Virus record (IMG/VR): IMGVR_UViG_3300017565_000002
Span: 32,001-96,000 of that record
Reading direction: 5' to 3' (one strand)
Source of the DNA: a virus
Taxonomy: Duplodnaviria; Caudoviricetes
Length of the DNA stretch: 64,000 nt
Shown: positions 1 to 64,000 of the stretch, piece by piece
Layout: each line of letters begins with the position of its first letter
How positions within the stretch are numbered: the stretch's first letter is position 1
Program-made: the position numbers and the translations under genes
Notes under the pieces: generated by a model
Told to the model about the DNA's origin: nothing
Seen by the model: the letters and a program-made list of their open reading frames with translations, nothing else
The model's database searches: none

Positions 1-533
1 ATTAACTGATCTAACCGATACTCGATCTTCGATATCAATAGATTCCAAGAGGCATTATCATGCTCACGCAGCACCCGTGGACAATTCTTACCTGTCCAGT
101 GGAAATGCTGCTTAACTCTGGAGATATCATAGTCTTTGAAATATAGGAGATGTGCAATAAGTTCAGCTGTGTTATGAATGATGTATTGGGGATTCAGTTG
201 TGTACATAGTTCAATCTGAATACTCTTTTGATCTCCATCGCCAGTTTCACCATCACCACAAGCTCGAACAGTTTCGTTCAATGGAACTGCCTCTATTGCA
301 CAATCTCTATCCACCACAATATGAAATCCATTCACCGAGGTATTCAACGGATCATTGAGAGAATCGATCTCTTCTTGACCCGTTGAATTATACCGAAGTG
401 TATTATGCACTGTAATATATTCCCAATCCATAGAAGAATTAGAAGACCGCTTCGGTGATGAAGTAGGGAGGTGGATAATCTTATAGTCGAACGGTAAAAG
501 CACTTGCAGATCAGGATAAAGAATTGTGCTCAT
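1..533 (-). CDS. N-acetylmuramoyl-L-alanine amidase, Amidase_2 family (endolysin); runs off left edge, missing from ORF track
   Basis: Manual translation from ATG at 533 (AGGAG upstream): MSTILYPDLQ...YITVHNT...FHIVVD...SIQIELC...KQHFHWTGKNCP. These are the Zn-binding H/E/H/C motifs of XlyA-type amidases. Confidence 0.9.
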   Translation of the reverse strand, partial: MSTILYPDLQVLLPFDYKIIHLPTSSPKRSSNSSMDWEYITVHNTLRYNSTGQEEIDSLNDPLNTSVNGFHIVVDRDCAIEAVPLNETVRACGDGETGDGDQKSIQIELCTQLNPQYIIHNTAELIAHLLYFKDYDISRVKQHFHWTGKNCPRVLREHDNASWNLLISKIEYRLDQL

Positions 534-545
534 TATTCTCAGCTC

Positions 546-893
546 CTATTTCTTGCTACGTATAAATTCCAAAAAATCTGTTATGAATCTTTTAATTCCT
601 CCAATCGTTATCAGCTTCTGGGTCAGCTCAACTGACACCAACCCAGAAACCAGACATACACCGAGAAATGATTTTCCCGGAAAGTAACGGAAGATATATT
701 CTGAAGCCGCGAATAGTAAGATAGCTACAACCAAAGCTGATGAGTATACCATTCGGAGGCTGATTTTCTTTCGTGATGATCTTCCGCTGAAAATATCCTT
801 GGAGAACGCTCCAAGTAGAGTGATGGATAAGATTACGAAAAATAGAGAGATATCATTCGTTAGGAATGACTCTATTTGGAAATTCTCCTTCAT
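546..893 (-). CDS. small multi-TM membrane protein, holin candidate
   Basis: 115 aa, about 3 hydrophobic helices, basic C-terminus, GGAGG RBS, directly upstream of the amidase. Confidence 0.55.
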   Translation of the reverse strand: MKENFQIESFLTNDISLFFVILSITLLGAFSKDIFSGRSSRKKISLRMVYSSALVVAILLFAASEYIFRYFPGKSFLGVCLVSGLVSVELTQKLITIGGIKRFITDFLEFIRSKK

Positions 894-1007
894 TTGGTTT
901 ATGCCTCCTCCGCACCTCCACGGTTCGAGTTATTTCTCTCTACCCAATACAAGTATGATAACAGGGTCTCGATCACGGGATACCGGAAAGGAGTTCGTTG
1001 ATGAGGG

Positions 1008-2039
1008 TTAGTTCATAGGTGTCGAGTTGTCATCCACGTACTTCCTTCTCGCTCTTGTGGCAAATTGGACTAGTAGAATAATAGAGAAGAACCCTATGAA
1101 TAGTAGAATCTGCTGCATACGTGAGACGCTTACAAACTCCGTTATGCTTAGTTTTCTATTTTCATTTATGCCACTGTAGATCGATTCCAATAGACCGGAT
1201 TTTTGTATGATTTCATATACATTAAAGCCTTGTACTAAAATTAATTGATGGATATCCTGTCTTCTCCCCCGGTCGTCTACCAGTTGATTACCCAACAAGT
1301 CACGATCAAAGAAAATGTAACGAGGAACGAGGAATTCATAGCTTTCTAATGATGCCAGATTTCCGTTATTCTTTTCAAACACCGTCTTTAAATTTGATAA
1401 GCTCATAATCTCAATCTGTTCTTGCGTCGTCAACGTCGGGTTAAAAAACTGCCAAAAGATAATGGGATCTACAGCTTTCCGACTTTGATTAATGATGGCG
1501 TAGAATGCTTGTCTTGCTAGATTTGCATTATAGTGTGATTGTGCTTCCATTTCTAGTGATCTTGGACGGTCGGGAGAACTGGAAGCTAATGATGGATCAG
1601 TTATGACACCATCTTTTTTTGTCATAACAAAAATATCATTGCTGTCAGATTTAATGTCGTACATATACTTGCCCTGAATTTGTCCTGCTAAAATGTGGAT
1701 AAGCGGATTGTCATACTCTACGTTAGAGAAGTTCTGTAGATCGTAAGTCAGACGATCAATATTCTCACCATATGATTTATCAATAGCAGATACAACGGAT
1801 GGGATAACTTCCTCGTCTAACTTCACACCGGCTTTGTAGATCGTGTCTTTAATGATCACTTCAATTGTGTTCCACTCTGCGGTTTGTATTGCAGTTATCC
1901 GATCAATCTGTCTACTTTCTGCATCTAATCTGGCTACATATATGACAGATTGACAGATGGCTAGTAAGAAAGCCGCTACTAACACGGAAATACCAAACAT
2001 CCATAGTCTGTCTTTTATATGCCTCCTAATGAAGAACAT
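1008..2039 (-). CDS. membrane protein with TM - large extracytoplasmic domain - TM topology
   Basis: Start revised to MFFIRR (AAGGAGG RBS, late promoter at 2072-2083). Hydrophobic stretches occur near both termini. Confidence 0.7.
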   Translation of the reverse strand: MFFIRRHIKDRLWMFGISVLVAAFLLAICQSVIYVARLDAESRQIDRITAIQTAEWNTIEVIIKDTIYKAGVKLDEEVIPSVVSAIDKSYGENIDRLTYDLQNFSNVEYDNPLIHILAGQIQGKYMYDIKSDSNDIFVMTKKDGVITDPSLASSSPDRPRSLEMEAQSHYNANLARQAFYAIINQSRKAVDPIIFWQFFNPTLTTQEQIEIMSLSNLKTVFEKNNGNLASLESYEFLVPRYIFFDRDLLGNQLVDDRGRRQDIHQLILVQGFNVYEIIQKSGLLESIYSGINENRKLSITEFVSVSRMQQILLFIGFFSIILLVQFATRARRKYVDDNSTPMN

Positions 2040-2071
2040 TTTTAATTTTCCTCCTTCGTCCCATCGCTTAT

Positions 2072-2083
2072 TAATGAGATGTT
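2072..2083 (-). promoter_or_regulatory. late promoter motif AACA-N6-TA
   Basis: AACATCTCATTA, about 33 nt upstream of the revised start at 2039. Confidence 0.7.
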
Positions 2084-2116
2084 TCAATCTGTCGCAACGA
2101 AGGAAAAGACACCTCG

Positions 2117-3088
2117 TTATTTCGAGGTGTCTGTATCCAGATAAGCAATCTTATTTTCCCAACGAATCTTGCCCTTTAGTGCGTTACCCGCGGAACGAAG
2201 CCCGATGTAGACGTGTCCGTTAATGACAACGGCTTCATCTATCTCAATTCCATTTACAATTGCTCGACCTGTACCCTGAATTTTCAATGTGCTTGGAAGA
2301 GAGTCTTGGGTAAGTTTATCCGTATTAAGTTGTAGACCAATTGCGTGGGATACCGCTCGTTCTGCAATGCCTGATCGCGTATCACAGATGTGTGGATTAG
2401 CATTCATACCTAGCAACGTTCTTACATTCGGCTCAGTTGCATATATGGTTGAACTCCCACCGCCATCTAAATTAATCCCTTTTTGGCAACCAAGCGCTTG
2501 CAATACTCGTGCACAATCATCTGCCGTTAATCCATAGTCATTACTACCCCGTCCATCGACAAAGGCAACCGTTACTAGTTGGGTATCCTTGTTAATCCCT
2601 ACAAGCGTTCGGGGTTGGAGGTATAATGCGATATCATCCGGGATCTTACCTTTAGAAATGGATTCCATCGTAACGTTTTTCCCGTTATCCAATAATAATG
2701 GACCTACACAAATAGAAAATCCAACACCATCAAGGGAATCGACATGACCAATATCAAATCTCCCATCTTTATAGAAGAGATGTGGTCGGTCTTTTGTCTT
2801 GTCACTGTCGCCGAAAAGGATTTGTCCATTTTTAATCGTTTTACCAAGGATCGTTGCATCGCTTACATACGACCCATTAAACCAAAAGTTGTACGTTGGA
2901 AATTTCTTTGCGATAGATGATACGGTACCATTTTTACTGTACTCATAGGTAGCAGATTGGATTGCAATAAAGGGAATTTGCAAATAATGAATCGTCGACC
3001 AACGGTTAGCCTTACTGTAGCTGGAGACATTGGTAGCACCAAATTCGGCGACACCATTATTAATTCTCACACGACGGGTGGTTATCAT
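2117..3088 (-). CDS. phosphodiester glycosidase (NAGPA/DUF2233 family) with C-terminal copper-amine-oxidase-N-like domain
   Basis: GPLLLDNG, PRTLVG, VDGRG and NLDGGGSST motifs; C-terminal VYIGLRSAGNALKGKIRW resembles the CAO N-terminal cell-envelope domain. Confidence 0.85.
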   Translation of the reverse strand: MITTRRVRINNGVAEFGATNVSSYSKANRWSTIHYLQIPFIAIQSATYEYSKNGTVSSIAKKFPTYNFWFNGSYVSDATILGKTIKNGQILFGDSDKTKDRPHLFYKDGRFDIGHVDSLDGVGFSICVGPLLLDNGKNVTMESISKGKIPDDIALYLQPRTLVGINKDTQLVTVAFVDGRGSNDYGLTADDCARVLQALGCQKGINLDGGGSSTIYATEPNVRTLLGMNANPHICDTRSGIAERAVSHAIGLQLNTDKLTQDSLPSTLKIQGTGRAIVNGIEIDEAVVINGHVYIGLRSAGNALKGKIRWENKIAYLDTDTSK

Positions 3089-3110
3089 TGTTTATCCCTC
3101 CTAAGATATA

Positions 3111-3142
3111 AAAAGGAGTGAGAGAAACCTCCCACTCCTTTT
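3111..3142 (-). terminator. intrinsic terminator hairpin
   Basis: AAAAGGAGTG...CACTCCTTTT inverted repeat just after the amidase stop. Confidence 0.7.
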
Positions 3143-3145
3143 GAC

Positions 3146-3970
3146 TTACTTCATTTTCTTCAGAATAGAGGCCGTTATTACAGCCATCTCAGCACGGGTG
3201 ACAGTTCCAGTAGGATTGAACGTGCCATCGGGCAATCCATTCATGATACCGGCGTCATTTACCGTTTTAATTGCGGATTCAGCCCAATGACCAGCCTTTA
3301 CATCCGGGAATTTAGTCAATGGTTGTTTTGTAGGTTCACTCACGACGATCTCCTCCTTAATATAAGGTTTATTGAATGATATACAAATACCTTTTGCAAT
3401 AGCCGAAGCACAGAGTCTACGATAATTATCGGAAAGAAGAAGTCTTGCCTCCTTGTCATTATCCATGAATCCGCACTCGACCAATACAACCGGAATATTC
3501 TTGGTATAGGTACTTTTAACAAGACCCAACCAAGATCCATCTTTCATACCCCGATCCCTCAAACCAGTTGCTTTGACCAGCTCAGCCTGAACGATCTTTC
3601 CGATTCTCAGACTTTCTCCGACACCGGAAGTTAATGTTTCAATCCCATTCGCACTGTTCCAAGTCCCAGTCAAGGCGTTTGCATGTACTGATAGAAGCAA
3701 ATCGACCTTTGCGTTATACGCGTTGAGACAACGGGAATTGATACTGGTGTCTTCTTCAGTTGGGGATAATTCAACTGGTGTTATCCCGCAGCGACTCAAT
3801 TCCTTGACAAGATACATGACTACAGCTCGGTTAAATTCCCATTCATGCATGAATGGTTCGCCCGTATATGAGGATACTGTTCCATCCTTGAATTCAGGCG
3901 TTCGTTTTCCGGCAGTCCATAGACCATGTCCGTTGTCTGTACCAACTTTATACTCAGTTTTAACTACCAT
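3146..3970 (-). CDS. N-acetylmuramoyl-L-alanine amidase, Amidase_3 family, with C-terminal SLH domain
   Basis: DNGHG, HEWEFN, SVHANA and LVECGF motifs; SLH signature FPDV...HWA...GIMNG..DGTFNP...VTRAEMA. Confidence 0.92.
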   Translation of the reverse strand: MVVKTEYKVGTDNGHGLWTAGKRTPEFKDGTVSSYTGEPFMHEWEFNRAVVMYLVKELSRCGITPVELSPTEEDTSINSRCLNAYNAKVDLLLSVHANALTGTWNSANGIETLTSGVGESLRIGKIVQAELVKATGLRDRGMKDGSWLGLVKSTYTKNIPVVLVECGFMDNDKEARLLLSDNYRRLCASAIAKGICISFNKPYIKEEIVVSEPTKQPLTKFPDVKAGHWAESAIKTVNDAGIMNGLPDGTFNPTGTVTRAEMAVITASILKKMK

Positions 3971-3984
3971 TGTATCTCCTCCTT

Positions 3985-3996
3985 CAACAAGTTGTT
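3985..3996 (-). promoter_or_regulatory. late promoter motif AACA-N6-TG
   Basis: AACAACTTGTTG, 15 nt upstream of the amidase start. Confidence 0.65.
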
Positions 3997-4026
3997 ATGA
4001 CTTCTTACTCTTGTATAGTTAGTGAA

Positions 4027-7000
4027 TTATATGACCCGTTCGGATATCATAACGTTACCCGTTGGTGCATCAATACCTACAGCTACAAACTTATTACCAC
4101 CATAGCACACCGATCTCCATTTGGTATCTACCGGAGTTGTTCTTAGTGTCCAGTTTAATCCATCAGGTGATGTCATTGCACGATTTCCTGTACCCGTATC
4201 GGAAACCGCTACAAATATCCCATTTCCAAATGCTACAGAGGTCCAACCATTATCGACTGGGTATGATACAGAGAACCACGTTATACCATCATATGAGGCC
4301 ATAACACGGTTGCCGGTTCCATTCCACGCCACCGACACAAATATTCCATTTCCATATGCTATTGAAGACCAGTAGTTATCGGCTGGGGTCGTTCCACTCA
4401 TCCAGGTTATACCATCCGCAGACACCATGACGCGATTTCCGCTTCCCGTTGTTGACACTGCCACAAACTTACCCGCTGCATGTGTCACATATGACCAAGC
4501 ATTACTCGATGCAGGCGTTCGAACAGTCCAATCTATACCGTCACTTGATGTCATAACCATATTTCCGGTTGTCGAAACGGATACCGCTACAAATAATCCT
4601 TCTCCGTAGGTTACACTATTCCAACTGCTAGATGGTGTTGAGCGTGGTATCCAAGTCTTACCATCCGTTGATGTCAAGACGTTGGCACCTGAGGTTTGAC
4701 CAACCGCTACGAATAAGCCATTACCAAAGCAGACAGATGTCCAATAAGAATTTGGGGTTGCCCTAGATGTCCAAGCAGATCCATCCGTAGAAGTCATAAT
4801 ATGCGTGGTCCCACCATCAGGTGATATTGCCACAAATAACCCAAGCCCATAGCATATAGCCGCCCAGCTGTTATTTGCCGATCCTGTCTTGGATAGCCAC
4901 ACAGCACCTGCCTGAACCATGGGCATTGCACGAACATATTCCGCGATTTTAAGTATTGAGTCTTTTTCCGATGCCTTCGTCGTACCTCGTTCTGCCAGTG
5001 TGTCAACTATCATTTTTCGAGCACCATCGACAGAGCTGAAATAATAGGATAAATTAGCTCCAGCATCAGATACCATGGCACAATATCCATTACCCGGAAC
5101 TCCAACTACTACAAATCTCCCAATAGCATAGCAGATACCCGTCCAACCCGGATTGAATGTATATTCAACAGGACCGGGTCTGACTGACCAGTTAATACCA
5201 TCAGGAGATACTAAAAGTTTATTCTCGTTTCCAATAGCTACAAACATCCCGTCACCATATGCAATATTAAGCCAAGTGTATGAGTTAGCCGATGAACGGT
5301 ATGTCCAACTAACACCATCCGATGACGTTATTATGTGGTTCCCCGTACCTGTACCAATTAGAGCTACGAACATTCCATTTCCATAGCACACAGCTCTAAG
5401 ATCAAGAGTATCCGGTGCAGTTTGTAATGTCCACGTCGTTCCGTCAGTTGATGTCCCAATTCGTTGGGTTGTCCCAGAGTTGTGGACCGCTACAAATATC
5501 CCATCACCAAAACAGATGGAATTCCAACCATATAAACTACCAGACGTTGTATTCGTCCAGTTCATGCCATCGGTAGATATTGACACGTCAGGACTTGAAC
5601 CATCCCGTGTCCCCACCGCTACAAACCTTCCATTCCCATAAGTCACGGATTGCCAATTTGTACTACTATCAATCGATGAGCTTAGGAACCAACCGGTGCC
5701 GGTATTCGACCACATGGCTCGACTGGAACCTGCTTGTCCGACTACAACAAATTTTCCTTTTGCATAGCAGATTGATTGCCATCCACTCGAAGAAGGTGTG
5801 GGTGTTGTTGACCAAGAATCGCCAGTGACTGACACCATCACAACGTTATTAGAACCCGATTGGATCGCAACGAATCTATTTTCTCCGTAAGTTATTGATT
5901 TCCAAGAGTGGTTGGCAGCCGTGGCACGCCTATCCCAACGTAAACCGGGTACTGATCCAAGTTTAAGAATGTCTTTAGCGTTTAGTGCAAGACCATCAGT
6001 TGGCGAGGCATTTGCACCTTTGCTGGTAAGGGCATCCCCTATACTAGTTTTACCTGCGTTGTCTCTAGTTAAAAACGATCCAAAGTCTGTTGAAGGTATA
6101 CTGGTCATAACTGAGTTTGCGGAACTCGGGCTATTTGCAACCGCCACAAATCTTCCGTTACCATAAACAATACCTTTCCAATTCAATGCGGTTGTACCGT
6201 CTCTTGGTGCAGGGAAAAGATACCACTCACCCGCAACCATAAGTGTAGTTGAATACATAACTTGATTGGCTGTATCATCACTTGATAAAGCAACCCATGA
6301 GTCACCACCAAAGGCAACCATATGCCATCTAACGTTTTCTGAACTTGCGACCATCCCGTTAGATGGCATATAGCTAGGTTCACTCAATATTAATACTTGA
6401 CTACCCAATCCCCCCGTTGAGGTTTCTACCGCTACAAACGATCCATTGCCAAAGGATATTGATGACCATGCTACTATGTTTGTACCAGTGAGTGTGGTGA
6501 TCTCCCAGTTTATACCGTCAGTTGACGACATAAGTCTCTTACCAGTGGCTTCCGTATACGTACCACTTGCAACTGCCACAAACCTTCCGTTTCCATATGC
6601 TACAGATTCCCATTGCCCGATAAAGGCGTCGCGTAATGTCCAATTGATACCGTCATATGACGTCATTACGGACTGTATATTGCTACTATAGCCTACTGCT
6701 ACATACATACCATTTCCATATACCACAGATGTCCACTGTTTAACATGTGTTAATGCCCCCGTCCAAGTAAATCCACTTGTAGAGGTCATGACATTGGCCA
6801 CGACGTTCGTGGGGTTAGATTCAGTTGCTAAAGCAACAAACTTCCCATCACCGAAACATATTGCTTTCCAATATCCCGTTGTCGTAGCATTTTGGTAAAT
6901 TTGTGGTGTTGTTCGTGCCGTCCAACTTTTACCGGTTGAAGACGTCATTACACCTGAGGTTGTCGTGGAACGTATGGCTACGAATGTATTCGCACCGAAT

Positions 7001-7449
7001 GCAATACCAGCCCATGCGCCAGCTATTGCAGTTTCTAAAGACCATATTTTTCCGGGGTGAAGGCCGCCATCATCACCCCCCTCACCCTGTAAGATAAAAG
7101 CCGAGCCGTTATAGCGCAATGTGCAGATTGCGGATGCGACAAGACGGTTATTTGAAACAAAAAGTCCCTTAGAATCATAAATCGGTTTTGCACCTAATCC
7201 ATTTACGTTAATTGTAGACGAATTGGTGTTTGTTATATGAAACTTGACGGATATACACATACCCTCAACATATGCTGTCGGTGCCGGGGATAGTGTGAGT
7301 GTGTATGCATTGACCGAACCAGCAGTTACCCCATAACCCGGCTGACGGACATAGTCAGCCTCGGACAATACACGAGGTGTTGCAGTACCATCCACATAAG
7401 CGAGCTTCTTACCACCTATTGTACTTCCAGCACTCAAATTACTTGGCAT
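4027..7449 (-). CDS. tail fibre / receptor-binding protein with three beta-propeller repeat blocks
   Basis: Many W-x-x-x-x-(Y/F)G(N/D)G-x-FVA repeats; N-terminus (NAYTLTLSPAPTAY...TININGLGAK-like) typical of Bacillota phage fibres. Confidence 0.75.
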   Translation of the reverse strand: MPSNLSAGSTIGGKKLAYVDGTATPRVLSEADYVRQPGYGVTAGSVNAYTLTLSPAPTAYVEGMCISVKFHITNTNSSTINVNGLGAKPIYDSKGLFVSNNRLVASAICTLRYNGSAFILQGEGGDDGGLHPGKIWSLETAIAGAWAGIAFGANTFVAIRSTTTSGVMTSSTGKSWTARTTPQIYQNATTTGYWKAICFGDGKFVALATESNPTNVVANVMTSTSGFTWTGALTHVKQWTSVVYGNGMYVAVGYSSNIQSVMTSYDGINWTLRDAFIGQWESVAYGNGRFVAVASGTYTEATGKRLMSSTDGINWEITTLTGTNIVAWSSISFGNGSFVAVETSTGGLGSQVLILSEPSYMPSNGMVASSENVRWHMVAFGGDSWVALSSDDTANQVMYSTTLMVAGEWYLFPAPRDGTTALNWKGIVYGNGRFVAVANSPSSANSVMTSIPSTDFGSFLTRDNAGKTSIGDALTSKGANASPTDGLALNAKDILKLGSVPGLRWDRRATAANHSWKSITYGENRFVAIQSGSNNVVMVSVTGDSWSTTPTPSSSGWQSICYAKGKFVVVGQAGSSRAMWSNTGTGWFLSSSIDSSTNWQSVTYGNGRFVAVGTRDGSSPDVSISTDGMNWTNTTSGSLYGWNSICFGDGIFVAVHNSGTTQRIGTSTDGTTWTLQTAPDTLDLRAVCYGNGMFVALIGTGTGNHIITSSDGVSWTYRSSANSYTWLNIAYGDGMFVAIGNENKLLVSPDGINWSVRPGPVEYTFNPGWTGICYAIGRFVVVGVPGNGYCAMVSDAGANLSYYFSSVDGARKMIVDTLAERGTTKASEKDSILKIAEYVRAMPMVQAGAVWLSKTGSANNSWAAICYGLGLFVAISPDGGTTHIMTSTDGSAWTSRATPNSYWTSVCFGNGLFVAVGQTSGANVLTSTDGKTWIPRSTPSSSWNSVTYGEGLFVAVSVSTTGNMVMTSSDGIDWTVRTPASSNAWSYVTHAAGKFVAVSTTGSGNRVMVSADGITWMSGTTPADNYWSSIAYGNGIFVSVAWNGTGNRVMASYDGITWFSVSYPVDNGWTSVAFGNGIFVAVSDTGTGNRAMTSPDGLNWTLRTTPVDTKWRSVCYGGNKFVAVGIDAPTGNVMISERVI

Positions 7450-7463
7450 GAATAATTCACTCC

Positions 7464-10262
7464 TTAACGTATTTTCAATATGCCGTCAGATGTTAAATGA
7501 AATGGGCTATCATATGAATAAGCCCAAGCTGCACCATTATTTATGGTTCCATGACTGGCGTTGGAGGTTGAATCTTGAGCAACCGTTCCATCACCCTCGG
7601 CCAGTTTCCAATAACCCACCAAACCACTTTCATTACCTTGTAGGGTTTTATACATATTGGCTTGAATGTCAGCAGTATTTCTAGCTACATTCCAAACTCG
7701 AATATCACGTAAAGAACCTTTGTGATATCGTAATGCGCCTCCATCTCCGCCTCTTCCGATTTCAAACGGAGATGATGTATTCCCCATAGACTCCACTGTT
7801 TTTCCAGAAGTACCTATGGATATTCCATTGCAATATACGTTAGATGAGGTTCCATTTGCAACCCATGCAAAATGTATCCACTCATTTACGTTGATCGTAG
7901 TGAGTGCTATAGTTGTCGCATAAACATTACTACCACCCGATGCCATCCATGAACGGAAATATAAATCAGTCGCTGAACTAAATACTGAATATTCCCATGG
8001 GCCGCCGCGTTTCCCTAAGACACCACAGTTTGTTTTATCCGTAAACTTAACCCAGAATTCAATTGTAAATATATTATTTGTGAATGATAAATGATCGTAA
8101 TCTCCCACGTATATATAGTCGTCTACACCATCAAAGGAGATGCAATCCGGGCCATCTATCAATCCCCTAGTTTTTAATACACCGTCACTACTAAGACGGA
8201 ATGCATTATAAGCATATGCCCACGACGCTCCGCCATTTATAGTGCCATGATTCCCATTAGACGTCGAATCCGCCACTGTTGTACCCATACCCTCATCTAT
8301 CTTCCAATAACCAACCAGACCACTTTCATTACCTTTCAAGTTTTTCCCAATGTTTGCTTTAATCTGAGTTTGATCACGAACGACACTCCACATGCGTACA
8401 TCCCAGACTCTACCTGTAAACTGACGATCACCTAAAACGCTATTTCCAAAATATAATGGAGCCGTTGACGAGCCTGGTAACGCTAATGTTGCTGTTGCAT
8501 CAAGCATACCATTCAGATATAAATTTGTAACCCCAGAAGAGTTTATAGTAACTGCTACATGATAATCTACATTTGGCTGTAGAACTGTGCTTCCCCTAAT
8601 AACTAGGGAACTATTGTTAGTAATAAAAGTAGCCCTCGGCAACCCCTCTGGTGTTGAAATATATATCCCAAAACCACCAGCGCCGTCGTTATCAGCTGCC
8701 TTGTTCACGATACGAATGGCAGTGAGTAGAACTGAATATTTGAAATTAGCCTCAACGGTGAAGGCTGTAAATCCTTTTAAAACTGAACTATCTGGGATAC
8801 TTACATATTGTGACGTGCCACCAAATAAAAGGCAATCTGGTGTATCCGAATATCCTCGCAGTTTCAGGATACCAGACTTATTCTGTTCGTATTTCCGCCC
8901 TGAACGTCCCCAGCCCCCACCGTAGTTGGTTGCATGGATAGCATTTGACGTATAATCCTTTATTGTATTCCCAGAACCTTCATCCATCCTCCAATAACCG
9001 ATTAAACCAGTTTCATTACCCTTCAATATTACATTTCTATTATCGCGAATTTCCTGCTGAGTTCTTACTGTATTCCAAATGCGTACATCCTGTATATATC
9101 CTTTAAAGAAATACGTTGGAACCCAAGTTGAAGTAAGGAAAGACGGTTCTGCTCCAAACATTAGTGGTGAATTTGCGGAATAGGTGATTGGGTAGGTAGA
9201 ACCGATATCAGTAGTCGCGACAATCACACCATCCACTAACAAAAGTACATATCTGCCATCAAATCTCCCGACTAAATGATGAAATCCGGGCGTGATTGTT
9301 GATGTGGCGACCTGTGCATATCGGTGATTTCCGTTTGCATATACCGAAAATGCTAACACATCCCCAAGGCTGGATAAAGCATATCCGCCATTCTCAGTGC
9401 ACGATACAATAGTCCCACGTAATTCTACTGGTTGTACCCAGTTATCCATACTAACCCATGCCTCTAAAGTCATCTGCGTGGTGAGTTTATGAGTGGCATT
9501 ATAGGGTACTTGGACATAAGCTCCGCTAGTAGGTTGACCGTTAAAATATAAACAGTCAACCTTCGGGCTGTATTGAAGTCTGAATGCGCCGTAGGAATAA
9601 TCCCATTGCGCATTAACCAGAGTACCGTTAATGCCATACGATGAATAATCAATCGCAGTACCATCGTATGCTTGAGTTAAAGGCCAATAACCAACTAACC
9701 CAGTCTCAGACCCGGTAAGCGTTGCAGTCATATTATCCCGAATTTCCTGTGGGGTTCTGACTATATTCCACATACGAACGTCTCGGATTTGGCCATTATG
9801 GTATTTCGTACCGGAGGCATCCCCACCTCTTCCGATTTCAAGCGGGGATGCACCACCGGCGGACATGTTATTAGTCGTTTTATCAGCGGACGCCATGTAA
9901 ACACCGTTACAATAAACACTACTGGAGGTTCCATTAGCCACCCAAGCAAAATGGAGCCAGGTATTCTCTACAATAGGCGGATTCATAGGTACAGACACAA
10001 AATATACAGTAGAACCACCGTGCGTCCATCCATTAAATCTTATTGCATCTCCAGTAGCTGAGGTATATACAGAATATTCCCAATCTACCGTAGTCCCACG
10101 TTTTCCTAATATACCACTTGCGACCTTGGAAGTGAATTTAACCCAGAATTCGATTGTAAATATATTTCCCGGGAATGAGAAATGGTCTTGGTCTGGTATC
10201 GTAATATAGGAACTATTGGCAGGATTAAAACTTACGCAATCATAGCCTTCCATCAAAGGCAT
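7464..10262 (-). CDS. virion adhesin with four LamG/ConA-like (pentraxin-type) domains
   Basis: Four repeats of FTIEFW...H(F/V)A....NG...G.I.DVR.WN..R....I......L.G.E.GLVGYW. Confidence 0.85.
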   Translation of the reverse strand: MPLMEGYDCVSFNPANSSYITIPDQDHFSFPGNIFTIEFWVKFTSKVASGILGKRGTTVDWEYSVYTSATGDAIRFNGWTHGGSTVYFVSVPMNPPIVENTWLHFAWVANGTSSSVYCNGVYMASADKTTNNMSAGGASPLEIGRGGDASGTKYHNGQIRDVRMWNIVRTPQEIRDNMTATLTGSETGLVGYWPLTQAYDGTAIDYSSYGINGTLVNAQWDYSYGAFRLQYSPKVDCLYFNGQPTSGAYVQVPYNATHKLTTQMTLEAWVSMDNWVQPVELRGTIVSCTENGGYALSSLGDVLAFSVYANGNHRYAQVATSTITPGFHHLVGRFDGRYVLLLVDGVIVATTDIGSTYPITYSANSPLMFGAEPSFLTSTWVPTYFFKGYIQDVRIWNTVRTQQEIRDNRNVILKGNETGLIGYWRMDEGSGNTIKDYTSNAIHATNYGGGWGRSGRKYEQNKSGILKLRGYSDTPDCLLFGGTSQYVSIPDSSVLKGFTAFTVEANFKYSVLLTAIRIVNKAADNDGAGGFGIYISTPEGLPRATFITNNSSLVIRGSTVLQPNVDYHVAVTINSSGVTNLYLNGMLDATATLALPGSSTAPLYFGNSVLGDRQFTGRVWDVRMWSVVRDQTQIKANIGKNLKGNESGLVGYWKIDEGMGTTVADSTSNGNHGTINGGASWAYAYNAFRLSSDGVLKTRGLIDGPDCISFDGVDDYIYVGDYDHLSFTNNIFTIEFWVKFTDKTNCGVLGKRGGPWEYSVFSSATDLYFRSWMASGGSNVYATTIALTTINVNEWIHFAWVANGTSSNVYCNGISIGTSGKTVESMGNTSSPFEIGRGGDGGALRYHKGSLRDIRVWNVARNTADIQANMYKTLQGNESGLVGYWKLAEGDGTVAQDSTSNASHGTINNGAAWAYSYDSPFHLTSDGILKIR

Positions 10263-10580
10263 TTAGATCACCTCAATATCTAATGCATTAACCGCCGAAT
10301 TGAATTTAATCTTAAAATTCCCAAAGGTTAAATCATCTGCTGAACTTCCGGTCTTACCAAGTTTACTGACATTTAGAGTGTCAAATACTTCTCTCACAAT
10401 CTTAGGTGTAGCGGCCATGTTTTCGACTGGACTAGCGATAGAAGACGATAACTGAACTAAGCCTTTATTTGCAGTAGTCGCAGTTGCACCTAGTATTTCA
10501 TCGGTTACTTCCAATGATCTAGTTTTTATTTTTCGTGTAACCTGTAAGTCGCCATTAATAATACTGGATTCCATTTCCAT
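10263..10580 (-). CDS. short tail-fibre-repeat protein
   Basis: ATTANKGLVQLSS...AATPK phage fibre repeat; AGGAGG RBS. Confidence 0.75.
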   Translation of the reverse strand: MEMESSIINGDLQVTRKIKTRSLEVTDEILGATATTANKGLVQLSSSIASPVENMAATPKIVREVFDTLNVSKLGKTGSSADDLTFGNFKIKFNSAVNALDIEVI

Positions 10581-10581
10581 T

Positions 10582-13500
10582 TTAGTAAACCTCCTTCAGT
10601 CTCCCTTTAATATAAAGTTCCCCGGTATTTAGGTACTTCATCATATTCTTTGACTGTGTGCTCAATTCGTATAGAAGATTGATCTCTATTTCAGACAGAA
10701 ATCTTCCATAGTAACGAAAATCTGTAATCTTTCCTTTTGTAATTGTACCCGTACCTTCCGCTACACCATTACCCAAAAAGTATAATTCCGTAGATTCAAA
10801 TCCGGGCAATTGGGCCACCGTTGGAATATTAGTTGCAACATAGTTTCCATTTAAATAAACATCAATAAACATTCCGTTATTTGAATCAGCATACTGAATC
10901 ACCACATGCGTGTATTTTCGTATAAACCAATCCGTTGCATACTGAATTGTGGTAACACAGGAACCATTTGCAGTCTCGTAAATCAAGCTAAATGAATCCG
11001 ACCCGTCGGTATTATTTCTCAATTTTATCCAAGCAAATACGCCACCACCAACTTTAGGGGTTTCTTTCGAAGATAGAATCGTAAATGGTACTGACATAGA
11101 TTGAGATTCATCGACATATACCCAGAATGAAAAAGCTCCCTTAGCTGGGTTAACAAATCCCCCGGGTGTGGGCGCAATAATATAGGCTGTCCCATCAGAC
11201 TGATGACCACTTCCACGCAAGAAAGATACGACCTTGGTTGTACCGTACGTAGATACTGTAGTCATATTGCTATTAATCAATTCTTTCAATGGTCCATTTA
11301 ACGGCCACCATGAGTTTAAACCATTCAGTGGTCCACGCTCCATAAACCCCCTAGCTTTAACAATACCGTTCTGACCAACACTTACTTGCTTATCACTTGA
11401 TAAGAATCGGAAAAATCTAAAGTCGATTTCAGCACCAGCACTTGTAAAGAGTTCGATGCGGAAACTGGATACAGGAGAGTGCGCCCAATATGGATGTGTA
11501 CTTAAATCAATTATCTTCTCATCCCAGTTTCCGTTTGTATTCAATTGAATATAACTGGTAGTTTGGTTAAATTCTGAATCTCGGGCATTATTGAATGCGA
11601 CTCTGAGCGACGTAGCCCCGCCGGACCTAATCCGGTATTTGACTTCAAATTTGTTAAATCTACTATTGTCCATCATTACCAAATTTCTGTAAAAAATGGA
11701 TGTAAGTGAAGTCGTTAGTGATGGGTATTGAGTAGTGGCGACGATTGACAGATTACCATCAGCCAGACTTCGAGTACAATTAGTCGGTGTAAACGAGTTT
11801 GTGACACCGTAATATTCCAAACCAATTGTCGATTCAAATTGAACAGCAGTCATTGAGCCATATTCGTCCAATGAAGCACGTCTTTGGTATAAATCTTTAA
11901 TATCTGAAACCGATAGTGCAGATCTATAAATTGCAAATTCCGAAATTGTACCCACCCATCGGTATTGGTCGTCTCCATTTGTTCCAATATAAATATTAGA
12001 ACTTAACTGATAGGTTGTATAGCTCACCGTACGCGAAAGAGCAGTATCGACATATAATTTTGCAGTAAGTCCATCTAACACCATGGCTATATGCGTAAGT
12101 TTTCCATCAACCATTGATACCGCAGATGCAGCATTCCATGGTAGGTCTTTAATACCAATAGACCATTTTCCGTCGATTATGCCAACGTAGAATCTTTGAT
12201 TTGTACCATTGGTGCTCCCAAATAAGATTGTGCTTTCACCATAAGTCTTCGGCACAACCCATGCGGTTATTGTAATTGGTTGAACGGCTGGGAAAATGGA
12301 ATTCCCATATGGAACCATCATCTTACCCTTGTTGGTTATAAAATCATAATGACCAACACCCATACCATTCTTATCTGCAACCCACCTCGGGAATCTCCAG
12401 TCTGTATCTATTGGATTCTCTGCGGAGGACGTAATATCGCGTCCATACCCACTAAGATCTGGGATTCTCGCCGGGGTTGATTCATTCGTAAATGGCGTTG
12501 CATATGCAGATCTTTCTGATTGCACTTCATCAATAATAATATAACTTCCTGCTTTCATTAATCCGGTTGGGCTAACCAATGCGAATTTATCCGTATATGT
12601 CGTACCAAGACCACCGCTGGTCACGGAAAGACTTAAGGATTGCCTATTATATCCATTGGCCCCCGATATTAGATCAGCCAATACATACGTATGGTTTGCT
12701 TTGTATCTAGCAATACCAATATTCGTTGCACTACCGACTGCCATTTTGTATTCAACAACTGTTGCACTCAGTGTATGTGTATACGAATATGCCACTTGGC
12801 CAAGTATACCAAGTTCAAGTTCCAATATTCCGGTATAATCAGCAACCACTTCAAACTTAAATCTCGTCTGAGATAATCTGGTTGCTTTGATATTGCCCTG
12901 TGTAACATTGGAACCAATTACAAGGAGATTTAACCAATCATCCCACTTAGCCCTATTATACACGGGCTCTTGAAACGAATTAAATTTATAGTGGACAACC
13001 TTAGCCTTTGCAAGTTCTTTTACCTCCTGTATAGAGAGCGTATGATCATACAATCTTAAATCAGCTACATATCCCCTAAGCTTAGAGTTGGCGGTACTTT
13101 TTATCCTTGGCCCTATAGTTATATCCGCAGTATTTTCAGTTCTCGGGAGTATATGGCTACCTTGAAGCATTGCTGAATTGAACCAGACGCCATTTAGATG
13201 TGCACGCATAGCCGTACCATCGCAAGTCATTACAAAATGGTTCCACGTATTAATGGTTATAGTAGTTGCTACTGTAACTGTACTACCGGGCGGGTTTCCT
13301 GCTTGGTTAGTACCAATTAGATAGTAAACGTTTCCTGTACTATCTATCCATATTGCTGTAGTTGCATTGCTAAAATATGATCCTTCCGCTTTACTGACTA
13401 ACACACCAAAATGGGTTGCCGGTGGAAGCTCCGTTATATATGCCCACACGGATACTGAGAACGTATCATTCGAGCCAAACACCATTTTTGATAATAAATC

Positions 13501-13662
13501 CGAATGCGGGATGACAATCCTATCACTATCTAGTGTGAATTTAGCAGCACTACCAAATTTTTCACTTGATTCAAAATATGCACCCAGCGCTTGCCCGTGA
13601 TTAGCATTCATTGTATAATCTTTAACATCATTTATTAATGGATAATGCCCGATTAAAGCCAT
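10582..13662 (-). CDS. multi-LamG-domain virion adhesin
   Basis: Three LamG-like modules (FSVSVW...GYVADLRLY; ITITAW...GTISEFAIY; AFSFW...GKITDFRYY) plus intervening beta-sandwich domains. Confidence 0.8.
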   Translation of the reverse strand: MALIGHYPLINDVKDYTMNANHGQALGAYFESSEKFGSAAKFTLDSDRIVIPHSDLLSKMVFGSNDTFSVSVWAYITELPPATHFGVLVSKAEGSYFSNATTAIWIDSTGNVYYLIGTNQAGNPPGSTVTVATTITINTWNHFVMTCDGTAMRAHLNGVWFNSAMLQGSHILPRTENTADITIGPRIKSTANSKLRGYVADLRLYDHTLSIQEVKELAKAKVVHYKFNSFQEPVYNRAKWDDWLNLLVIGSNVTQGNIKATRLSQTRFKFEVVADYTGILELELGILGQVAYSYTHTLSATVVEYKMAVGSATNIGIARYKANHTYVLADLISGANGYNRQSLSLSVTSGGLGTTYTDKFALVSPTGLMKAGSYIIIDEVQSERSAYATPFTNESTPARIPDLSGYGRDITSSAENPIDTDWRFPRWVADKNGMGVGHYDFITNKGKMMVPYGNSIFPAVQPITITAWVVPKTYGESTILFGSTNGTNQRFYVGIIDGKWSIGIKDLPWNAASAVSMVDGKLTHIAMVLDGLTAKLYVDTALSRTVSYTTYQLSSNIYIGTNGDDQYRWVGTISEFAIYRSALSVSDIKDLYQRRASLDEYGSMTAVQFESTIGLEYYGVTNSFTPTNCTRSLADGNLSIVATTQYPSLTTSLTSIFYRNLVMMDNSRFNKFEVKYRIRSGGATSLRVAFNNARDSEFNQTTSYIQLNTNGNWDEKIIDLSTHPYWAHSPVSSFRIELFTSAGAEIDFRFFRFLSSDKQVSVGQNGIVKARGFMERGPLNGLNSWWPLNGPLKELINSNMTTVSTYGTTKVVSFLRGSGHQSDGTAYIIAPTPGGFVNPAKGAFSFWVYVDESQSMSVPFTILSSKETPKVGGGVFAWIKLRNNTDGSDSFSLIYETANGSCVTTIQYATDWFIRKYTHVVIQYADSNNGMFIDVYLNGNYVATNIPTVAQLPGFESTELYFLGNGVAEGTGTITKGKITDFRYYGRFLSEIEINLLYELSTQSKNMMKYLNTGELYIKGRLKEVY

Positions 13663-13711
13663 TTTCTCTTCCTCCTCTAAAATATCCTTATTTAAAGGTT
13701 GATAAAGATAA

Positions 13712-13740
13712 CTCCCATCTTATTATTTATAAGATGGGAG
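13712..13740. terminator. hairpin terminator
   Basis: CTCCCATCTTA / TAAGATGGGAG, perfect 11-bp stem. Confidence 0.7.
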
Positions 13741-13750
13741 GTAAATATTA

Positions 13751-16700
13751 TTAAACGACGTTGAAATCTAAAGATTTGGTGACAGTGTTATATTGCATGG
13801 TCACACTTCCAATTGTCATCTTATTAGTTGCCGTCACTTCTGCAAATGTTGGTGTTGAAGTTGGTCCCAGCCCTACGTCTGTGGCGGTAGGTTTAAATCC
13901 TGTGTGGTACAACTCAACCCAAGGGTACCACATACCCCCACCACCCAATGGATTACCATGGCGCATATAATACTTATTATTACTAAACCCACTCACAAGT
14001 TGTGTTACCGTATCACCAATGTCACCTCTAAGAACTAATAGATTTCCGAATGCTAGGTTGGAACCAACGGGGCCATTCGTTACGACACTTGGTAATCGGT
14101 GGGAACCTGCTTCTGTTACTGTGTCCAAATCTGCTGTGGTTGCAAAATTATATCTACGCATGAATCCACCAGCGCTGACGCCATCCACCATGTCAGCATT
14201 TAAACCACTACCTGTTCCCATATTACCAGCATGCCAAACCTTATATGGTCCAACATATGCAGTCGATGGGGCTTTGTATACCTCAAGCCATTCAACTACA
14301 GTATCACCAGTACCGCCACTGTTGGGCACTATGGCAATATCAAAGTATTTTGCTTCTGGGTCAAATTTGTTATGATCACCCGTTGCCGTGGTGTTATAGC
14401 CAGAGATGACACCCTCGAAATATTGGGAGACACCGGCTGCTATTGTAGCACCTCTAGCAGCGAAATAGTTGTATGCGGATGCCTGATCAGTGTTTATCTC
14501 GGCGTAACTATTGTCAAGCGAAATTGCACCAATATACAGTAAACCAGTGCCGCTCTTTTTCTTTATCTTTGCTCTTAAGAAATAGTTACTTTCTGGATCA
14601 ATTGGAATCCTGGACATTATTTTAATCGTAGTATTGCCGCTTATAACAACACCTCTATCCGATTCACTATAGGATGCAGAACTACCTGACGCGATTGCAG
14701 TCCAATCATTATTACCCAAGACAAATCCGGTTGTTGTATGATAACGCTGTTTCCGTAGGTTAGCATCACCACTATCTACATAACCCTTATTCGCAATATC
14801 TGCATCCACCGCTGGTGATACAATCTGTGAACGCCCATTGCCGTCGCGTGTCATGACAGTATTGATTGTCGCGGTGGTTGAGTTGGCTAACCCACGCACC
14901 AAATCCGCATTTAGGCCACTACCCGTTCCCATATTACCCGCATGCCAGATTTTATTTGTCGGGCTTGCTGCACCCATATATAATTCTCTTGCACTAATCC
15001 ACTTATCCGTGCCGGATGAGAAGGTTGTGATACTATTATTGATTTCAGCATTTAAAACAGCAGACGTGTTTTGGTTAAAATAGCTCACTAATAATAAACT
15101 TTGGCCAGATGTAGCTTTGGAATATCCAGTGAATATGATACCCCTATTAAAGAAACCTGCTGCATAAGGCACTTTTATTCCAAAGTATTTGATACCACCA
15201 TAAGTACATGTCACAAGCGTCCACGCTTCGCCAACACTTTCTATTGTACCTACGTTAGTAGAAGTACCCGCAGCCCTAGTGGTAACAGTAACAGACGCGA
15301 TCCTATTACTAACACCTATCCCACCACGCAAAGCATGGAACGTTCCCATACAATAGTTTTCAGCAATATCGGTACCATCATATATTGGATGTAAAAGTAT
15401 GACAGATTGGAGATAGTCACTTGATTGTACGCCAATGAATTTATTGGTATGGTGATTATGATTCCCGCCACTCGTGGCATCTATGATTTGTAAATCTTTT
15501 GTCATGACTACAGAGCCATCTTTTTTGACAAAATCATTACCATGTAAGCCGTCCAACATATCGGCATTTAATCCACTACCAGCACCTACGTTTCCGTAGT
15601 GCCAGACTTTATCTGTACCTACATACAAATTCTGGTAGTCATACCACTTGGAAGCAGTAGGTGTGAATGTCGCGATACTATCATTAATTTCAGCATTCAG
15701 AACAGTTGATGTCGTCGTTCTGTAGTATGGAATTACTTTTAACGTCTCAGGAGCCGCTGAATAGACGTAACCCGTAAATGAATACCCATGGACAAGCGGA
15801 GATTCAAGATACGGAACCTTTAGTGCCATATAATTGACACCATTGTATACGCATGTAACCAATGTCCACTTTTCACTGACACTCTCAATAGCCGCTATAT
15901 TTAATTTGTATGAAGATCTGGTATTAATATTCACCATAGCAAGTCTATTGGCAGATCCTCCACCACCACGCGAACCGTAGATTGTACCAACACAATAGTT
16001 ATTGGTGGTAAGTTCAGTTAAATGGTAGCGTTGATGTAAAAGAATCACGTACTCCTCTCCCGATGCTAATGCAACAGGATCTAACCGTCTATTGGCATAA
16101 TATGCATATGCATCTAGTGGAATCTGGAGTCCGCCTGTCATTGCTACAGAACCATCTTTTTTGACAAGATCCGTACCATGAATTCCATCTACGAGATCGG
16201 CATTCAATCCACTACCCGGGCCTTGATTTGTTTCATTCCAGATCTTATACCATAATCCCCATGTATTGCTATTTACGGTTCCATTTCTATAGTACAAGGT
16301 TCCTTCATCTGTAAATGCGAGCTGATGGACTCTTGTGGCAGTACCATCACTATATGGTTTAAACGTTATAACCCCCGCATATCCTCCAGTGCCAGCTGGT
16401 AAATCGACAGTTGTTCTAGTTTTAAAATCAACCCTAAATTTCGAGTTTATACTAGTATCAGCAGGCAGCAGGTTAGTAACTCTGGTGTCTGGTACTCCTA
16501 ATGCAGGATTATTGGTTACAGTATCCAACCGTGCAATATCATCAACGGCTGACGGGGCCGAAACTTTGGATCGACCATTCCCATCACGCATCATGATTGT
16601 ATTGCTATTACCTGCCACTGTTGGCCCCATGTTAACTAATGTACCGGCATCTTTTGCATATCTTGATACGGTAGAATTATCTACAAGAGTCCACGTGAAT

Positions 16701-18349
16701 GATCCAATTGTGGGAGAAATAGAAATCCCCCAACCTTGAGACCAAGTGCTATAATTTGTGATCGTAAACCCTACAAATACATCTCTGATGACAACCTGTG
16801 GATATGCCCAAGCAGTGTCGGTTTCCCCGATATATATACAGCAATTAGTACCGTCATGGCCGAATCTAACCTTAAGATCGCCTTGTAAAGTTCGAGTTAT
16901 TGTATGACAGTTACAAGAAAGCCAGGCGGACGACGTACCATAGTTATAGCCAGATATATGAAACGTTGCTGTTTTGGATGGTGTTGAATAATCATATACA
17001 TCAACGGTCATCATTATCATATTGCTAGACCAGCTTACGGGAAGTTTTATCTTGATTACACCAGTTTCAGAAACGAGTACACTCGAATACATTCCTCCGC
17101 TAGGGTACGCTAAAAAGATACCGGGTCCCGGGCTAAGCCTTGAACCTACGGCGGGAGCCTCTAATGCTCCTGTCATCTTATCTCCGTCTAACTTAACTGC
17201 ATTTTCAAGCGTTGTACGAGGATCAGTCTTCCAGTCAGATTTTCCAGTAATGGCTTTGATTCGGTTTGCTAACCAACCCAGAATCGTCGTGAGAGTGCCG
17301 GTGTTAGAGCTTGGTGCTGTGCCATCACCTATTACGCGACTACCGATAACTGTATCAGTTGCGGCATCTGTTGTCTCTGTCAACTCGGAGAAACGTACAT
17401 TACCCCATGCAATACTACCGGCGACAGACCCAGCTTTCAAAAATTTATTATTATTCGTCGCACCTGTAGCAGGGACATGAAGATTTCCGTCTCCGGTTGG
17501 ATGTACATAGTTATTCGCACCAGCTGTAATACCAGCAAGTTTATCAAATTGTGCAGCCGTCATAAACCCTGCGGCAGCGCTACTAGCGGCAGCATGAGCA
17601 GTTCCACCTGCACCAACGTGAGTTATTGGAGCTTGTTGAACGTTATCGACATTTCCTAACCCCACATCTGCTTTACCGGGCTTATTAGCAGATGTATAGA
17701 AATCTGCCCATGCACCCCAGCTATTATCCCCCTGTGTTGCTGCCCTAACTTTCATCAGCGGAATCTTGTTATTGGCATAATCGTACGCAATTTGATATGA
17801 CGAGGTATACGCATTCATATTATAGGTAATAACACCAGAGATGGAGAATGGAAATCCTTTGGTGTTATCACCCAATGTATATGAAATTCCCTCTGGATAA
17901 GTGTTTGGGGCATCTGAAGCTGACTTTGCATTATAGCCAAGATTGCGATAAGGTTCTTGTTTGAGGTTATCAACATTTCCTAGCCCGACCTGTGCCTTCG
18001 TTACTTGGTTAGGGTTGTCTCTTCTAGCTGCATATGCAGAGATAGAAGTATCAACCGCAGTTTGTGTTACATAATTCTCGCTGTGCCAAGTGTTATTATG
18101 CACAACCAGTTGCTGAATCGTAGGAAGGTTTGCCCATGGGACCTTAGAGGTTCCATCCAATGGTGCAATGCCGTTTGCTGCACCAATCTTATTATTTATA
18201 GCAGCAATACTGGCACTTAATTGATTAAGCGTAATGGTTCCATCTCCGAGCTGTACATCAATCTGCTGTACCACGGCAAGGAGTTGGGTTTTTATACTCT
18301 CCAGTTCATGTAGTACGTGTGGTTTTGACACAATATGCACTCCTCTCAT
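13751..18349 (-). CDS. long tail fibre protein
   Basis: K(A)xVGLGNVDN repeats, four K(I/V)W...GSGLNAD joints, knob-like domains, late promoter upstream. Confidence 0.85.
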   Translation of the reverse strand: MRGVHIVSKPHVLHELESIKTQLLAVVQQIDVQLGDGTITLNQLSASIAAINNKIGAANGIAPLDGTSKVPWANLPTIQQLVVHNNTWHSENYVTQTAVDTSISAYAARRDNPNQVTKAQVGLGNVDNLKQEPYRNLGYNAKSASDAPNTYPEGISYTLGDNTKGFPFSISGVITYNMNAYTSSYQIAYDYANNKIPLMKVRAATQGDNSWGAWADFYTSANKPGKADVGLGNVDNVQQAPITHVGAGGTAHAAASSAAAGFMTAAQFDKLAGITAGANNYVHPTGDGNLHVPATGATNNNKFLKAGSVAGSIAWGNVRFSELTETTDAATDTVIGSRVIGDGTAPSSNTGTLTTILGWLANRIKAITGKSDWKTDPRTTLENAVKLDGDKMTGALEAPAVGSRLSPGPGIFLAYPSGGMYSSVLVSETGVIKIKLPVSWSSNMIMMTVDVYDYSTPSKTATFHISGYNYGTSSAWLSCNCHTITRTLQGDLKVRFGHDGTNCCIYIGETDTAWAYPQVVIRDVFVGFTITNYSTWSQGWGISISPTIGSFTWTLVDNSTVSRYAKDAGTLVNMGPTVAGNSNTIMMRDGNGRSKVSAPSAVDDIARLDTVTNNPALGVPDTRVTNLLPADTSINSKFRVDFKTRTTVDLPAGTGGYAGVITFKPYSDGTATRVHQLAFTDEGTLYYRNGTVNSNTWGLWYKIWNETNQGPGSGLNADLVDGIHGTDLVKKDGSVAMTGGLQIPLDAYAYYANRRLDPVALASGEEYVILLHQRYHLTELTTNNYCVGTIYGSRGGGGSANRLAMVNINTRSSYKLNIAAIESVSEKWTLVTCVYNGVNYMALKVPYLESPLVHGYSFTGYVYSAAPETLKVIPYYRTTTSTVLNAEINDSIATFTPTASKWYDYQNLYVGTDKVWHYGNVGAGSGLNADMLDGLHGNDFVKKDGSVVMTKDLQIIDATSGGNHNHHTNKFIGVQSSDYLQSVILLHPIYDGTDIAENYCMGTFHALRGGIGVSNRIASVTVTTRAAGTSTNVGTIESVGEAWTLVTCTYGGIKYFGIKVPYAAGFFNRGIIFTGYSKATSGQSLLLVSYFNQNTSAVLNAEINNSITTFSSGTDKWISARELYMGAASPTNKIWHAGNMGTGSGLNADLVRGLANSTTATINTVMTRDGNGRSQIVSPAVDADIANKGYVDSGDANLRKQRYHTTTGFVLGNNDWTAIASGSSASYSESDRGVVISGNTTIKIMSRIPIDPESNYFLRAKIKKKSGTGLLYIGAISLDNSYAEINTDQASAYNYFAARGATIAAGVSQYFEGVISGYNTTATGDHNKFDPEAKYFDIAIVPNSGGTGDTVVEWLEVYKAPSTAYVGPYKVWHAGNMGTGSGLNADMVDGVSAGGFMRRYNFATTADLDTVTEAGSHRLPSVVTNGPVGSNLAFGNLLVLRGDIGDTVTQLVSGFSNNKYYMRHGNPLGGGGMWYPWVELYHTGFKPTATDVGLGPTSTPTFAEVTATNKMTIGSVTMQYNTVTKSLDFNVV

Positions 18350-18374
18350 TAAATCGATCGTAAATTAAGGTCGT

Positions 18375-18386
18375 TATAATGATGTT
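18375..18386 (-). promoter_or_regulatory. late promoter motif AACA-N6-TA
   Basis: AACATCATTATA, 26 nt upstream of the fibre gene. Confidence 0.7.
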
Positions 18387-18405
18387 TCGTTTAAAAAATA
18401 GGTAA

Positions 18406-18431
18406 AGAGTAGGTGATATATCACCTACTCT
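18406..18431. terminator. palindromic hairpin terminator
   Basis: AGAGTAGGTGA-TATA-TCACCTACTCT. Confidence 0.7.
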
Positions 18432-18439
18432 CCGTTTCA

Positions 18440-20566
18440 TTACGAGGAACTAGCGTTAAATGTCATAATCGGCGTTTCGTGGATTCCCACACCATATTTG
18501 CCATTCATTATAACGGGCAATGCAATGTGTAATGTAGTGCCTGATGTGCCATAGATAAAAGGAATAGAAATTTCATAACCCCGTATAATGATTAAGAGCA
18601 TTTCAACATGGACCCAACCTTGTGCTGTCGTAAGTGTTATATCAGTCGACTGCTCTACACCATTAAGACGGAGTTTTTCTCCCGCAAGGCCACCCTTTCG
18701 TATAATGGCAGGACTACCCGACTGGAGCTTTATCCACATTGCAATCGTTGAATATCCTTGGCTACCTGAAATCGATAATGAATTATTGGTAGTCATCATA
18801 TACTTTGAAGAATACGGGGAGTTTGTACCTGCCCCAGCCACGATCTGTAACACCCTAAAGTGAGCACCATATCTCTTATAGCCAGTGGATAATTTACGAT
18901 TTGGCATAGATTCCAACAGATCCGCTACAGTCTGAGGAAGGGCTGCCCCTGCACCCCCATATGTTGAACTGTCATAGGTGAACATACCGCCGTCAGTTAG
19001 GACTGATCCATTATAGCTGGAAAATAACATCCCAGCTGAAAATGCGGTATTGGGAAGTGATGACAATGGGTGGAAACCTGAACCCATGAATCTACCAGAG
19101 TCCGGAAGAAGATTTGTCTTTGGCAATTCGGTTAATGCCACGTTTAAAGCTATTTTCGTATTCTGTAAATCGGTATTTACGGTGTTGATATAGTTTTGTA
19201 AGCTACTAATTAAGCTTGCTTCTCCACCACGATCTGCATATTTAAAGATGAAAGCGTGAACTTCATCTCCTATAGTAAGTGGAAAGTTTAGGGTGACAAC
19301 CCTTGTTCCCGGTGCAATGGAATAGTCGACGTCTTCTAAATTTATACCCTTATAAGATAGCATCTCCTTATCTCCGGTAGCTGGAGAGAAGAATTCTTCA
19401 GGTATGGCAAAACTGGTAATTCCGTTGGCGGTTGCCGAATACGTGTACTCGAAAAGGTATTTCTTACCGCTGGTGCCACCCATCAGTGTACCACCCATAC
19501 CATTCGAGTTATTACTGATATATTTCATAACCCGATAGAGGTAGGCTAGGAACCCATCTGTGATATCCAGCATTTTATACACCAATGTCGGATGAGGTTT
19601 AACCTCATTGGTCGTTACGACGATATCATAGTAAGACTGGGAATCCAATCCCTCAACACTCTTACCATTAGCCGATATTGTAAGATTTTCATTGGAGATA
19701 CGAACTGGTGTAACTTTAGCCGATTTCAAAATTGATGTTATAGCAGCAGTTTCCGATGATGATACAAACTCATGCGTTGATGCAACTGCATTATCGGAAA
19801 AGGAACGATAAGTCTTCATGCTGAATTTATCATTCTTCTCAAATAAGAAATATTGAGTAGGTAGTCTAACCGTAACAGGTGTCGCTCTCTTATTAAAGAT
19901 CCAAAATGGATATGTCAATTCCGTCACTGTCTTATTCTTTATCAGGAATACCTCATTGTTTAAAATACAGAACTTGTCTCGGTTTGCAACAAGATCTCGA
20001 TCTGCATATGGAACGGATGGATATCCCAATGTAGATGCAAATGTGCCGGTCTCTAACTTCATAAGTTTAAACACGGCATTATTAGTTAACACCTCCCGAC
20101 CAAGGTTAGAGAGGATCTTGGTTTTACTGATTGCCTCTATCATAATACCTTGGTTCACATCAAACACATCCGCATCTGTATTTAGCTTACAGAAGAATTC
20201 TGGAAGAACCAGAATATCCTTAATCGCGTTAGATTGATTATATTGAATCAATACCTGCCGCTCATGGATATCCGTTGCCGTAATGACAAAGGAATGAGGG
20301 ATTGCAACTGCCACTTTAGCAGAGAAATTACCTTCTGTGCCCACGCCGATCGTCGCATCTTTCACGGTCTGGGTAACTTGAATCGTTGCTGGGTTGTAGA
20401 TATTCGTATAGTCGTCAATACTCGGTAACAAATGAAGAACGTTGCTCGTATCTTTGTAAACCAATCGCATATTCGCATTAAATGCCATTTCACCCGGAAT
20501 CAGATCAGTTTGTGGGTTTGCAAATACACCAAAAAAGTTAGCAAAGTGTAATTTATCAATTGCCAT
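18440..20566 (-). CDS. virion structural protein (baseplate/fibre-associated)
   Basis: Start revised to MAIDK (GGAGG RBS); lies within the tail module; no specific motif recognised. Confidence 0.55.
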   Translation of the reverse strand: MAIDKLHFANFFGVFANPQTDLIPGEMAFNANMRLVYKDTSNVLHLLPSIDDYTNIYNPATIQVTQTVKDATIGVGTEGNFSAKVAVAIPHSFVITATDIHERQVLIQYNQSNAIKDILVLPEFFCKLNTDADVFDVNQGIMIEAISKTKILSNLGREVLTNNAVFKLMKLETGTFASTLGYPSVPYADRDLVANRDKFCILNNEVFLIKNKTVTELTYPFWIFNKRATPVTVRLPTQYFLFEKNDKFSMKTYRSFSDNAVASTHEFVSSSETAAITSILKSAKVTPVRISNENLTISANGKSVEGLDSQSYYDIVVTTNEVKPHPTLVYKMLDITDGFLAYLYRVMKYISNNSNGMGGTLMGGTSGKKYLFEYTYSATANGITSFAIPEEFFSPATGDKEMLSYKGINLEDVDYSIAPGTRVVTLNFPLTIGDEVHAFIFKYADRGGEASLISSLQNYINTVNTDLQNTKIALNVALTELPKTNLLPDSGRFMGSGFHPLSSLPNTAFSAGMLFSSYNGSVLTDGGMFTYDSSTYGGAGAALPQTVADLLESMPNRKLSTGYKRYGAHFRVLQIVAGAGTNSPYSSKYMMTTNNSLSISGSQGYSTIAMWIKLQSGSPAIIRKGGLAGEKLRLNGVEQSTDITLTTAQGWVHVEMLLIIIRGYEISIPFIYGTSGTTLHIALPVIMNGKYGVGIHETPIMTFNASSS

Positions 20567-20592
20567 TAAGTACACCTCCATATGTGTTTACA

Positions 20593-20619
20593 AAGGAGTC
20601 GCCACTTAGACGACTCCTT
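20593..20619. terminator. hairpin terminator
   Basis: AAGGAGTCG / CGACTCCTT stem between structural genes. Confidence 0.6.
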
Positions 20620-20625
20620 ATTTCC

Positions 20626-23600
20626 TTACAATTTGTATCGAGGACTTCCAGTCCGATAAGTCGAAATTGGAATCCGACCATCGGATGTCAATACATTTGG
20701 AATTTCCTCAGGTATAGCAATATGGTCTTCTATTGTAAGTTCTTTACGATCTTTTAAGCAATACTCATACAAGATTTCAAACCAATGGCGATCAGCAAAA
20801 TTCACTGTCCGTCTATGGTCTTCTACATTTATTACAGTATTCAATACGCCAAGCAATGATTCAATTTCAGCTACAGACAATGTAGCCAAATATGCTGACC
20901 ACTTATCCACAAGATTATAAAAGCTTGATTCATACGTAAAGTCAACACGTTTTCGTAGAATACACATATTGTGAATCGAATTGACATTAATGGAGAATCG
21001 GTAAGAATCTATAACCTGAATATTGGACGGATGAATAAGTTTCCCGTCTACAAATACCAGATTATATTTTGTACTAAATGGGTAATTCTTATTCGTCAGT
21101 GTAACGATCTTACTCCCAGCGGTTAGGGCTACGTTATACTCAACCATCTCAACTTCACTGGATAGTAAAACACTAATGGTTTCCCCTGTAGTCACATCCG
21201 TATCCAAATCAGTAACCAAAACTGTTTTCCCTTTAAGGATGGTATATTGGAATGGATTCAGTATATAAACCCGTTCTCTTGGTACCAGTCTCCCCCCAAT
21301 AAAGGCAACGATGTTATTTGAACTTATGAACGATGCCCAAGTGGGAAGTTCGGTAAGTCCATTCTTACTATAAGGCTCACAGATAAATTTATTAAATTTT
21401 GTGGTTGTTACATGAATATTCTTTCCGACATCCCCACTGGCTAAAGTAACCTGTTTTATACTTCCCTTATTCTCAACCGTAGTAGGTGTTAACTGTGTAA
21501 ATTTCCTCTTCTTAGCTGGGGTTAACGTCATCGGATGGAATCTTCTAATAACAGCTGTAGAACCTCCGGCGAGATAAATTGTGCCATCCGATCCCCCAAT
21601 TATCCGTTTCGCAGCAAGTGTATAAGGATAGTATCCACTCCAAACTTCCGGTGCAAGTGTCCTTGGGTTATACATTGCAATCCTAGCTGTCGGGAAACCC
21701 CCGCAAACGTAGACATTCCCATCATTTCCAACCATGATATCGGCAATAAGTGTATCGTAAGCAGCACTTATACCTTGTGTAACCATGGTAGATGAATTTA
21801 TTTTGATAAAGGTATCTCTGGTTGTACTACCTATACCATATAGATCACCCATCTGACTCATAACCAACTGCGTGTAAATACCAAAAGTTTCTGTATTCTC
21901 GGCTTCCTTTGCCAGCGTCGTCGGATGTAGACGCCATATTTTATTGGTTCCACCAATAAATATTTTCCCATTTGGTCCTTTCACTGTGGAGAAAATGGTT
22001 GAGCCAAATGTGGTTAAAGAGTTTAGTATTGCAAATGTATTTGCATCTACCCGATGCAAATAAGAATCAGCACCAGTCCAACCTTTTACATAAAAATCCC
22101 CCGCATTACCTGGTATCATAAACTGGGCAATTCTATCACCCTCTGTACTCTCGGACACAAGAGTTAGATTATTGGGTTCATATTTACTTATTTTATAAGG
22201 TGATGCCTTTCCTACTAATAAATTCCCATCTGGAAGTACCATAATAGATGAAGGTGAAGTCGATACTGTAACAGAAACTTCCGTCGCCATCGTATAAGGA
22301 TTTATCTTACGCAAATTATTACTACCGGCTGTACTAACTGCATAGATATACCCATCTAGGCCAACCACGATATCGCGAATCGTACCACTCAATGAACCTG
22401 TCATCAATTCTGTCGAAGTCTCATATACTTTAATGGGAATATTATCGTTAATTTTACCAGATGGTCCAACCACTAAAGTTGTTGTTTCCGGTTTAACTGA
22501 CTCTACATATGGTTCTACGGTAGAACCGAGATCAACCGATACGATACTAGCAGGAATCTTGTATAATGATACCCCACTTGAGATACTTGTCGCACCTGAG
22601 CTTGCAGTACCACTTAATCCACCACTCACAGAGTTTACGATCGTTGACGTCGTGTCGGTTAATTTCCAATATGCACGAAGAGATGTTTCATTTCCCTTAA
22701 GCTCATAGTTCATATGAGCTTTAATTTGATTCTGGCTTCGATCTATATCCCAAAGCCGTATATCCTTCAAATCGGCACGTAGGAATTGACTAGTAGTCAT
22801 ATTACCTATAGTCAATGGAGCCGTGTTTTGCCCTCCTACAGGTACGATAGTTGTACCAACTATTTCACCATTTACATAGAAGGTCGAACCTGAAGAATTC
22901 GTTGCAACTGCGATATGAACAAATACGCCAATCGGTGGTGCATAATTAACCGTCATAATGGAACCACCACTGAAAAACCCTATCCGTTTAGTGCCAGTTT
23001 CCAGGAATACTTCGTAATTACATACACCCCCCGATACCCTTTTGCTAATGATAGTCTCATATCCCGCAACAGTCCCAGTTCGGCGTATCCAAAACTCAAT
23101 CGTCATATTGCCGAGCAAAGATATTGCTGAATAATTGGGGACAGTAATATTACCACTTGTACCATTAAGTGAGTAGCAGTTGGGACTCGTTGGTATGATA
23201 TTATCATTAAAATAAATTTGGTATTGCCCATTGGACAAACGATTCGTCTTAAAGGGTGCTGTATTAATCCCATCATTAAAGAATAGCAATTCCTTTGGAT
23301 CTCGTTTCATATTTGCAATTGTATATTGAAATGAAGAATCCGTAATGGGAATTACGTAGCTTACTGTATGGGTTGTAAACTGAAAAGCAACCTTAGACTC
23401 CAAATACTCCCGATATACATTGTAGAAATCTTTAGACGCCTCTACCATTTCACTATTAAAAGTAGCCAATGGGGTATTCTCATTTATATTTGGCAGATAA
23501 GGCGTATGATTCTTAATCGCCGTCGGAAGTGTATTGGATAGAAACTGACTCATATAATCCCGGTATAAATTATATCGATGCTTCAAATCCTCATACTTGG

Positions 23601-24417
23601 ATACATTCCTTCTATAGATAACCACAATTCGTTCATCCAAATCAGGAACTTTAAACCCATCTGTCAAAGGTGTAAATTCTGTTGGAACTACACCTGTAGT
23701 TGTACCTACTTTATAATGACGGATATTATTCAATGCCACATATCCTAATGGAACTGGCAATTGGATATAGTTAAACTGACTATTCTGCATCGGTGTCCGT
23801 TTGTAAGAACGAATATCCGGACATAGGACAAGTACCCCTGTATTACTACCTGCGCTAATATTCAGTACATATTGACCAGCTTGAATCGTGGGTTCTACAT
23901 AGTGGGGGATACCATTGATCGTCAAGATATAACCATAAGCTAAATCTGGGGAACTTGTAGGTGCAACCGCTACTGTATAATTCCCCGTAAATTGATTTAT
24001 AGATGTAATTTCTTTTAAGACAGTGACGACAACGTTTGTCAAATCCCCATTGACAATCAGAACCATGTGACTATGTCCCGTTACATATACTGAACACTGC
24101 GATGGTGGGATAGCTACACCATTGGAACTGACTTGAATAAATACCTTCGTCAGATTAATAAAGGTAAGTAATGGATAGACTTTCTCATGGATCAATGGAA
24201 ACCTACGATTGATTTGAATATTACGGAAAATTTCATGGTAGACGTATACTGTCGTCCTACCTATCGCAGGTATCTTTAACTCTCTTTCAAAATGAATAAA
24301 GTCTTTCTTATTTAAGGATGTATTATCGATTGTAATACGAATAAGTCCGTTATGCTTATTCAACTCTTCTTTTCGTTTCAGTGTCTTCTCATAGATATAC
24401 TTAAATAGGTTATTCAT
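20626..24417 (-). CDS. large baseplate-type structural protein with inserted LamG and beta-propeller domains
   Basis: LamG module (MTIEFW...LKDIRLW...LRAYWKL) followed by GxDG/propeller-like repeats; late promoter upstream. Confidence 0.65.
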   Translation of the reverse strand: MNNLFKYIYEKTLKRKEELNKHNGLIRITIDNTSLNKKDFIHFERELKIPAIGRTTVYVYHEIFRNIQINRRFPLIHEKVYPLLTFINLTKVFIQVSSNGVAIPPSQCSVYVTGHSHMVLIVNGDLTNVVVTVLKEITSINQFTGNYTVAVAPTSSPDLAYGYILTINGIPHYVEPTIQAGQYVLNISAGSNTGVLVLCPDIRSYKRTPMQNSQFNYIQLPVPLGYVALNNIRHYKVGTTTGVVPTEFTPLTDGFKVPDLDERIVVIYRRNVSKYEDLKHRYNLYRDYMSQFLSNTLPTAIKNHTPYLPNINENTPLATFNSEMVEASKDFYNVYREYLESKVAFQFTTHTVSYVIPITDSSFQYTIANMKRDPKELLFFNDGINTAPFKTNRLSNGQYQIYFNDNIIPTSPNCYSLNGTSGNITVPNYSAISLLGNMTIEFWIRRTGTVAGYETIISKRVSGGVCNYEVFLETGTKRIGFFSGGSIMTVNYAPPIGVFVHIAVATNSSGSTFYVNGEIVGTTIVPVGGQNTAPLTIGNMTTSQFLRADLKDIRLWDIDRSQNQIKAHMNYELKGNETSLRAYWKLTDTTSTIVNSVSGGLSGTASSGATSISSGVSLYKIPASIVSVDLGSTVEPYVESVKPETTTLVVGPSGKINDNIPIKVYETSTELMTGSLSGTIRDIVVGLDGYIYAVSTAGSNNLRKINPYTMATEVSVTVSTSPSSIMVLPDGNLLVGKASPYKISKYEPNNLTLVSESTEGDRIAQFMIPGNAGDFYVKGWTGADSYLHRVDANTFAILNSLTTFGSTIFSTVKGPNGKIFIGGTNKIWRLHPTTLAKEAENTETFGIYTQLVMSQMGDLYGIGSTTRDTFIKINSSTMVTQGISAAYDTLIADIMVGNDGNVYVCGGFPTARIAMYNPRTLAPEVWSGYYPYTLAAKRIIGGSDGTIYLAGGSTAVIRRFHPMTLTPAKKRKFTQLTPTTVENKGSIKQVTLASGDVGKNIHVTTTKFNKFICEPYSKNGLTELPTWASFISSNNIVAFIGGRLVPRERVYILNPFQYTILKGKTVLVTDLDTDVTTGETISVLLSSEVEMVEYNVALTAGSKIVTLTNKNYPFSTKYNLVFVDGKLIHPSNIQVIDSYRFSINVNSIHNMCILRKRVDFTYESSFYNLVDKWSAYLATLSVAEIESLLGVLNTVINVEDHRRTVNFADRHWFEILYEYCLKDRKELTIEDHIAIPEEIPNVLTSDGRIPISTYRTGSPRYKL

Positions 24418-24454
24418 ACTTCTCTCATACCTCCTATGACGTTCATGTCTCCAT

Positions 24455-24466
24455 TAATAGACTGTT
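24455..24466 (-). promoter_or_regulatory. late promoter motif AACA-N6-TA
   Basis: AACAGTCTATTA upstream of the 24417 start. Confidence 0.7.
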
Positions 24467-24494
24467 TTTAACACATTTATCTATACCCAATATT

Positions 24495-24809
24495 CCCCCT
24501 TAAATAGTATAAAATAATACTACTATAACTTAAATAATAAGGGGGCGCTAAGCCCCTTTTACTGGGACATAGAGGGGCGGACGGGCGGGATCTGTGAAGT
24601 GCAAGGAAGAAGAAAACTAGAAATCCCTAGAGATCTCCCCGAGAGGGGAGGAGCCCTTGACCCCCGTAGGGTAAAGAGGAAAAACAGCTCAGTGGTGAAG
24701 AAGGGTCTTGGAAGGGGTAGGACAGAGGACGAGCGAAGGCGAGACCCCCGTGTAGAGGGAGAGTACGTGTTCAAATAAATCTACCAGAAGAATGAGACAA
24801 TTCTTCTGG
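24495..24809. other. GC-rich, purine-skewed non-coding island with G-quadruplex motif and hairpins
   Basis: 24561-24770 is about 57% GC and 69% purine on + (hand count). Canonical G3+N1-7 x4 motif at 24564-24589. Hairpins at 24542-24556, 24635-24650 and 24784-24809. Confidence 0.6.
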
Positions 24810-24878
24810 ACTAAACTTTATTCTTTTAACCATTAGATAAGCAGAATGGATAGAACTTATCGAAATGAGGGATGAAAT

Positions 24879-25733
24879 ATGGGTAAGCTATTACAGGATT
24901 ATATAAAGCACAGAGAGATAGAAAGAGAATCTCAAAAGAGAAGAGAGAACTTCTTCTTCTTAGGAGGATTCATAAGTATCTTCTCGATTATTATTATTCT
25001 ATATGTGGCAATCTATTACGTAGAGCAGCATGATCCAACAAAAGATCTATACTTCTATCCATCGACAAAAACAGAAGCAAAGTCAGAAAAGGGAGAAGTC
25101 TATCAGATTGAAAATATATTCCCAGCTTATGATAACTACAACTTCTTCTTAGAGAAAAAAGCTGTGAACTATAAAACCATGTATGGATTAATTGGGAGAA
25201 AGTTTGATATTCATTCTTTCAGGGAATCCTATGAGTTTAGTATTATCAAAAATCCCGATAACGATATTGCAAATGGGTATGGTATTAAGAGATACTACAT
25301 CTACTCATTAATCAACGATAAAGATCCGGTAGCTATCTTATATGTAGAGAAAAGTGAAGGCATGATCATAGGTGTAACAAGTCCTTATTTGATTAATGCA
25401 GAGTTTAAGGATATGACACTCAATGGTTCTAACTTTACAGAGGTAACGAGATTGAATGATTTTATGATAGGAGAAGACAAGAAGCATTATACCTTTACCC
25501 ATTATGGGGGAGACTTATACTTAGCAACGACAGAAGGTAACGAGTATGGATATAAGAGTAATGATCCTTTAATCTATACAGCAACCATCTACAGTAAGAA
25601 GTCGATTAATTCAATCTTACAACTGATTGATTTCTATAAGGATAATGAAAACTACGTCACAGCATACTTTTCAATCTTCTTAAACGATAAGTATCAAGTT
25701 ATCTATCAAACACTCGTCAAAGAGAAAGGGTGA
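24879..25733 (+). CDS. membrane-anchored hypothetical protein
   Basis: Single N-terminal TM (FFFLGGFISIFSIIIILYVAIYY); GAGGG RBS; variant promoter AACC-N6-TA at 24828-24839. Confidence 0.75.
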   Translation: MGKLLQDYIKHREIERESQKRRENFFFLGGFISIFSIIIILYVAIYYVEQHDPTKDLYFYPSTKTEAKSEKGEVYQIENIFPAYDNYNFFLEKKAVNYKTMYGLIGRKFDIHSFRESYEFSIIKNPDNDIANGYGIKRYYIYSLINDKDPVAILYVEKSEGMIIGVTSPYLINAEFKDMTLNGSNFTEVTRLNDFMIGEDKKHYTFTHYGGDLYLATTEGNEYGYKSNDPLIYTATIYSKKSINSILQLIDFYKDNENYVTAYFSIFLNDKYQVIYQTLVKEKG

Positions 25734-25752
25734 GAGGAGAAATCCTCTCACC
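25729..25752. terminator. bidirectional terminator (GAAA loop)
   Basis: GGTGAGAGGA-GAAA-TCCTCTCACC between convergent genes. Confidence 0.75.
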
Positions 25753-25761
25753 TTCTTTTAT

Positions 25762-26709
25762 TTAATCTACGATATCCGATACATTCTTCTCAATCTTCTT
25801 ATAGATGGTATTCAGGTTAACCCCAATCTCTGTGGTAATCTTATTGACATTGACTGTACCAGAGAGACAAGCGGTAGATATCAGCATATAGAAGAAGTAG
25901 GGGATATATTCTGGTGCAAACATGGTGGTTGATCCATAGGATAAAGACCAACGATCTACAAAGTTTTGGAAGGTTACTTTCTTCATCTCTGGAAATACAC
26001 GAACCAAGCTTTCGATAAAAGTTTTCAAATCTTCGTAAGAAGAATTCTCTCCATACATTTTAAACTTGGCATCTAACGCTGCAATGTTTTCTTTCGAGTT
26101 ATACTTAAGCAAGTTTCCATAAGGATTCGTGAATACCTTATCTGGACCATAGATATTGTAGAAGTAGAAGTTCGTGGTGAGGTATTGAAGTTTTTCCCTT
26201 TTAAGCTGATCCACATAAGCAAGATTGCTTATAATGTTTGTAAACAATCGTGCATAGATCATATACGTATCTCTTGCATAGGAGAGGATACTATCATCGA
26301 TGATCAAACCAAATGCAGCGGACAATAACATCGCATACAACGTATTCGGTGCAATATTGATCCGACCATCTTTATGCATGGTACAGAAATTTGTGATATT
26401 GACCACAATACATACCCGACCATTCTCTTGCTTACGGAAAAAAGGAATGGCATTTGTCAAACGCATCTGATCATTGTAGACCATTTTAATCTTTCCACTT
26501 TTGACGAGCTTATCAATGGCATACTTAGCAAAGTACGGAGAAGTACGAGAGGTGATATCTGACATTACATCTTCAATCATCTCATACTCAATTTCGATTG
26601 TACCATTCTTCCGTAGACTATAAGCCATAATAGTCTGGGTTAAACTTTGATTCGTAGCTTGTTCAGCAAACGTATAGATTGAAGACGTGATCAGGGACTT
26701 AAGTGCCAT
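25762..26709 (-). CDS. hypothetical late (probable virion) protein
   Basis: 315-aa ORF, GGAGG RBS, AACA-N6-TG at 26762-26773. Confidence 0.7.
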   Translation of the reverse strand: MALKSLITSSIYTFAEQATNQSLTQTIMAYSLRKNGTIEIEYEMIEDVMSDITSRTSPYFAKYAIDKLVKSGKIKMVYNDQMRLTNAIPFFRKQENGRVCIVVNITNFCTMHKDGRINIAPNTLYAMLLSAAFGLIIDDSILSYARDTYMIYARLFTNIISNLAYVDQLKREKLQYLTTNFYFYNIYGPDKVFTNPYGNLLKYNSKENIAALDAKFKMYGENSSYEDLKTFIESLVRVFPEMKKVTFQNFVDRWSLSYGSTTMFAPEYIPYFFYMLISTACLSGTVNVNKITTEIGVNLNTIYKKIEKNVSDIVD

Positions 26710-26761
26710 TAGGAATACCTCCTATATTGTCATGTAATTAGAGAATCTCCGATAAATCTTT

Positions 26762-26773
26762 CAATTACTTGTT
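26762..26773 (-). promoter_or_regulatory. late promoter motif AACA-N6-TG
   Basis: AACAAGTAATTG. Confidence 0.65.
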
Positions 26774-26817
26774 TTATAATAAAAAGAGGGAGAGTCTTGA
26801 TGACTCTCCTTTGATAT

Positions 26818-27816
26818 TTAATCTTTCTTATCATTACTTGCTTTCGGGCTACCACCCTTTTTAGTCAGTTCCTTAATCAATGCTGTGGTATAAGACATTG
26901 CTCGCCAGAAGATATTGATCGCAGTGGTGATAAACTGTAATAATGCATCCATAGTACCAGTCATGATTGCAAGACCACCACGTCGTTTATGCTCATCCAA
27001 GTCTCCCTTTATTCTCGTATTCAGGAAGGCACGTTCAAGTTGTCCAAGCTCGGAGATAATCTTGGTTTTCAACGGATTCAAATTCTTAAACATCTTCGCA
27101 CAGGTATCCAATGCTTTAGCGAGACCTGATAGATTTAGCGAGGATATACTATGACTGGTTTTATTCCCAAAGAATGCAGTGGATGCACCTTGAGGGGTGA
27201 AACCATCTTTAGTTTTTTCCAAGTGGAACAATTCCCCGATCCACTTATTCAATAATTCTTGTTTTGTATCTTCCCGTATACCGTTTATTTTTACACCACG
27301 TCTGGATGCATCAACCATTGCTTTTTCCATCTCTGGTGATGTGCCATTCTTGGCAAATCCTTCGAGTGCACCAAACGATTTAACGGCAATATCCAATACC
27401 TTATTGGGTTCGATATCAGAGATCTTCATTAACCCCTCTGGGTAACTGATGGTTCCAGAGAGATTCTTTATATCGAGATTATCTATCTTCCTTTTTAAAT
27501 CATCTACATGTGCTTCGAAAGAACCCTTAAACTTATCCATCATCCAGTTTAAGAATTTTGCAATCTTCTCTTTGATGTAAGAGATGAAAATCTTGAATCG
27601 GTTTCCAAACTCCTCTTGTGCTTCGACGAATAACTGATCCGAAGATTCAAGTAGTTTATCGAACCCGGAGAGAGATTCAAATAATTCATAGGATTCAATA
27701 ATCCAAGATGAATTACGGAATTCGTTTTCATCAGTGATTGTGAAGTCTAGTGTATCACCAGATGGATCAACGATGTCACCCTCACGAATCATTCTAAGTC
27801 TTTCGTGGATATTCAT
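26818..27816 (-). CDS. probable internal head protein, leader family member A
   Basis: MNIHERLRMIREG leader, acidic propeptide with LxE-S/A sites, amphipathic helix FISYIKEKIAKFLNW; own late promoter and terminator. Confidence 0.7.
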   Translation of the reverse strand: MNIHERLRMIREGDIVDPSGDTLDFTITDENEFRNSSWIIESYELFESLSGFDKLLESSDQLFVEAQEEFGNRFKIFISYIKEKIAKFLNWMMDKFKGSFEAHVDDLKRKIDNLDIKNLSGTISYPEGLMKISDIEPNKVLDIAVKSFGALEGFAKNGTSPEMEKAMVDASRRGVKINGIREDTKQELLNKWIGELFHLEKTKDGFTPQGASTAFFGNKTSHSISSLNLSGLAKALDTCAKMFKNLNPLKTKIISELGQLERAFLNTRIKGDLDEHKRRGGLAIMTGTMDALLQFITTAINIFWRAMSYTTALIKELTKKGGSPKASNDKKD

Positions 27817-27844
27817 ATGTGGTTTTCCTCCTTGAAGCTGTAAT

Positions 27845-27856
27845 TAATTAGCTGTT
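27845..27856 (-). promoter_or_regulatory. late promoter motif AACA-N6-TA
   Basis: AACAGCTAATTA. Confidence 0.75.
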
Positions 27857-27867
27857 TAAAAAGGAAA

Positions 27868-27894
27868 GTAGAAGGGAGTCAGTCTCCCTTCTAC
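27868..27894 (-). terminator. hairpin terminator
   Basis: GTAGAAGGGAG / CTCCCTTCTAC perfect 11-bp stem. Confidence 0.7.
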
Positions 27895-27902
27895 GTCTCA
27901 AG

Positions 27903-28880
27903 CTACTCTTTATTCTTAGAACTCTTCACAAGCGTATTCGCAATACGAGCGAAATGATCCAGTGCCTTCCAGAAGATATTCAGTATGAAGGTGATGCACG
28001 TCAGCATCGCATCCATAGCACCCATGATCGCAGAGAGAATTCTTCTCCTTTCGTTGTCTTTCAATTTAGGACTGAAGGTAGTTCTTTCAAGTTGTCCTAA
28101 TTTAGAGACGAGTGTAGATTTTACGCTTGAGATACCATTGAATACACCAACGGTGGAATCTAGACCTTTTGTGAAGCGAGCCGTGTTTATCTCAGAAAGT
28201 TCTACTTCCTCAGTATCCCCGAAAATTTGTGAATCGATGACACTTTGCGAAATTTCGCCTTTTTCTGTTACGAGTCCTTTCATGTCGAATAACTCACGCA
28301 TGATTTGTTCTATGGTATTGTGTTTAACGGCCTTCCGTATGTCCGAGCTGGACGCGTTTTGGTCATTGGCGATATCCCCTACCAACCCGTCCATTATATC
28401 TTTGGAGTCACCGGTGCTCATATAGCGTTGAATCATTTGATGTAATTCACCAAATGCTCCAGCGATATCCGAAGCCTTGATTTCCTCAATTGCTTCTAAA
28501 TTCTCCGGTACTGCAATTGTTCCCTTTAAGTCACTGGTGTTTATCGACGATAGCTGTTTCTTTATCGCTTGAACCTTGGATTCATAGGTTCCTTTGAATT
28601 TCGCCATCATCCAGTTTAAGAATTTTGCAATCTTCTCTTTGATGTAAGAGATGAAGACTTTGAAGTGACTACCGGATTCTTCTCTCGTTTCTAAGAAGAG
28701 ATCAGACGATTCCAGCAGTGCATCAAACCCGGAGAGAGATTCAAATAGTTCATAGGATTCAACAATCCAAGATGAATTTTGGAACTCATTCTCATCTGTG
28801 ATTGTAAAGTCCAGTGTTTTACCGGAAGGTTCAATGATATCCCCTTCTCGGATTAGTCTAAGTCTTTCATGAATATTCAT
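27903..28880 (-). CDS. probable internal head protein, leader family member B (paralog of A)
   Basis: First ~90 aa nearly identical to member A; remainder diverged. Confidence 0.7.
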   Translation of the reverse strand: MNIHERLRLIREGDIIEPSGKTLDFTITDENEFQNSSWIVESYELFESLSGFDALLESSDLFLETREESGSHFKVFISYIKEKIAKFLNWMMAKFKGTYESKVQAIKKQLSSINTSDLKGTIAVPENLEAIEEIKASDIAGAFGELHQMIQRYMSTGDSKDIMDGLVGDIANDQNASSSDIRKAVKHNTIEQIMRELFDMKGLVTEKGEISQSVIDSQIFGDTEEVELSEINTARFTKGLDSTVGVFNGISSVKSTLVSKLGQLERTTFSPKLKDNERRRILSAIMGAMDAMLTCITFILNIFWKALDHFARIANTLVKSSKNKE

Positions 28881-28906
28881 GTATATTTCCTCCTTAGTCT
28901 ATCGTT

Positions 28907-28918
28907 TAATTACTTGTT
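28907..28918 (-). promoter_or_regulatory. late promoter motif AACA-N6-TA
   Basis: AACAAGTAATTA. Confidence 0.75.
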
Positions 28919-28957
28919 TAAAAAGTGAAGGAAGGGGAAGAAATCCCCTCTCTTTAG

Positions 28958-29875
28958 TTATTTTGACTTTTCAATCATGATATGCAATAGGTTATACATA
29001 ATGATCGCGGACTTCAGCATAACACGAGCTAGGGTATTGTATACGATAAGAGATGCGTTGTATAGTTTTGGTGCTGCATCCATTGCCAGCTCAATATACA
29101 CAGGGTTCTTACTATTTTTGATGAGTTTATCTAGGTTTGTAATATCTGCTCTGAGTGTATATTGCCACTTGCTACTACTTTGCTCGAACTCTTTTACAAT
29201 TGTTTGGAACTGTCTGATAAGTGTGCGTTTGGAAATATCATTTACCTTAACTGATTCTACTGGTCCAAAGATGAACTTTGACATGGCATCCACATCAGAT
29301 GTATCAATCTTGTATCCCCTGAAGACTACAAACCTAAGGTAGTTTTCAGCGATATGCTCTGCTGATGGTGCGACACCATGATTATTCACATATTCGGTAA
29401 ACGCACCACGAGGGAGTTCATTCGCTACGCCTGTTTCAAGAATACTATTCATTGCATCACGCATGACTTCTTGTAGCATAGGTAAGATAACCGTAATATC
29501 AATCTGTGGTTCAGTTAGGAACTTAGGGATACTCTGGACCATGGCTGGATCGGAGAACTCCCTTATCTTAGATGCATTCCGATTGACGTGATCCAGTCTC
29601 CGTCCGAAGTCAGCCTCTACTTTCTGTGTGAATAAACGGAAGAAGCTGATGATTTTGTCTATGATAAAACGGAGAAGGTCTTTGAATCGTTCATATAGAT
29701 GATAACGATTCTGTTTCATATCTGCATATATTGCACCCAAACTAGATTCTTGCATAAGTGTCTGTGCGTTAGCTATTTGATAGTAGGCTTGCTCGAATGT
29801 GAGTGTCTTGTACGAATCATTGGTTTCTACAAAGACACCCTCTGTGATCATCTTAATGCGCTCTGCAATATTCAT
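28958..29875 (-). CDS. probable internal head protein, leader family member C
   Basis: MNIAERIKMITEG leader; helix RFKDLLRFIIDKIISFF parallels that of A and B. Confidence 0.65.
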   Translation of the reverse strand: MNIAERIKMITEGVFVETNDSYKTLTFEQAYYQIANAQTLMQESSLGAIYADMKQNRYHLYERFKDLLRFIIDKIISFFRLFTQKVEADFGRRLDHVNRNASKIREFSDPAMVQSIPKFLTEPQIDITVILPMLQEVMRDAMNSILETGVANELPRGAFTEYVNNHGVAPSAEHIAENYLRFVVFRGYKIDTSDVDAMSKFIFGPVESVKVNDISKRTLIRQFQTIVKEFEQSSSKWQYTLRADITNLDKLIKNSKNPVYIELAMDAAPKLYNASLIVYNTLARVMLKSAIIMYNLLHIMIEKSK

Positions 29876-29946
29876 GATTTACCTCCTGTATCTGGTGTAT
29901 TTTAATTTGAAAGTGAGAATCATGATGATTTCCATATTTTTCATTC

Positions 29947-29972
29947 TATTTAGCTGTTTGAACATAGAGGTA
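29947..29972. promoter_or_regulatory. back-to-back divergent late promoters
   Basis: Minus AACAGCTAAATA (29947-29958) and plus AACATAGAGGTA (29961-29972). Confidence 0.7.
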
Positions 29973-30004
29973 AGCAGTTAACTTAACATCTAGGAGGCAC
30001 AACC

Positions 30005-30778
30005 ATGAGTATTGAAGTAACTGTAAGTGTAACGTTGCCAATAGACGATGCCAAGGCCCTGCTCTCATTTCTGGCAGGTATGAATGCACCTGTGATCATT
30101 GATCCGCCTATACCGGAGGGTGATGATCCGGTGGATGATATCCCAGATGTACCACCACCTCAAATTATGTATGAGACAAAGGTTATCTATGGTGTAAACT
30201 TTAGGAGTATTCCTAATACATCATCGGAAAGCTATGTCTATCGCATGATACCTAAGGGTGAGGATATACATGTCATTGAGCAAATAGACGATGGTTGGCT
30301 TAAGATTATTGTTCAGGATGGTACGGTAGGTTATATTTCCGCCCTTCCCAAATATACAACCTATTCGCAATCCTCCGATCAAGATAAAACAGCGGACAAG
30401 CTTATTAGCTATGGAGAATCTTTCATGGGTGCTCCCTATAAATTTGGTGCAAAGATGGACGAGCTTGTAGATGGTGTTAGGGTATTCGACTGCTCGTCAT
30501 TTGTAAAGACAGTATTCCGGGATGTATTAGGTATATCACTACCTAGAGTATCGAAAGACCAAGCAACGGTTGGTACTGATGTGAATAAAGAAAATCTCCA
30601 AAAAGGAGATCTAGTATTTTTCACAAGTCGGAATCTGCCTGTTGGACATGTTGCAATATACGCCGGGAATGATAGACTTCTCCATACCTATTCGATTGCA
30701 TCCGGTGGTGTCAGATATACCGGATTTAAAGGAACTCAGTGGGAAGATCGGTTTACAAGTGCAAGACGTCATATTTAA
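30005..30778 (+). CDS. SH3b + NlpC/P60 cell-wall endopeptidase
   Basis: FDCSSF catalytic Cys, GDLVFF, GHVAIY; SH3b-like segment (VNFRSIP...GWLKI....GYI). Confidence 0.92.
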   Translation: MSIEVTVSVTLPIDDAKALLSFLAGMNAPVIIDPPIPEGDDPVDDIPDVPPPQIMYETKVIYGVNFRSIPNTSSESYVYRMIPKGEDIHVIEQIDDGWLKIIVQDGTVGYISALPKYTTYSQSSDQDKTADKLISYGESFMGAPYKFGAKMDELVDGVRVFDCSSFVKTVFRDVLGISLPRVSKDQATVGTDVNKENLQKGDLVFFTSRNLPVGHVAIYAGNDRLLHTYSIASGGVRYTGFKGTQWEDRFTSARRHI

Positions 30779-30788
30779 GAAAAATATA

Positions 30789-30812
30789 ACCCTCTGCAAT
30801 TATGCAGAGGGT
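30789..30812. terminator. bidirectional terminator
   Basis: ACCCTCTGCA-ATTA-TGCAGAGGGT between convergent genes. Confidence 0.8.
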
Positions 30813-30817
30813 CTTTT

Positions 30818-31420
30818 TCAATTCGAGTATTTTTCAACAAGTCTGTCGAACTCGCCAATATAGAACTCAAGTTTAGCGATATTCTTTTTCAGTTTAGCTA
30901 CCTTTCTCTTATCGGAAAAATTTGAAGATGCTGAAAGTTCGGATACCCGTTTTTCCAGCTCCTTCTTGAATTTAAGGGCCTCGGATTTATATTCCTTTGC
31001 GGTTTTGGCATCCATACCACCAATAGCACGGGCCCTCGAAAATAATCGTGTGATCATTGCATAATTCCCGAACCACATATAACTACCTCTGGTCGTAGTC
31101 AACTGATTGACCAGTTTGAGGTCCTTCAATATTTTACTAGGAGGCAATGTGCTCATGTATGCTTTATATCCAGTCTTAACTTTTTGCCAAGCTGAGGCGT
31201 CCTTGGACTTTTCGGCTTCCGACGATTGTTTGATCAAATCGACCAAGGAAGCACCGCCAGCCGCCTCAAACATATATCCATCTACATTTTCGGTCTCAGA
31301 TAAAAAGAATTCCAACGCTGTCTCTTTTAGAAATTCTTCTTCATCTTCATCAAACGCCACGTCCAAATCTTCCAAGGCTTCTCCTTCTCGGATTAGTCGT
31401 ATGCGATCTTTAATATCCAT
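30818..31420 (-). CDS. probable internal head protein, leader family member D
   Basis: MDIKDRIRLIREG leader, very acidic propeptide ending MFEA, basic mature part. Confidence 0.65.
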   Translation of the reverse strand: MDIKDRIRLIREGEALEDLDVAFDEDEEEFLKETALEFFLSETENVDGYMFEAAGGASLVDLIKQSSEAEKSKDASAWQKVKTGYKAYMSTLPPSKILKDLKLVNQLTTTRGSYMWFGNYAMITRLFSRARAIGGMDAKTAKEYKSEALKFKKELEKRVSELSASSNFSDKRKVAKLKKNIAKLEFYIGEFDRLVEKYSN

Positions 31421-31444
31421 GCTCTAACCTCCATTGATTTCGAT

Positions 31445-31456
31445 TATGATAATGTT
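31445..31456 (-). promoter_or_regulatory. late promoter motif AACA-N6-TA
   Basis: AACATTATCATA. Confidence 0.7.
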
Positions 31457-31471
31457 ATAAACGACCACTGC

Positions 31472-32212
31472 TTGGACATATTACCATACTTTGGCTCGGG
31501 AGATGAAGAAATGATACCTATATTTTCAGAACCATCCAATCATACTACGTATCGAAATACATCAGGTGTAGTTGTACCTTCAGTTACAAGCATTATTCAT
31601 ATGATAAATAAACCCGAATTGGTACACTGGGCTAACTCTTTAGGGTTTAAGAGGAAGAGTGTTAGTAAAGAGTTAGACGTATCTGCTTATATTGGTGATA
31701 TTACACACAAGTTGGTGGAAATCTATACTACAACGGGTAAATACTCATATGATATTATAGATCGCAAAGGTCCAGTCGAGAGATTAGGAATTAAAAATGC
31801 ATTCCTATCCTTTCTCCAGATGTATAAGACCGAGCACCCTCATATCGAAATTCATGATACAGAAGTTCAATTGGCCGGAGAGAAATTTGGTGGGACAACT
31901 GACCTTTTGGCTAAATATCATGGTAAGTTTACTATAGGAGATTACAAGACTAGCAAAGGATTCTATCCTACGATGTTTTTACAAATTGCAGGATACGATC
32001 TTCTACTCCGAGAGCTTGGATTATTTAAAGCCGAGCAATACGTCGTGTTCTTGTTAGATAAACGAGATGGTAGACCTGCCAAGATAAAGATATGTGACGA
32101 TAAAGATCAGATGCAGCTATATCGGAAGTGTTTTAAGACTTTGGTCGATTTCTATTACGATTGGTATATGATTAATCAACGCTACTGGGGTAAAGACCTC
32201 CTTGTTAAATAG
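31472..32212 (+). CDS. PD-(D/E)XK (RecB/lambda-exo-like) exonuclease; true start may be 31511
   Basis: PSVTSI, GTTD, DYKT and QxxxY motifs. Confidence 0.85.
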   Translation: MDILPYFGSGDEEMIPIFSEPSNHTTYRNTSGVVVPSVTSIIHMINKPELVHWANSLGFKRKSVSKELDVSAYIGDITHKLVEIYTTTGKYSYDIIDRKGPVERLGIKNAFLSFLQMYKTEHPHIEIHDTEVQLAGEKFGGTTDLLAKYHGKFTIGDYKTSKGFYPTMFLQIAGYDLLLRELGLFKAEQYVVFLLDKRDGRPAKIKICDDKDQMQLYRKCFKTLVDFYYDWYMINQRYWGKDLLVK

Positions 32213-32248
32213 ATTAAACAAGTGATAAATTACTAGGGAGGAATCGTT

Positions 32249-32692
32249 GTGAGTGTTCTGGAGCGAATCGTACTTATTCAAGAAGGTATTTATCATGAAG
32301 AACCATATCTGCAAGAAGCATTTTTCAAGACCAAAGAGGAACGAACCCATAAAAAGCAGATTTATGATGAAGTGATTAAAATGCGTAGGAAGCTACTGGC
32401 AGAAATCGAAACGACGATTAAAACCAAAGACAATGTCCGGGCTATAGATAATTTGATAACTTCTTATGTTAATAAGTATAAGGACGATAAGATTGCATTG
32501 GTCGTTATTAGAAAGGAACTGATCGGTTCACTTTTTGAAAAAGCGTGGGAAATTCAATGGCATCCTAGTAGTTACCATGGCGATGCATTACAGAAAAAGA
32601 ATTATAAATTCGATCCAGACGTGATTGATCAGTTGCATGTCCTCTACAGGGACAAGAGGAAGCAGCTTAAAGATCTGATCAAAAAATTGTAA
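32249..32692 (+). CDS. probable internal head protein, leader family member E
   Basis: GTG start, GGGAGG RBS; MSVLERIVLIQEG leader then LQEA; one-mismatch late motif AACAAGTGATAA at 32217-32228. Confidence 0.6.
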   Translation: MSVLERIVLIQEGIYHEEPYLQEAFFKTKEERTHKKQIYDEVIKMRRKLLAEIETTIKTKDNVRAIDNLITSYVNKYKDDKIALVVIRKELIGSLFEKAWEIQWHPSSYHGDALQKKNYKFDPDVIDQLHVLYRDKRKQLKDLIKKL

Positions 32693-32703
32693 TCAAAAAA
32701 GAG

Positions 32704-32729
32704 AGCATAGAGGCTAAGTCCTCTATGCT
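32704..32729 (+). terminator. intrinsic terminator
   Basis: AGCATAGAGG / CCTCTATGCT followed by a T run. Confidence 0.8.
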
Positions 32730-32794
32730 TTTTATATTTCCACCATAACGACCAATTATATATGATCATGGTGTAGATTATAATCTAATGGGAG

Positions 32795-33508
32795 ATGATG
32801 AGTTTGAGGTTTCTCGGACGTTTTAGGAGATCAAAGAAAGACCATTTACATGAAATTGATGCTGAGGATCTTAGATTATCAATTATAATCATCGCCAGTC
32901 TTCACAGCAGCACACTCAAGCGTATCAATTCATTTGGTTGTCATCTTCCTATTGTCGAAACTATCCTGGCATTTTTAGATACCAATCCCTATTTCAACGA
33001 TGATGATATCAAGAAATATATGATTAGGGTCCTCAATTATGAACGATATTTATTTTCAAGAGGTGTAATAAACATTCTTAACACTGACTACATAGAACGC
33101 CTGCATACACGACTTAAAGTATGGAAGAAAAATCAGGAGAAAGGGAAAGACACCGGTCCTTTTTATTTAAACCGCGACGTGGAGCAGCTAGAAATGTTCC
33201 TCCAATCAATGGATAACACTATGGAGTTTATTGTACATTACGACACTTTATTTACCACCGTCACTCAGAAAGCCATGGATGAAGTTACGAAATACTCCGA
33301 AGCCATGGAGAGGATGTTGGGCCAACATCCTGAAGAGGCAGAAATCATAAATTCTTGTAAAGTCATAGTTACTGTATCGGCATTATACTTAAACGAACCT
33401 TATGGTCAGATATTTAATGACATAGACTCTGAAATTCTCGTCAAGGCACGATTGGCTATAAGGAATACGATGAATGCTATTCAGGAGATTTTATTGCAGA
33501 AAGAGTAG
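32795..33508 (+). CDS. hypothetical protein
   Basis: 237-aa ORF, GGGAG RBS, variant early motif ATATATGAT at 32758-32766. Confidence 0.7.
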   Translation: MMSLRFLGRFRRSKKDHLHEIDAEDLRLSIIIIASLHSSTLKRINSFGCHLPIVETILAFLDTNPYFNDDDIKKYMIRVLNYERYLFSRGVINILNTDYIERLHTRLKVWKKNQEKGKDTGPFYLNRDVEQLEMFLQSMDNTMEFIVHYDTLFTTVTQKAMDEVTKYSEAMERMLGQHPEEAEIINSCKVIVTVSALYLNEPYGQIFNDIDSEILVKARLAIRNTMNAIQEILLQKE

Positions 33509-33554
33509 AAACCCTACTCTTTCTTTTTTGACGATGATGAAGGGGTGTATTGAT

Positions 33555-33980
33555 ATGGCTATAATGATTATAGAAGAAAAAGATCTATTTACAGTAGATG
33601 AATCTTACCATTTGGTGCACTGCATAAGTGCAGATTATGCATTAGGTAGGGGAATCGCCAAGGAGTTCGATAAACGATTCAATCTTAGGTTTAAGCTCCA
33701 AAGAGTCGGAAGTGGTATCTATCCCGACTGCATACTAATCGGTAGGGTATTTAATTTGGTTACCAAGAAAAGTTACGCCTCGAAACCTACATATAAAACT
33801 TTGGTTGAGGCATTAATTCAAATGAGGCAGTGGGTAGAAGAAAGATTTATATTGAAGCTTGCAATGCCTAAGATCGGTTGTGGGCTAGATAGATTAGAAT
33901 GGGGAAAAGTATTGAAAGCCATTGAGCTTGTATTTGATAGGGTAGATATTGAAATCAGGATATGCATATGGGGTGATTAG
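33555..33980 (+). CDS. TARG1/OARD1-like macrodomain ADP-ribosylhydrolase
   Basis: Start revised to MAIMII. Motifs HCISAD..LG.GIA, LVTKK...KPTY and LAMPKIGCGLDRLEW closely match TARG1. Confidence 0.9.
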   Translation: MAIMIIEEKDLFTVDESYHLVHCISADYALGRGIAKEFDKRFNLRFKLQRVGSGIYPDCILIGRVFNLVTKKSYASKPTYKTLVEALIQMRQWVEERFILKLAMPKIGCGLDRLEWGKVLKAIELVFDRVDIEIRICIWGD

Positions 33981-34296
33981 ATTGATAAAAATTGAAGAGT
34001 TGGATAGGCTGATAGAGGTCGGTGCAAGTATTAGGGATATACTCTTAATCGTAGCAGATACAATCTCTAACCAGCCATCAGAATTAGGAAGAGATCAGTT
34101 ATTGACTGAGCATGGCTTACTGAGTGTTATGTATTGCATCTCGGAGCTACCAACTACAACATGTGCAAGAATCCTATGTTATAATGAAAATACTGTCTCT
34201 ATGCTTCCTACGTCTATAAGCAATCTTTTACCAGTTGACCAGACGAGGAATATAGCTAGTATTCTCCAGCAGTGTAGGCAGATTAAAACTGAATAG
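33949..34296 (+). CDS. hypothetical protein (start uncertain)
   Basis: ORF fills the gap between the macrodomain and the nuclease. Confidence 0.5.
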   Translation: MKSGYAYGVIRLIKIEELDRLIEVGASIRDILLIVADTISNQPSELGRDQLLTEHGLLSVMYCISELPTTTCARILCYNENTVSMLPTSISNLLPVDQTRNIASILQQCRQIKTE

Positions 34297-34368
34297 ATAA
34301 TTTATATTATCTCGAAGATAAAATTTTTCGTTTCGGTTAACTACCCATTAAAGGGTTGTTTTGAAAGG

Positions 34369-35568
34369 GTGATACCTATGTATCGTGATAGACTGAGGAT
34401 ATCGGCACATATAGCCGATATCCATATTGGTGTTCATACTATTACCGCGGAAGAGATTAAATATCAGTTATACGAGAGATTTATTAAACCACTAAGTGAA
34501 CTAGCTATACTAGACCTTATCACTGTCAACGGGGATGTGTCCCATTTATCATTGTCGTTTAACTCAAAACTTGCTGAAGTTTATATCTGGTTCTTCGATA
34601 GTATCGTGTCTATCGCAAAGAAGAAGAACGCCGCAATTATCGTCGTTCAGGGTACATTATCCCATGAATACGATCAGCTTGACAATGTCAAAGTGTATCA
34701 GTCAAGTGTTGAAATGTACTTCGCATCAGAACCTATGGTTGTAGAAACCAAGGGGATGCGAATCTATTGTCTTCCAGATATTCATATCAAAAATAAGGAA
34801 GACGAATCTAAACTTTATAGCTTTCCCGATGGTCACTTTGATATGGTATTGGGCCATGGGAGTATAACGGAAACACAGTTTATTAAACAAGAATCCGAAC
34901 ACGCGATATCAAAGAATATTGTCTACGAGAGTAAGCAACTCGTAAGAATCTGTAAAGGACCAATTCTGTTCGGGCATATACATAGTCCGATGAAGTTTCT
35001 GGGGCGGATCTTCTACATCAATTCCTTTACGCGGTATATCCACGGGGAAGAAGCCGACAAAGGATGGATGTTAACTGCTTATATCCCCGAGACTGCACAG
35101 TTTATTGCAGAGCGGGTGATCAACGACCTCGCATTTAACTTCAATATCTTCACAGTTAGCCACCAGTTGTTTGATAAATTGGATGCAGATGAACTTGTTA
35201 AGAAGATTGACAAATTCGTCAAAGAATATAAAGTAGATCGACTTTGTCTGGAGCTTAACTACATGGCAACAGACGCAAATATCGCCAAGATTCAAATCTT
35301 AAGGAATTACTATAGTAGAGATAAGCATGTCAACAAGCTGAAGATTAAAGCGTTAAGTAAGAAAGAAGCCCAATTGATTGAGCAAAATGAACGTCAAATC
35401 GAAGAGAATAAGAAAAGTTACTTGACAGATAAATCGCTTACTTTTGAAGAAAAGCTTCAACGATTTATTGAGGAGGAATACAACGTAAAGGTTCCAATAT
35501 CGAAATTACACACCGTATTTACCAGTGACGATCTACTCATACGCGAAGGAGTGTCAAGCGTACGATGA
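34369..35568 (+). CDS. sbcD: SbcD/Mre11-like metallophosphoesterase nuclease
   Basis: ADIHIG, NGD, GTLSHE, LGH and GHIH motifs. Confidence 0.85.
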   Translation: MIPMYRDRLRISAHIADIHIGVHTITAEEIKYQLYERFIKPLSELAILDLITVNGDVSHLSLSFNSKLAEVYIWFFDSIVSIAKKKNAAIIVVQGTLSHEYDQLDNVKVYQSSVEMYFASEPMVVETKGMRIYCLPDIHIKNKEDESKLYSFPDGHFDMVLGHGSITETQFIKQESEHAISKNIVYESKQLVRICKGPILFGHIHSPMKFLGRIFYINSFTRYIHGEEADKGWMLTAYIPETAQFIAERVINDLAFNFNIFTVSHQLFDKLDADELVKKIDKFVKEYKVDRLCLELNYMATDANIAKIQILRNYYSRDKHVNKLKIKALSKKEAQLIEQNERQIEENKKSYLTDKSLTFEEKLQRFIEEEYNVKVPISKLHTVFTSDDLLIREGVSSVR

Positions 35569-37451
35569 TACAAGGCGTATTAGACGAACCCAAATCGAAC
35601 TACGATACTTCGGTGATGAATGGTACCGCAGGGAAAATCCAAGGCAACTCGGGTATTCGATTTAAGAATATCCCACTAAAGTTTGATATTGAGACACTAG
35701 ATCTCCTATTGGCATTCGCGTTTGACGATACCAATGTCCAAATCACCAGAGCGGCTCTGATCAACCTCAGAACGTTGGTGAATATGTGTAATACAAATCT
35801 ATACCGGACAAATCAAGGGTTGAAGACAAGATTAGAATTCCTTAAACTCATCCTTGAGGCTAGACTTGACACAGGTTTAGCAAATCGTAAGATTATCTTG
35901 AATTACGCAATGGAACGTATTGATCAGAAAGAGTTAGTTCGAGAAGAGATCCTACCGGAGATCAATCGGACAAAACTTAACGGACAAGCTGTACAGCATC
36001 TGAATTTGTTTATTGCCGATCGGTTAATGAACGGATATATCTTAGCGTATCAAGGAGAAATCTTCAAGGCGTATGATGACTTGGAGTCCGGGAACTATTC
36101 TACCTTACGAGACTTTGTACAGCGATTTAAGCACATTATCACAGATCTTATTTATGACATTCGGAATAGTGAGAATTTCCAAGAAAATCTGATGACGATT
36201 GACTTATCATCTGGATTTGAAAATGTCATCAAGCAACTGGTTCAAAAACTGAAAGACCCTAAGAATAAACTAAAGACAGGTTCCCAAGCGGTTAATATGT
36301 TACTTAATGGTGGGTTCGAAGGCGGACGTTCCTACCTTTTCTATGGCTTACCCGGCATTGGTAAGTCAATTCTCTTATTGAATATTTGTATTTGGATTAT
36401 GAATCATAATGAAATCATACCTAATGATCCATCCAAACGTCCGGCTGTATTATATATCACGCAAGAGAACTCTCTGGCGGAAACAATCGAACGGATATTT
36501 AATATGCTGGTCACTGGGGATGACATTCGTAATTATACACCTGAGGAAGTCGCTAACCTGTTAAGAACTAAGGGTGGATTGAGTCTAAAGACGAAATACG
36601 ATATCGATCTTATCGTCCAATACTATGATGACAAAGAGATTTCCACATTGGATTTCTACTCTATCATTGATGATATTGAAGATACCGGAAGAGAAGTTAT
36701 TGCGCTGGTACATGACTATATTGAACGTATTTGGTCATCTATGCGGCTACCGGAACTTCGTCTTGAATTGGCTGCAATCACGAATGATTATTCGACCTTG
36801 GCGAAGCGGAAATCTATACCTGTCATTGGTGCAGGACAGATTAATCGAAAAGGTTCAGATGCTATCGATATGCAGATGGAATCCAACCGTAAAGACTTGG
36901 TTCGATTTATGGGCAAAGGGACTTTGTCTGAATCATGGGCGGCACTGAAGAACCTCGATGGTGCATTTACTATCCACCGAGAAGAGGATGAAGACGGAAA
37001 CGAGTTCATCACCATCAATAAGATTAAATTCCGGGGCAAGAAAGCAAAGAAGAAAAAGAATATGTTTGATTCCTATGTAGCTCACCCATTAGACCCCGAC
37101 AATGGGGCGAAACTCATGGATGATCTTCATTTGGACAAGCCACTATCAAGAGTTACATTATACGAGAACGAAGAAGCCGATATCAAGAAGAAGACTCGAT
37201 CATTGCGAGATCGTAAACCACTTAAGCCGAAGGAAGAATCTATCGAAGAGGTGGAAGAAGATCAGCAGATGAACTTCAAAGTCGTTGAAGAGGCTATTCG
37301 AATGCGTCAACGGATAGAAGAAAAGAATAATCGTATTCCAGATCAGCGGGCAGAGAAGAAGTTCGAAGAAGTATTCTCTTCATATAATCAGACTGGTCTA
37401 TACGTAAGGAATCCGAACGGGTATATTAGATTGACGAGAAAGGTAAGATAA
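35565..37451 (+). CDS. dnaB: replicative DnaB-like helicase
   Basis: Walker A GLPGIGKS, ITQE, HDY, AGQINR, KIKFRG. Confidence 0.88.
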   Translation: MIQGVLDEPKSNYDTSVMNGTAGKIQGNSGIRFKNIPLKFDIETLDLLLAFAFDDTNVQITRAALINLRTLVNMCNTNLYRTNQGLKTRLEFLKLILEARLDTGLANRKIILNYAMERIDQKELVREEILPEINRTKLNGQAVQHLNLFIADRLMNGYILAYQGEIFKAYDDLESGNYSTLRDFVQRFKHIITDLIYDIRNSENFQENLMTIDLSSGFENVIKQLVQKLKDPKNKLKTGSQAVNMLLNGGFEGGRSYLFYGLPGIGKSILLLNICIWIMNHNEIIPNDPSKRPAVLYITQENSLAETIERIFNMLVTGDDIRNYTPEEVANLLRTKGGLSLKTKYDIDLIVQYYDDKEISTLDFYSIIDDIEDTGREVIALVHDYIERIWSSMRLPELRLELAAITNDYSTLAKRKSIPVIGAGQINRKGSDAIDMQMESNRKDLVRFMGKGTLSESWAALKNLDGAFTIHREEDEDGNEFITINKIKFRGKKAKKKKNMFDSYVAHPLDPDNGAKLMDDLHLDKPLSRVTLYENEEADIKKKTRSLRDRKPLKPKEESIEEVEEDQQMNFKVVEEAIRMRQRIEEKNNRIPDQRAEKKFEEVFSSYNQTGLYVRNPNGYIRLTRKVR

Positions 37452-37513
37452 GGGGGGAAATATATATCATCCACGATCTTGTTGAGCAATACAAGCTCAC
37501 GCGTTTAGGGTTA

Positions 37514-37936
37514 ATGGCTATGCTAAAGACCGCAAACGAAGATCGAAAAATAATAACAACCATGATCTCTTCCTGTGAGTTCGCCATTCATGTGATGGAG
37601 ACTGGCTATTGGCCAGCTCCAAGGCGAACCATTGATCGGAGAGAAAAAGCAGCTAGAGAATTTTCGATTGCGGAAATTGATCATATACGAAAATATGATC
37701 ACCATAAACCAGTAGTGCCAGAAAATAAGTTGACACCAGAGCAATTGGCAAAGATAGACCAGACATTGTCTATATTATCAAAGCGAGAGAGGGAGACCTT
37801 CGTCTTGATTTACGGTCAAAACTTCACGATGTCGCAAGCAGCCGAATTGCTCAACGTTTCAAAATCTACGATAAATACTAATATCATCCGATCAAAGAAA
37901 AAAATTAAACAGCAAGGAATGACTATCCATAATTAG
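37514..37936 (+). CDS. Xpf-like (PBSX positive control factor) sigma-70 region-4 protein
   Basis: ISSCEFAIHVMETGYWPAPRRTIDRR resembles the Xpf-family N-motif; LSKRERE...MSQAAELLNVSKSTINTNIIR is a sigma-4 HTH. Confidence 0.8.
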   Translation: MAMLKTANEDRKIITTMISSCEFAIHVMETGYWPAPRRTIDRREKAAREFSIAEIDHIRKYDHHKPVVPENKLTPEQLAKIDQTLSILSKRERETFVLIYGQNFTMSQAAELLNVSKSTINTNIIRSKKKIKQQGMTIHN

Positions 37937-38313
37937 GATAGCCGTCCTTGCTGTCTTTCTTTATTAATGATATCTTCCACAATCGATCGATCCGACCGGT
38001 TGAGAAGATAGATTTGCTCAGGTACGAAAGTTTCGACGATCATATCGTTGAGCATGAGAATCAGATAGAAGAGGTTTTCACTTCCGTAGACTTCCCTTGC
38101 TAAGAGTCTGGGTTTAAACTTATAACGACTCACGTCTCCGGGATTTAATGAAACTAGAATTGCATTTGACTTTAGTGTGTCAATGTAAGGCTCAATAGAA
38201 ATACGTTGTAAAACTTCAAAGCCATCGATAACTTCAAGTTTAGAAACTTTCCTGAGGTTGAAGAAGTCGATAGATACTTCGTTAATATACTGGGATAATG
38301 TCTTAGACGCCAT
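37933..38313 (-). CDS. baseplate wedge gp53-like (LysM-like) protein
   Basis: YKFKPRLLAREVYGSENLFYLILMLND motif. Confidence 0.7.
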   Translation of the reverse strand: MASKTLSQYINEVSIDFFNLRKVSKLEVIDGFEVLQRISIEPYIDTLKSNAILVSLNPGDVSRYKFKPRLLAREVYGSENLFYLILMLNDMIVETFVPEQIYLLNRSDRSIVEDIINKERQQGRLS

Positions 38314-38328
38314 GGATAATCCCTCCTA

Positions 38329-38715
38329 TTAGGAAAATGGTACAATAATGGCTTCTTTGAAATCAAGATCGGGAATATAGATCTTTACCTTACTGCCGGT
38401 CGGGAATGTATCATATCGATAATTGATATTACTCTCATAGGCGTAGGAGATCTCCCGGTGATGCCGCTTAAATAAGTCCGAAACTTTTATGGATACGTAG
38501 TTGAGATCCGTAAAGAGTTGAGATACCACAATATTCTCTTTAGATACAAACATCGTTTTATGGATTGGAATTGAAAGAGGTTTGGATGTCGCCGTCTTAT
38601 CCGTCATGATTGCCGGGATAAACACATCCATACTGGGTGAATTGGCTGAAAAACTACTTATGGTATAACCAATCATATATTCTTTAAGACCAGGCGTTCT
38701 GATTTTTGGAATCAT
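38329..38715 (-). CDS. hypothetical (probable virion) protein
   Basis: Start revised to MIPKIR (GAGGTG RBS); co-oriented with the gp53-like gene. Confidence 0.6.
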   Translation of the reverse strand: MIPKIRTPGLKEYMIGYTISSFSANSPSMDVFIPAIMTDKTATSKPLSIPIHKTMFVSKENIVVSQLFTDLNYVSIKVSDLFKRHHREISYAYESNINYRYDTFPTGSKVKIYIPDLDFKEAIIVPFS

Positions 38716-38749
38716 TAAATATAACACCTCTCGAAAGGGTAGATTTATA

Positions 38750-39247
38750 ATGAAGAAAAAGGGATTCGTTCACATTAAAGAATATGACCTTACCAAAATG
38801 ATTTTGGATAGACTTGATATCGATATTGAAGATGATTATGTGATGATCAATGGTATCGAACCCCTGCAATATAAAGACAAACCACTTATCTTGCCAGACT
38901 ATAAAGATTACATGGCTTATATGAATAGAGGTGTGGTTTTTAGACCATTTTCCAACCTTTCACATGCACAATACCTTATCAATATGTTTTCTGACATAAA
39001 TTCCTGCACAGTCATTTTTGAATATATGAATAGTGAGCGAGTGAAAAAAGATGAAGACGTTAAGCTGTATGATGGTGTCTTGGTAATCAGTGATGATGAG
39101 AAGAAAATGCGTCGACGTATGACATTCAGGGGTGTAAGAAACATCTCGGTCTTGATGACTGCAACCGTGATGAAGTCTATCATGGATTACGATGCATTCC
39201 ATGCGCTGATTTATGATATCTTAAAGATTGACAAAAAAATCGTTTGA
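38750..39247 (+). CDS. hypothetical protein
   Basis: 165-aa ORF upstream of the helicase. Confidence 0.7.
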   Translation: MKKKGFVHIKEYDLTKMILDRLDIDIEDDYVMINGIEPLQYKDKPLILPDYKDYMAYMNRGVVFRPFSNLSHAQYLINMFSDINSCTVIFEYMNSERVKKDEDVKLYDGVLVISDDEKKMRRRMTFRGVRNISVLMTATVMKSIMDYDAFHALIYDILKIDKKIV

Positions 39248-39256
39248 GGTTAAATT

Positions 39257-40453
39257 ATGGAATGGACTAGTGGACAAAAAGAATGTATACATCTTGCTAA
39301 TCGATGGCTTAAGAAACAGGATAAGCAAGTTTTCCAGTATTCGGGCCCAGCTGGAACCGGGAAGACAACTATCATGCCTGAGATCTTATCGAAGAGTAAG
39401 TTGGATGTAGATACAGAGGTGTTATGCATGGCCTTTACGGGGCGTGCGGCATCTAACCTTAGCTTAAAAGGTCTTCCTGCATCCTCTATGCATTCTGCAC
39501 TTATGGATTGTGTCACTGTTCCTAAGAAAGATGAGAACGGTAGAGAGATTTATGCCAACGGAAGAAAGGTAACAACATGGCAATTTGTCAAAAAGGAATT
39601 TCTCCCTCGATCGATAAAACTATTGGTTATCGATGAGGGTTTATTCGTTGGAACTGAAATGGGTCAAATAGCTGAGTCGTTCGGTCTCCCCATATGTGTG
39701 ATGGGGGACACCGAACAGCTTGGCCCCTTGTATGGGAAACCCTATTTTTTAAACTATGATAATATCGATTATACCTTGGATGAGATTACCCGACAGGCAA
39801 AGGGTTCGGGTATTATTGAACTGGCGACACGAATCAGGCTGGGTCAAGAACTCCCAAGGCGGAAATACAGATTTAAGGATGATGCATTTATCATCCCGAA
39901 GAAAGAGATTACAGATACCGTGTTACTAAACTCGGATATTATCTTGTGTGGGAAGAACCGCACAAGGAATTATTTCAATAAGCGAATCAGGGAAGATATC
40001 TTAGGTATCGACTCCAAATTGCCCGTCAAAGGAGATAAACTCATTTGTCGTCATAACTACTGGGGATATAACCTTGGTGGCATATCCCTGACGAATGGGA
40101 TAATTGGGCATGTTATTAATACACCGGCTAGAAGTAGCATTGATCTAAAATCCAACACAATAAAGATCGATTTTCGTCCAGACTATATCGACTATGACTA
40201 TTATGAAAATCTTCCAGTCGATATCGGCTTCTTCCAAGCAGATTGTGGTCCTGATAAGAAATATGATCCATTCAGTAAAGGGATGAAATTTGAGCTAGGT
40301 CACGCGATTACTGTACACGTTTCTCAAGGTTCTCAGTTTGATACCGCCACCTATTGGGATGAGCCGAACCCTATGATGAGTTCAGATTTGTTGAGACGTA
40401 TACGGTATACAGCCGCGACTCGGGCTAGTCAGTTACTAGTATATGCGGTATAA
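39257..40453 (+). CDS. SF1B 5'-3' helicase (Dda/RecD2-like)
   Basis: GPAGTGKTT, FTGRAA, IDE, GDTEQL, ITRQ, TVHVSQGSQF and YTAATRA motifs. Confidence 0.92.
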   Translation: MEWTSGQKECIHLANRWLKKQDKQVFQYSGPAGTGKTTIMPEILSKSKLDVDTEVLCMAFTGRAASNLSLKGLPASSMHSALMDCVTVPKKDENGREIYANGRKVTTWQFVKKEFLPRSIKLLVIDEGLFVGTEMGQIAESFGLPICVMGDTEQLGPLYGKPYFLNYDNIDYTLDEITRQAKGSGIIELATRIRLGQELPRRKYRFKDDAFIIPKKEITDTVLLNSDIILCGKNRTRNYFNKRIREDILGIDSKLPVKGDKLICRHNYWGYNLGGISLTNGIIGHVINTPARSSIDLKSNTIKIDFRPDYIDYDYYENLPVDIGFFQADCGPDKKYDPFSKGMKFELGHAITVHVSQGSQFDTATYWDEPNPMMSSDLLRRIRYTAATRASQLLVYAV

Positions 40454-40472
40454 TATTTTTTTAAACTAGTCT

Positions 40473-40484
40473 AACAGATGAATA
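40473..40484 (+). promoter_or_regulatory. late promoter motif AACA-N6-TA preceding a non-coding unit
   Basis: AACAGATGAATA; the predicted +1 (40484) is the first base of the first stem. Confidence 0.6.
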
Positions 40485-40642
40485 TCCGATTGGGCCGCGC
40501 GGATTGCGGGGCTAGTTTCGGATACAGCTTAGGGTATTATACCTCGGTCGTTGAGAAGATTGGCCGATCGAGGTATTTACCCGACCCCAAACCCCAATAT
40601 CTCCCCATACGCCCGCTCTCAGCGTATGGGGAAACTACTTTT
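40484..40642 (+). ncRNA. candidate novel structured ncRNA (~155 nt)
   Basis: About 56% GC (hand count). Three stem-loops (40484-40523, 40532-40582, 40602-40632) and a C-rich linker; no credible ORF. Confidence 0.6.
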
Positions 40643-40717
40643 AAATTAATTCTAATTATACATCAAACAAATTTATGATTAATACCCATCCTAGAAGCGT
40701 CACTTTATTTTTCAGAC

Positions 40718-40726
40718 ATATATTAT
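40718..40726 (+). promoter_or_regulatory. early promoter motif ATATATTAT
   Basis: Exact copy upstream of the 40815 gene. Confidence 0.7.
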
Positions 40727-40814
40727 TGACGTGTACTAGGTAGTATATTTAAGTACCGCCTAACGACTTAGCCAGGTCTAAGTTGGACAACCCATTTTAA
40801 GGAGGAAGCAATAC

Positions 40815-41282
40815 ATGTCTAACAAACTTAAGCATCAACTGAAGCAATTGAGAAAGCAGCAAGAGAAGTATCAAGAAGCTGTGGCGTTACAACAAGCCAC
40901 ATGCCCGCATATCAGCAAGAAGGGGAACAGCTGGCTTGTGCCTTTTACCGACGTCGATAAAGTCGAAAAGGGCAGATGCAAAAAATGCGGTGCCGTTATC
41001 TATATCGATCAACACCTGCTTGGTGGAGACAGTCTTAAAATGTCTACGAACGTGGTCAAATCAGTCTTGGCAGAAATTCGCGCGGCAAACCGCGAGGGTA
41101 AAATCGAATTGAATGATTCTGAAATGGATCTTATCACTCGATTCGACGCCCAAATTTTGAGCGAACTTCCAAAGACGATTGAAAGCTTGACGCAGGCATC
41201 TAAGAAGAAAAAGAAAGATAAAGGCAAGAAGAAAGATAAAAAGAAAAAGGCATACAGAGAGTACACACGGAAAAAGTGGTAG
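40815..41282 (+). CDS. early protein with Zn-ribbon (CPH...CKKC) and Lys-rich tail
   Basis: AAGGAGG RBS; Cys/His pattern; KKKKKDKGKKKDKKKK tail. Confidence 0.75.
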   Translation: MSNKLKHQLKQLRKQQEKYQEAVALQQATCPHISKKGNSWLVPFTDVDKVEKGRCKKCGAVIYIDQHLLGGDSLKMSTNVVKSVLAEIRAANREGKIELNDSEMDLITRFDAQILSELPKTIESLTQASKKKKKDKGKKKDKKKKAYREYTRKKW

Positions 41283-41342
41283 TATAAACTTTCCAACCGG
41301 GTATTCTTATAAAATGATCTTTTGTCGACAGAAGACCATTTA

Positions 41343-41368
41343 CGAGTACGGGAGAAATCCCGTACTCG
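41343..41368 (+). terminator. intrinsic terminator (GAAA loop)
   Basis: CGAGTACGGGA-GAAA-TCCCGTACTCG followed by a T run. Confidence 0.8.
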
Positions 41369-41394
41369 ATTATTTTTTGTAGAGGAGGCTAATT

Positions 41395-41631
41395 ATGATT
41401 AAGACACGCAGAAAACTTATTCCGAAAAGACCGCGTGTTGTGGTGTCTGTGTCGGGTGGTGTAGCGGAGATCGAACATAACCCGGAAAACTTGGGAGTTC
41501 TTATCATAGATTTGGATAATGGGGAATCCCCTGTCGATGTAGTCGTTATAGTCGAAGGTGGGGTTGCCTACGAATGGCAATCCTCAGATGTTAATTTAGA
41601 GATCGTCGATTATGACAATGAAGAAGATTAA
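41395..41631 (+). CDS. small protein made of two tandem ~35-aa repeats
   Basis: VVVSVSGGVAE...LIIDLDN / VVVIVEGGVAY...EIVDYDN; GAGGAGG RBS. Confidence 0.75.
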   Translation: MIKTRRKLIPKRPRVVVSVSGGVAEIEHNPENLGVLIIDLDNGESPVDVVVIVEGGVAYEWQSSDVNLEIVDYDNEED

Positions 41632-41657
41632 TATATAGATTATAATTTTTTTACCTT

Positions 41658-41666
41658 ATATATTAT
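41658..41666 (+). promoter_or_regulatory. early promoter motif ATATATTAT
   Basis: Exact copy upstream of the topoisomerase operon. Confidence 0.7.
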
Positions 41667-41724
41667 CTTTTTGGTATCTACTAATTTACAAGACCGAAAA
41701 CAATTCAATGGGAGATGAACAAAT

Positions 41725-41811
41725 GTGGACTTTACTGAAGTTCCAGCAAAGATTATCGATGCCATGACTTATTTTAATACAATATGGCAACAAGTAAAGA
41801 ATTTGAAATAG
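41725..41811 (+). CDS. putative 28-aa leader ORF
   Basis: GGGAGA RBS, GTG start, MDFTEVPAKIIDAMTYFNTIWQQVKNLK; stop overlaps the gyrB RBS. Confidence 0.4.
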   Translation: MDFTEVPAKIIDAMTYFNTIWQQVKNLK

Positions 41812-41822
41812 GAGGTTGACGC

Positions 41823-44183
41823 ATGTATATCATACATCGGCGACATCGTATCGGGTTTAACCCATACGAGTACAATGATGCGTCCGTAACTGTACTTACG
41901 GAAGACAGACTAAGAGTACGAGCCACACCAAAGCTTTACCTTCCTAACGTAGGGAAGGAAGGTGCACTCCATTTGATTGAGGAAGTTGTGGCAAATGCCA
42001 TTGACGAGATTTCATCTCCGGGATCAGTAGGAAATGAGGTTATCGTTATTTACGATGAAAGGACTAAGACTGTTATTGTGCAAGATAACGGTCGGGGATT
42101 TCCTTTCAATAAGCTATTTGACATGTGTGAAGTTCTGAACTCCAGTGCAAAGATGGGTGAAGGTGCAAGAGCCTACAGTACATCCGGTGGTGTACATGGT
42201 ATGGGTCTTAAACTGGTCAACTATTTCACGGAGTATATGACCATTCATACGGAACGCGAAGGAAAGTCTCTGAAGGTTCATTATGTCGATGGACTTCGGA
42301 AAGAAGTTAAACATGGGAAGTCAAAAGAAACTGGTACTTCTGTAGAGTGGAAATACGATAAACGCTTCTTTACCGATATCAATATCACATGTGAAGACAT
42401 CCTGACGATGTTGAGATTAAAAAGTTATGTACTTCGTCTCGGTGCTTCCGTTATCTTTAAAGGAAAGCTCAAGGATGGTTCGGATGTATTAAAGGAGTTC
42501 AAAGATAATACTTTGAAAGACTTCCTTAAACAGCATTCGATCAGTGTTCCTCCGATTGAAATCTCGGATATCTTCGGAGGCGATAGCATCCACGCGATGT
42601 TTAGCTTCAACTCCGAGGCTACCGAGGGTTATACATTTGCGGCGTATACAAATAATATCTTCAATAAATTGGGCGGTTCTCATGTCGATGGCATTCTGGA
42701 AGGGATAAATAGTTTCTTCCGGTCATATCTATATGACGAATACCTGTCTGATAAAGAAAAGAAAGAATTGAAGATTAAAGCTGAAGATTCTCGACTGGGA
42801 TTAGTGGGTATTGTATCCGTACATACACACAATCCATCCTTCGAGGGTGGTCAGCATAAAGCACTTCTTGGTATGAACTCCGTTAAGAATTTTGCATTCC
42901 GGGCGACCCGGAAGGTATTACGTCAAATGGATAAATCCAAGTTGAATAAATTCGCTGCCATCATCAAGGCTAATGCAAAGGCTAGGCAAGCATCTGAGGA
43001 AAGTAAGAAGAGAGTAAAGAAAGATATTACAAATGCGTTCTCTGCTGATAAGATTGAAAACTTTCGACCAATATCTAAGCGCTCTACGCGGTCAGATACG
43101 GAAATGTTTATCGTAGAGGGATTGTCAGCGATGGGTGCAATGGAAGCTGTTGCAGATCGTGACACCCAAGCATTGCTGGCCATTCGTGGTAAACTCGATA
43201 ATGTATTTGATCTTACGCCAGAAGAAGCTGTTAATAAATCTGAATTCGTATCGAACATGGTCGACATTTTTGGTTGTGGTATTGGGAAGACGTTTGATAT
43301 TAAGAAATTCCCGTATGAGCGTATATACCTTGCGACTGATGCGGATACCGACGGAAATGAAATTGCTTGCCAAGGTGCCATGATATTCTTCCGCTTCTTT
43401 GAACCCGTTGTAACGGCTGGGAAGTTATATCGTGCTGTACCGCCACTATATGAAATTCGTCAAGATGGGAAATCAATGTTTGTCCCAACGAGTCGTATAT
43501 TCTTGACGATAACTCAACAAAACTTCGTTAAGCAAAATACAGTCTATTTGAACGGTAAGCCATTGAGAGGGGACCATATTCTTGATCTCCTGATGCGAAA
43601 CGAGACTTACGTTACTCAAATCAATCGTATTGCAGATGAGTACGCCATTTCTCCAATATTATGTGAGTTTTTAATTAAGAATCAAGCAATTGGGTTTGGA
43701 AATGATACAGTGGATAAGTGGAGCAAAGCACTGGCACGTAATTTTACGTTCTTGAAGGTTCAACCCGGAGAATTTGGTATCTCCATCGTTGGGATGATCA
43801 AAACCGAGTTTAATCTGTTTGATTATGTAAAAGAATTTAGCGAGGACATCCAAACAATATCCCTCGATAGGGAGTTTTATGGGTATTCGATCAATGATAA
43901 AGATAAGTCCCACCTATCCTTATATGAAACGCTGAAAGAATTCGAAAAGTTTCAGCCGAATATCATATCTAGGTTTAAAGGTCTCGGTGAGATGAATTCG
44001 AAAGACATGAAGCGTACGATCATGGAACGGAAAGTCCGCCATAGCATTCGTCTCACAGCAAGGCATCTCCAAGACACATATGATAAACTTGCTGTCATGC
44101 ATTCACGGAGACCAAACTATCAGAAGCTTAGAAAGGAATTCATTTCAAACTTTAAATTCGATATCATGGATATCGATACGTAG
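41823..44183 (+). CDS. gyrB: type IIA topoisomerase subunit B (GyrB/ParE-like)
   Basis: EVVANAIDE, DNGRG, GGVHGMG, VEGLSA, TDADTDG and RFKGLGEM motifs. Confidence 0.95.
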   Translation: MYIIHRRHRIGFNPYEYNDASVTVLTEDRLRVRATPKLYLPNVGKEGALHLIEEVVANAIDEISSPGSVGNEVIVIYDERTKTVIVQDNGRGFPFNKLFDMCEVLNSSAKMGEGARAYSTSGGVHGMGLKLVNYFTEYMTIHTEREGKSLKVHYVDGLRKEVKHGKSKETGTSVEWKYDKRFFTDINITCEDILTMLRLKSYVLRLGASVIFKGKLKDGSDVLKEFKDNTLKDFLKQHSISVPPIEISDIFGGDSIHAMFSFNSEATEGYTFAAYTNNIFNKLGGSHVDGILEGINSFFRSYLYDEYLSDKEKKELKIKAEDSRLGLVGIVSVHTHNPSFEGGQHKALLGMNSVKNFAFRATRKVLRQMDKSKLNKFAAIIKANAKARQASEESKKRVKKDITNAFSADKIENFRPISKRSTRSDTEMFIVEGLSAMGAMEAVADRDTQALLAIRGKLDNVFDLTPEEAVNKSEFVSNMVDIFGCGIGKTFDIKKFPYERIYLATDADTDGNEIACQGAMIFFRFFEPVVTAGKLYRAVPPLYEIRQDGKSMFVPTSRIFLTITQQNFVKQNTVYLNGKPLRGDHILDLLMRNETYVTQINRIADEYAISPILCEFLIKNQAIGFGNDTVDKWSKALARNFTFLKVQPGEFGISIVGMIKTEFNLFDYVKEFSEDIQTISLDREFYGYSINDKDKSHLSLYETLKEFEKFQPNIISRFKGLGEMNSKDMKRTIMERKVRHSIRLTARHLQDTYDKLAVMHSRRPNYQKLRKEFISNFKFDIMDIDT

Positions 44184-44195
44184 TGGAGGGAAGAT

Positions 44196-46658
44196 ATGTA
44201 TCGTTTAAGATTCAAACCCGAATTTGAGCGACAACGTTATGGGGATAATGATTGGGAGAATATCGATAATGAAGATCTGGGATCATTTGATGAGAAACAT
44301 GTTGCAACTCACGCGATGAATCGAAATCTCCAAAGAGATATCCCGTTCTTCTATGACGGTCTAAAGACCGTTCAACGCCGTTTGTTGTACTCAATGGCAC
44401 TGATGGGCCTATGGCCTGATAAGAAAGATCACAAGAAGAATATGACTAAAGCTGCGGGTGTTATCGGTGAGGTACTTACCAGATTCCACCCACATGGTGA
44501 GCTAAGTTCATATAAGGCTCTGATCTATATGCGTCAGCCTTGGAGACACTTACTCCCCTTAATTGATTTCAATGGAAACTATGGGACGGCAAAAGATCCG
44601 AACTCTTACGCACATATGCGATATGTAAGTGCGCGACTATCGGAATTTGCATACGATTGCTTCTTTGACTCTGATGAATGGGACTTGAAATCGGATCTGG
44701 TAGATCGACGTGTATCCTTTAACGGTAAAGATCTGGAGCCGATTTATCTACCGGCCAAATATCCTTTATTCCTTATGGGTTGGAGTAGCGGAATAGGGCA
44801 TGGGTTATCGACAAGTAGTCCGGGGTTTTTGCCACAAGATGCGATGCAGACTGTTATCACATTAATCGACAACCCCGATGCCGATTTTGTTCTATATCCG
44901 GAAGATCCGTTAGGCTGCACAATTCTGGATAAGAAAGTGTTTAAGAAATTTGTGGACTACACACCAACTATCACGGATGATACAAATCTAACATTCCGCG
45001 TTCGCTCTAACTATAGTGTGACAAAGGATACAATCATCGTTCATAACACACCGTTTGAGGTGAATCCGGTTATGATCGAAAAGCGTATCAAAGAACTTGT
45101 TATCGGTGGGAAACTAGATGGTATCTCGGATATTGAGATCAATCTTAGACCCGGAACAATCCCACAGTTAGGTGAAGACGGTAACACAGCAGAGATTATA
45201 ATTGACGTTAAAAAGGGTTTTGACCCACATATTTTGATGGATAAGCTATACAAGGTGACTGAGCTTCAAGTCACATTCCCATTGAATTGTGTATACGTCA
45301 TGACTGATCATAATGTCAAGTTTAATCTGAGACAGAGCATCTTGACATGGATTAACCTAAGACGTCGTGTGTTGAAACGGATGTTCCGACTTCGGCTAAG
45401 CGATGACTCTAAGCGGATATACGTGCTGGATGCTCTTATTAAGATCTTTGATAAAAATGGCATTGAAACTGTAATTAAGATCATCAAGAATAATAAACGC
45501 CAAGAAGCTATCAACCTACTCATCAAGTCGTTTGATATCAGCGATTATCAAGCCAATCAGATCCAGAATATGCGTATTCGGGATTTGTCACCGGAGTCGT
45601 ACGACGACTATGTCAATGAGCGGAAGAAGCTTATGAAGAAGATTGATGAGGTTCAAGAAATCTTGAAATCCAAGAAGGGTATCGACAAACTCATCAAGAA
45701 GCAAATGGAAGAAGGTATACAGAAGTATTCGAGGAAGAGATTGTCTAAGGTCATAAACCTAAGCGATGATAGTGTGGACGACGAATCTACCCACATCGTT
45801 GCTGTTACGGATACGACTTTTGTCAAGAAGTTGTCGACAATAGATGATGGTCTCGGCAAACTCCCTCAAGACTCTAAGTTTATCTTTATGCGGAAAGCCG
45901 TTTCGAATGCAGCCAAGTTGTTTATGTTTACACCGTCCGGTCGAGTATTCAGCGAGTTCGTGCATAAAATAAAGCTGTCTAGCATTGAAGGTGTTGGTAT
46001 GTACTTCCGCCGGAAGATGAAGACTGATGATATCCAGTTTACATCGGCGGTTGCAGCATTAACGAATACAAAGTCGTCGCTTATCTTTGTGACGAAGCGA
46101 GGCGGAGTCAAGCAGACAAAGACAGAAAACTATTTCGCCACGTCACAGAACAGCACCGCGACAAGATTACAAGATGGAGATTCTTTGGTATCCATCATTG
46201 AGTCGACATCCGACAAAGATCGTATCTTGATCTACACCAAAAATGGGAAGTGTGGGCTGTTTAACGTGAAGGATATCACCTTAACGTCCCGTACGACTGT
46301 TGGTGTCATTGGCATAAGACTGGAAGACGGGGATGAAGTTATCGGAGCCTGTCTGGTTGCAAGTAACCACAGCCACTTCATCACAGTCTCCATTAAAGGA
46401 GAGTTCAAGCGAGTTTCACTTGAGACTTCTCTGACCTCTATGCGTAGAGGAGATCTGGGTGTAGACATAATGGCAAGATCGGAAGAATTGAACGCAGTAT
46501 TTTCGATAGATTCGAAGACCAAGTCTATCATGATTCTTGCCGGAGACGAACTAAAGGAGATCGACATTGAGACGATCCCGATTAGAACACGTCTTTCCAA
46601 TGGGGAGAAGCTGATAAACTGGCTTCGGGGATATCAAGTCGTTCGGGTAAATGACTAA
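44196..46658 (+). CDS. gyrA: type IIA topoisomerase subunit A (GyrA/ParC-like)
   Basis: DGLKTVQRR, HPHG, GNYG, MRY catalytic Tyr, C-terminal pinwheel blades. Confidence 0.95.
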   Translation: MYRLRFKPEFERQRYGDNDWENIDNEDLGSFDEKHVATHAMNRNLQRDIPFFYDGLKTVQRRLLYSMALMGLWPDKKDHKKNMTKAAGVIGEVLTRFHPHGELSSYKALIYMRQPWRHLLPLIDFNGNYGTAKDPNSYAHMRYVSARLSEFAYDCFFDSDEWDLKSDLVDRRVSFNGKDLEPIYLPAKYPLFLMGWSSGIGHGLSTSSPGFLPQDAMQTVITLIDNPDADFVLYPEDPLGCTILDKKVFKKFVDYTPTITDDTNLTFRVRSNYSVTKDTIIVHNTPFEVNPVMIEKRIKELVIGGKLDGISDIEINLRPGTIPQLGEDGNTAEIIIDVKKGFDPHILMDKLYKVTELQVTFPLNCVYVMTDHNVKFNLRQSILTWINLRRRVLKRMFRLRLSDDSKRIYVLDALIKIFDKNGIETVIKIIKNNKRQEAINLLIKSFDISDYQANQIQNMRIRDLSPESYDDYVNERKKLMKKIDEVQEILKSKKGIDKLIKKQMEEGIQKYSRKRLSKVINLSDDSVDDESTHIVAVTDTTFVKKLSTIDDGLGKLPQDSKFIFMRKAVSNAAKLFMFTPSGRVFSEFVHKIKLSSIEGVGMYFRRKMKTDDIQFTSAVAALTNTKSSLIFVTKRGGVKQTKTENYFATSQNSTATRLQDGDSLVSIIESTSDKDRILIYTKNGKCGLFNVKDITLTSRTTVGVIGIRLEDGDEVIGACLVASNHSHFITVSIKGEFKRVSLETSLTSMRRGDLGVDIMARSEELNAVFSIDSKTKSIMILAGDELKEIDIETIPIRTRLSNGEKLINWLRGYQVVRVND

Positions 46659-46663
46659 AGAAA

Positions 46664-46691
46664 AGGCAGAGAGGATTTCTCCTCTCTGCTT
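46664..46691. terminator. bidirectional terminator
   Basis: AGGCAGAGAGGA / TCCTCTCTGCTT between convergent genes. Confidence 0.8.
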
Positions 46692-46700
46692 ATTTTTTTT

Positions 46701-48131
46701 TCATTCAGGTCCGATCAGGTTCATCAGGCTTTCTCGGTCCTTGGTGTCAAAATGATGAAATTCTTTCAGGATATCATAGCATTCTTGAAGTGTTTGGGGG
46801 TCTTTTGTTTCTTTAGGCAACTCTTCAAGTCCATCGATATAATTCAAATCCTTAGGCCTCAATCCAAAGAACAGAATCCGTATATCATCGTTATTTTTAA
46901 TGATCTTATTCATAGCCTTACGATAGATCACGATATCCTTATCCTTGAATTTACTCTTTTCTGCAACTTTCTTAAATTCCTCCAATTTCTTCTTAGCTTC
47001 ATCTAAATCTTTCTTGATTTCATCATATGCATCTTCGTTTATTTCTTTCTTTAACTCTTTCTCAAGGTTATCGACAATAGCTTGGAATCTTGTTATGTTC
47101 AATGGATGCGGATCAAACGCTAACCGGACGATACTAAAAGGAAGTGAAAGAAGTCGAGTCAGTGGGTTGCGTATCATCAGTGTATTAGCCCGTGTGTTAA
47201 ACTTACCTAGGCTTGAGATTATATCTCCACCATAGCCATACACGGTAGAAATGTAGTCACTTAGTAATTCTTGTCTATATCTGGATTTAAGTGTAAAGAT
47301 GTTTGAAAATGCTATGACGGCTCCCACAACGTTTAGTTTTTTACCGACACCTATGGTGGCTAAGAATATCCTTTTCCATGCGTCTAAAAATATCTTAGTT
47401 GGTTGGTTATGCGTCAAAATTGCTATCGTGTTTCTAATAGTAGTGAAAGTACCAAAAAGACCACTTATAACCAGTTGTGTTTCTTTGGCAGCAACAGCGT
47501 CACGCCTTGGTACTTTCGAAAAGTTATCTATCATTCGAGCTATGAAGTTGTCAACCTTCTCAAATGTAGGCGTTATGAATTTATTTAGCAGCATATACAT
47601 TATCAATGGTACGACAGTAACACCAAATGCCAATGCTGTTAGTGCATTTTGTATCTGGGCGGAAGGTAGAACCATCTTCATTGAGTGACCAATCTCATGG
47701 AGGATGATACCCACACACTCAGCACCAGTGAATTTACCCAATGCCATGAGTGTTAGGTCAATAAATATAACAGCCTCTACCTGGTCTTCTGTCTTAAACG
47801 CAACACCAGTCTCCGTCCGTTGAAGTTCTAATTTTTTAACAACATATTTAAATTTAAAGGTAGTGACTGGAATTGTCATGGCCAACGATGCCGGGAGGGT
47901 ACTGATGACCAGTTTTTTGAAGTTAAACATCTCTTGAAGAATGGCTTGAACCTGTTTAACTTCTTTTCGTCCATCTTTGGACCGCAACGCTTTCTCCATT
48001 AATCTTTCACATTCCAATAGTTTTTCATTTTTCCCATAGTAAGCTTCATGAATCAGTTGTCCCGGGGATTCTGCTGGTGGTGTATCTATTTGACCTTCTT
48101 GTATCAACCGCAATCGCTCACGTATGTCCAT
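46701..48131 (-). CDS. M48/HtpX-like zinc metallopeptidase, leader family member F
   Basis: MDIRERLRLIQEG leader; ILHEIGH, ELLSD and HPLNITR motifs; hydrophobic helices. Confidence 0.75.
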   Translation of the reverse strand: MDIRERLRLIQEGQIDTPPAESPGQLIHEAYYGKNEKLLECERLMEKALRSKDGRKEVKQVQAILQEMFNFKKLVISTLPASLAMTIPVTTFKFKYVVKKLELQRTETGVAFKTEDQVEAVIFIDLTLMALGKFTGAECVGIILHEIGHSMKMVLPSAQIQNALTALAFGVTVVPLIMYMLLNKFITPTFEKVDNFIARMIDNFSKVPRRDAVAAKETQLVISGLFGTFTTIRNTIAILTHNQPTKIFLDAWKRIFLATIGVGKKLNVVGAVIAFSNIFTLKSRYRQELLSDYISTVYGYGGDIISSLGKFNTRANTLMIRNPLTRLLSLPFSIVRLAFDPHPLNITRFQAIVDNLEKELKKEINEDAYDEIKKDLDEAKKKLEEFKKVAEKSKFKDKDIVIYRKAMNKIIKNNDDIRILFFGLRPKDLNYIDGLEELPKETKDPQTLQECYDILKEFHHFDTKDRESLMNLIGPE

Positions 48132-48156
48132 AATTACCGCCCTTCCATCGAGATAT

Positions 48157-48192
48157 TAATGTAGTGTTAAAAACGGTTGAAACAGCTAATTA
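48157..48192. promoter_or_regulatory. back-to-back divergent late promoters
   Basis: Minus AACACTACATTA (48157-48168) and plus AACAGCTAATTA (48181-48192). Confidence 0.75.
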
Positions 48193-48220
48193 AAATGAAC
48201 GTTCATCGGGAGGTAAACTT

Positions 48221-49390
48221 ATGGTATCCGAAACTCATGTTGTCGATTCATTATATCCAAGAGTCGAGAAATCTCTTGCCAAAAAAGAAAACGTCAATAT
48301 GTTACTTGCTCATATCTCCAAATTCATCGATAAGAATAATCACATCTTCTTTAGTTTGAATTTTTCCGAACGGCTAGTCTTGGGTGAACATGACAAGTCA
48401 ATTGTGTTCAAGGTCATGGGGATTGACGAAGCTGAGGTTGATAAGGTCATCAAAGAATCTCCCCCTATTGCCGGTCTTAAATGGGTGTCCAACTCCTTTA
48501 CCGTCATGATGGGTATGGCGATTCGATATTTTGCCACAAAGAAGATGAAGAAAGAGGTAGAAGTATGTATCGTCTTTCTAGCATCTTTGTATTATACCTT
48601 GACCCACGTCCGAAGCTTTCCCTATCTTCCAAATAAAGAAACGATGGATTATACCTTGAATAAGAATCCCAAAGTGACCAATAGTTTCATTGTCAAGAAA
48701 GTCGGGACTATCTTTAATCTGATTCGCTACACAAGTGTCACATCCCATAATTTCTATGAGAAAGAACTCATTGGAAAATGTACGGATGTCCAGTTGAATA
48801 ACTATCTATCTGCCATCCGCACACGCGTCGGGTCAAACATGAAAAACTTGGCCACTTATTATTATGAAGACCACAAGGCTAATAATTTCATGAATAAGGA
48901 TACAGAGTCTTTTGAAGAGGAGAATTACCGAACTATCGACAGCACCATATTGGACATTGCTAAGATATCTAGTAAGACTGCAACTAACTTGGTAAGCTAT
49001 CGATTTAATCGGGGGTTTATTGATCAAAGTGCATCTATGGATATAAACACATCACCAACGAAACTTTCCCATATATTAGACAATATCATAGAGTATCACA
49101 GAAGAGATCTGGAGAAATTCATCTCATCTGTGCTAGAGCTTTATGTATTTGAGGGAAATAACAATATCAAAGAAGTTTCAAGCCTCAAGTTTCTGACTCA
49201 CTCTCTTAATCTCTATAAGACAAATTCAACACGTCCAAAAGTAATAGAGATTAAGGAGTTCCTAGATCGTTGGATTGAAGACGGAAGTAAAAAGTTTGGT
49301 AATCAGTTTGTAAGACCGGCTACACTTAATGCCTATCGGAAATGTATCTTTATGGTATTCGTCTATAGTATAAATAGAGAAGCTCGCTAG
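48221..49390 (+). CDS. hypothetical late (probable virion) protein
   Basis: 389-aa ORF, GGAGG RBS, late promoter, co-transcribed with the RNAP fragment. Confidence 0.7.
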   Translation: MVSETHVVDSLYPRVEKSLAKKENVNMLLAHISKFIDKNNHIFFSLNFSERLVLGEHDKSIVFKVMGIDEAEVDKVIKESPPIAGLKWVSNSFTVMMGMAIRYFATKKMKKEVEVCIVFLASLYYTLTHVRSFPYLPNKETMDYTLNKNPKVTNSFIVKKVGTIFNLIRYTSVTSHNFYEKELIGKCTDVQLNNYLSAIRTRVGSNMKNLATYYYEDHKANNFMNKDTESFEEENYRTIDSTILDIAKISSKTATNLVSYRFNRGFIDQSASMDINTSPTKLSHILDNIIEYHRRDLEKFISSVLELYVFEGNNNIKEVSSLKFLTHSLNLYKTNSTRPKVIEIKEFLDRWIEDGSKKFGNQFVRPATLNAYRKCIFMVFVYSINREAR

Positions 49391-49399
49391 GAGGAAACG

Positions 49400-50140
49400 A
49401 TGATGACTAAAAGTACACCGATCAAGGAATATATCTACAGGGTACTGGATGCAATCGACAAAACTGGGGCGAATACAGATCGCTATAGAAAGTATTTTGA
49501 ATCCATGAATGAGGAGCAATTCAAGAAAGAAATCAAAGCATTCCTTCTAGATGAGAATGAACATTTCTTCGTCGAATTGGATGCATTTGAGAATAACTTG
49601 ACAATGGAAGAGATTCAAGAGGCGGCAGATATTGCAAACGTCTTAATTTCCGATTACCTTGTGCTTCCTCATATAAGCGACGATAAAGATGATCCTTATA
49701 TAACCAATGAGAAAGTGATGATTGGTTGGATGCCACAACGGAGGGTCCAGCAATCCAGATCGGTTAAGAACCACCTGTCGGTATCTATCGATAAGCGCAA
49801 TCCGAAAACGGGGCAGGTTATTGATGAAGATAAGAATGCTCGGATGTCGGATAGCGAGATGTACCAACTTCTCTATCAGAACTCTCCGAACGCACTGCAT
49901 GAATTCTTTGGACCAAGATCAGATGATATGGTCATGAAGAATGAAATGCTCTATCAGTTGCAGCGAAAGGGTTCTGTATCCTTGGATGAACTCCCGAATA
50001 GTCCAGAGAATAAAACGTCTCTCAACTATCTGAATTACCTGCTATTGGCCGCAGGGTATACGAGCGATCTGGTTGACGGTAACGGGCTACTCCCCATTGT
50101 AGCGAATAGGGGTGGAAAGCTTTACCGGGATGACGATTAA
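49400..50140 (+). CDS. rpoB: RNA polymerase beta subunit, extreme C-terminal piece (probably virion RNAP)
   Basis: NARMSDSEM...LHEFFGPRSDD...SLNYLNYLLLAAGY aligns by eye to RpoB GQRFGEME...LQEMLTVKSDD...SFNVL; late operon. Confidence 0.75.
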   Translation: MMTKSTPIKEYIYRVLDAIDKTGANTDRYRKYFESMNEEQFKKEIKAFLLDENEHFFVELDAFENNLTMEEIQEAADIANVLISDYLVLPHISDDKDDPYITNEKVMIGWMPQRRVQQSRSVKNHLSVSIDKRNPKTGQVIDEDKNARMSDSEMYQLLYQNSPNALHEFFGPRSDDMVMKNEMLYQLQRKGSVSLDELPNSPENKTSLNYLNYLLLAAGYTSDLVDGNGLLPIVANRGGKLYRDDD

Positions 50141-50202
50141 AATGAATATTTAGGTAACACTAAATCACAGGAGGGTTACAGCACATACATTTTAATACAG
50201 GC

Positions 50203-50211
50203 ATATATTAT
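50203..50211 (+). promoter_or_regulatory. early promoter motif ATATATTAT
   Basis: Exact copy upstream of the 50272 ORF. Confidence 0.7.
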
Positions 50212-50271
50212 CATACAGATGGCGTCATATAAATGTAATGTGCCAAAACTTTTGAAAAGGAGGATAAGAGT

Positions 50272-50421
50272 ATGTCGAACAATGCGAAACATGACACGAC
50301 TAAAAAAGAGCAAAGCCCTACTTACGGTCTTATTCAAGAAGTCGCAATTGGCGAAATTCTTTCCACACAGATGCTCAATGAGAATCAGATAGTTGTGGAA
50401 GATCGTAAATCGGAGCGGTAA
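50272..50421 (+). CDS. 49-aa early protein, absent from ORF track
   Basis: AAAAGGAGG RBS, ATG; MSNNAKHDTTKKEQSPTYGLIQEVAIGEILSTQMLNENQIVVEDRKSER. Confidence 0.7.
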   Translation: MSNNAKHDTTKKEQSPTYGLIQEVAIGEILSTQMLNENQIVVEDRKSER

Positions 50422-50484
50422 TGCCTCTTGGCATTACCTCTTTTCTTTATGCGTCAAAATCTTAAATGCCTAGGAGATGACTTT

Positions 50485-51378
50485 ATGTTTCTTTCGTCCC
50501 AAACTAAGACGCGATATCGGGTGGTAAATCGCAGAAAGTTTATCATTTCATCCACGCTCACAATCCTATTCTTGGCTGCCATGATGTACACGGTAGCGTT
50601 GGGTGTTAGAGCAGGGGTTGTATGGGCAACTGAAGTGATGGCCGTTGAGCCTGAGATTGTGTTGACAGAGGAGATTGCAGAGAACGTGGAAGTGCAGCCG
50701 AAGCCTATCTCATATCAATATTCGATGGGTGATATTTCGATTGACACAGAGGATAAAGATCAATTTATTGAAGAACTCGAAACTCTCCTGACGGAGAGCA
50801 TTCAACGTAATGATGCACTTGAGAATAAATACCAATTACTTAATCAGAATATCAAACAAGTCACAAAGGAAGATATCCGCATCTATAAAGAATATGATTA
50901 TGTATTAGATTACAATTCATCAGATTTTACCGTCGACGATATCAAGATGGTTGAAAAACTATGTAAGGAGTATGGCAATATTGTAAATCCTCATTTATGG
51001 TTTGCCCTTGTAGAATTAGAGAGTGCATATCGGTCGAACACGAAAAACTCCAAATCATCTGCAAGTGGATGGGGACAAGTGATCAAAGGAACAGGTCGTT
51101 ATATATATGAGAATAAACTTAAGCTTGGTACGTACAACCATGCAAAGATGGGTATCAGCAAGGAAGTCAATGCACGTATATCTATATACTACCTAAGCGA
51201 TCTCATTAATGAAACAAAGAGTGTAAACCGAGCACTCATTCGATATAATGGGGGAGAATTGGGAGCGCGGTATGCCTCCATCGTCTCATCCAAATTAAAA
51301 AAGAATAGTAACCTAACTTTAAAACAGGTGCAAACATTTGCAGATAAGGGAATCAAACAATCTGCCACCGCTCTTTAA
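50485..51378 (+). CDS. membrane-anchored SLT-family lytic transglycosylase
   Basis: Start revised to MFLSSQ (AGGAG RBS). N-terminal TM and coiled coil; LES...S.ASGWGQV, YYL and RYNGG motifs. Confidence 0.85.
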   Translation: MFLSSQTKTRYRVVNRRKFIISSTLTILFLAAMMYTVALGVRAGVVWATEVMAVEPEIVLTEEIAENVEVQPKPISYQYSMGDISIDTEDKDQFIEELETLLTESIQRNDALENKYQLLNQNIKQVTKEDIRIYKEYDYVLDYNSSDFTVDDIKMVEKLCKEYGNIVNPHLWFALVELESAYRSNTKNSKSSASGWGQVIKGTGRYIYENKLKLGTYNHAKMGISKEVNARISIYYLSDLINETKSVNRALIRYNGGELGARYASIVSSKLKKNSNLTLKQVQTFADKGIKQSATAL

Positions 51379-51452
51379 GAGCGTTTATAATATACATGCT
51401 CTCCGGCCTATATCGTCGGAGAGTTTTTCATATACTGATTTTTCCTATGCTT

Positions 51453-51461
51453 ATATATTAT
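51453..51461 (+). promoter_or_regulatory. early promoter motif ATATATTAT
   Basis: Exact copy upstream of the tubulin gene. Confidence 0.7.
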
Positions 51462-51519
51462 TAGAGTGAACTTACTTACATAGTAAGTTACACATATACT
51501 AACTGAGAGGTGTTCTAAA

Positions 51520-52737
51520 ATGGACGCAAACAATGAAGCAGCTAGACTATTGCTACAAGGATTGACGCAAGAGCATCCTGCAATGGTGGCAAATAAAAAG
51601 TTGAGGGAGAGAGAATCAGTGGAAGAAAACAAAGGATTTATCGCTGGCGTTATCGGTGTGGGTGCAGGTGGAGGAAACACAGCCCATCTGCTTACAAGTG
51701 CAGAATACGCAACAGCGGCATTGAATACAACACAGTCTGACATGAAAGATATCAACGTTCACGTCAAGCTTGCCATCAAAGGAATTGATGGCTCCGGTAA
51801 AGACCCGAACTTCTCGTCATCCGAATTCAAGCGGGTTGGCAAAGAAATATTGGCAGAAAAGAGCCTTCAGCAAGTTTTGAATAATGATATCATTTTCGTC
51901 ATTGGCACTGGCGGTGGGGGAACTGGAACTGTTGTTTCAATCATGGTTGCCGGGTTCCTCAAGAATGAATTTCCGAACAAGACGATCATTCTTGTCGGTC
52001 TGCTCGGGAGCATCAAAGAAGATCGACAAGAGCAACGCAATATGCGGGCTTTCCTATCCAACCTCGAAACCAAGGCTAAAGTGGCTGGATGTCCGTATAT
52101 GCTATTCGATAATAACCGTGTTAAAAATAAAATGGGAGACGATATCTACACGGAAGTCAACCAAGAAGCCGCGAACGCAATTCGTCTCGTTGCCAAGGAA
52201 TATTTTGTCGAGAACGCGAGGAGCAATATTGACGGTCGCGACTATGCTCGGCTTACGAGCTTTGGGGGTTTGATGTCAGTTTTGACAGTTCCAAACCTCC
52301 AAGTCAGTGTCGCAGATGATAAAGTAGATCTTGTCAGTCGTGTGCAAGCAGCGATTGACAAATCGTCGGCTATTGTGACGAAAGATCCGGAAGCATACGG
52401 ATTCTTCGTGAATACGCATCCGGAAGTTTACAGCAACATCGATACGACCTTTGATGATATCCAAAATCATATTGGTCGTCCGACCGCTGGTCTCGTATTC
52501 AAACATCTTCAAAATTCAACGTCTCAAGGCCCCGAATTTGGTATTATCATGACGGGCATGGAAGCACCGGTCGATCGGTTTACAATGATTGAGCGTCGTA
52601 TCCAAGAGTATGAGAATGTGAAGGAAAAAGCAACACTTCCCACAGTGGACCGAGACGGAACTCAATTGCGCCTGGCCGGAGATTCCAAAGAAGCTCCTAA
52701 CAGCGGCACAGGGTCAAGCTTCTTAGATTTATTTTAA
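51520..52737 (+). CDS. tubulin/FtsZ-family GTPase (TubZ/PhuZ-like)
   Basis: GVGAGGGN (T1), GTGGGGTG (T4 signature), NIDxxD (T7). Confidence 0.9.
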   Translation: MDANNEAARLLLQGLTQEHPAMVANKKLRERESVEENKGFIAGVIGVGAGGGNTAHLLTSAEYATAALNTTQSDMKDINVHVKLAIKGIDGSGKDPNFSSSEFKRVGKEILAEKSLQQVLNNDIIFVIGTGGGGTGTVVSIMVAGFLKNEFPNKTIILVGLLGSIKEDRQEQRNMRAFLSNLETKAKVAGCPYMLFDNNRVKNKMGDDIYTEVNQEAANAIRLVAKEYFVENARSNIDGRDYARLTSFGGLMSVLTVPNLQVSVADDKVDLVSRVQAAIDKSSAIVTKDPEAYGFFVNTHPEVYSNIDTTFDDIQNHIGRPTAGLVFKHLQNSTSQGPEFGIIMTGMEAPVDRFTMIERRIQEYENVKEKATLPTVDRDGTQLRLAGDSKEAPNSGTGSSFLDLF

Positions 52738-52756
52738 AAAAGGGAGCTGTTAATGC

Positions 52757-53734
52757 GTGAAGATTAACGACAAACCAAAGCCAAAGCAACAACACGATCG
52801 GCCGATTCGAAATCATCCGGTCGGAAAGCAAGAGGGGAATAGAGATACAATACCCCTATCAAAGATTTATGAGTCACCAAAATTCATGCTGAGAAGAAGC
52901 TTGGAGGTGATAGAAGTGGCAGTTCAAGATCAACTCGACACGTTGTTTGATGATTACACCAAATGGCGACGAGGAAATGCAAAGAAACCTGAGTACATTT
53001 TCAACATGCTGTTAGACTTTGCATTCGCAGCAGTATTGCCAAAGATTGTGAAACAGAATTTCGACTTCATCTTGGAACGAGGCGAGGAGTTTAGCGAACT
53101 GCTCTCCAGTGCTGTATCCGAGCTATCGAAGCGAAATCCGCAATTAACCAAAGCCAAAGAAATGATCGCAATCTATTCGACCATCTACGAGGATTTGAAT
53201 GAGCGGAGAATCAAGAAAGTATTCAAACTGGAGATACCGGGGGTAGAATGGGCAGGCGCACTCAAGCTCTGTATTGTGTCCCATGGTTCTGCCGGGCATA
53301 CGATGAACAACACACTCCGGGCAATTTACACGACGTTGAAAACAACGTCGTATGATGTGATCCGGAAGCTGTTTATCAAACTATATGGTAAACATGATCT
53401 AGGTAGAGTTGCTATCCACATCCTTCTTGAGCGGGGATATGATAAGCAGAAAAATAGCTGGATCAACCGTGAACTGTATGATATGATCACAAATTTGGCA
53501 TTGAATGAATTAGAGCGGCTTCCACAGAAAGAAATCAAAAGTCTGCTCGCATTGTATTGCAACGAGAGGCGGAAGAGTGAGTTTGAACAATTCACACGCC
53601 GCCGGGTCAACTTCTCCATGATCGATAGTGACGATTATGAGAAGATTACTAAGGCAGTAAAGAAGCTGGCAAAGAAGAACGATATGTATCGTAGCTTCCT
53701 TGATCAGGGTCACATCACTAAGAAAAAGGGCTGA
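52757..53734 (+). CDS. hypothetical helical protein
   Basis: 325-aa ORF directly after tubulin, GGGAG RBS. Confidence 0.75.
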   Translation: MKINDKPKPKQQHDRPIRNHPVGKQEGNRDTIPLSKIYESPKFMLRRSLEVIEVAVQDQLDTLFDDYTKWRRGNAKKPEYIFNMLLDFAFAAVLPKIVKQNFDFILERGEEFSELLSSAVSELSKRNPQLTKAKEMIAIYSTIYEDLNERRIKKVFKLEIPGVEWAGALKLCIVSHGSAGHTMNNTLRAIYTTLKTTSYDVIRKLFIKLYGKHDLGRVAIHILLERGYDKQKNSWINRELYDMITNLALNELERLPQKEIKSLLALYCNERRKSEFEQFTRRRVNFSMIDSDDYEKITKAVKKLAKKNDMYRSFLDQGHITKKKG

Positions 53735-53771
53735 TATTATCGGCCCTTTCTTTTTTATAATCTAAGGAGGA

Positions 53772-54467
53772 ATGAAGATGTTTAAACCACTTAACCTGCT
53801 TCAACCGGGTTCTACGGTTTCTGGGGGGTGGAAAGTCAGCTTAGCGGATAAAGATATACCCGGCTATCCCTATTCAATTTATTTGGATATACCTGATAAT
53901 AAACTGAAACTGTATATCGATCCCAAGAGTTACATGGATATCACAACTGCTCGCGGGGTAAGTATGCAGGCAATGACAAAAATAGCTATGGTTGAACCTA
54001 GTGTTGATAACCGCGGGAATTGGTTCCCGGTCGTAAAGCTTGGAGAAGAAAACACAGATCACAATGTCGTCATGTTCAATATCGAACTCGATATCGGAGA
54101 CGTGATTACGAGTCTATCGGCGGTTAATCTCCTCGTTCTTACACAGCAAACACTGTTTTTAGATCATAAATACATCCATGGGGTCATTGCGTTTAGTCCT
54201 GATCGCACCACTGAATCACGTCTGTGTATAGAACATGGAATCGAGTACAGTACGTCAAGAACTGTTCGGACGATTGTTTATCCGCCATCCAATGAACCGT
54301 CCATCTCACCACCCGATATGTATCGGGATGTAGTGAGATATGAAACTCCAACGCCGAAAATGGAAATACCAGCGTTGCATCAAGTAACGAAAGACGAACT
54401 TGCGAGAATTTTATTAAATAACTCGCCATCAAACACTTCTATAAATGAAGGTGAAGGGAGAAACTAA
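53772..54467 (+). CDS. hypothetical protein
   Basis: 231-aa ORF, AAGGAGG RBS. Confidence 0.75.
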   Translation: MKMFKPLNLLQPGSTVSGGWKVSLADKDIPGYPYSIYLDIPDNKLKLYIDPKSYMDITTARGVSMQAMTKIAMVEPSVDNRGNWFPVVKLGEENTDHNVVMFNIELDIGDVITSLSAVNLLVLTQQTLFLDHKYIHGVIAFSPDRTTESRLCIEHGIEYSTSRTVRTIVYPPSNEPSISPPDMYRDVVRYETPTPKMEIPALHQVTKDELARILLNNSPSNTSINEGEGRN

Positions 54468-54470
54468 CGT

Positions 54471-55775
54471 ATGGGGTTAATATCCAAAATTGATGGTCTA
54501 AGAAAAAATGAGAAGAAAATAGATGATCGGATTGTGACAGAAATGTCATATCCGTCTGGACTCTTACCTTTAGATTATGCAAATGGTGTACGAGTTGTAT
54601 CATATGACGAAAATGACCGCCCTGTCCATAAGACGGATCTTATCGGATTCGTTGGGGGTTCGAAAATTACAACAATTGGACTATCCGGCACGGGGAAGAC
54701 CGCATTGGCCATTGAGCTGGCAGCCACCGGAATTCATATGTTTGGCGATAAATCCGGTGTTCAACATGCCGATATTGAGAAAGCATCAACGATGCAACGT
54801 CCGATAAAAATTCTTCGATTACCTCCATCTATTTTGAGAGAGACATACGCCATGGATCGCGATATGGCGGCGGAAGACATTGTTGATAAATTTATGTCAC
54901 ATTGTAAGGTAAAGCTTGATAATCGTAAGGAATATACTTACGATACAGGCGTATATAATCTGTATAATGAAAGAATGTATGAACTCTACCCATCGGCTAT
55001 GCTTATCGATTCTTTTGCCATGTTTAAGAGTAAAGAAGTCGATTTGATGGCTGCTAAAAAGGTAGAAGATGTAACGCATAATATGATTGCGGCACAGGCG
55101 GCAAAGTTTAATAAAGGCGTACTGGGGCAGATGGTAGCATACGGCAAAAAGGCAAATGTGTCGATCATTTCAGTCAACCATCTGTTACCAAGTGTAAATA
55201 CTGGATTTTTGCCAAAACCATCTCAACACATGTATTTATCACAGGATGAAATGATGCCTGGTGGCCAAGCTACAATCTTCTTGGCAAACAACATCATTAA
55301 ACTGAAGGTTATGACTAAATGGAATATAGATAAACCCGAGAAAATGGAATATGGGTTCAAAGGGTTCCTAATCGAAGCTCGGTTGTTGAAATCCCGTACG
55401 AATTCGTCGAATATTCCGATTGAGCTTGTATTCGATGGTCGTAGAGGTGGATTTTCAAAACTGATGACGTTATTCCATTATGCATACACTAACAAGATCA
55501 TCCAAGGATCTCCAAACTCTATGTACCTTCCGGGATACACTAGAACTAAGTTTACACGGAAAACATTCGAGGAGAGTGTAGAGAGAGATCCCGAACTTAT
55601 TGAGGCATTATTACATGCTTGCCTTCCAAGCTTAGAAACCATGTTATCAACCGATTATGGTGATAACACAAACGAGGAATCTTCCAGTCAACGCCTTGAT
55701 GCCATGTATATGGCAATCGAGGAGCATGAGAAGGACGTCGAAGATTATAAGAAACGCGGTTGGCTTGATTTTTGA
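54471..55775 (+). CDS. uvsX: RecA/UvsX-like recombinase
   Basis: Walker A GLSGTGKT, DIE, LIDSF, SVNH, MPGG and KSR motifs. Confidence 0.85.
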   Translation: MGLISKIDGLRKNEKKIDDRIVTEMSYPSGLLPLDYANGVRVVSYDENDRPVHKTDLIGFVGGSKITTIGLSGTGKTALAIELAATGIHMFGDKSGVQHADIEKASTMQRPIKILRLPPSILRETYAMDRDMAAEDIVDKFMSHCKVKLDNRKEYTYDTGVYNLYNERMYELYPSAMLIDSFAMFKSKEVDLMAAKKVEDVTHNMIAAQAAKFNKGVLGQMVAYGKKANVSIISVNHLLPSVNTGFLPKPSQHMYLSQDEMMPGGQATIFLANNIIKLKVMTKWNIDKPEKMEYGFKGFLIEARLLKSRTNSSNIPIELVFDGRRGGFSKLMTLFHYAYTNKIIQGSPNSMYLPGYTRTKFTRKTFEESVERDPELIEALLHACLPSLETMLSTDYGDNTNEESSSQRLDAMYMAIEEHEKDVEDYKKRGWLDF

Positions 55776-55782
55776 TAAAAGC

Positions 55783-55791
55783 ATATATTAT
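55783..55791 (+). promoter_or_regulatory. early promoter motif ATATATTAT
   Basis: Exact copy upstream of the RNAP beta-C gene; followed by hairpin 55800-55823. Confidence 0.7.
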
Positions 55792-55859
55792 ATTTGAGAG
55801 AGATGGGATAAGAATCCCATCTCCTCTATCCGACTTCTATTTGAGGAGGAAACTGCAAG

Positions 55860-57956
55860 ATGTTGAAGCCAGAACAAATTGAAGATCTTCGAAGGATTGC
55901 CGCTGAAATCAAATCTATTGACCATGTATATGGTAGCGGCTTAATGACACCATTTGGGGTGAAGGTCAACTCATCCCGTGCAGCAATGACATATCAACAG
56001 TTGACACAAGCAAAGAATTTGGATACACCGGAAATTGCGAGAGTAAGCACCGGGTATGAGAAAGTATATGGAGACAGGTCCACTTCCTTCTATGAATCAG
56101 AGAAGAAAGTTGATGTGGTCCATAAGATCCAAAAATTTGGCAACGATTCTGTCTATGTATTGATTACCAGAGAGAAAGGAACTAACCACTACGATCTTAT
56201 TGAACGGAAAGCTGTTGAATCTTTCGCTGAATCCAGTGGCGTCAAAATCAACAATGAAGTTATCGACAAGAAAAAACCGGGAAGTATAATTGATAAAGGA
56301 GAAATCCTCTATCGGTCGACTTCCTACGATGAAGATATGAACTATCGTCTCGGCGTTAATGCTAAGACGCTATATATGGTATCACCATTCATTATAGAGG
56401 ATGCTGTAGACGTTTCCAACAGACTTGCGGAAAAGCTAAGAAGTACCTCGGTTCAGACATATACGATACCAAAGAACACCAATGATGTCTTCCTCAATAC
56501 CTATGGGACTAAGCATCATTATAAAGTATTCCCGGATATTGGAGAGAAGGTAAAGGACAGAACACTTTGTGTTCGCAGGCGAATTGACTATAACAACGCC
56601 CAATATCTATTGAAGGGTAAAAACCTTCGCAAAGAGATGCATGGGGATACTGCCTATTATACACCGGCTGATGCCGAAGTTGTCGATATCGACATCTACT
56701 GTAATACACCATTTGATGAATTACCAAGGGACAATGCACATGCCCAGATCAATAAATATCTGGACATGACTACAGCGTATTGGCAAACGATATACGATAC
56801 TTTATCCGAAATCTGCGGGGATGAAAAGAACACTTACTCGGATAATATCGGACTATTCTATGCACGGGCTCGTGATGTGCTGAGTATCGGCAAGCGAGTG
56901 AAGTGGAAAACCGAGGTATCGATTTTTGACAATATGATTATCACGATCACCATAGCAAAAAGTTCTCCGGCAATGGAAGGTTCTAAGTTGGTTGGTCGCC
57001 ACGGAAATAAATGTGTCATATCTAGGATTGTACCGGATGACCAAATGCCGGTAGACGAGGATGGAAATTTCTGCGATATCCAATACAATGCACAGAGTGT
57101 TATCGCGCGTCTTAATCAGTCACAATCCTATGAGCCTGAGATGAATTGGATTGTGGATGAGATTCTAAAAGGTAAAGCATCCAAAGAAGTCAAATTTGAA
57201 TCACTGATGATTTTCTTAAGTCTTTGCAACCCAGATCAGGAGAAAATGATTCGAAAATTCTTCGAACAACTATCCAGGGAGGAAAAGAAGAAATTTTTAG
57301 ATGAAATAACGACGGAATTTGTGACGTTCCAGCCACCTTCAAAGACCGTCACTTTTGAAAATTATTCAAAAATGATTGATAAGTTCAAACCGAAGAAGAA
57401 AAGATTTACAATTAAGAGCAAAGATGGGACCGTGTCCAAGATCCAACGGAAACTGATTATGTCGGATACCTATGTATATCGACTGAAACACGAACCGATT
57501 ACAAAGTTCTCCGTTCGGTCTAAGGGTACAATCAATCCAAGGACGTTTCTCCCGATCAAGTCTCATGCTTACAGCCGGGGGACGGCACTGTTCAACAACC
57601 AAGCGATTCGGCTTGGGACGATGGAGATGGATGTGTTAAGACTGTGTAACGATCCTGCTGCTATCAACTATATGACCAGATTATATTGCACGTCGGTCGT
57701 TGGGCGCAGGGAATTTAATAGACTCCTAAACATGGATATATTCTCTAAAGAGATGCAAATCGACATGGAGAATCATAAATCCAGAGTAGTGGACATGTTT
57801 AACTCCACTTTGCTTGCAGCTGGCTACGTACTTTCCATTGAGCTTGGAGAGACAGAAGAAATCAAGAATGAACTCATGATGGATCTGGCCGAGATGAGCA
57901 AGAAGAATGTTAAGCTTGTGTTTAAACAGTCGTATTTAGAAACTCGTAATAAATAA
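55860..57956 (+). CDS. rpoB: non-virion RNA polymerase beta subunit, C-terminal half
   Basis: SSRAAM..QQ, GSKLVGRHGNKCVIS, YVYRLKH and AIRLGTME motifs; early promoter. Confidence 0.92.
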   Translation: MLKPEQIEDLRRIAAEIKSIDHVYGSGLMTPFGVKVNSSRAAMTYQQLTQAKNLDTPEIARVSTGYEKVYGDRSTSFYESEKKVDVVHKIQKFGNDSVYVLITREKGTNHYDLIERKAVESFAESSGVKINNEVIDKKKPGSIIDKGEILYRSTSYDEDMNYRLGVNAKTLYMVSPFIIEDAVDVSNRLAEKLRSTSVQTYTIPKNTNDVFLNTYGTKHHYKVFPDIGEKVKDRTLCVRRRIDYNNAQYLLKGKNLRKEMHGDTAYYTPADAEVVDIDIYCNTPFDELPRDNAHAQINKYLDMTTAYWQTIYDTLSEICGDEKNTYSDNIGLFYARARDVLSIGKRVKWKTEVSIFDNMIITITIAKSSPAMEGSKLVGRHGNKCVISRIVPDDQMPVDEDGNFCDIQYNAQSVIARLNQSQSYEPEMNWIVDEILKGKASKEVKFESLMIFLSLCNPDQEKMIRKFFEQLSREEKKKFLDEITTEFVTFQPPSKTVTFENYSKMIDKFKPKKKRFTIKSKDGTVSKIQRKLIMSDTYVYRLKHEPITKFSVRSKGTINPRTFLPIKSHAYSRGTALFNNQAIRLGTMEMDVLRLCNDPAAINYMTRLYCTSVVGRREFNRLLNMDIFSKEMQIDMENHKSRVVDMFNSTLLAAGYVLSIELGETEEIKNELMMDLAEMSKKNVKLVFKQSYLETRNK

Positions 57957-57961
57957 GAGGG

Positions 57962-57988
57962 GAGTGCGAGGAAACTCGCACTCTTTTT
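57962..57988 (+). terminator. intrinsic terminator (GAAA loop)
   Basis: GAGTGCGAG-GAAA-CTCGCACTC-TTTTT. Confidence 0.85.
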
Positions 57989-58008
57989 CGTTTGAAGGGA
58001 GATAAGGC

Positions 58009-60198
58009 ATGGAACCCAAGAAGATTGTAAAGCGACTGAATCGATATATTGATGAAAATCGGTATGCGTCAGCTGCTAGTCTCGTATCATCACCCGATGT
58101 GGCCGAGAGCTTGTTATCATACTTGTATTGGGTGGAGAGAAACATCTCCAATCGCGGAGATTATGATGAAGTAATGAAAGACATAGAAGAAGCAATTGAG
58201 ACTGTTATTAAGGTTTCCAAACTTCTCTATGACATCAACTGGACAAGAACTGGGCTTATGTTCAGACTTATGCCGGACGAAGTGTATGACAATTTGCTTG
58301 AGCGTTATAAGAGTATCAAAGATCAAGAGCCGTTCCCGGACAAAGTATTCTCTGGAATGAGAGATGAATCTCACGACTTTCCTGAATTGGTGGGTACACT
58401 GGATAAGGCATATGAGATTCGAGACATCAGTGACAAAATGTCGCTTGAGAAGTTCTTGAAAAGAATTATGACGTCTATGAACTTGAAGCGATTGGCTATT
58501 GGTATTGGTGAGAAGTACGACGGAACTTCTATTTCGGCAACCTTCTCAACAGTTTCTACATTGACTATTCCATTAAAGGCAACTTCCCGCGGAGACTTCA
58601 TTGAAAATAAAGGAGTCGACATGAGTCGATTGGTCATCGGGCGTAAGGGATTTGGTATAGGCCCATTCCATACCCTGATGGATAAAATGGGTATCCAATA
58701 TGAGGTGATGATCACCGAGGATGGAAGGAATCAGTTATCGAAGCTGACCGGAATCAACTATTCGACTCGTCGAGCAGCCGCTACAGCCGCTGTAAAACGG
58801 CTTACCCATGGCGATCTGTCACAGGATGAGGTTGAAAAGTTCTTTAAATGCATATCTTTGGTCCCACTGAACGTCAATGAGCAATTCCTACGTGTACTAG
58901 ATCTGAGCTGGTTTCAAGCGATGGATCAACTTGGAACTGTTGCAAAGTATGGAGACATCACACCTAAGATTGATATCATTGAGGGTACGTTAGAGGAACT
59001 CTTGGTTCAGTTTACCGACTACGTAGCGAAATATGCAGCCCTCAGAAACACATTGCCCTACAATATTGATGGGCTAGTAGTTTCCGTTGTCGATGAAGCT
59101 GTGCGTAAGGAATTGGGAAGATCCAACAATAAGAATCGTTGGCAAATTGCCTATAAGTTCAATGCATTAGTAAGACGAACGAAGGTAATTGGTATCCTAA
59201 CCACACAAGGACGTCAAGGGTTTTTAGGCCATAACATCCTGTTTGATCCAATCGAGTTCAATGGTGTGCAGTATGATAAGGCACCTGTGAATAATGTGAC
59301 TCGATTTAATGGATTGGATTTACGCATTAGAGATGAAGTATTAGTCTCCTATAATGCAGATGTGATGGGATATCTATATAAAGACGATACCTGTGTGCCA
59401 AACCCCGACGGAAAGAAGATTAAACTTCCGAAACGGTGTGTCAACTGCGAAGAACCGCTAATCATCGTAAAGGATATGCTCAAGTGTACAAACGAGGATT
59501 GCCCCGGTCAACAGATTGGGCGTATCTTAGAGGTTATTCGTATTTTGGATATCGATTTCTTCGGGGAAGAAACAGCTCAAGCCCTGACTGAGAATGGTAT
59601 CACAAATGCGATTGACTTCATCAGTATGGACAGGGATACATTAGCTAAAGTGCTTGTCGGAAAGAACTTGGACAAAGCATGGAAGCAATTCCGGGATAAG
59701 ATAGAAGCCGAGATTGACTATGCAAAAGTAGTGGATCTCCTCCGAGTACCTTCTCTCCGGACGAAGACAGCCAGAAAGATCTTGGATCACATTGGTGTTA
59801 CCAAGTTTCTATCCTTGATGGTAGGTTCTGCAACGCAAACGGGTCAACGCTATCTGGCTAAATCTCTCACAGAAGTTCCGGGTATTAATAAGAATGCGAC
59901 AGGATTTGCCGAGGGGTTAGCAGCTAAGCTTGATGAATTTAATCGACTTGTTGGGCTACTGAATGTCGTAGAAGGAACCCAACCAGTATTTGATAAAATG
60001 GTATTGGTATCAGGGTTTAGACGGGATGACACATTCGAGGAAATCTGTAAGAAATTGAACTATGGTGTGACAGATTCGGGGAAATATGATATTCTGGTTG
60101 TGACACAAGACCGGCTAGATGGGTCTAAAGCACGTGCTGCTCGAAAATCCGGAAAACCGATCTATACGCTTCCGGAATTTATTTCCAAATATAAATAA
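58009..60198 (+). CDS. ligA: NAD-dependent DNA ligase
   Basis: EKYDG, IDGLV, IAYKF, Zn finger CVNC...C....C, HhH region and BRCT. Confidence 0.93.
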   Translation: MEPKKIVKRLNRYIDENRYASAASLVSSPDVAESLLSYLYWVERNISNRGDYDEVMKDIEEAIETVIKVSKLLYDINWTRTGLMFRLMPDEVYDNLLERYKSIKDQEPFPDKVFSGMRDESHDFPELVGTLDKAYEIRDISDKMSLEKFLKRIMTSMNLKRLAIGIGEKYDGTSISATFSTVSTLTIPLKATSRGDFIENKGVDMSRLVIGRKGFGIGPFHTLMDKMGIQYEVMITEDGRNQLSKLTGINYSTRRAAATAAVKRLTHGDLSQDEVEKFFKCISLVPLNVNEQFLRVLDLSWFQAMDQLGTVAKYGDITPKIDIIEGTLEELLVQFTDYVAKYAALRNTLPYNIDGLVVSVVDEAVRKELGRSNNKNRWQIAYKFNALVRRTKVIGILTTQGRQGFLGHNILFDPIEFNGVQYDKAPVNNVTRFNGLDLRIRDEVLVSYNADVMGYLYKDDTCVPNPDGKKIKLPKRCVNCEEPLIIVKDMLKCTNEDCPGQQIGRILEVIRILDIDFFGEETAQALTENGITNAIDFISMDRDTLAKVLVGKNLDKAWKQFRDKIEAEIDYAKVVDLLRVPSLRTKTARKILDHIGVTKFLSLMVGSATQTGQRYLAKSLTEVPGINKNATGFAEGLAAKLDEFNRLVGLLNVVEGTQPVFDKMVLVSGFRRDDTFEEICKKLNYGVTDSGKYDILVVTQDRLDGSKARAARKSGKPIYTLPEFISKYK

Positions 60199-60208
60199 AT
60201 TGAGTTCT

Positions 60209-60220
60209 AACAATTTATTG
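60209..60220 (+). promoter_or_regulatory. late promoter motif AACA-N6-TG preceding a non-coding unit
   Basis: AACAATTTATTG, 11 nt after the ligase stop. Confidence 0.6.
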
Positions 60221-60540
60221 AATCTGAATCTTAGTCGAAGGGTCGCCAGAGGCGATTTTGGATCAAATCTCTTCGTACTCATAATCGCTTTACCGTAGAC
60301 GGAACTGACTGTGCATGTGCGCGGCGGCGAACAATGGGCTAGGGATGTGAAGAGTGCAGGTTGTTTTACCATCGGCCTTGTACTGAAGAATTCCAACGCT
60401 CGGTTTGCATTCTGTCATTTGAGGGAGAGCTGGAGACTGATACGGAGGTACGATCAAACAATTCCAAATGGACCCTGTTTGACTAAGGTGATAAGATCAG
60501 TAACGGACTGAGCCATAAAGGTGCTCAGTCCGTTATCTTT
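60220..60540 (+). ncRNA. candidate novel structured ncRNA (~320 nt)
   Basis: About 48% GC (hand count). 15-bp long-range stem 60230-60244 / 60471-60487, internal stems, perfect 13-bp terminal hairpin 60501-60535. Confidence 0.65.
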
Positions 60541-60653
60541 GTCGAGTAATTTATAATGACCCATAAAACTAAAAATAGCATGAAATGCGGGAATGTATAG
60601 AAAGAAAAAGGCCTAACCATTTCAAATATTTTAAAACACTACAACGACCAATG

Positions 60654-60662
60654 ATATATTAT
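60654..60662 (+). promoter_or_regulatory. early promoter motif ATATATTAT
   Basis: Exact copy upstream of the 60706 gene. Confidence 0.7.
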
Positions 60663-60705
60663 AGGATAGTATAACCACTTTAAATCTCGAAGGAGATGGA
60701 AGACA

Positions 60706-61470
60706 ATGATTGAAGCGTACATTAGTTTAAAGACTGCTAAGAAGGTTATGGATTTGGCTGACTGGAAAGACTTTGTCAAGCAAATCACAAAGGAAGCCGA
60801 TGACAGAGACAAAGCCAAGGAAAATATGGATATGGTCATACAGGCTCATATTACCTCGGCGATATCGCAGGCAATTCCGCGTGCTGTGTATTTGAAAGTG
60901 CTTGAATTGTCGAAGCAGGGTCAATTGGAAGATGGTGAGATAGTTGGCTCCGTACATATCGGACCATTATCATATAGTGCAATTGTTTCACGTCAAGAGG
61001 AAAACGGTACAGTTTCCGTCACCCCTCATTTGGATTCCACAGATCCAAACGGCGAATCTTGGTCGTATCAGCTATTCGAGCGTAAGCCATACAAACATCC
61101 CGAGCTTCTGCAAATCATTGCAACGCAAATACTGGATAACGAAGATATCCTGATCGAATGCGTCCGCAATTTCTTTGCAGGATGGACATACGATTCCAAT
61201 AAGGATGTATGGGTTGAAAATGATGCCATGTTTGATTTAAGTTTCACGGATAGCGATATCTCGCATTTTATCGCAATTCACATCATGACGTTATTGTATG
61301 CGCTCGTCAATTCACTTGGAGAGGATGATGCGGAGGGCTATTCCGGTGTGCATATCCCACAGGAAGGTACCTATCTAATTTCCACTTCGTCTGACGGGAC
61401 GATGGTTGTAAGCTTGGTGCCAGACGTTAATTACAAACTTGCAATCAAGAACGACAGACTCAAGTTGTAG
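60706..61470 (+). CDS. early acidic protein, paralog 1
   Basis: Shares GPxxY, YD....WVE, EGTY.I and AIKNDRL with the 61569 gene. Confidence 0.8.
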   Translation: MIEAYISLKTAKKVMDLADWKDFVKQITKEADDRDKAKENMDMVIQAHITSAISQAIPRAVYLKVLELSKQGQLEDGEIVGSVHIGPLSYSAIVSRQEENGTVSVTPHLDSTDPNGESWSYQLFERKPYKHPELLQIIATQILDNEDILIECVRNFFAGWTYDSNKDVWVENDAMFDLSFTDSDISHFIAIHIMTLLYALVNSLGEDDAEGYSGVHIPQEGTYLISTSSDGTMVVSLVPDVNYKLAIKNDRLKL

Positions 61471-61492
61471 TTAGTCGATTTAAAAATCAAGC

Positions 61493-61501
61493 ATATATTA
61501 T
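61493..61501 (+). promoter_or_regulatory. early promoter motif ATATATTAT
   Basis: Exact copy upstream of the 61569 gene. Confidence 0.7.
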
Positions 61502-61568
61502 TAAACTGAGTATGTGACATACTATTGTATGTATCACATAAATAAATGACTAAAGGAGAATAAAGAAC

Positions 61569-62273
61569 ATGGCAAAATCCTTTATCGAACTTACAAATGA
61601 GGCAACAGTTGCGGCATTCGAATGCCAGCAACTCAACGACGGGCAAGAGAAACATGCCCCCGTCGATTTGGTACTGCAATCTATCATCGATTCCGGCATC
61701 TCAGCGGGAATTCCGAGGGCACTATATCTCCTGATGGAGAAAGATCCACGGGAGGAAGTGTCGATTGAAGTCGGCCCGTTTACGTACGGTGTATCGCTGA
61801 AGAAAACCGGCGAGTCGATGTCGCTTAACCCGATGTTTTCGTTAACCAACGAAAAGAAGACGATCAATGAGTTGGGCGAATATGAAGAAAAGATGATCAA
61901 ACTTATCCCACTCATTGATTCTGTTTCCCAGTCGATCACCAATGATCTGCTGCTCGAAACTGTCATTCATACTTGCAAATTGGACGAGTACGACACAACA
62001 ACTTCCGCATGGGTTGAAAAGGTCAACGACGCGGACAAGGGTGTCGATCTCGACCGGTATACGGTATCGTTCCTGATTGCTTCCCATGTGGTCGCAATTC
62101 TGCACGTACTCGCCAATCAGCGCAATGCCGAGGAATTGGTGAAGTATGAAGTGCCGGGTGAAGGTACTTATACGATCCAATCCGTCAAAGGCAAATGGGA
62201 AATCGGATTCATTGCAAGCAAAGAGTTCAAGCAGGCTATCAAGAACGACCGTTTGGTGGACGCCCTGGCATAA
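61569..62273 (+). CDS. early acidic protein, paralog 2
   Basis: AAAGGAG RBS, own early promoter and terminator; paralog of the 60706 gene. Confidence 0.8.
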   Translation: MAKSFIELTNEATVAAFECQQLNDGQEKHAPVDLVLQSIIDSGISAGIPRALYLLMEKDPREEVSIEVGPFTYGVSLKKTGESMSLNPMFSLTNEKKTINELGEYEEKMIKLIPLIDSVSQSITNDLLLETVIHTCKLDEYDTTTSAWVEKVNDADKGVDLDRYTVSFLIASHVVAILHVLANQRNAEELVKYEVPGEGTYTIQSVKGKWEIGFIASKEFKQAIKNDRLVDALA

Positions 62274-62287
62274 TTCATATAGTAGAC

Positions 62288-62316
62288 ATCCCCAGTATAG
62301 ATTTTATACTGGGGAT
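62288..62316 (+). terminator. hairpin terminator
   Basis: ATCCCCAGTATA / TATACTGGGGAT perfect 12-bp stem. Confidence 0.8.
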
Positions 62317-62369
62317 TCTTCTATTACTAACATCACGAAAATTTTTTATCGTTTGAAGGAGGGTAACAC

Positions 62370-64000
62370 TTGGGATATGTAAGTAAGCTTGTAGCTGAAT
62401 ACTCAGATACACTGACCGAGGATATCAACGAGGATTTGTTTGATCGACGCAAGGGTAAGCAGATACACGAGTTTATCATCGACGATCTCAAATCCATTGA
62501 GATGCTGTCCAATATTTACGTCAAAGATATAGAGTATATTACAGACCCATCGAGAATTGACGTAAAGCTAAATCTGAATAATATAAAGAGCAAGAAGATT
62601 CTGAAGCAAAAGCTAGAGAAACTTATCTCTATCGAACACACAGCCTTCGATGCTCTGAAGTTTACCATTGAAATTGGGCGTAAGCATAAGGTAGAAAACC
62701 TGATCCTTATTCCCAAATATGTGGATCGGTTTCACTTCCTTGTCAATGGGAATAAGACATTAGTCATGTTCCAAGTCATTGATAATGCCATATTCAATCA
62801 GAAAGGTTCCATCATTCTGAAGTCTCGTCCTCCGGCACATATCAGTAAAGAAGCCCGGAAGAAAGCGACATTGCTGGACGTGGTTACCGGGGAAGAATTT
62901 AAAACAGATCTAATCATCATCGACCTGTTTAAGAAGAAGTTCTCCCCGTTGTTTTATTACGCAGCAAAGAAAGGAATACTGGAAACGATCAAATACTTCG
63001 GATATGAAAAGTTTGCAGACATCGTAACCGAAGTGAGAAATCCCGAGCTATTTCACTACTTCAAGATTAACTCTAATCTGATGATAGAAGTCGAGAAGTC
63101 ACTGTTTAATGTGGACGGTTTCTTCAAGACATTCGTCGGGATGTTTACGGGGTTATTCAACGCAAGAACTCGTATTGACGATATTTACGACCAAGACCTA
63201 TGGATTAAACGCCTTGGATCACTGTTCACCAGTTCGTCCAAGAATCAACACAATAAAGGTCTTGATGTGTTGAAGTCGTTTAAGAATATATTGGATGCGA
63301 CCACACAACGTGTGCTCCGGATAGAAGACCGAGAGAAAAATGATGTGTATGCAGTTATGCGGTGGATTATGCGGGATTTTGGCATGCTTCGAAATGCAGA
63401 CAATCATGATCTCCGGAATAAACGTATACGATATAACGAATATATCGCGGCATACTTCGGGATGATCTTGAAGACAAAAGTAAACTATGCCTTGAACATG
63501 AAGAACTATGATCCAGATAAACTGGTGAAAATCTTCAAGCTCAATGAGCATGTTCTATTTAAGGCATTATTTGGTGGGATGAAAGCTTGCCCGTTGTTCC
63601 GATATAATATTGATACGAATGATTTGCAAGCCTTGAATGGATTGAAATTCTCAATCACGGGTATTCAAGGGATTCCGTCCAAACGAGTGAAAGACGAGCA
63701 GAGGGATATCTATCCTTCCCACTTGGGTAAGTTTGAGTTAAATGCAATCTCATCCGGATCACCGGGTTTATCAGGTATGCTAACGCCATTCTGTAAAATT
63801 TATGGGGATGGCTATTTTGGTTCCGAGGAAGAAACGACTAAGAGTCGTTATCGGGCTAAACTGAAGAAGAGGGTTAAGCATATTAAGGAAGATGAGGAAC
63901 GATATGAAAAGATTAAGCAGCATCATGATAATGCTGTAGCCCAGCATGAGAAAAGAATGTGGCTGTATAAATATTCCGCATTCAGGAATCAGAAAGGGTT
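62370..64000 (+). CDS. rpoB: non-virion RNA polymerase beta subunit, N-terminal half; runs off right edge, missing from ORF track
   Basis: TTG start after AAGGAGGG; open to the window end; IPKY...LVNGNK...FQVID and RDIYPSHLGKFELNAISSGSPGLSGMLTPF (RpoB RDVHPxHYGR...PxxG). Confidence 0.88.
   Translation, partial: MGYVSKLVAEYSDTLTEDINEDLFDRRKGKQIHEFIIDDLKSIEMLSNIYVKDIEYITDPSRIDVKLNLNNIKSKKILKQKLEKLISIEHTAFDALKFTIEIGRKHKVENLILIPKYVDRFHFLVNGNKTLVMFQVIDNAIFNQKGSIILKSRPPAHISKEARKKATLLDVVTGEEFKTDLIIIDLFKKKFSPLFYYAAKKGILETIKYFGYEKFADIVTEVRNPELFHYFKINSNLMIEVEKSLFNVDGFFKTFVGMFTGLFNARTRIDDIYDQDLWIKRLGSLFTSSSKNQHNKGLDVLKSFKNILDATTQRVLRIEDREKNDVYAVMRWIMRDFGMLRNADNHDLRNKRIRYNEYIAAYFGMILKTKVNYALNMKNYDPDKLVKIFKLNEHVLFKALFGGMKACPLFRYNIDTNDLQALNGLKFSITGIQGIPSKRVKDEQRDIYPSHLGKFELNAISSGSPGLSGMLTPFCKIYGDGYFGSEEETTKSRYRAKLKKRVKHIKEDEERYEKIKQHHDNAVAQHEKRMWLYKYSAFRNQKG

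Follow-up and report, generated by a model that had tools for sequence, protein, structure and literature searches.

The GC-rich, purine-skewed island at positions 24561-24809 of the analysed window (64,000 nt, positions 32,001 to 96,000 of the 215,803-nt IMG/VR jumbo phage record G000) is one of five copies of a modular unit found in three related uncultured soil giant phages. Our preferred reading, put forward tentatively, is that it represents a lineage-specific late non-coding unit of ~200-250 nt in an AR9-like soil jumbo clade, which would make a weakly structured polypurine RNA. The original prediction offered a replication origin, a packaging or terminus site, or a structured RNA for this island. 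Its view of a distinct, probably transcribed non-coding element is upheld by a unit that is duplicated, syntenic and modular, while a structured RNA, a conserved G-quadruplex and a tie to the skew are not borne out. To our knowledge, both replication origins and non-coding RNAs are almost unknown in AR9/phiKZ-like jumbo phages.

The genome GC content of G000 is 41.2%. Its record ends (1-123 and 215681-215803) overlap by 123 nt, annotated in IMG/VR as a 'direct terminal repeat', so that the coordinate origin of the record is uninformative on the true genome ends; the record may be a circular assembly. A cell-wall lysin suggests a Gram-positive host for these phages. Relation to Bacillus phage AR9, for which promoter consensus sequences have been described (late, AACA-N6-TA/G; PMC5312081), was assessed through the promoter motifs: upstream of G000 genes, the late motif AACA-N6-T[AG] is enriched 4.8-fold and the AT-rich early-promoter motif about ten-fold.

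Copy A lies at ~56.6 kb of G000 within a gene-free intergenic region (window 24418-24878), and the island at 24561-24809 is ORF-free, as had been proposed. Its position at a switch of gene orientation is also as described: it adjoins the start of a 24.8-kb minus-strand structural block, whose first gene (1263 aa, start 24417) encodes a tail-fibre-like protein with a Laminin_G_3 domain, and a plus-strand gene begins at 24879. With regard to composition, the reported 69% purine stands. The stretch 24565-24780 (G 37, A 32, C 18, T 13%) has 55% GC and the best 200-nt window 57%; the surrounding genome is richer in GC than the high-30s percentage estimated by eye, and it is the local flanks that lie at 32-39%. 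At 57%, against a genome mean of 41.2% with an SD of 3.9%, the island is the top-GC 200-nt window across all of G000 and thus far beyond chance. No sigma-70-type promoter was found within the intergenic region, and ARAGORN placed neither a tRNA nor a tmRNA in the island. Elsewhere in the window (18114-18184, plus strand) the same program called a tRNA-Leu with anticodon tag, antisense inside a 1532-aa tail-fibre ORF (13751-18349, minus strand); this call is probably spurious, unless a tRNA-like sequence is embedded there. The parts of copy A and its immediate neighbours, in window coordinates, are as follows.

24455-24466, minus strand: AR9-type late promoter motif AACA-GTCTAT-TA for the divergent 1263-aa gene, in the neighbourhood and outside the unit.
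24539-24560, unstranded: GC hairpin GGGGC-loop-GCCCC, flanked on either side by T/A-rich tails and 11 nt ahead of the 5' box.
24572-24591, plus strand: 5' box GAGGGGCGGACGGGCGGGAT, family signature GAGSSGCGR-N3-8-SGGGAY.
24592-24632, plus strand: purine tract R1, 41 nt, 71% purine, holding AAGGAAGAAGAAA in common with the G001 copy.
24633-24649, plus strand: conserved hairpin motif ATCTCCCCGAGAGGGGA, CCC(C)-loop-GGGG, found in all five copies.
24650-24743, plus strand: purine tract R2, 94 nt, 71% purine, including the part most divergent from copy B.
24744-24780, plus strand: 3' box, a C-run ACCCCC followed by a G-run, within a 3' block from ~24715 that matches copy B.
24784-24809, unstranded: closing 10-bp hairpin with T-rich tails in both directions.
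24879-25733, plus strand: downstream 284-aa gene, with an N-terminal hydrophobic segment.

The individual sequence elements described originally were all recovered: the canonical G-quadruplex motif GGG-N7-GGGG-N5-GGG-N1-GGG at 24564-24589 on the plus strand, the GNRA hairpin CTCCCC-GAGA-GGGGAG at 24635-24650, the direct repeat GACCCCCGT at 24659 and 24743, and the perfect 10-bp stem of the closing hairpin. The direct repeat is found in copy A only, and R2 of this copy holds an additional, copy-specific hairpin, ACCC-CCGTA-GGGT. The closing hairpin likely marks the 3' end or terminator of the unit. The upstream hairpin at 24539-24560, which has TTTT after its plus-strand side, stands where other copies carry the late promoter; in a terminator scan both hairpins scored as terminator-like on the minus strand only. 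The 284-aa protein encoded downstream has no Pfam or PHROG match, and as no promoter motif of its own was found for the gene, it may rely on read-through from the purine-rich unit.

A search of G000 itself revealed copy B at 201727-201927 on the minus strand, 145 kb from copy A. The two copies are 87% identical and share the same ends: no difference occurs over the 5' 66 nt and a single one over the 3' ~65 nt, which include the block that begins near 24715 in copy A, and the middle ~75 nt have diverged, with indels. Relative G002 (246.7 kb) contains two copies, a and b, on opposite strands, and relative G001 (246.9 kb) contains one, which was found only by a scan for non-coding purine-rich islands. 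Altogether, five copies occur in 3 of 19 related records, and the signature of the 5' box has exactly five matches in these 19 records and none in the controls. Protein searches gave P0002 (70%) and P0004-P0006 (55-61%) as the closest relatives. Searches further afield gave little: blastn of 50,697 phage records with the units of G000 and G002 as queries returned no match, exact and degenerate box patterns across IMG/VR were found in G002 only, and GTDB genome contigs searched with the neighbouring protein family yielded nothing. The 51 matches to the box pattern in metagenomes were all chance hits in GC-rich DNA or a tRNA. A tRNA-like reading of the 5' box, whose reverse complement resembles a tRNA 3' end (metagenome locus L051), was rejected as the likeness extends to no T-arm, and purine islands of G016-G018 considered as analogues were either coding or merely A-rich.

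All five copies share the same order of parts, namely the 5' box, R1, the CCC(C)/GGGG hairpin, R2, and a C-run box followed by a G-run. The 5' box is G/C-rich and 19-20 nt long, R1 spans 39-79 nt with 69-85% purine, R2 spans 43-118 nt with 71-82% purine, and the central hairpin follows the pattern (A)TC(T)CCC(C)-loop-GGGG(A). Purine content amounts to 69-76% over whole units and reaches 0.83 in 150-nt windows, and the copies are the top purine-rich non-coding windows in all three genomes. The primary sequence of the tracts drifts between lineages, from G-rich in G000 to A-rich in the other two genomes; what persists across the lineages is the strand-specific purine excess, the 5' box and the hairpin motif. 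Within copy b of G002 (L060:1566-1699), a 51-nt stretch is directly repeated (71% identity, spacing 83 nt), which shows that this copy was enlarged by internal duplication of a purine tract together with a GGGTTAA word.

The framing by promoters and terminators is likewise shared, if less uniformly. The motif [A/G]ACA-N6-T[A/G] lies upstream of the 5' box in four of the five copies, as AACA in G002b and G001 and as GACA in copy B and G002a, with a predicted start 0-26 nt before the box; the background for this motif is 0.71 per kb per strand, or ~0.03 per copy. Copy A has no AACA-N6-TA/G and only a CACA-N6-TA at -106, and its transcribed strand is therefore judged from the family as a whole. 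Three copies end in a hairpin (the 10-bp hairpin of copy A and those of both G002 copies), and clear intrinsic terminators on the sense strand follow both G002 copies. Copies B and G001 have no terminator between the unit and the next gene. An AR9-type early promoter, TATATATTAT, serves the next gene after copies B, G002a and G001. From this arrangement we infer that the unit is transcribed, and from which strand; the mode of action is inferred in turn.

The search for positional homologues in related phages, which had been suggested as a check, placed the unit at both loci in G002. By protein synteny, G002b occupies the locus of copy A, between the start of the tail-fibre block and a homologue of the 284-aa protein (39% identity) in the same relative orientation; on one side G002 carries ~6 kb of additional genes, on the other two additional genes. 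The locus of copy B is occupied by G002a, which immediately follows the 564-aa virion gene. G001 has the unit at neither of these loci, its single copy occupying a third, and the unit is also missing after the 564-aa gene in four further relatives, where the terminator runs straight to the early promoter. As it is lacking in closer as well as in more distant relatives, the unit is accessory. Different small genes follow the 564-aa gene in G000 and G002, which makes this locus a gene-replacement hotspot. In relatives without the unit (L081-L085, ~4800-5600, plus strand), the gene at this place starts with ...LFTDGSS... and looks RNase H-like.

Identity between the copies follows the genome rather than the locus. 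Paralogues are 87% (A and B) and 82% (G002a and G002b) identical, and positional orthologues 63% (A and G002b) and 62% (B and G002a); all cross-genome pairs are ~60% identical, 3-7 SD above composition-matched shuffles. Since paralogues are far more alike than positional orthologues, the copies have evolved in concert. This indicates that two old loci have been kept, and homogenised inside each genome, and it argues for function and against decaying junk.

What has been kept is not a fold. The idea of a structured RNA did not survive comparison with shuffled sequences: minimum free energies are no better than those of shuffles, both for the 291-nt unit (z = -0.89 on the plus and -1.60 on the minus strand) and for halves of four copies (z between -1.08 and +1.61). 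No pair has changed on both sides in alignments A3 and A7, a covariation test that is powerless with five sequences from three genomes, and MAFFT did not set the modules of the copies in register. The sole helix common to all copies is the invariant CCC/GGG stem, and since its loop varies (GAGA, GATA, GAA, GACA), the GNRA loop is not conserved. Rfam 15 gave no match anywhere in the window at gathering thresholds, and with permissive filters over 24300-25000 the best overlaps with the island scored 10-16 bits against thresholds of 37-376 (E >= 2.5). Shine-Dalgarno (SD)-like sites occur at 1.4-4.0 per 100 nt versus a background of 0.43 (3-9 times), a frequency equal to that in composition-matched shuffles. 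A role as a sponge for the phage's C-rich sRNA or rod RNA was rejected, as duplex energies equal those of shuffles and cross-genome pairs are as good as those within a genome; neither of the two other candidate RNAs of the phage showed specific pairing with the unit.

Among alternatives to a late polypurine RNA, the unit could act as an R-loop element, where a purine- and G-rich RNA would stay hybridised to its C/T-rich template and prime DNA synthesis or seed recombination, with the copies forming an inverted, homogenised pair of origins. We consider this unlikely, though it accounts for several features. In a hybrid score (nearest-neighbour RNA:DNA minus DNA:DNA energy, with parameters after Sugimoto 1995 and SantaLucia 1998), copies A and B take the first two places among the 200-nt windows of both G000 strands (-5.8 and -5.6 SD, versus -3.7 SD for the window that follows), the G002 copies rank first and third, and the G001 copy second in their own genomes, but this energy ranking mostly restates base composition. 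In G000 and G002, G-clusters coincide with the predicted 5' end, but they are lost from the 5' box of the G001 copy. G000 and G002 each keep an inverted pair of copies alike, and priming by G-rich transcripts is documented (PMC3488243, PMC4176368, PMC12599619). Against this, the promoter motif belongs to the late class, the conserved central palindrome would be left without a role, and relatives that share the gene order do without the unit, which is unexpected of an essential origin, though the origins of phage T4 are dispensable as well. Nor does the cumulative GC skew turn at either copy: its minimum lies at ~60-62 kb and its maximum at ~168 kb, with the copies at 56.6 and 201.8 kb. The minimum lies 4-5 kb from copy A, where gene orientation finally switches, and copy B is at no extreme; the turn tracks gene orientation and not the purine-rich unit.

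Alternatively, the copies could be a neutral or selfish repeat, a cassette without function that illegitimate recombination has carried between promoter and terminator regions, its copies being kept alike by gene conversion during recombination-dependent replication. The patchy distribution, with three loci in three genomes and other relatives without the unit, would fit such a cassette, as would its residence at variable intergenic sites, with a terminator on one side and an early promoter on the other, and the mosaic pattern of identity between copies A and B. We nevertheless hold it to be improbable. Both loci have been kept in G000 and G002 although the flanking proteins are only ~40-60% identical, and the 5' box, the hairpin and the purine skew have been kept in three lineages whose other intergenic DNA has no similarity. 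Terminal inverted repeats are absent, and no TnpA, TnpB or reverse transcriptase is encoded. An origin from a diversity-generating retroelement (DGR), a retron or a transposon (MITE, IS200/605 PATE) was rejected on similar grounds: G000 has no match to PF00078, PF07282 or PF01797, G002 none to PF07282 or PF01797, and the differences between copies A and B are not limited to adenines.

A third alternative places the function in the DNA itself, with the palindrome TCCCC-GAA-GGGGA, its variants and the 5' box binding a phage protein, for example as a module-boundary insulator or regulatory site. What is kept in the hairpin stem is its sequence, with no compensatory changes; in G002 it forms a perfect palindrome at the DNA level, and copies are situated at boundaries between late and early genes. 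Such a cis element would leave unexplained 150-200 nt of conserved, strand-specific purine richness as well as the framing by promoter and terminator on one strand, and it is in our estimation quite improbable.

That the four-run G-quadruplex of the 5' box, as DNA or RNA, is the functional core is very improbable. Copy A does contain the canonical motif, and the boxes of G000 and G002 keep four G-runs with 1-2-nt loops and run lengths of 4-2-3-3 or 4-3-2-3, so that a two-tetrad or bulged RNA quadruplex would be possible there. However, the canonical motif is unique to copy A among the five: in copy B the first run (24564-24566 in copy A) is GG instead of GGG, the G002 boxes have three runs of three or more G, and the G001 box is without any four-run pattern. 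The genome-wide count is also at chance level, with two canonical motifs in G000 versus a mean of 0.63, and up to 4, in shuffles preserving local composition; the motif is therefore no more than local G-richness predicts. The other canonical motif of G000 (window 40585-40614, minus strand) is antisense to the C-rich stretch of the post-helicase candidate late sRNA.

A small, highly basic peptide is hardly credible: an open GTG-initiated frame of 59 codons does cross the island (24599-24778) and the G001 copy has a TTG-initiated one of 49 codons for an extremely basic, K/R-rich peptide (G001:C1:76874-77023, or L102:16874-17023, plus strand), but the frame runs for only 11 codons in copy B, where the start region is identical, is missing from both G002 copies, and begins at a GTG without convincing ribosome-binding site, purine-only codons yield K/R/E/G-rich open frames by default, and no ORF is conserved among the copies on either strand, nor is any antisense ORF common to them. 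As neither frame is conserved in other copies, both are probably by-products of purine codons.

Returning to the late polypurine RNA, the purine-rich strand would most likely be transcribed by the phage's late (non-virion) RNA polymerase. The RNA would begin at the G/C-rich box, carry the small CCCC/GGGG hairpin midway and end at the C-run box and hairpin; with 69-76% purine, and ~80% in its richest stretches, it should be weakly structured. Selection would then act on strand-specific purine richness together with three short sequence motifs. An RNA made only of purines can form no Watson-Crick helices with itself and contains neither start nor stop codons. Purine richness could in this way hold the RNA unfolded and free of such codons. 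Most simply, selection would have favoured an RNA that remains single-stranded and is not translated. As the selected traits are purine richness and three short motifs, a role as a single-stranded platform is probable, and we favour a binding platform on this compositional basis. In one version, the RNA would act in trans as a decoy that binds a protein, the 30S subunit or a C-rich RNA. In another, it would be a long polypurine 5' leader that stabilises a read-through late mRNA, for which SP82 and STAB-SD provide a precedent: in B. subtilis and phage SP82, mRNA is stabilised by leaders of polypurine or SD-like sequence, according to PMC7509114 and the references given in PMC3997798. Such a leader is plausible only for copies B and G001, where late read-through could enter an otherwise early gene, and in AR9, genes expressed continuously are known to be preceded by promoters of both classes (PMC5312081).

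The five copies form a small, testable family with clear boundaries and motifs, and comparing them corrected the tempting reading of a G-quadruplex. What they conserve is composition and three short motifs rather than a fold, which is unusual for a conserved non-coding element of a phage. If the RNA is made, it would open a way into how these phages control late genes or take over the host. If R-loops form, the copies would point to the first origin-like sites of the AR9/phiKZ-like group, and an RNA acting in this way would be a bacterial-virus counterpart of the paired herpesvirus oriLyt. A nearly structure-free polypurine RNA gene in two inverted, concerted copies, acting through its unpaired purine strand, via persistent R-loops in replication or recombination or via titration of a host factor, would constitute a new class of phage RNA, a prospect that we regard as decidedly unlikely.

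Compared with known systems, the unit matches no described family. It resembles AR9 late units in having the same promoter motif, exact or as GACA, upstream of four of five copies, a motif enriched upstream of genes in G000. It differs from them in that its putative product is no mRNA and copy A is without the motif. The phage's other candidate late units (window 40473-40642 and 60209-60540) are similarly composed of a late promoter, an ORF-free, GC-richer unit, a hairpin and an early promoter, yet the purine unit lacks a fold, is skewed towards purines, occurs in duplicate and has no sequence relationship to them. After the helicase homologue in G002, a counterpart of the unit at 40473-40642 occupies the corresponding position with a different sequence (G002:C1:~97900-98190, minus strand, in L090); it starts with AACA-AGTAAT-TG and has the anti-SD-like word CCTCCC ahead of its terminator hairpin.

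With ColE1 RNA II, T4 oriF/oriG, mitochondrial CSB II and EBV/KSHV oriLyt, the unit has in common a G- or purine-rich transcript strand that favours an RNA:DNA hybrid after a promoter (PMC3488243, PMC4176368, PMC12599619), and like the paired oriLyt of EBV and KSHV it occurs as two inverted, near-identical copies per genome in G000 and G002. Unlike R-loop-primed origins, it is without an identified unwinding element or initiator sites, gives no skew signal, is not conserved across relatives and has lost its G clustering in one lineage. Sponge RNAs are another point of reference, with RosA and RsaI as G-rich sponge RNAs of Firmicutes, and CsrB/RsmZ-type RNAs as protein sponges. The unit is non-coding as they are, with many exposed G-rich words that could titrate C-rich sRNAs or a protein, but it has no repeated motif above composition, and its pairing with the phage's C-rich candidate sRNA equals that of shuffles.

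Finally, polypurine or STAB-SD stabilisers are described for SP82 early RNA, cryIIIA and aprE (Hue et al. 1995, Agaisse & Lereclus 1996, as cited in PMC7509114 and PMC3997798). The phage unit is likewise purine-rich, SD-like and poor in start codons, and in copies B and G001 no terminator precedes the next gene. Its SD-like words equal the expectation from composition and it is self-terminated in three copies. In contrast to these stabilisers, the phage unit is ten to twenty times longer and is built around conserved boxes and a hairpin.

Follow-up and report, generated by a model that had tools for sequence, protein, structure and literature searches.

Giant phages have to sort internal and ejected proteins by the dozen into their heads, and so far only long, heterogeneous propeptides and N-terminal conservation restricted to paralogues have been described in phiKZ-type phages. 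The locus studied here raises a narrower question: what is the function of one and the same short peptide found at the N-termini of several proteins encoded on both strands? The source is an uncultivated jumbo phage, a relative of Bacillus phage AR9 known from soil metagenomes only, with a complete genome of 215,803 bp (~216 kb), and the window analysed is a stretch of 64,000 nucleotides from this genome. The same phage was recovered in a second soil study with zero differences between the two records; there was thus no polymorphism through which variation of the leader could be analysed.

Occurrence of the leader and its late promoters

A preliminary description of the window had listed six shared N-termini. 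All six were found at the coordinates and on the strands claimed (Table 1), each behind a Shine-Dalgarno site; the pattern thus exists, and is more pronounced than first claimed. The leader, as we call this N-terminal peptide of 12-13 residues, has the consensus M-x-[IVL]-x-[ED]-[RK]-[LI]-x-[LMF]-I-x-E↓G (the arrow marks the candidate cleavage site), in which only I10, E12 and G13 are invariant. The strict motif of the preliminary description, used in a six-frame scan of the 215,803 bp, returned only the six copies of the window. A leader profile of 20 columns, searched against the complete genome at E<=10, matched at exactly 11 places, every one of them an ORF start, with six inside the window and five outside. 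Similarly, the first 17 residues of ORFs held 11 matches to the relaxed core [RK][LIVM]x[LMIVFRK]IxEG, against one internal match in 66,777 residues, and the last leader residue stood at position 17 or earlier in 11/11 carriers.

Table 1. Leader-carrying genes, and the late promoter motifs of those in the window. Window positions are given except where genome positions are indicated.
Feature	Position	Strand	Remarks
g057, 332 aa	26818..27816	-	leader codons 1-13 (27778-27816); internal-head-protein-like paralogue body
AACA-N6-TA	27845..27856	-	40 nt upstream of g057
g058, 325 aa	27903..28880	-	leader 28842-28880; g057 paralogue
AACA-N6-TA	28907..28918	-	38 nt upstream of g058
g059, 305 aa	28958..29875	-	leader 29837-29875; distant member of the g057/g058 paralogue family
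AACA-N6-TA	29947..29958	-	83 nt upstream of g059, beyond the usual -31 to -50
g061, 200 aa	30818..31420	-	leader 31382-31420; orphan
AACA-N6-TA	31445..31456	-	36 nt upstream of g061
AACA-N6-AA (one mismatch)	32217..32228	+	32 nt upstream of g063
g063, 147 aa, GTG start	32249..32692	+	leader 32249-32287; basic orphan
g083, 476 aa	46701..48131	-	leader 48093-48131; zincin-type (HEIGH), AR9 g051 homologue
AACA-N6-TA	48157..48168	-	37 nt upstream of g083
Carrier outside window	genome start 98987	+	
Carrier outside window	genome start 115682	+	
Carrier outside window	genome start 171665	-	
Carrier outside window	genome start 178742	-	
Carrier outside window	genome start 194201	-	

The scan of the full genome and of relatives that the preliminary description had proposed thus yielded 11 genomic copies here and none in five IMG/VR relatives (34-42% RNAP identity), the profile matches in the phage's own genome serving as positive control. 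The leader reading is therefore without comparative support from relatives at this distance. Among 1.84 billion representative proteins there were zero true matches outside this phage, the lone foreign match, a chance one, falling on the internal RIRMIRxGQ repeats of an NHL-repeat protein; a homologue search started from g058 found nothing but g058 itself and g057. The scaffold-position proteins of two of the relatives, G001 and G002, begin with MDFLNILLEA and MDIFDILKEA, respectively, and a private multi-gene leader in these genomes was rejected when a profile of such starts found no other genes. Within the literature library searched, the motif had indeed not been described for AR9-like phages.

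The AR9 late promoter motif AACA-N6-T[A/G], defined for the non-virion RNAP (PMC5312081), occurred at 1.82 sites per kb upstream of genes vs 0.37 genome-wide (5-fold), most often between -50 and -31. It stands ahead of the operons for the major capsid protein, the tail sheath and virion proteins, and heads every carrier-holding transcription unit but that of g063. All 11 carriers lie behind AR9-type late promoters, one mismatch being allowed for g063, or within virion-gene operons. As reported earlier, five of the six window genes have a perfect AACA-N6-TA in front of them (four at -36 to -40, g059 at -83), and the gene starting at 32249 has one with a single mismatch. By their promoters and position, the carriers appear to be late genes in head-module context, g063 excepted.

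Proteins that carry the leader

The six proteins had been called unrelated. This did not hold, since g057, g058 and g059 are paralogues (g057 and g058 are 44% identical). Genome-wide, the tag does span ~7 unrelated families, with paralogues making up five of the 11 carriers. When the first 20 residues were trimmed, g061, g063, g083, g101, g116 and g208 had no relatives among carriers. Thus, the leader sits on bodies unrelated to one another and is portable. Four carriers are orphans (g061, g063, g116 and the transmembrane protein g208). Family, Atlas and jackhmmer searches found no relatives of g061 after leader trimming, and PHROGs, Pfam and Atlas searches were uninformative for g061 and g063. 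An acidic spacer followed by a basic body was seen in most carriers, as in g061 (net charge -14 in the pro-region and +14 in the predicted mature part, pI 9.9) and g116 (-24 and +20, pI 11.3).

The family of g057, g058 and g059 has at least seven members and closed at seven after trimming of the first 20 residues. Its extension to g185, g186, g061 and AR9 g216 relied on those residues, was borderline after trimming (E=0.003-0.004) and was not retained. In an AlphaFold model of g058 (10 paralogues), the first 68 residues, which include a short helix at 3-11, did not reach a pLDDT of 50, and the rest of the protein (69-325) was folded (pTM 0.72). Foldseek comparison of g058 with BFVD gave a top-50 consisting mostly of virion structural proteins of phiKZ-like phages (201phi2-1, Psa21, Noxifer, PhiPA3) and including the 268-aa AR9 virion protein g096 (E 3e-4 to 3e-2, TM 0.3-0.5). 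The ESM Atlas linked the family to a cluster carrying PF12699 phiKZ_IP (TM 0.58). In the PDB, a chain of the phiKZ capsid ranked first, though with an E-value of 0.23. Alignment of the family with AR9 g096 by hhalign was not significant (probability 6%), and hmmscan gave no PF12699 match in g057, g058 or g059 at E<=0.01. The best PF12699 matches in the genome, on g180, g182 and g191, reached 10.8-13.7 bits, below the 27-bit gathering cut-off; three of the four weak matches fell in the same model region (89-145), and equally weak ones occurred in AR9 g096, BpSp, LPJP1 and two IMG/VR relatives. Among the neighbours, g056, g193 and g194 are homologous to the virion proteins g281, g215 and g214 of AR9. 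The modelled fold of the family thus appears to resemble that of phiKZ-type internal head proteins and AR9 g096, and these matches support a location of this family inside the head.

Another carrier, g101, lies in the head module, where the virion protein gene g098 and the protease gene g099 are followed divergently by g100, g101, the major capsid protein gene g102, a gene for a zincin-like protein and TerL, in synteny with AR9 g112-g121. The g099 product, syntenic with AR9 g114, is a gp21-family protease by phrog_3014 (E=1.6e-12) and phrog_207 (8e-10); its match to PF03420 (E=1e-5, 21.8 bits) was below the 27-bit cut-off. With its leader and acidic tract, and lying in scaffold position, between the genes for the prohead protease and the major capsid protein, g101 looks like a scaffold or core protein; this position supports a place inside the head. 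The major capsid protein is without leader. In the g180-g201 virion cluster, 12 of 22 genes have 'MF' starts.

The carrier g083, a putative zincin, matched the AR9 g051 'zincin protease' (phmmer E=2.4e-17) and phrog_2767, and possesses a HEIGH motif; tblastn matches were found in AR9, PBS1 and BpSp, and the Pfam search (E<=0.01) gave no peptidase model for it. Its leader and spacer together comprise 29 residues ending in LIHE↓AYYGKN, whereas AR9 g051 has only MVRTLLLE↓SYFGKN at the corresponding point and is devoid of the leader.

Candidate cleavage sites and conservation of the peptide

The invariant I-x-E-G of the leader matches a candidate cleavage site of the T4 gp21 type, i.e. hydrophobic-x-Glu followed by a small residue. 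Further hydrophobic-x-E-[GAS] sites were present in the acidic spacer of 10 of the 11 carriers. Such extra sites numbered 1.5 in the first 60 residues of carriers vs 0.34 in other proteins, and residues 14-60 were 26% acidic in carriers vs 14% in others; in g057, the acidic pro-region reaches ~residue 65. The acidic, site-bearing spacers described earlier were therefore confirmed as commoner in carriers than in other proteins. That description had placed cleavage in the downstream acidic segment only: sites do occur there, but the exclusivity did not stand, the leader's own I-x-E-G being the most conserved candidate site. Among 10 paralogues of the g057 family, a column of invariant Glu (L-x-E↓S/T) lies a little ahead of the conserved helix with which the folded domain begins. 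Predicted downstream sites include LLE57↓S in g058 and LIHE29↓A in g083. The candidate maturation site of the capsid protein, ELLEE↓S, aligned by eye with AILQE↓S of AR9 and NIME↓S of LPJP1. A predicted complex of the g099 protease with residues 1-45 of g058 scored 0.00, evidence neither way, and the amphipathicity of the leader helix was only modest. An impression of 'LLxE' N-termini in AR9 was dropped, as hydrophobic-x-E within residues 3-16 was not enriched in 38 AR9 virion/structural proteins vs 237 others (p=0.48, p=0.22).

The leader is conserved at the peptide level. Arg and Leu codons vary freely among its copies, and no RNA fold common to them was found (z-scores -1.2 to +0.9); codon divergence and the lack of a shared or unusually stable fold ruled out a nucleotide-level element. 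Between g057 and g058, the pro-region is 88% identical and the body 34%. The fractions of identical codons are nevertheless alike (59% and 52%, respectively), indicating similar synonymous divergence and hence purifying selection on the pro-region rather than recent gene conversion.

Possible role of the leader

The most probable explanation, to which we give a probability of about 0.6, is that the leader is a capsid-targeting propeptide taken off by the prohead protease. The short N-terminal helix (residues 3-11) would bind a prohead-core component, and this binding would co-assemble the carrier into the procapsid together with the leader-bearing scaffold-position protein g101. The gp21-family protease g099 would then cut behind the invariant Glu (I-x-E↓G) and also at the hydrophobic-x-E↓[GAS] sites of the acidic spacer, and cleavage of the spacer would free mostly basic mature proteins within the head. 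Core binding, proteolytic removal and a possible subsequent ejection are steps that we infer, and injection of the carriers into the host is conjectured by analogy only. The portable packaging tag proposed in the preliminary description is thus the best-supported reading: the leader occurs on a scaffold-position protein that has the major capsid protein and a protease of the gp21 family as neighbours, and on a family with a predicted phiKZ-type/AR9 virion-protein fold, and it combines an I-x-E-G site with more sites at conserved positions before the mature domains. The accompanying idea of an injected arsenal was not upheld, at least one carrier being scaffold- or core-like and several being small basic proteins, not recognisable effectors. 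Against the propeptide reading stands g063, which heads a plus-strand block containing replication genes and has an imperfect promoter.

The leader and spacer might instead serve processing and latency only, as a protease docking site and intramolecular inhibitor that neutralise basic or enzymatic bodies until cleavage, with head targeting specified elsewhere in each protein. The invariant leader residues are exactly those of the putative cleavage site, pro-regions and bodies are oppositely charged, and the putative zincin g083 would plausibly need such restraint. We nevertheless consider this unlikely, since the leader is the sole feature common to the six or so non-homologous carrier families and would be their only common handle if all enter the head, and the similar-looking layout of T4 unites targeting and processing in one peptide. 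It is improbable that the leader recruits a chaperone or assembly factor, such as the Cpn60-family (GroEL-like) protein encoded by this phage, for folding, although the N-terminus of T4 gp23 offers a precedent for GroEL (PMC10052503). The major capsid protein here has no leader, the carriers are small and mostly helical or disordered, and both the I-x-E-G site and the downstream site pattern would be left unexplained.

Another subcellular address, by import into a phage nucleus-like compartment or by membrane or pole targeting, could be suggested by the PhuZ-like tubulin that the phage encodes and by the transmembrane helix directly behind the leader of g208. However, a search of the complete genome for the nuclear shell protein of phiKZ found no homologue at E<=1, the charged leader is not Sec- or Tat-like, and the carriers, except for g063, group with head genes and not with replication genes, which makes such an address very improbable. 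That the leader is a mere relic of common ancestry or gene conversion with no signal function is scarcely credible: paralogy of five of the 11 carriers and the degenerate leader remnants seen in the leaderless paralogues g188 and g190 would fit, but six carriers have unrelated bodies, the peptide is kept where synonymous sites are as diverged as elsewhere, and the position is strictly N-terminal in 11/11.

The capsid-targeting reading places the leader as a new variant on the theme of the T4 capsid-targeting sequence (CTS) and the phiKZ propeptide. In T4, the prohead protease gp21 cuts the CTS off IPI, IPII, IPIII and Alt (Mullaney & Black 1996; reviewed in PMC9026906). Of the 10 residues of this CTS, those at positions 4 and 7 determine targeting, and those at positions 8 and 10 determine processing (PMC9026906). 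As there, a short (10-20 residue) N-terminal peptide is common to otherwise dissimilar proteins, whose head-internal status is supported here for the paralogue family and g101; a proposed targeting part is followed by a hydrophobic-x-Glu site, a gp21-family protease gene lies nearby and the mature cargo is predicted to be basic. We know of no sequence similarity between the leader and the T4 CTS. Unlike in T4, the host genome of the leader is that of an AR9/phiKZ-type jumbo phage, and a longer acidic spacer with extra candidate sites follows.

In phiKZ, gp93 is cut at SLE-13, and gp53 and gp54 of SPN3US share an identical 15-residue N-terminus (PMC5694885). As in the inner-body and ejection proteins of phiKZ, 201phi2-1 and SPN3US (PMC5694885, PMC10052503), a paralogous, putative internal-head family with a conserved extreme N-terminus is present, with the first candidate site at about residue 12-15 and more x-x-E sites before the mature domain. 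In those phages, however, N-terminus conservation is reported between paralogues only, whereas here the same leader is also found on non-homologous proteins; P3 is small (S/A/G) in them and hydrophobic here, as in T4. This suggests that the T4 solution, a targeting helix with a hydrophobic-x-Glu site, has either come up again or been retained among phages that have gp21-type proteases but are very distant from one another. A tag of 12-13 residues on ~7 families offers a defined, mutable handle for tests of targeting, processing and cargo delivery, and would be a candidate tool for putting foreign proteins into large capsids. A bolder and rather doubtful proposal is that the 12-residue leader and acidic spacer form a portable capsid-loading code, by which any gene acquiring it would be loaded, processed and delivered with the DNA, and that the 'MF' starts are a second tag for another sub-compartment or loading order; if true, the two would constitute a two-tag sorting system for the giant-phage head.

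In contrast to this phage, AR9 has no detectable multi-gene leader, and its g051 begins just before the conserved body. The two are alike in other respects: the head-module gene order, the late promoter motif and the presence of two putative zincin paralogues agree with AR9/PBS1, and AR9 likewise has an acidic scaffold-position protein (g116) and the virion proteins g096, g214, g215 and g281, of which counterparts (a putative one for g096) are found here.

Occurrence, conservation and promoter context of the leader

The leader, a 12-13-residue N-terminal peptide (M-x-[IVL]-x-[ED]-[RK]-[LI]-x-[LMF]-I-x-E/G, the slash marking the predicted cut), was found at all six N-termini listed in the preliminary description, each at the position given there and with a Shine-Dalgarno site upstream. 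Six-frame translation of the whole genome yielded only those six ORF starts with the strict motif. The relaxed core [RK][LIVM]x[LMIVFRK]IxEG had 11 matches that fell inside the first 17 ORF residues, and a single internal one across 66,777 residues. Exactly the same 11 were recovered from the whole genome with a 20-column leader profile (E 2.5e-10 to 1.3e-7), which gave no further match up to E=10. The result was thus stronger than originally claimed, with 11 carriers instead of six, the additional five (g101, g116, g182, g189 and g208) being located outside the window.

Only I10, E12 and G13 were invariant among the leaders. The copies in g182, g189 and g208 read RIQLIRE/G. Synonymous codons varied freely among the copies (Arg being AGA, CGC, CGA, CGT or CGG) and no common RNA structure was shared by the 5' regions of the carriers; therefore, the leader is conserved as a peptide and not as nucleic acid, and an RNA element was rejected. 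The pro-region (leader and acidic spacer, columns 1-60) of g057 and g058 was 88% identical, as compared to 34% for the rest. Identical codons at conserved residues were similarly frequent in the two parts (59% and 52%, respectively), which argues for purifying selection acting on the propeptide and against a recent gene conversion.

AACA-N6-T[AG], the late promoter consensus of phage AR9 (PMC5312081), showed 5-fold enrichment in the 100 nt ahead of genes, peaking at -50 to -31, and preceded the capsid protein, tail sheath and virion operons. Forty genes carried it, often as AAACA-N5-ATTA, 31-50 nt upstream of their start codons. The AACA-N6-TA motif reported earlier for the six in-window carriers was largely borne out: it was present directly upstream (-36 to -41) of g057, g058, g061 and g083, as also of g116, and at -83 for g059, while g063 had the one mismatch already stated. 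The latter adjoins replication genes and is the least secure carrier. The carriers g101, g182, g189 and g208 lie inside operons headed by AACA-N6-T[AG], and AR9 g051, g096, g115, g117 and g216 are likewise preceded by the late-promoter motif. The non-virion RNA polymerase of AR9 reads this promoter on uracil-containing template DNA and, since the promoter here is of the AR9 type, the DNA of this phage may be modified too.

Bodies of the carriers and their head context

The six in-window carriers had been described as unrelated, which was true of g061, g063 and g083 but not of g057, g058 and g059. These three form one paralogue family with g182, g188, g189 and g190 (g057 and g058 being 44% identical), which stayed closed with the first 20 residues removed. 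This family accounts for five of the 11 carriers, and its leaderless members g188 and g190 show a decayed leader. Following trimming of the leader, no relatives were found among the carriers for g061, g063, g083, g101, g116 and g208. Thus, with six unmatched carriers and one paralogue family, the tag spans about seven unrelated families.

In the AlphaFold prediction for g058, based on 10 paralogues, the first 68 residues were of low confidence, including a short helix (3-11), and were followed by a confident helical body (residues 69-325, pTM 0.72). Most hits of the Foldseek comparison with viral models were structural virion proteins from phiKZ-like jumbo phages, including those of 201phi2-1, Psa21, Noxifer and PhiPA3; a 268-residue AR9 'virion protein', the length of which points to g096, was likewise hit. 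ESM Atlas tied g058, by features and structure (TM 0.58), to clusters with the phiKZ internal head protein family PF12699. The Pfam model itself gave only sub-threshold matches in this genome (g180, g182 and g191) and comparably weak ones to AR9 g096 and other relatives, mostly sharing one model region; hhalign of the paralogue family against AR9 g096 was not significant. The family likely, but unproven, belongs to the phiKZ internal head proteins. Among neighbouring genes, g056, g193 and g194 are homologues of the AR9 virion proteins g281, g215 and g214, respectively.

The g083 protein is homologous to AR9 g051, which carries the annotation 'zincin protease'. Alignment of the two revealed that the leader and spacer of g083 form a 29-residue N-terminal extension ending LIHE/AYYGKN, at which point AR9 g051 has merely MVRTLLLE/SYFGKN. 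Two zincin-like genes, g083 and the capsid-adjacent g103, are present here, and likewise in AR9 (g051 and g118, the latter adjoining the capsid gene). The g101 protein, comprising the leader, a strongly acidic tract and a helical C-terminus, occupies the classical scaffold position, with the gp21-family prohead protease (g099) on one side and the major capsid protein (g102) on the other, in a module syntenic with AR9 g112-g121, where its equally acidic positional counterpart is g116. The scaffold-position protein of phage LPJP1 starts MKDDFFNYLFEA/D and, as those of two further relatives begin similarly, a short N-terminal peptide ending in hydrophobic-x-E-A seems to be ancestral for such proteins across the group.

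The pro-region and body of carrier g116 have net charges of -24 and +20 (body pI 11.3), making it a candidate for an internal protein that binds DNA and whose charge is neutralised by the propeptide. Corresponding charges were -14 and +14 for g061, and -4 and +9 for g063. In g208, a transmembrane helix follows immediately behind the leader.

Coordinates of features in the window, the whole genome and related records
Feature	Coordinates	Strand	Remarks
Met-Phe start	window 1008-2039	-	
g057/g058	window 26818-28880		pro-region evolution far slower than that of the cargo
Contigs of second soil study	window 26818-32692		low coverage, zero differences
g060	window 30005-30778	+	opposite strand amid leader genes; own late promoter
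g083	window 46701-48131	-	keeps HEIGH, has leader
Met-Phe start	window 50485-51378	+	
PhuZ-like tubulin gene	window 51520-52737	+	phrog_4733, E=7e-8
Met-Phe start	window 53778-54467	+	
g103, zincin-like	genome 101398-102591		HDVSH in place of HExxH; without leader
g116 (carrier)	genome 115682-116227	+	leader, about 45 residues nearly pure Asp/Glu, 119-residue body
Cpn60/GroEL-family gene	genome 137929-138594		
g180-g201 virion cluster	genome 169967-190597		outside window
Scaffold-position protein, relative	L027 3438-4253	-	MDFLNILLEA/K, then acidic tract
Scaffold-position protein, relative	L029 3939-4676	-	MDIFDILKEA/K, then acidic tract

Candidate cleavage sites and the proposed role of the leader

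The acidic segments and downstream x-E sites noted earlier were both evident. Residues 14-60 were 26% acidic in carriers as compared to 14% in other proteins, and the first 60 residues held on average 1.5 [LIVMF]-x-E-[GAS] sites beyond the I-x-E-G of the leader, against 0.34 in other proteins. Alignment of the paralogues (n=10) revealed an invariant Glu column (L-x-E, then S/T; position 57 of g058) a little ahead of the conserved helix with which the folded domain begins. N-terminal [LIVMF]-x-E-[GAS] sites were most abundant in proteins of the g180-g200 virion cluster. The protease g099 carries YYIVE/A at residues 13-18, and ELLEE/S of the capsid protein, aligned by eye, matches the position of AR9 AILQE/S and LPJP1 NIME/S. 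In the 10-residue capsid targeting sequence (CTS) of T4, positions 4 and 7 determine targeting whereas 8 and 10 determine processing, and gp21 carries its own LIE-9 site (PMC9026906). Cleavage of phiKZ gp93 occurs at SLE-13, and gp53 and gp54 of SPN3US share an identical 15-residue N-terminus which its authors find reminiscent of T4 sequences (PMC5694885). The site pattern of the carriers matches the established T4 and phiKZ-type processing.

We propose, with a probability of about 0.6, that the leader is a capsid-targeting propeptide which binds the prohead core and is then cut by g099. The leader helix would bind a core component, and the leader-bearing proteins, g101 among them, would co-assemble into the core, this being the simplest model because the scaffold-position protein has the same leader. 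Cleavage by g099 at I-x-E/G and the spacer sites would then let the acidic fragments leave, while the mostly basic bodies would remain with the DNA. Ejection into the host, the 'injected arsenal' of the preliminary description, may be suggested by analogy with T4 and phiKZ-type phages.

A processing or latency module without targeting would also fit the conserved cut site and charge pattern, but is unlikely since it names nothing else that unrelated carriers could have in common. Still less probable is a chaperonin tag: the phage has a Cpn60-family gene, yet its capsid protein is without the leader. Another cellular address is slightly more doubtful again, as a search of the whole genome at E<=1 detected nothing homologous to the phiKZ nuclear shell protein. 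A relic of ancestry or gene conversion is the least credible, being at odds with both the mutual unrelatedness of the six leader-trimmed carriers and the similar codon divergence along g057/g058.

As a capsid-targeting propeptide, the leader would work like the T4 CTS and like the initial part of the propeptide in phiKZ-type internal proteins, although, as far as we can tell, it is a sequence homologue of neither. Residue P3 of the site is hydrophobic in the leader as in T4, but small in phiKZ and SPN3US. Judged from sequence searches, the leader is private to this lineage: it was absent from five relatives and from 1.84 billion representative proteins, except for a chance NHL-repeat match, and no multi-gene spread was found in two IMG/VR relatives (G001 and G002) with similar short N-termini on scaffold-position proteins. 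In agreement with the earlier statement that the motif is undescribed for AR9-like phages, the literature retrieved on jumbo-phage capsid targeting sequences and AR9/PBS1 virions made no mention of it. What is new, besides the restriction to one lineage, is that in a phage of the AR9/phiKZ type a single sharply conserved tag is shared by about seven unrelated families and is also borne by the scaffold-position protein.

The phage and a second class of N-termini

The source record is one contig of 215,803 bp with direct terminal repeats, of which the window covers bases 32001-96000. Among its gene products are helicases, type II topoisomerase subunits and split multisubunit RNA polymerase subunits. 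Of the characterised phages, AR9 and PBS1 of Bacillus stand closest to it, yet they are distant (about 34% identity for one RNA polymerase beta subunit and about 22% for the major capsid protein). The phage DNA was present in soil metagenomes of two studies, and the same genotype occurs in at least two sampled soils; none of the RNA runs searched contained it. The C-terminal 135 residues of g060 match the tail-protein PHROGs phrog_329 (E=1e-23) and phrog_1015, one of which is a tail protein with lysin activity.

Met-Phe starts, mostly MF[DNS], were found in 12 of the 22 genes of the g180-g201 virion cluster as compared to 9 of the 203 genes outside it (Fisher p=5e-9), and g189 combines such a start with the leader. 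Internal-protein-like genes of G001 and G002 begin MSIF or MAIF, and SPN3US gp53 and gp54 begin MANF; hence, an aromatic residue close to the N-terminus may be a shared trait of older origin.

Follow-up and report, generated by a model that had tools for sequence, protein, structure and literature searches.

Does the interval between a helicase gene and an early gene of an uncultured giant soil phage encode an RNA of its own? The question arose within a window of 64,000 nucleotides (the whole stretch of DNA analysed here, positions 32001-96000 in a virus record of 215,803 bp that has direct terminal repeats), where the original prediction had placed an undescribed, structured phage non-coding RNA behind a late promoter. 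The record derives from soil metagenomes; the stretch was present in contigs from four soil runs belonging to two studies, all of the listed runs being DNA runs, with identical sequence and zero variants. The genome has a GC content of ~0.41 (41%) and carries the element in single copy. When the element DNA was searched by similarity against the phage collection there were zero matches, an exact 19-mer scan across viral contigs did not find it, and a locus search with a single protein recovered nothing. A Firmicutes-like host is plausible for this phage, given its strong ribosome sites of the AAGGAGG type, a sigma-4 (Xpf-like) gene inside the window and a SpoVS gene on a relative (locus L055).

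Bacillus phage AR9 transcribes its genome via two phage-encoded multisubunit RNA polymerases, with the early consensus AAATATATATTAT-N6-G+1 and the late consensus AACA-N6-TA/G, in which transcription starts at the last base (PMC5312081). RNAP beta-like and beta'-like gene pieces were encoded in the present genome, and motifs of both classes were found. The early motif ATATATTAT occurred in 26 genomic copies (22 of them intergenic), most of which lay 8-160 nt upstream of a co-oriented gene and nearly all of which were followed by N6-G. The late motif AACA-N6-TA was ~6-fold denser between genes than within them (1.99 per kb intergenic vs 0.33 per kb coding): 22 of its 28 intergenic copies had a co-oriented gene starting no more than 120 nt downstream, and the typical distance to the start codon was 25-35 nt. 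Sigma-70-like promoters were not enriched (47 found vs 63.6 expected), and hairpin terminators were enriched in the late gene block (28 found vs 11.2 expected). Judged from its motifs, the phage uses an AR9-type promoter code for both early and late transcription.

The surroundings of the element were those originally described, with a Dda-like helicase gene upstream and a gene with an early promoter downstream. The helicase gene (39257..40453, + strand) encodes a Dda/RecD-like SF1 protein (Pfam AAA_30, AAA_19 and UvrD_C_2; PHROG 325, Dda-like, E 3.9e-72), and the block around the element is one of replication genes (DnaB-like, Dda-like and GyrB-like by Pfam). Jumbo phages with uracil DNA that infect Staphylococcus, Listeria and Bacillus are among the nearest cultured relatives by helicase (identity about 31-33%), and the AR9 helicase is only about 35% identical. 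Past the helicase stop codon lies the predicted late (non-virion RNAP) promoter (40473..40484, + strand; AACAGATGAATA), with A40484 as its predicted +1. Its motif matches the AR9 late consensus, the class that this genome uses, as the original prediction of a late promoter implied. The core is perfect and the flanks are mediocre: with a PWM built from 32 intergenic, promoter-positioned sites it scored 10.4 vs a positive median of 13.5, which corresponds to the 22nd percentile of the leave-one-out positives, and 22% of the coding-region copies scored as high.

Downstream of the terminator lies a second late promoter (40666..40677, + strand; AACAAATTTATG; PWM 16.8, 66th percentile of the phage's late promoters), which serves the next gene, and a similar motif was found at the same place in two relatives (L080 and L002). 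It is followed by an early (virion RNAP) promoter (40718..40733, + strand; ATATATTAT-N6-G, a match to the AR9 early consensus, with +1 at G40733) and, behind AAGGAGG, by a 155-aa gene (40815..41282, + strand), whose product has CPH...CxxC cysteines, a Lys-rich tail and no Pfam or PHROG family. Since the 155-aa gene owns a late and an early promoter, only the structured RNA is left for the first late promoter to drive, and this promoter appears to be dedicated to the putative RNA. Moreover, the hairpin that closes the element is probably an effective stop, because the next gene's own promoters lie downstream of it.

The MFE fold of the + strand consisted of exactly three hairpins with unpaired stretches between them (-69.5 kcal/mol vs a dinucleotide-shuffle mean of -48.4 +/- 4.3; z -4.88; 0 of 200 shuffles equal), which reproduces the structured RNA that had been claimed. 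Hairpin 1 (40484..40523, + strand), the 5'-terminal one, was found in both the MFE and the centroid fold and pairs ATCCGA (40484-40489) with TCGGAT (40518-40523) around an inner GC helix. Hairpin 2 (40532..40582, + strand; MFE fold) is a long interrupted stem with a core of 12 bp, ATACCTCGGTCG/CGATCGAGGTAT, which is 92% complementary and includes one G-U. It is followed by a C-rich unpaired tract (40583..40601, + strand) with no G beyond its first position. The G-free stretch, ACCCCAAACCCCAAUAUCUCCCCAUAC, is 52% C and reaches 40609, entering the 5' arm of the terminator hairpin, and its linker part had an unpaired probability of about 0.9-1.0. The tract, as exemplified by ACCCCAAACCCCAAUAUCUCCCC, is without a full CCUCC, and its CUCCCC is partly inside the terminator stem. 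The putative terminator hairpin (40602..40632, + strand) combines a perfect 11-bp stem (TCCCCATACGC/GCGTATGGGGA, at 40602-40612 and 40622-40632) with a 9-nt loop. The U-run that probably marks the 3' end region of the RNA (TTTT, 40639..40642, + strand) begins 6 nt past the terminator stem; by the canonical rule such a short, displaced run is weak, and a simple terminator scan did not report the hairpin at 40602-40632. The three stems, the promoter motif and the TTTT were thus all found where the original prediction had placed them. GC over 40475-40624 was 0.547, above the genome value. The reverse strand folded equally well (z -5.07), so the fold alone gives no strand, and the strand call rests instead on how the genes are oriented, on the promoter motif and on where the T-run lies. 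The element is flanked by an imperfect direct repeat of 10 nt, TTTTAAA(C/T)TA, at 40459-40468 and 40639-40648.

No known RNA family had been recognised in the element, and none was found here: Rfam 15 gave 0 matches over the whole window at the gathering threshold and, at E<=10 over 40300-40900, only chance-level matches of 20 bits or less, and a tRNA/tmRNA scan found none at the element. The claim that the element holds no RBS-backed ORF was likewise confirmed. Its sole ORF (40478-40678, 66 aa), the ATG of which is upstream of the predicted +1, had no Shine-Dalgarno sequence and fell into no family of Pfam or PHROG. Relatives had no counterpart of it (the best tblastn match, in a database of six sequences, had E 0.65), and the chance ORFs in the relatives' elements (0-36 codons) were in differing frames and dissimilar. 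A protein reading of the 66-aa ORF was rejected on the grounds of family, conservation and ribosome site.

The locus was then compared among 16 distinct helicase loci, with helicase homologues 55-64% identical on jumbo-phage contigs of up to 257 kb. Seven lineages, whose helicases are only 55-65% identical, carried an element (the window, L015, L018, L002, L024 (=L079), L016 (=L017/L019) and L080), that is, an extra 90-160 nt between the helicase stop and a hairpin, and in all of them the helicase stop codon was the anchor that preceded it. Nine loci were element-free (L003/4, L005/6, L007/L021, L008, L009, L055, L056, L057 and L081): in eight of these a plain hairpin terminator lay no more than about 50 nt past the helicase stop and was followed by the early promoter, and in L081 another gene was directly 3' of the helicase. 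In relatives that lack the element, the DNA ahead of the 155-aa gene contained no displaced copy of it, and AR9 had no equivalent element after its helicase g016.

Within the carriers the same parts recurred in the same order: i) A perfect late motif stood at the 5' edge in five of the seven, 0-36 nt past the stop (in L018 it overlaps the helicase stop codon), and L016 and L080 had one mismatch each; the same interval held the motif in none of the nine element-free relatives, with a chance expectation from shuffles of 0.02-0.2 per interval; ii) At each of the five perfect-motif loci (window, L015, L018, L002 and L024) the first helix started at -1/+1 of the predicted transcription start, a registration that held with or without upstream sequence in the fold; iii) All seven carriers had a C-rich tract without G, most of which is predicted to be unpaired (CAUCCUCCCU in L002, AACCCUCCUUUU in L024, CCCUCCUCU in L018, CCUUCCUCUU in L016 and UUCCUCUUCUU in L080), with CCUC or CUCC in six of them and CCCCUG-like motifs in L015, L002 and L080; iv) A terminator hairpin closed the element, and its U-tail was canonical in L015, L018, L016 and L080. 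A transcription start at 40484 is favoured: without it, it would be difficult to account for the promoter motif and the insert occurring together, or for a first helix set exactly on the predicted +1.

An alignment of six homologues had a mean column identity of 39% and two invariant columns; such homologues are unalignable, too dissimilar for compensatory base changes to be counted, and the layout alone is conserved. As read from these loci, what is conserved is the architecture (promoter, +1 helix, C-tract and predicted terminator) and not the sequence. GC-richness was not conserved either, as L016, L024 and L080 kept the layout at 22-27% GC (stop-to-early-promoter interval). In the helicase tree six element-free loci formed one clade (support 100/100), and the seven carriers and three non-carriers fell in an unresolved bush; the tree allows a single origin of the element with few losses, and about half of the clade is without it. 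What had been called an undescribed phage ncRNA is accordingly non-coding, structured, outside Rfam and recurrent as a layout in six relatives, but its large hairpin 2 proved private to the window phage, no counterpart being found in relatives. The unpaired C-rich tract, now the conserved functional candidate, had not been highlighted at the outset.

We propose that 40484 to about 40642 (+ strand) may be a stand-alone gene for a non-coding small RNA expressed late. The non-virion RNAP of the phage would initiate at A40484, directed by AACAGATGAATA, and a hairpin from the very first nucleotide would shield the 5' end; a 5'-terminal stem stabilises Gram-positive RNAs against 5'-end-dependent decay. 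The transcript would end at the 11-bp hairpin, shared as the terminator of the helicase operon. Its working part would be the G-free, C-rich tract predicted to stay single-stranded downstream of the folded 5' domain and ahead of the terminator; this tract would pair with G-rich Shine-Dalgarno/start regions of host mRNAs (or, less likely, phage mRNAs) and so lower translation; CCUC/CUCC is the core of the anti-Shine-Dalgarno sequence. That a discrete late RNA exists we regard as probable. Its action as a late RNA of ~150-160 nt that pairs via the C-rich tract with G-rich ribosome-binding sites is a serious possibility, put forward at somewhat lower confidence than an even balance would call for. 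More tentative is the suggestion of a dedicated late sRNA gene of soil/sediment jumbo phages with AR9-type transcription, read by their own non-canonical RNA polymerase, whose product carries a C-tract that is a free-floating anti-Shine-Dalgarno mimic, fast-evolving and conserved in layout only: late in infection such an RNA would mask the G-rich ribosome sites of host or leftover early messages, and it would evolve so fast that only promoter, 5' cap-hairpin, C-tract and terminator persist.

Pairing partners were sought among phage sequences. A duplex scan of the tract against both genome strands gave no outstanding ribosome-site match. Targets were also ranked in two complete element-carrying genomes, G000 and G001 (the latter being the L002 phage), each with its own tract, and the ranks of translation-initiation regions were combined over 123 reciprocal-best orthologue pairs. 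No top phage target was shared by the two (the best rank product, 0.0007, equalled the chance median), and the predicted pairing energy did not differ between early and late genes. Pairing of the tract with a G-rich element at 24540-24775 and its copies was like that of composition-matched shuffles (z -0.5 to +1.4). BLAST did not find this G-rich element in G001, and a composition scan of G001 brought up a related start of it, AGAGGGGCGG...CGGGAU. Other C-rich intergenic tracts were considered as further copies of the tract and rejected, being reverse complements of ribosome sites or 5'UTR hairpins.

Could the element instead be no more than the 3'UTR and terminator of the helicase operon, with an inactive AACA motif and a C-tract that acts within the mRNA or does nothing? 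Such a 3'UTR would explain why the element stands between the helicase stop and the operon-terminating hairpin in all carriers, and the extended context of the 40473 promoter is weak, as an inactive motif would have it. Within the mRNA the C-tract may pair back to ribosome sites of the operon, in the manner of icaR, or stabilise the message: the S. aureus icaR 3'UTR carries the anti-SD motif UCCCCUG, which the CCCCUG-like motifs of the three relatives resemble. However, the ribosome sites of the helicase operon (GAGG and AAGGG) do not stand out as matches to the tract, the reading leaves unexplained why a perfect late motif stands at the 5' edge of 5 of 7 elements and in 0 of 9 element-free intervals, and a first helix exactly at the predicted +1 is needless for a 3'UTR. 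We consider this reading unlikely.

The small RNA proposed above might also work on a protein and not on RNA, as a discrete late decoy or sponge whose C-rich single strand or long hairpin titrates an RNA-binding protein, be it a KH-domain poly(C) binder, Rho, an RNase or a defence sensor. What is conserved is a composition (C-rich, G-free and unpaired), which fits protein recognition of a sequence class, and the target searches gave no conserved RNA partner. On the other hand, conservation of composition only is equally expected of seeds directed against a loose class of G-rich Shine-Dalgarno sequences, and the decoy comes without a candidate binding protein. This makes a decoy quite improbable in our judgement.

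Were the hairpin at 40602-40632 a conditional stop, the transcript from 40484 would be the 5' leader, or attenuator, of the 155-aa gene, and the stop would tune how strongly this gene is expressed late. Continuously expressed genes of AR9 do have early and late promoters both upstream (PMC5312081), and with the weak U-run of this phage read-through is conceivable. Yet a stronger late promoter (40666-40677) lies between the hairpin and the gene, likewise in L080 and L002; the relatives' terminators are canonical hairpins with U-tracts; the folds show no alternative antiterminator pairing; and the gene that follows the L018 element differs from the 155-aa gene of the window. A leader is thus very unlikely.

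Equally slight is the probability that the element is a dead insertion remnant, i.e., mobile or host-derived GC-rich DNA that folds by chance. Its patchy presence in the clade, the flanking direct repeat and a hairpin 2 that is private to this phage would all suit a remnant; against it, the element is in single genomic copy, a repeat this long is, by our own estimate, about what AT-rich DNA would yield by chance, and the promoter, +1 helix, C-tract and terminator survive complete sequence turnover. Because the layout is also present in L016, L024 and L080, which are AT-rich, a GC-rich insertion is, moreover, not what the carriers share.

The original prediction had also offered two other roles, a replication origin with a primer RNA and a packaging RNA akin to phi29 pRNA, which the location in the replication gene block and a size near that of pRNA might recommend. 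Both are hardly credible: stable R-loop primers are G-rich RNAs, the opposite polarity to a C-rich one; neither skew inflection nor iterons were found; Rfam gave no pRNA match and the adjoining genes are those of replication; the relatives' elements vary from 92 to 162 nt with a variable 5' structure; and an origin or packaging RNA, if essential, would not be expected to be missing from half of the clade.

How the candidate small RNA relates to known systems can be seen from the features shared with each. With phi29 pRNA (RF00044) it has in common its length, its being phage-encoded and its several hairpins, but it is without a covariance-model match, a conserved three-way junction or loop-loop pairing, does not lie beside packaging genes and varies in length among relatives. 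Type I 3'UTR-derived sRNAs (DapZ, MicL) are transcribed from a separate promoter close to where a gene ends and share the terminator with the mRNA; the element resembles them in that its promoter sits where the upstream gene ends and its terminator is shared, and differs in promoter type and polymerase. RsaE/RoxS and other Rsa RNAs are C-rich (UCCC/CCCC) sRNAs of Firmicutes that pair with ribosome-binding sites (PMC2790875). The likeness to RsaE/RoxS-type RNAs lies in the short RNA, the unpaired C-rich motif beside a terminator hairpin and the proposed Shine-Dalgarno pairing, but the element has no sequence or Rfam relationship to them, is phage-encoded and would probably be transcribed by a phage RNAP; moreover, the RsaE motifs are sequence-conserved and sit in defined loops, whereas only the composition is conserved in the element.

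Among phages, the late units of AR9 share with the present one the core promoter motif, a purine at the predicted +1, the pair of early and late motifs and multisubunit RNAP genes, but the mapped AR9 late promoters drive protein genes, internal transcripts or antisense transcripts (PMC5312081), and the AR9 helicase locus is without the element. For phage 201phi2-1, 11 candidate sRNAs were reported by ONT-cappable-seq, of which three were intergenic and eight arose from 5'UTR termination, and some sRNA candidates of phiKZ-like phages are conserved by position only, none with a function (PMC11512511). The element is like the 201phi2-1 sRNAs in being a candidate short non-coding RNA of a jumbo phage with its own RNAP and in its positional conservation; it differs in that those were detected as RNA in phiKZ-like Pseudomonas phages, while the element is a DNA-based prediction in an AR9-like lineage, with a promoter of its own and a terminator common to the upstream operon. 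To our knowledge, no giant-phage regulatory RNA has been tied to the non-virion RNAP of AR9-type phages. The element is therefore best filed as a new candidate, a C-rich-seed phage sRNA with an AR9-type late promoter and conservation of layout only.

Regulatory RNAs of giant phages are only beginning to be catalogued, and none has yet been assigned a function. If the element were only a 3'UTR, the finding would be ordinary. If the late small RNA is real, it would provide a compact system in which post-transcriptional control by a jumbo phage can be tested, and phage small RNAs may need to be found via layout and synteny, not via sequence or covariation.

The gene following the C-rich element (a candidate late small RNA 3' of the Dda-like helicase gene) encodes a conserved ~155-aa protein (window 40815-41282; L015:4552-5019, L016:4614-5087, L002:4570-5067 and L024:3910-4380 in related phage loci carrying the element), which was found throughout the clade (13 database homologues) and for which no Pfam or PHROG family was found. 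Its CPH...C..CG cysteines are invariant and zinc-ribbon-like, and its C-terminal tail is very Lys-rich with an aromatic last residue; judged from these sequences, the protein could bind nucleic acid. In the window the gene is served by a strong late promoter, AACAAATTTATG (40666-40677), and, 3' of it, by an early promoter, ATATATTAT-N6-G (40718-40733), a pairing that matches the "continuously expressed" arrangement of Bacillus phage AR9 and is likewise present in L080 and L002.

In L015 (~4325-4380) and L002 (~4340-4410), mini-ORFs with perfect AAGGAGG sites (products MNISE-stop and MQM-stop, respectively) lie immediately 3' of the first early promoter and are followed by a second early promoter ahead of the 155-aa gene; from their sequence, they may be start-stop or leader-peptide devices. 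In L016, the helicase and the C-rich element are separated by an inserted ORF (4237-4377) of 46 aa that includes a hydrophobic stretch. Among relatives without the element, L081 has a SET-domain methyltransferase gene (2704-3090) immediately 3' of the helicase. L055 contains a SpoVS-family gene (5917-6197), which hints at an endospore-forming host.

Read on the minus (template) strand, the C-rich tract (the G-free, predicted unpaired stretch of the candidate RNA) corresponds to a canonical G-quadruplex motif, GGGG-N7-GGGG-N3-GGGG-N2-GGG (window 40580-40606), that is not conserved in the relatives (at most three short-looped runs). The whole element is flanked by an imperfect 10-nt direct repeat, TTTTAAA(C/T)TA (40459-40468 and 40639-40648), which could be a target-site duplication, yet is no more than expected by chance in AT-rich DNA.

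A G-rich, purine-rich non-coding element is located at window 24540-24775 and also at ~201,650-201,940 (minus strand) in G000, the complete genome of this phage. Its conserved start, AGAGGGGCGG..GG.CGGGAU, also occurs in the L002 phage (complete genome G001, ~113,300-113,580, minus strand), there with a late motif, AACAAATCATTA, 5' of the start. No specific complementarity of this element to the C-rich RNA was found.

Elsewhere in the window (55783-55850), a 10-bp hairpin in the 5'UTR (GAGAUGGGAU/AUCCCAUCUC) lies between the early promoter 5' of the RNAP beta-like gene and the ribosome site, immediately before the latter. Across positions 17000-36000, sigma-70-like promoter matches were less numerous than in shuffles (47 vs 63.6 +/- 8.3) while hairpin terminators were enriched 2.5-fold, a combination consistent with independence from the host RNAP.

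What the first reader, a model, noticed from the sequence alone, without database searches (positions are those of the whole stretch)
60209..60540. ~320-nt late non-coding unit closed by a long-range 15-bp stem: strongest novel ncRNA candidate
Seen: it starts at AACAATTTATTG (+1 = 60220). CTTAGTCGA-AGGGTC (60230-60244) pairs with GACCCT-GT-TTGACTAAG (60471-60487), enclosing about 225 nt. Internal stems include TCGCC/GGCGA (60243-60255), TGAC..TGCA/TGCA..GTCA (60306-60315 / 60406-60417) and GTGCAGG/CCTTGTAC (60354-60383). A perfect 13-bp hairpin (60501-60535) plus TCTTT ends it. GC is about 48% against AT-rich flanks, with no RBS-backed ORF. It lacks tmRNA, RNase P and SRP hallmarks. Inference: an undescribed multi-domain phage RNA.
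Basis: partly seen in the sequence, partly recalled or inferred. Interest (0 to 1): 0.8.

Follow-up and report, generated by a model that had tools for sequence, protein, structure and literature searches.

The report
Conserved late structured RNA, jumbo phage
Between the DNA ligase gene and an early gene, this uncultured AR9-like jumbo phage carries a roughly 320-base non-coding RNA gene with its own late promoter and terminator; about 17 related phages keep the same fold at the same place, it matches no described RNA family, and its function is unknown.

Summary
An exact AR9-type late promoter lies at 60209-60220 (+1 = G60220). A ~280-nt body follows, whose first bases pair with its last, and a perfect 13-bp terminator hairpin closes it (60501-60535).

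The same unit sits at the same place in all 17 distinct related contigs that have downstream sequence. The order is always late promoter, 260-345-nt closed rod, strong hairpin, early promoter, acidic 235-260-aa gene.

Evidence for the fold:
- A covariance model built from the window's fold alone finds the two closest relatives (E 2.5e-8 and 5e-5).
- 29 of 66 pairs change on both sides, against 3-7 in slid controls.
- A second subgroup gives 26 of 65 on a sequence-only alignment.
- The + strand folds better in 14 of 15 loci.

The ORFs are not conserved. Rfam 15, ARAGORN and GenBank phages give nothing. Three metatranscriptomes hold contigs lying wholly inside the predicted RNA of one relative, and none on its ligase gene.

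Shared architecture: a variable closing rod, a three-way junction and an arm with a conserved purine-rich internal loop.

Function is unknown. My best guess (about 40%) is a stable protein-binding decoy or scaffold RNA. This scan noted the same stretch once before, on this genome only.

The parts
60209..60220 (+). Late promoter AACA-N6-T-G. The predicted transcription start is G60220.
   Evidence: Sequence. Consensus and start-site rule from PMC5312081. In this genome the motif is 4.5 times denser in intergenic DNA and peaks 20-39 nt before start codons. The same motif abuts the RNA in 15 of 17 related loci; the other two, one lineage, have C at -1.
60220..60499 (+). Body of the RNA, about 280 nt: a closed rod with a three-way junction.
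   Evidence: Folds. CM R2, built from 60261-60455, finds L002 and L004. Pair counts.
60222..60242 (+). 5' strand of the closing helix (60222-60225 and 60228-60242).
   Evidence: Pairs with 60473-60497 in the minimum-energy fold. Duplex with its own 3' end is -26.9 kcal/mol, the best of 15 possible partners.
60473..60497 (+). 3' strand of the closing helix (60473-60476, 60479-60489 and 60494-60497).
60243..60255 (+). Small 5' hairpin TCGCC/GGCGA.
   Evidence: In the minimum-energy fold. Not tested in relatives.
60261..60304 (+). 5' strand of the inner rod (helices 60261-64, 60271-77, 60279-81, 60285-90 and 60298-304).
   Evidence: Helices 1-4 of alignment A7 are 89-100% paired, and 13 of their 31 pairs change on both sides.
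60306..60326 (+). Short hairpin of the three-way junction.
   Evidence: Helix 5 of A7 is 100% paired, and 4 of 8 pairs change on both sides. The sequence differs completely in L002 and L004.
60327..60408 (+). Long arm of the junction. Its base is GCGAAC/GTTTGC, followed by two short helices, the purine-rich loop and the apical hairpin.
   Evidence: Helices 6-9 of A7. The arm alone is found in L014 (E 0.1) and L007 (E 0.27) by CM R3.
60347..60352 (+). 5' strand of the conserved purine-rich internal loop (GTGAAG).
   Evidence: GTGAA(G/T)A is conserved in the window, L002, L004, L014 and L007.
60385..60389 (+). 3' strand of the same loop (GAAGA, within CTGAAGAA).
   Evidence: TGAAGA is invariant in the window, L002, L004, L014 and L007.
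60353..60384 (+). Apical hairpin with a 9-nt loop TTTTACCAT.
   Evidence: Helix 9 of A7 is 94% paired, and 3 pairs change on both sides.
60410..60455 (+). 3' strand of the inner rod. It includes GGAGG, which is conserved in the closest relatives and is paired in the fold.
60500..60541 (+). Terminator: a perfect 13-bp hairpin (60501-60535) followed by TCTTTG.
   Evidence: -23.2 kcal/mol. A hairpin of -12 to -26 kcal/mol lies 270-345 nt after the predicted start in all 17 loci. The simple terminator scan missed it because the loop is 9 nt.
60650..60669 (+). Early promoter of the next gene, which bounds the unit: AATGATATATTAT-(6N)-G.
   Evidence: AR9 early consensus AAATATATATTAT-(6N)-G (PMC5312081; the AR9 example is). 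The motif is conserved downstream of the RNA in the relatives.

Best explanation
This is a free-standing gene for a stable, highly structured non-coding RNA of about 320 nt. It belongs to a new RNA family confined, so far, to an uncultured clade of AR9-like jumbo phages.

Shown or strongly supported:
- The phage's non-virion RNA polymerase would start at G60220 from a consensus late promoter.
- The first transcribed bases pair at once with the last bases of the body, so the RNA closes into a rod.
- A strong hairpin ends it.
- The outer rod keeps only its pairing. The conserved core is a three-way junction made of a short hairpin and a long arm, and the arm carries a purine-rich internal loop (5' GUGAAGA opposite 3' UGAAGA, able to form tandem sheared G-A pairs).

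Inferred:
- With both ends buried in helices, the RNA should resist exonucleases and accumulate late in infection.
- It probably acts in trans through its shape, binding a host or phage protein at the junction or purine loop as a decoy or scaffold. Adenovirus VA RNA, 6S RNA and Y RNAs work this way.

Odds: about 0.85-0.9 that it is a real non-coding RNA gene; about 0.4 that the mechanism is a protein-binding decoy or scaffold.
For: Promoter:
- It matches the AR9 late consensus exactly.
- The motif is enriched in intergenic DNA and sits at the usual distance from genes in this genome.

Synteny:
- All 17 distinct related contigs with downstream sequence carry the order late motif, 260-345-nt closed rod, hairpin, early motif, 235-260-aa gene.
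- In L007 and in L023/L052 an extra gene separates the ligase from the RNA, yet the RNA unit is intact.

End closure:
- In all 15 non-redundant loci the first or second transcribed base is already paired with the stretch just before the terminator.
- The duplex with the locus's own 3' end averages -22.0 kcal/mol, against -11.7 +/- 4.8 for 3' ends of other loci. The own partner ranks first in 11 of 15 and in the top four in all 15.

Fold conservation:
- The window-only CM R2 finds L002 (E 2.5e-8) and L004 (E 5e-5) over its full length.
- On that alignment 94.5% of cells pair and 29 of 66 pairs change on both sides, against 3-7 when partners are slid.
- In subgroup B, on a MAFFT alignment made without structure, 93.2% pair and 26 of 65 pairs are compensatory against 3-13 when slid; 0 of 500 shuffles reach this.
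- CM R1 also reaches L009 (E 3e-8) and L011 (E 3e-3).

Strand: the + strand folds more stably in 14 of 15 loci (mean z -3.65 against -1.91) and uses many more G-U pairs.

Not coding: the ORFs are not conserved, and four relatives have no + strand ORF of 25 aa or more.

Expression of a relative: in three metatranscriptomes from three studies, whole contigs lie inside the predicted RNA of L015 (4743-5023, against a predicted 4724-5055). Other contigs start after the predicted early starts. None lies on the 840 nt of ligase gene that was laid.

Copy number: one copy per genome, and none in AR9.
Against: - There is no transcript evidence for this phage itself. Only DNA runs hold it.
- The metatranscriptome evidence comes from assembled contigs of a subgroup-B relative. 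It cannot show strand or exact ends, and one of the four runs is probably DNA yet shows a similar pattern.
- Covariance models do not link subgroup A (the window) to subgroup B. A common origin rests on position, promoter, architecture and the arm base GCGA/UUGC, not on a significant alignment.
- Each subgroup has only 3-5 sequences. The subgroup-A alignment was fitted to the structure, which inflates its pair counts.
- L014's body does not fold better than shuffles (z -0.25).
- The terminator lacks a long U run.
- The purine loop has a 2-nt bulge, not the 3 nt of a canonical kink-turn.
- No partner protein is known. The phage has no L7Ae, Ro or RNase III homologue, and the neighbouring protein family is acidic (pI about 4.8).
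Confidence: 0.7

Rival explanations
1. A cis-acting transcription element rather than a trans-acting RNA. Three variants: a structured 3' end that stabilises and terminates ligase transcripts; an insulator that stops late transcription running into the early genes downstream; or a leader whose terminator is read through under some condition to give late expression of the downstream genes.
For: - In the window the ligase gene has no terminator of its own, and the RNA's hairpin is the first one downstream.
- The order late promoter, structured RNA, terminator, early promoter, gene occurs twice in this genome, at 60.2 kb and 40.5 kb.
- The RNA always stays next to the same downstream gene family.
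Against: - In L012 and L017 the ligase gene has its own terminator, and the RNA unit starts about 190 nt later.
- A dedicated consensus promoter abutting the first helix is conserved in all loci.
- A 280-nt fold with a conserved junction is far more than termination or insulation needs.
- Metatranscriptome contigs stop at the hairpin and do not bridge to the downstream gene.
Confidence: 0.12
2. A base-pairing regulatory RNA. A short exposed segment pairs with phage or host mRNAs, for example the ribosome-binding site of the downstream early gene, to shut them off late.
For: AUCUCUUCG in the window RNA (60266-60274) can pair with CGAAGGAGAU at the ribosome-binding site of the 254-aa gene (8 bp and one bulge). 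In L002, AUCUCUCCU matches AGGAGAGAU before its gene (9 bp). Both were read from the sequences; this is my inspection, not a statistical test.
Against: - The segment lies inside a helix of the conserved fold, paired with an internal GGAG.
- Any CUCC-like run matches any Shine-Dalgarno sequence.
- The motif is absent from subgroups B and C.
- No conserved single-stranded seed is shared by all groups.
Confidence: 0.08
3. A DNA-level element: a miniature inverted-repeat transposable element, a replication origin, a packaging site or a cruciform.
For: A 15-bp inverted repeat flanks about 225 bp, as in a miniature transposon. The locus lies among replication genes.
Against: - There is one copy per genome.
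- The position is fixed across phages whose ligases are only 46-60% identical.
- The + strand folds better than the - strand in 14 of 15 loci and has an excess of G-U pairs, which would be A-C mismatches on the other strand.
- A promoter and a terminator frame it exactly.
- It is far from the terminal repeats (genome position 92 kb of 216 kb).
Confidence: 0.03
4. A small protein gene: the 66-aa GTG ORF at 60311-60511, or another short ORF.
For: The ORF exists. Three subgroup-B members share a 40-46-aa ORF with about 55% identity.
Against: - It has a GTG start and no ribosome-binding site.
- L002, the closest relative, has only 27-aa ORFs there.
- L005, L014, L019 and L052 have none of 25 aa or more.
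- L015 and L019 share the conserved subgroup-B nucleotides but lack the ORF, so the amino-acid similarity just reflects nucleotide conservation.
Confidence: 0.02
5. A very diverged member of a known RNA family: 6S RNA, SRP RNA, RNase P RNA, tmRNA, Y RNA, phi29 pRNA, or a group I intron remnant.
For: Like 6S, SRP, Y RNA and pRNA, it has paired 5' and 3' ends and a rod-like shape.
Against: - There is no Rfam 15 match at gathering score in the window.
- Nothing relevant appears at E up to 10 in the region, or at E up to 5 in seven relatives.
- ARAGORN finds no tmRNA.
- There is no large central bubble as in 6S RNA.
Confidence: 0.03

Closest known systems
6S RNA (bacterial RNA polymerase decoy; Rfam RF00013). 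Comparison from general knowledge.
   Same: A stable RNA of a few hundred nucleotides. Its 5' and 3' ends pair into a long closing stem, the overall shape is a rod, and sequence conservation is poor while shape is kept. It sits in a polymerase gene cluster and is made by the polymerase it might regulate.
   Different: It has no large central bubble that mimics an open promoter. Instead it has a three-way junction and a purine-rich loop. There is no Rfam match. It would be transcribed by a non-canonical phage polymerase. Nothing shows that it binds any polymerase.
Adenovirus VA RNA I (viral decoy of the host double-stranded-RNA sensor PKR). Comparison from general knowledge.
   Same: A virus-encoded, late, abundant RNA with its own promoter and terminator. 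It has a terminal stem formed by the 5' and 3' ends, a central three-way junction and an apical stem. It acts through shape.
   Different: It is a eukaryotic virus RNA of about 160 nt, made by RNA polymerase III, and has no sequence relation to this RNA. No bacterial target is known for this RNA.
phi29 packaging RNA (pRNA; Rfam RF00044). Comparison from general knowledge.
   Same: A phage-encoded structured RNA with a 5'/3' helix and a three-way junction. Its secondary structure is conserved across relatives despite very low sequence identity.
   Different: pRNA is early, 120-174 nt, and confined to small phi29-like phages with protein-primed DNA. Its two loops pair between molecules; I saw no complementary loops here. 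There is no Rfam match.
Bacterial and phage Y RNAs (YrlA). Comparison from general knowledge.
   Same: The 5' and 3' ends form a long stem that serves as a protein-binding platform. They occur in some phages.
   Different: Y RNAs are encoded next to the gene for the Ro protein and carry a tRNA-like domain. This phage has no Ro (TROVE) gene and no Rfam match.
ROOL and GOLLD, large ornate RNAs of phages and prophages (PMC12286853, listed)
   Same: Phage-associated, highly structured, non-coding, and of unknown function.
   Different: They are 580-800 nt, form homo-oligomeric cages and usually lie near tRNA genes. They are in Rfam and do not match.

Membership tests
AR9-type late transcription unit | The promoter AACA-(6N)-T-A/G, whose last base is the start site (PMC5312081). 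| tested here: met
   The consensus is met exactly at 60209-60220. It is met in 15 of 17 related loci. The motif is enriched 4.5-fold in intergenic DNA of this genome. Use of this start has not been measured.
Intrinsic (factor-independent) terminator | A G+C-rich hairpin followed by a run of U. | tested here: inconclusive
   There is a perfect 13-bp hairpin of -23 kcal/mol, but the tail TCTTTG is short and the consensus scan does not call it. Several relatives have long T runs. The termination signals of the phage polymerase are not known to me.
Structured non-coding RNA (general) | The fold is kept by compensatory base changes in homologues, and no reading frame is conserved. | tested here: met
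   29 of 66 pairs and 26 of 65 pairs change on both sides, well above the slid and shuffled controls. The ORFs are not conserved.
Any Rfam 15 family (including 6S, SRP, RNase P, tmRNA, YrlA, Phage_pRNA, group I intron, T-box, ROOL, GOLLD) | A covariance-model score at or near the family's gathering threshold. | tested here: not met
   No match in the window at gathering score. At E up to 10, only chance-level hits, none over the RNA body. No relevant hit in seven relatives at E up to 5.
6S RNA | A large central single-stranded bubble flanked by a closing stem and a terminal stem. | tested here: not met
   The folds of the window and its relatives show only small internal loops and a three-way junction.
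Kink-turn (box C/D-like) | A canonical helix, a 3-nt bulge, then tandem sheared G-A and A-G pairs. | tested here: inconclusive
   The 5' strand GUGAAGA and the 3' strand CUGAAGA allow two tandem G-A steps next to the helix GGGAU/AUUCC. The bulge is 2 nt (GU or GA) in all five sequences that have the motif. Three-dimensional structure cannot be tested here.
Retron non-coding RNA | Inverted repeats closing the RNA, plus an adjacent reverse transcriptase. | tested here: not met
   There is no RVT_1 match anywhere in the 216-kb genome.
Miniature inverted-repeat transposable element | Several copies per genome at varying sites. | tested here: not met
   One copy in its own genome, and one copy at the same place in the relatives.

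The most novel reading that the evidence does not exclude
The RNA is a dedicated viral decoy, a phage counterpart of 6S RNA or adenovirus VA RNA. It would accumulate late and sequester one of two kinds of target: the phage's own non-canonical RNA polymerase (it lies in that enzyme's gene cluster and is made by it), or a host RNA-sensing defence or nuclease. It would do so through its junction and purine loop. That would be the first shape-based regulatory or anti-defence RNA described for jumbo phages with multisubunit polymerases.
Probability: 0.15. Interest if true: 0.85.

Novelty: new variant of a known kind. Interest (0 to 1): 0.62.

Why it matters
AR9-like jumbo phages transcribe their genomes with two unusual multisubunit RNA polymerases. 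Their known late products are mRNAs and some antisense RNAs.

Here a clade of such phages keeps a dedicated late gene whose only product appears to be a folded RNA. Its fold has been maintained while the sequence has diverged almost beyond recognition, which argues for a shape-dependent function under selection.

The RNA is a new Rfam-type family. It has clear ends, a testable core (the junction and the purine loop) and signs of expression in environmental RNA. If it binds a polymerase, a nuclease or a defence protein, it would add an RNA layer to jumbo-phage takeover biology. If not, it is still a well-defined orphan RNA for structural study.

Its value is limited for now because no cultured phage carries it.

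Tried and rejected
- **Nucleotide and protein searches of 50,697 GenBank phages.** I searched with the window RNA, a subgroup-B RNA and the downstream proteins. There was no match, so no cultured carrier is known.
- **IMG/VR scans with single proteins.** Nothing was found. The ligase alignment was needed to find relatives.
- **A 26-base gapped DNA pattern of subgroup B in IMG/VR.** It returned only the seven contigs already known.
- **Linking the subgroups with covariance models.** R1 (subgroup B) does not hit subgroup A or C. R2 and R3 (subgroup A) hit only the purine-loop arm of L014 and L007, at E 0.1-0.8.
- **MAFFT alignment of subgroup A.** It was structurally inconsistent outside the apical arm, so I used a single-sequence model instead. 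Structure-aware MAFFT modes were not installed.
- **Micro-diversity in soil runs X3 and X4.** They held identical fragments, so there was no information.
- **RNA-binding partners in the phage genome.** L7Ae, TROVE/Ro, RNase III and reverse transcriptase were all absent.
- **The neighbouring 234/254-aa family as a partner.** The model is confident (pLDDT 91.6). It has no fold match in the PDB and matches only two uncharacterised phage proteins in BFVD. The family is acidic, so I make no claim that it binds the RNA, and I ran no complex prediction.
- **A 6S-like mimic of the promoter template strand (UGUU) in the apical loop.** It is present in the window and L002, but not conserved in L004, L014 or subgroup B (inspection), so I dropped it.
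- **A terminator/antiterminator switch.** GACTAAG and GACTGAG are similar in the window, but there is no consistent counterpart in L002 or L008 (inspection), so I dropped it.

Full report
**Setting**

The window is positions 32001-96000 of a complete 215,803-bp virus record with direct terminal repeats. It comes from soil metagenomes. Its NAD-dependent DNA ligase (58009-60198) is only about 26% identical to those of Bacillus phages AR9 and PBS1 and of the Staphylococcus jumbo phages.

The finding lies in the 507-nt gap between the ligase gene and a 254-aa ORF at 60706-61470. This is the third-longest gene-free gap in the genome. The neighbourhood is the non-virion RNA polymerase cluster:
- In relatives, the gene before the ligase carries the Rpb2_6 domain.
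- The gene at 62370 onwards matches a phage polymerase family.

**Check of the observation**

- AACAATTTATTG (60209-60220) fits the experimentally defined AR9 late promoter AACA-(6N)-T-A/G, whose last base is the start site. The downstream AATGATATATTAT-(6N)-G (60650-60669) fits the AR9 early promoter (PMC5312081; AR9 example).
- In this genome the late motif is 4.5 times denser in intergenic than in coding DNA. In 22 of the 36 genes that have one upstream, it lies 20-39 nt before the start codon.
- From G60220 the + strand folds to -116 kcal/mol, against -93.9 +/- 5.2 for dinucleotide shuffles (z -4.2). The - strand gives z -2.4.
- The long-range stem, the TCGCC/GGCGA hairpin, the GTGCAGG/CCTTGTAC stem and the perfect 13-bp terminal hairpin are all in the fold.
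- One proposed stem (60306-60315 with 60406-60417) is not. Those bases form a small hairpin and two other helices instead.
- Rfam 15 gives nothing at gathering score, and nothing relevant at E up to 10. ARAGORN finds only a tRNA-Leu elsewhere in the window.

**Relatives**

A protein search found 13 ligases of 46-60% identity. Their contigs, plus scans with the ligase alignment, gave 17 distinct loci that have sequence downstream of the ligase.

Every one carries the same unit, in this order:
1. a late-promoter motif (exact in 15; C at -1 in one lineage of two);
2. a 260-345-nt stretch that folds into a closed rod;
3. a hairpin of -12 to -26 kcal/mol;
4. an early-promoter motif;
5. a gene of one acidic 235-260-aa family.

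Other points on distribution:
- In L007, and in L023 and L052, another gene lies between the ligase and the unit, so the RNA is not simply the tail of the ligase gene. In L012 and L017 the ligase has its own terminator.
- AR9 itself has no such gap and no match to the models.
- No GenBank phage has the RNA or the downstream protein.
- Each complete genome has one copy.

**The ends pair, in every locus**

I took the first 35 nt from the start predicted by the promoter rule and the 60 nt before the hairpin. Each locus's own two ends form a duplex of -22.0 kcal/mol on average. Ends taken from different loci give -11.7 +/- 4.8.

The own partner ranks first in 11 of 15 loci and within the top four in all 15. 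The exceptions are close relatives that share sequence. In all 15 the first or second transcribed base is already paired. The sequences of these outer helices differ between loci, so this amounts to covariation at the level of whole helices. It also supports the predicted start sites.

**Fold conservation**

*Subgroup A (window, L002, L004, partly L014).*
- MAFFT could not align this group outside the apical arm. I therefore built a covariance model from the window alone (60261-60455, with its minimum-energy structure).
- It finds the syntenic stretch of L002 (40.7 bits, E 2.5e-8) and of L004 (27.3 bits, E 5e-5) over its whole length.
- On the resulting alignment 94.5% of cells are standard pairs and 29 of 66 pairs change on both sides. 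With the partners slid by 1-3 columns, only 3-7 do. No shuffle out of 500 reaches the observed values.
- This alignment is fitted to the structure and has only three sequences, so the numbers lean high.

*Subgroup B (L008, L010, L012, L015, L017, L019).*
- A plain MAFFT alignment, made without structure, gives 93.2% pairing and 26 of 65 compensatory pairs, against 3-13 when slid.
- Its model also finds L009 (E 3e-8) and L011 (E 3e-3).

*Strand.* Across 15 loci the + strand body is more stable than the - strand in 14 (mean z -3.65 against -1.91). It also uses many more G-U pairs: for example 16 against 7 in the window, and 13 against 1 in L012. This points to an RNA read from the + strand rather than a DNA structure.

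**Architecture**

The window, L002 and L004 share the following:
- a closing helix;
- an inner rod with small loops;
- a three-way junction made of a short hairpin, whose sequence differs completely between loci, and a long arm;
- an arm base GCGAA/UUUGC;
- two short helices that covary;
- an internal loop with 5' GUGAA(G/U)A opposite 3' (C)UGAAGA;
- an apical hairpin.

The purine loop and its flanking helices recur in L014 and L007. It can form two tandem sheared G-A steps next to a canonical helix, with a 2-nt bulge. This resembles a kink-turn or a box C/D motif, but it is not canonical.

Subgroup B has the same layout: rod, junction with a short hairpin, an arm based on GCGAU/UUGCU, and a GGAU/UGAA loop whose 3' strand reads GUGAAGAG. 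It also has a conserved GAAAAA bulge. Subgroup C (L005, L052) and L007 also show a junction with a short hairpin and a long arm.

The models of one subgroup do not detect the others. A single origin is therefore inferred from four things: position, promoter, overall plan, and the fact that the RNA subgroups track ligase similarity.

**Not coding**

The 66-aa ORF has a GTG start and no ribosome-binding site. L002 has only 27-aa ORFs there, and L005, L014, L019 and L052 have none of 25 aa or more. The one ORF shared by three subgroup-B members is missing in L015 and L019, although those share the conserved nucleotides.

**Expression**

No RNA run holds the window's own sequence. For the subgroup-B relative L015, three metatranscriptomic runs from three studies (a bioreactor and two phyllosphere samples) and one compost run that is probably DNA hold part of it.

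When laid on 2 kb of L015, the contigs fall as follows:
- Whole contigs lie at 4784-4973, 4752-5023, 4743-5004 and 4781-4941. All are inside the predicted RNA (start 4724, hairpin 5022-5055).
- Further contigs begin at 5146 and 5230, just after the starts predicted from the two early motifs (about 5122 and 5226).
- None lies on the 840 nt of the ligase gene.

These boundaries match the predicted transcription units, which contaminating DNA would not be expected to respect. But contigs give neither strand nor true ends, and the compost run shows a similar pattern. I count this as moderate support for expression of the family, not proof for this phage.

**What it does**

Nothing computed here fixes a function. 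What the anatomy shows:
- The RNA has no single-stranded 5' leader.
- Both ends are buried in helices.
- The rod varies freely as long as it pairs.
- The junction core is conserved.
- The gene has a late promoter and lies in the polymerase cluster.

This is the design of stable RNAs that work through shape and bind proteins, such as 6S RNA, Y RNAs, phi29 pRNA and adenovirus VA RNA. These comparisons come from general knowledge and are analogies, not membership. My preferred reading (about 0.4) is a late, abundant decoy or scaffold RNA that binds a host or phage protein at the junction or purine loop.

I found no partner:
- The phage encodes no L7Ae, Ro, RNase III or reverse transcriptase.
- The always-adjacent protein family folds confidently (pLDDT 91.6) into a fold with no match in the PDB. 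It is acidic, so it is an unlikely RNA binder.

Lesser alternatives are:
- a cis role at the boundary between late and early transcription (0.12);
- a base-pairing regulator (0.08; the anti-Shine-Dalgarno-like segment is buried in a helix and specific to subgroup A);
- a DNA element, a small protein or a diverged known RNA (each 0.03 or less).

**Novelty and verdict**

The unit is real, conserved, structured and non-coding. It is probably expressed and is absent from Rfam 15 and from cultured phages. It is a new RNA family of a familiar general kind, a virus-encoded stable structured RNA. I rate it moderately high in interest. Two things limit it: the unknown function and the lack of a cultured host-phage pair.

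Noticed in passing
window 40473-40650 (+): A second unit with the same layout. A late motif AACAGATGAATA is followed from its predicted start by three hairpins (167 nt, -68.3 kcal/mol, z -4.9, 0 of 200 shuffles as good), then an early motif and a gene. It does not resemble the 60.2-kb RNA: R2 finds only one copy in the genome.
   Followed up: partly
window 60706-61470 and 61569-62273 (+); relatives L002-L012 and L051: An acidic (pI about 4.8) early protein family of 234-261 aa always follows the RNA, as one or two tandem paralogues. It has no Pfam or PHROG match. The AlphaFold model is confident (pLDDT 91.6, pTM 0.89). It has no PDB fold match and matches only two uncharacterised Myoviridae proteins in BFVD (E 3e-5 and 5e-4).
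   Followed up: partly
window 60650-60669, and the corresponding places in all related loci: The AR9 early-promoter core ATATATTAT, with a G start 6 nt downstream, is conserved across this uncultured clade. So is the late motif. Both polymerase specificities therefore seem to be shared with AR9, even though the shared proteins are only about 26% identical.
   Followed up: partly
L023 4628-5170 and L052 4713-5237; L007 6189-6473: Some relatives carry an extra gene between the ligase and the RNA: a 174-175-aa ORF in L023 and L052, and a 94-aa ORF with a CxxC...CxxC zinc-ribbon-like end in L007.
   Followed up: no
L012 6850-7307 and L017 (same region): In this lineage the first gene after the RNA looks degraded. 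The gap after the ligase is 1060 nt, only a 54-aa ORF is called, and the intact 234-aa paralogue comes next.
   Followed up: no
window 85280-85888: This is the largest gene-free gap of the genome (609 nt) and has no promoter motifs. I did not examine it. Another first-stage note reports an ORF-less group I intron in a polymerase gene, but at a different place (about 21 kb beyond the end of this window).
   Followed up: no
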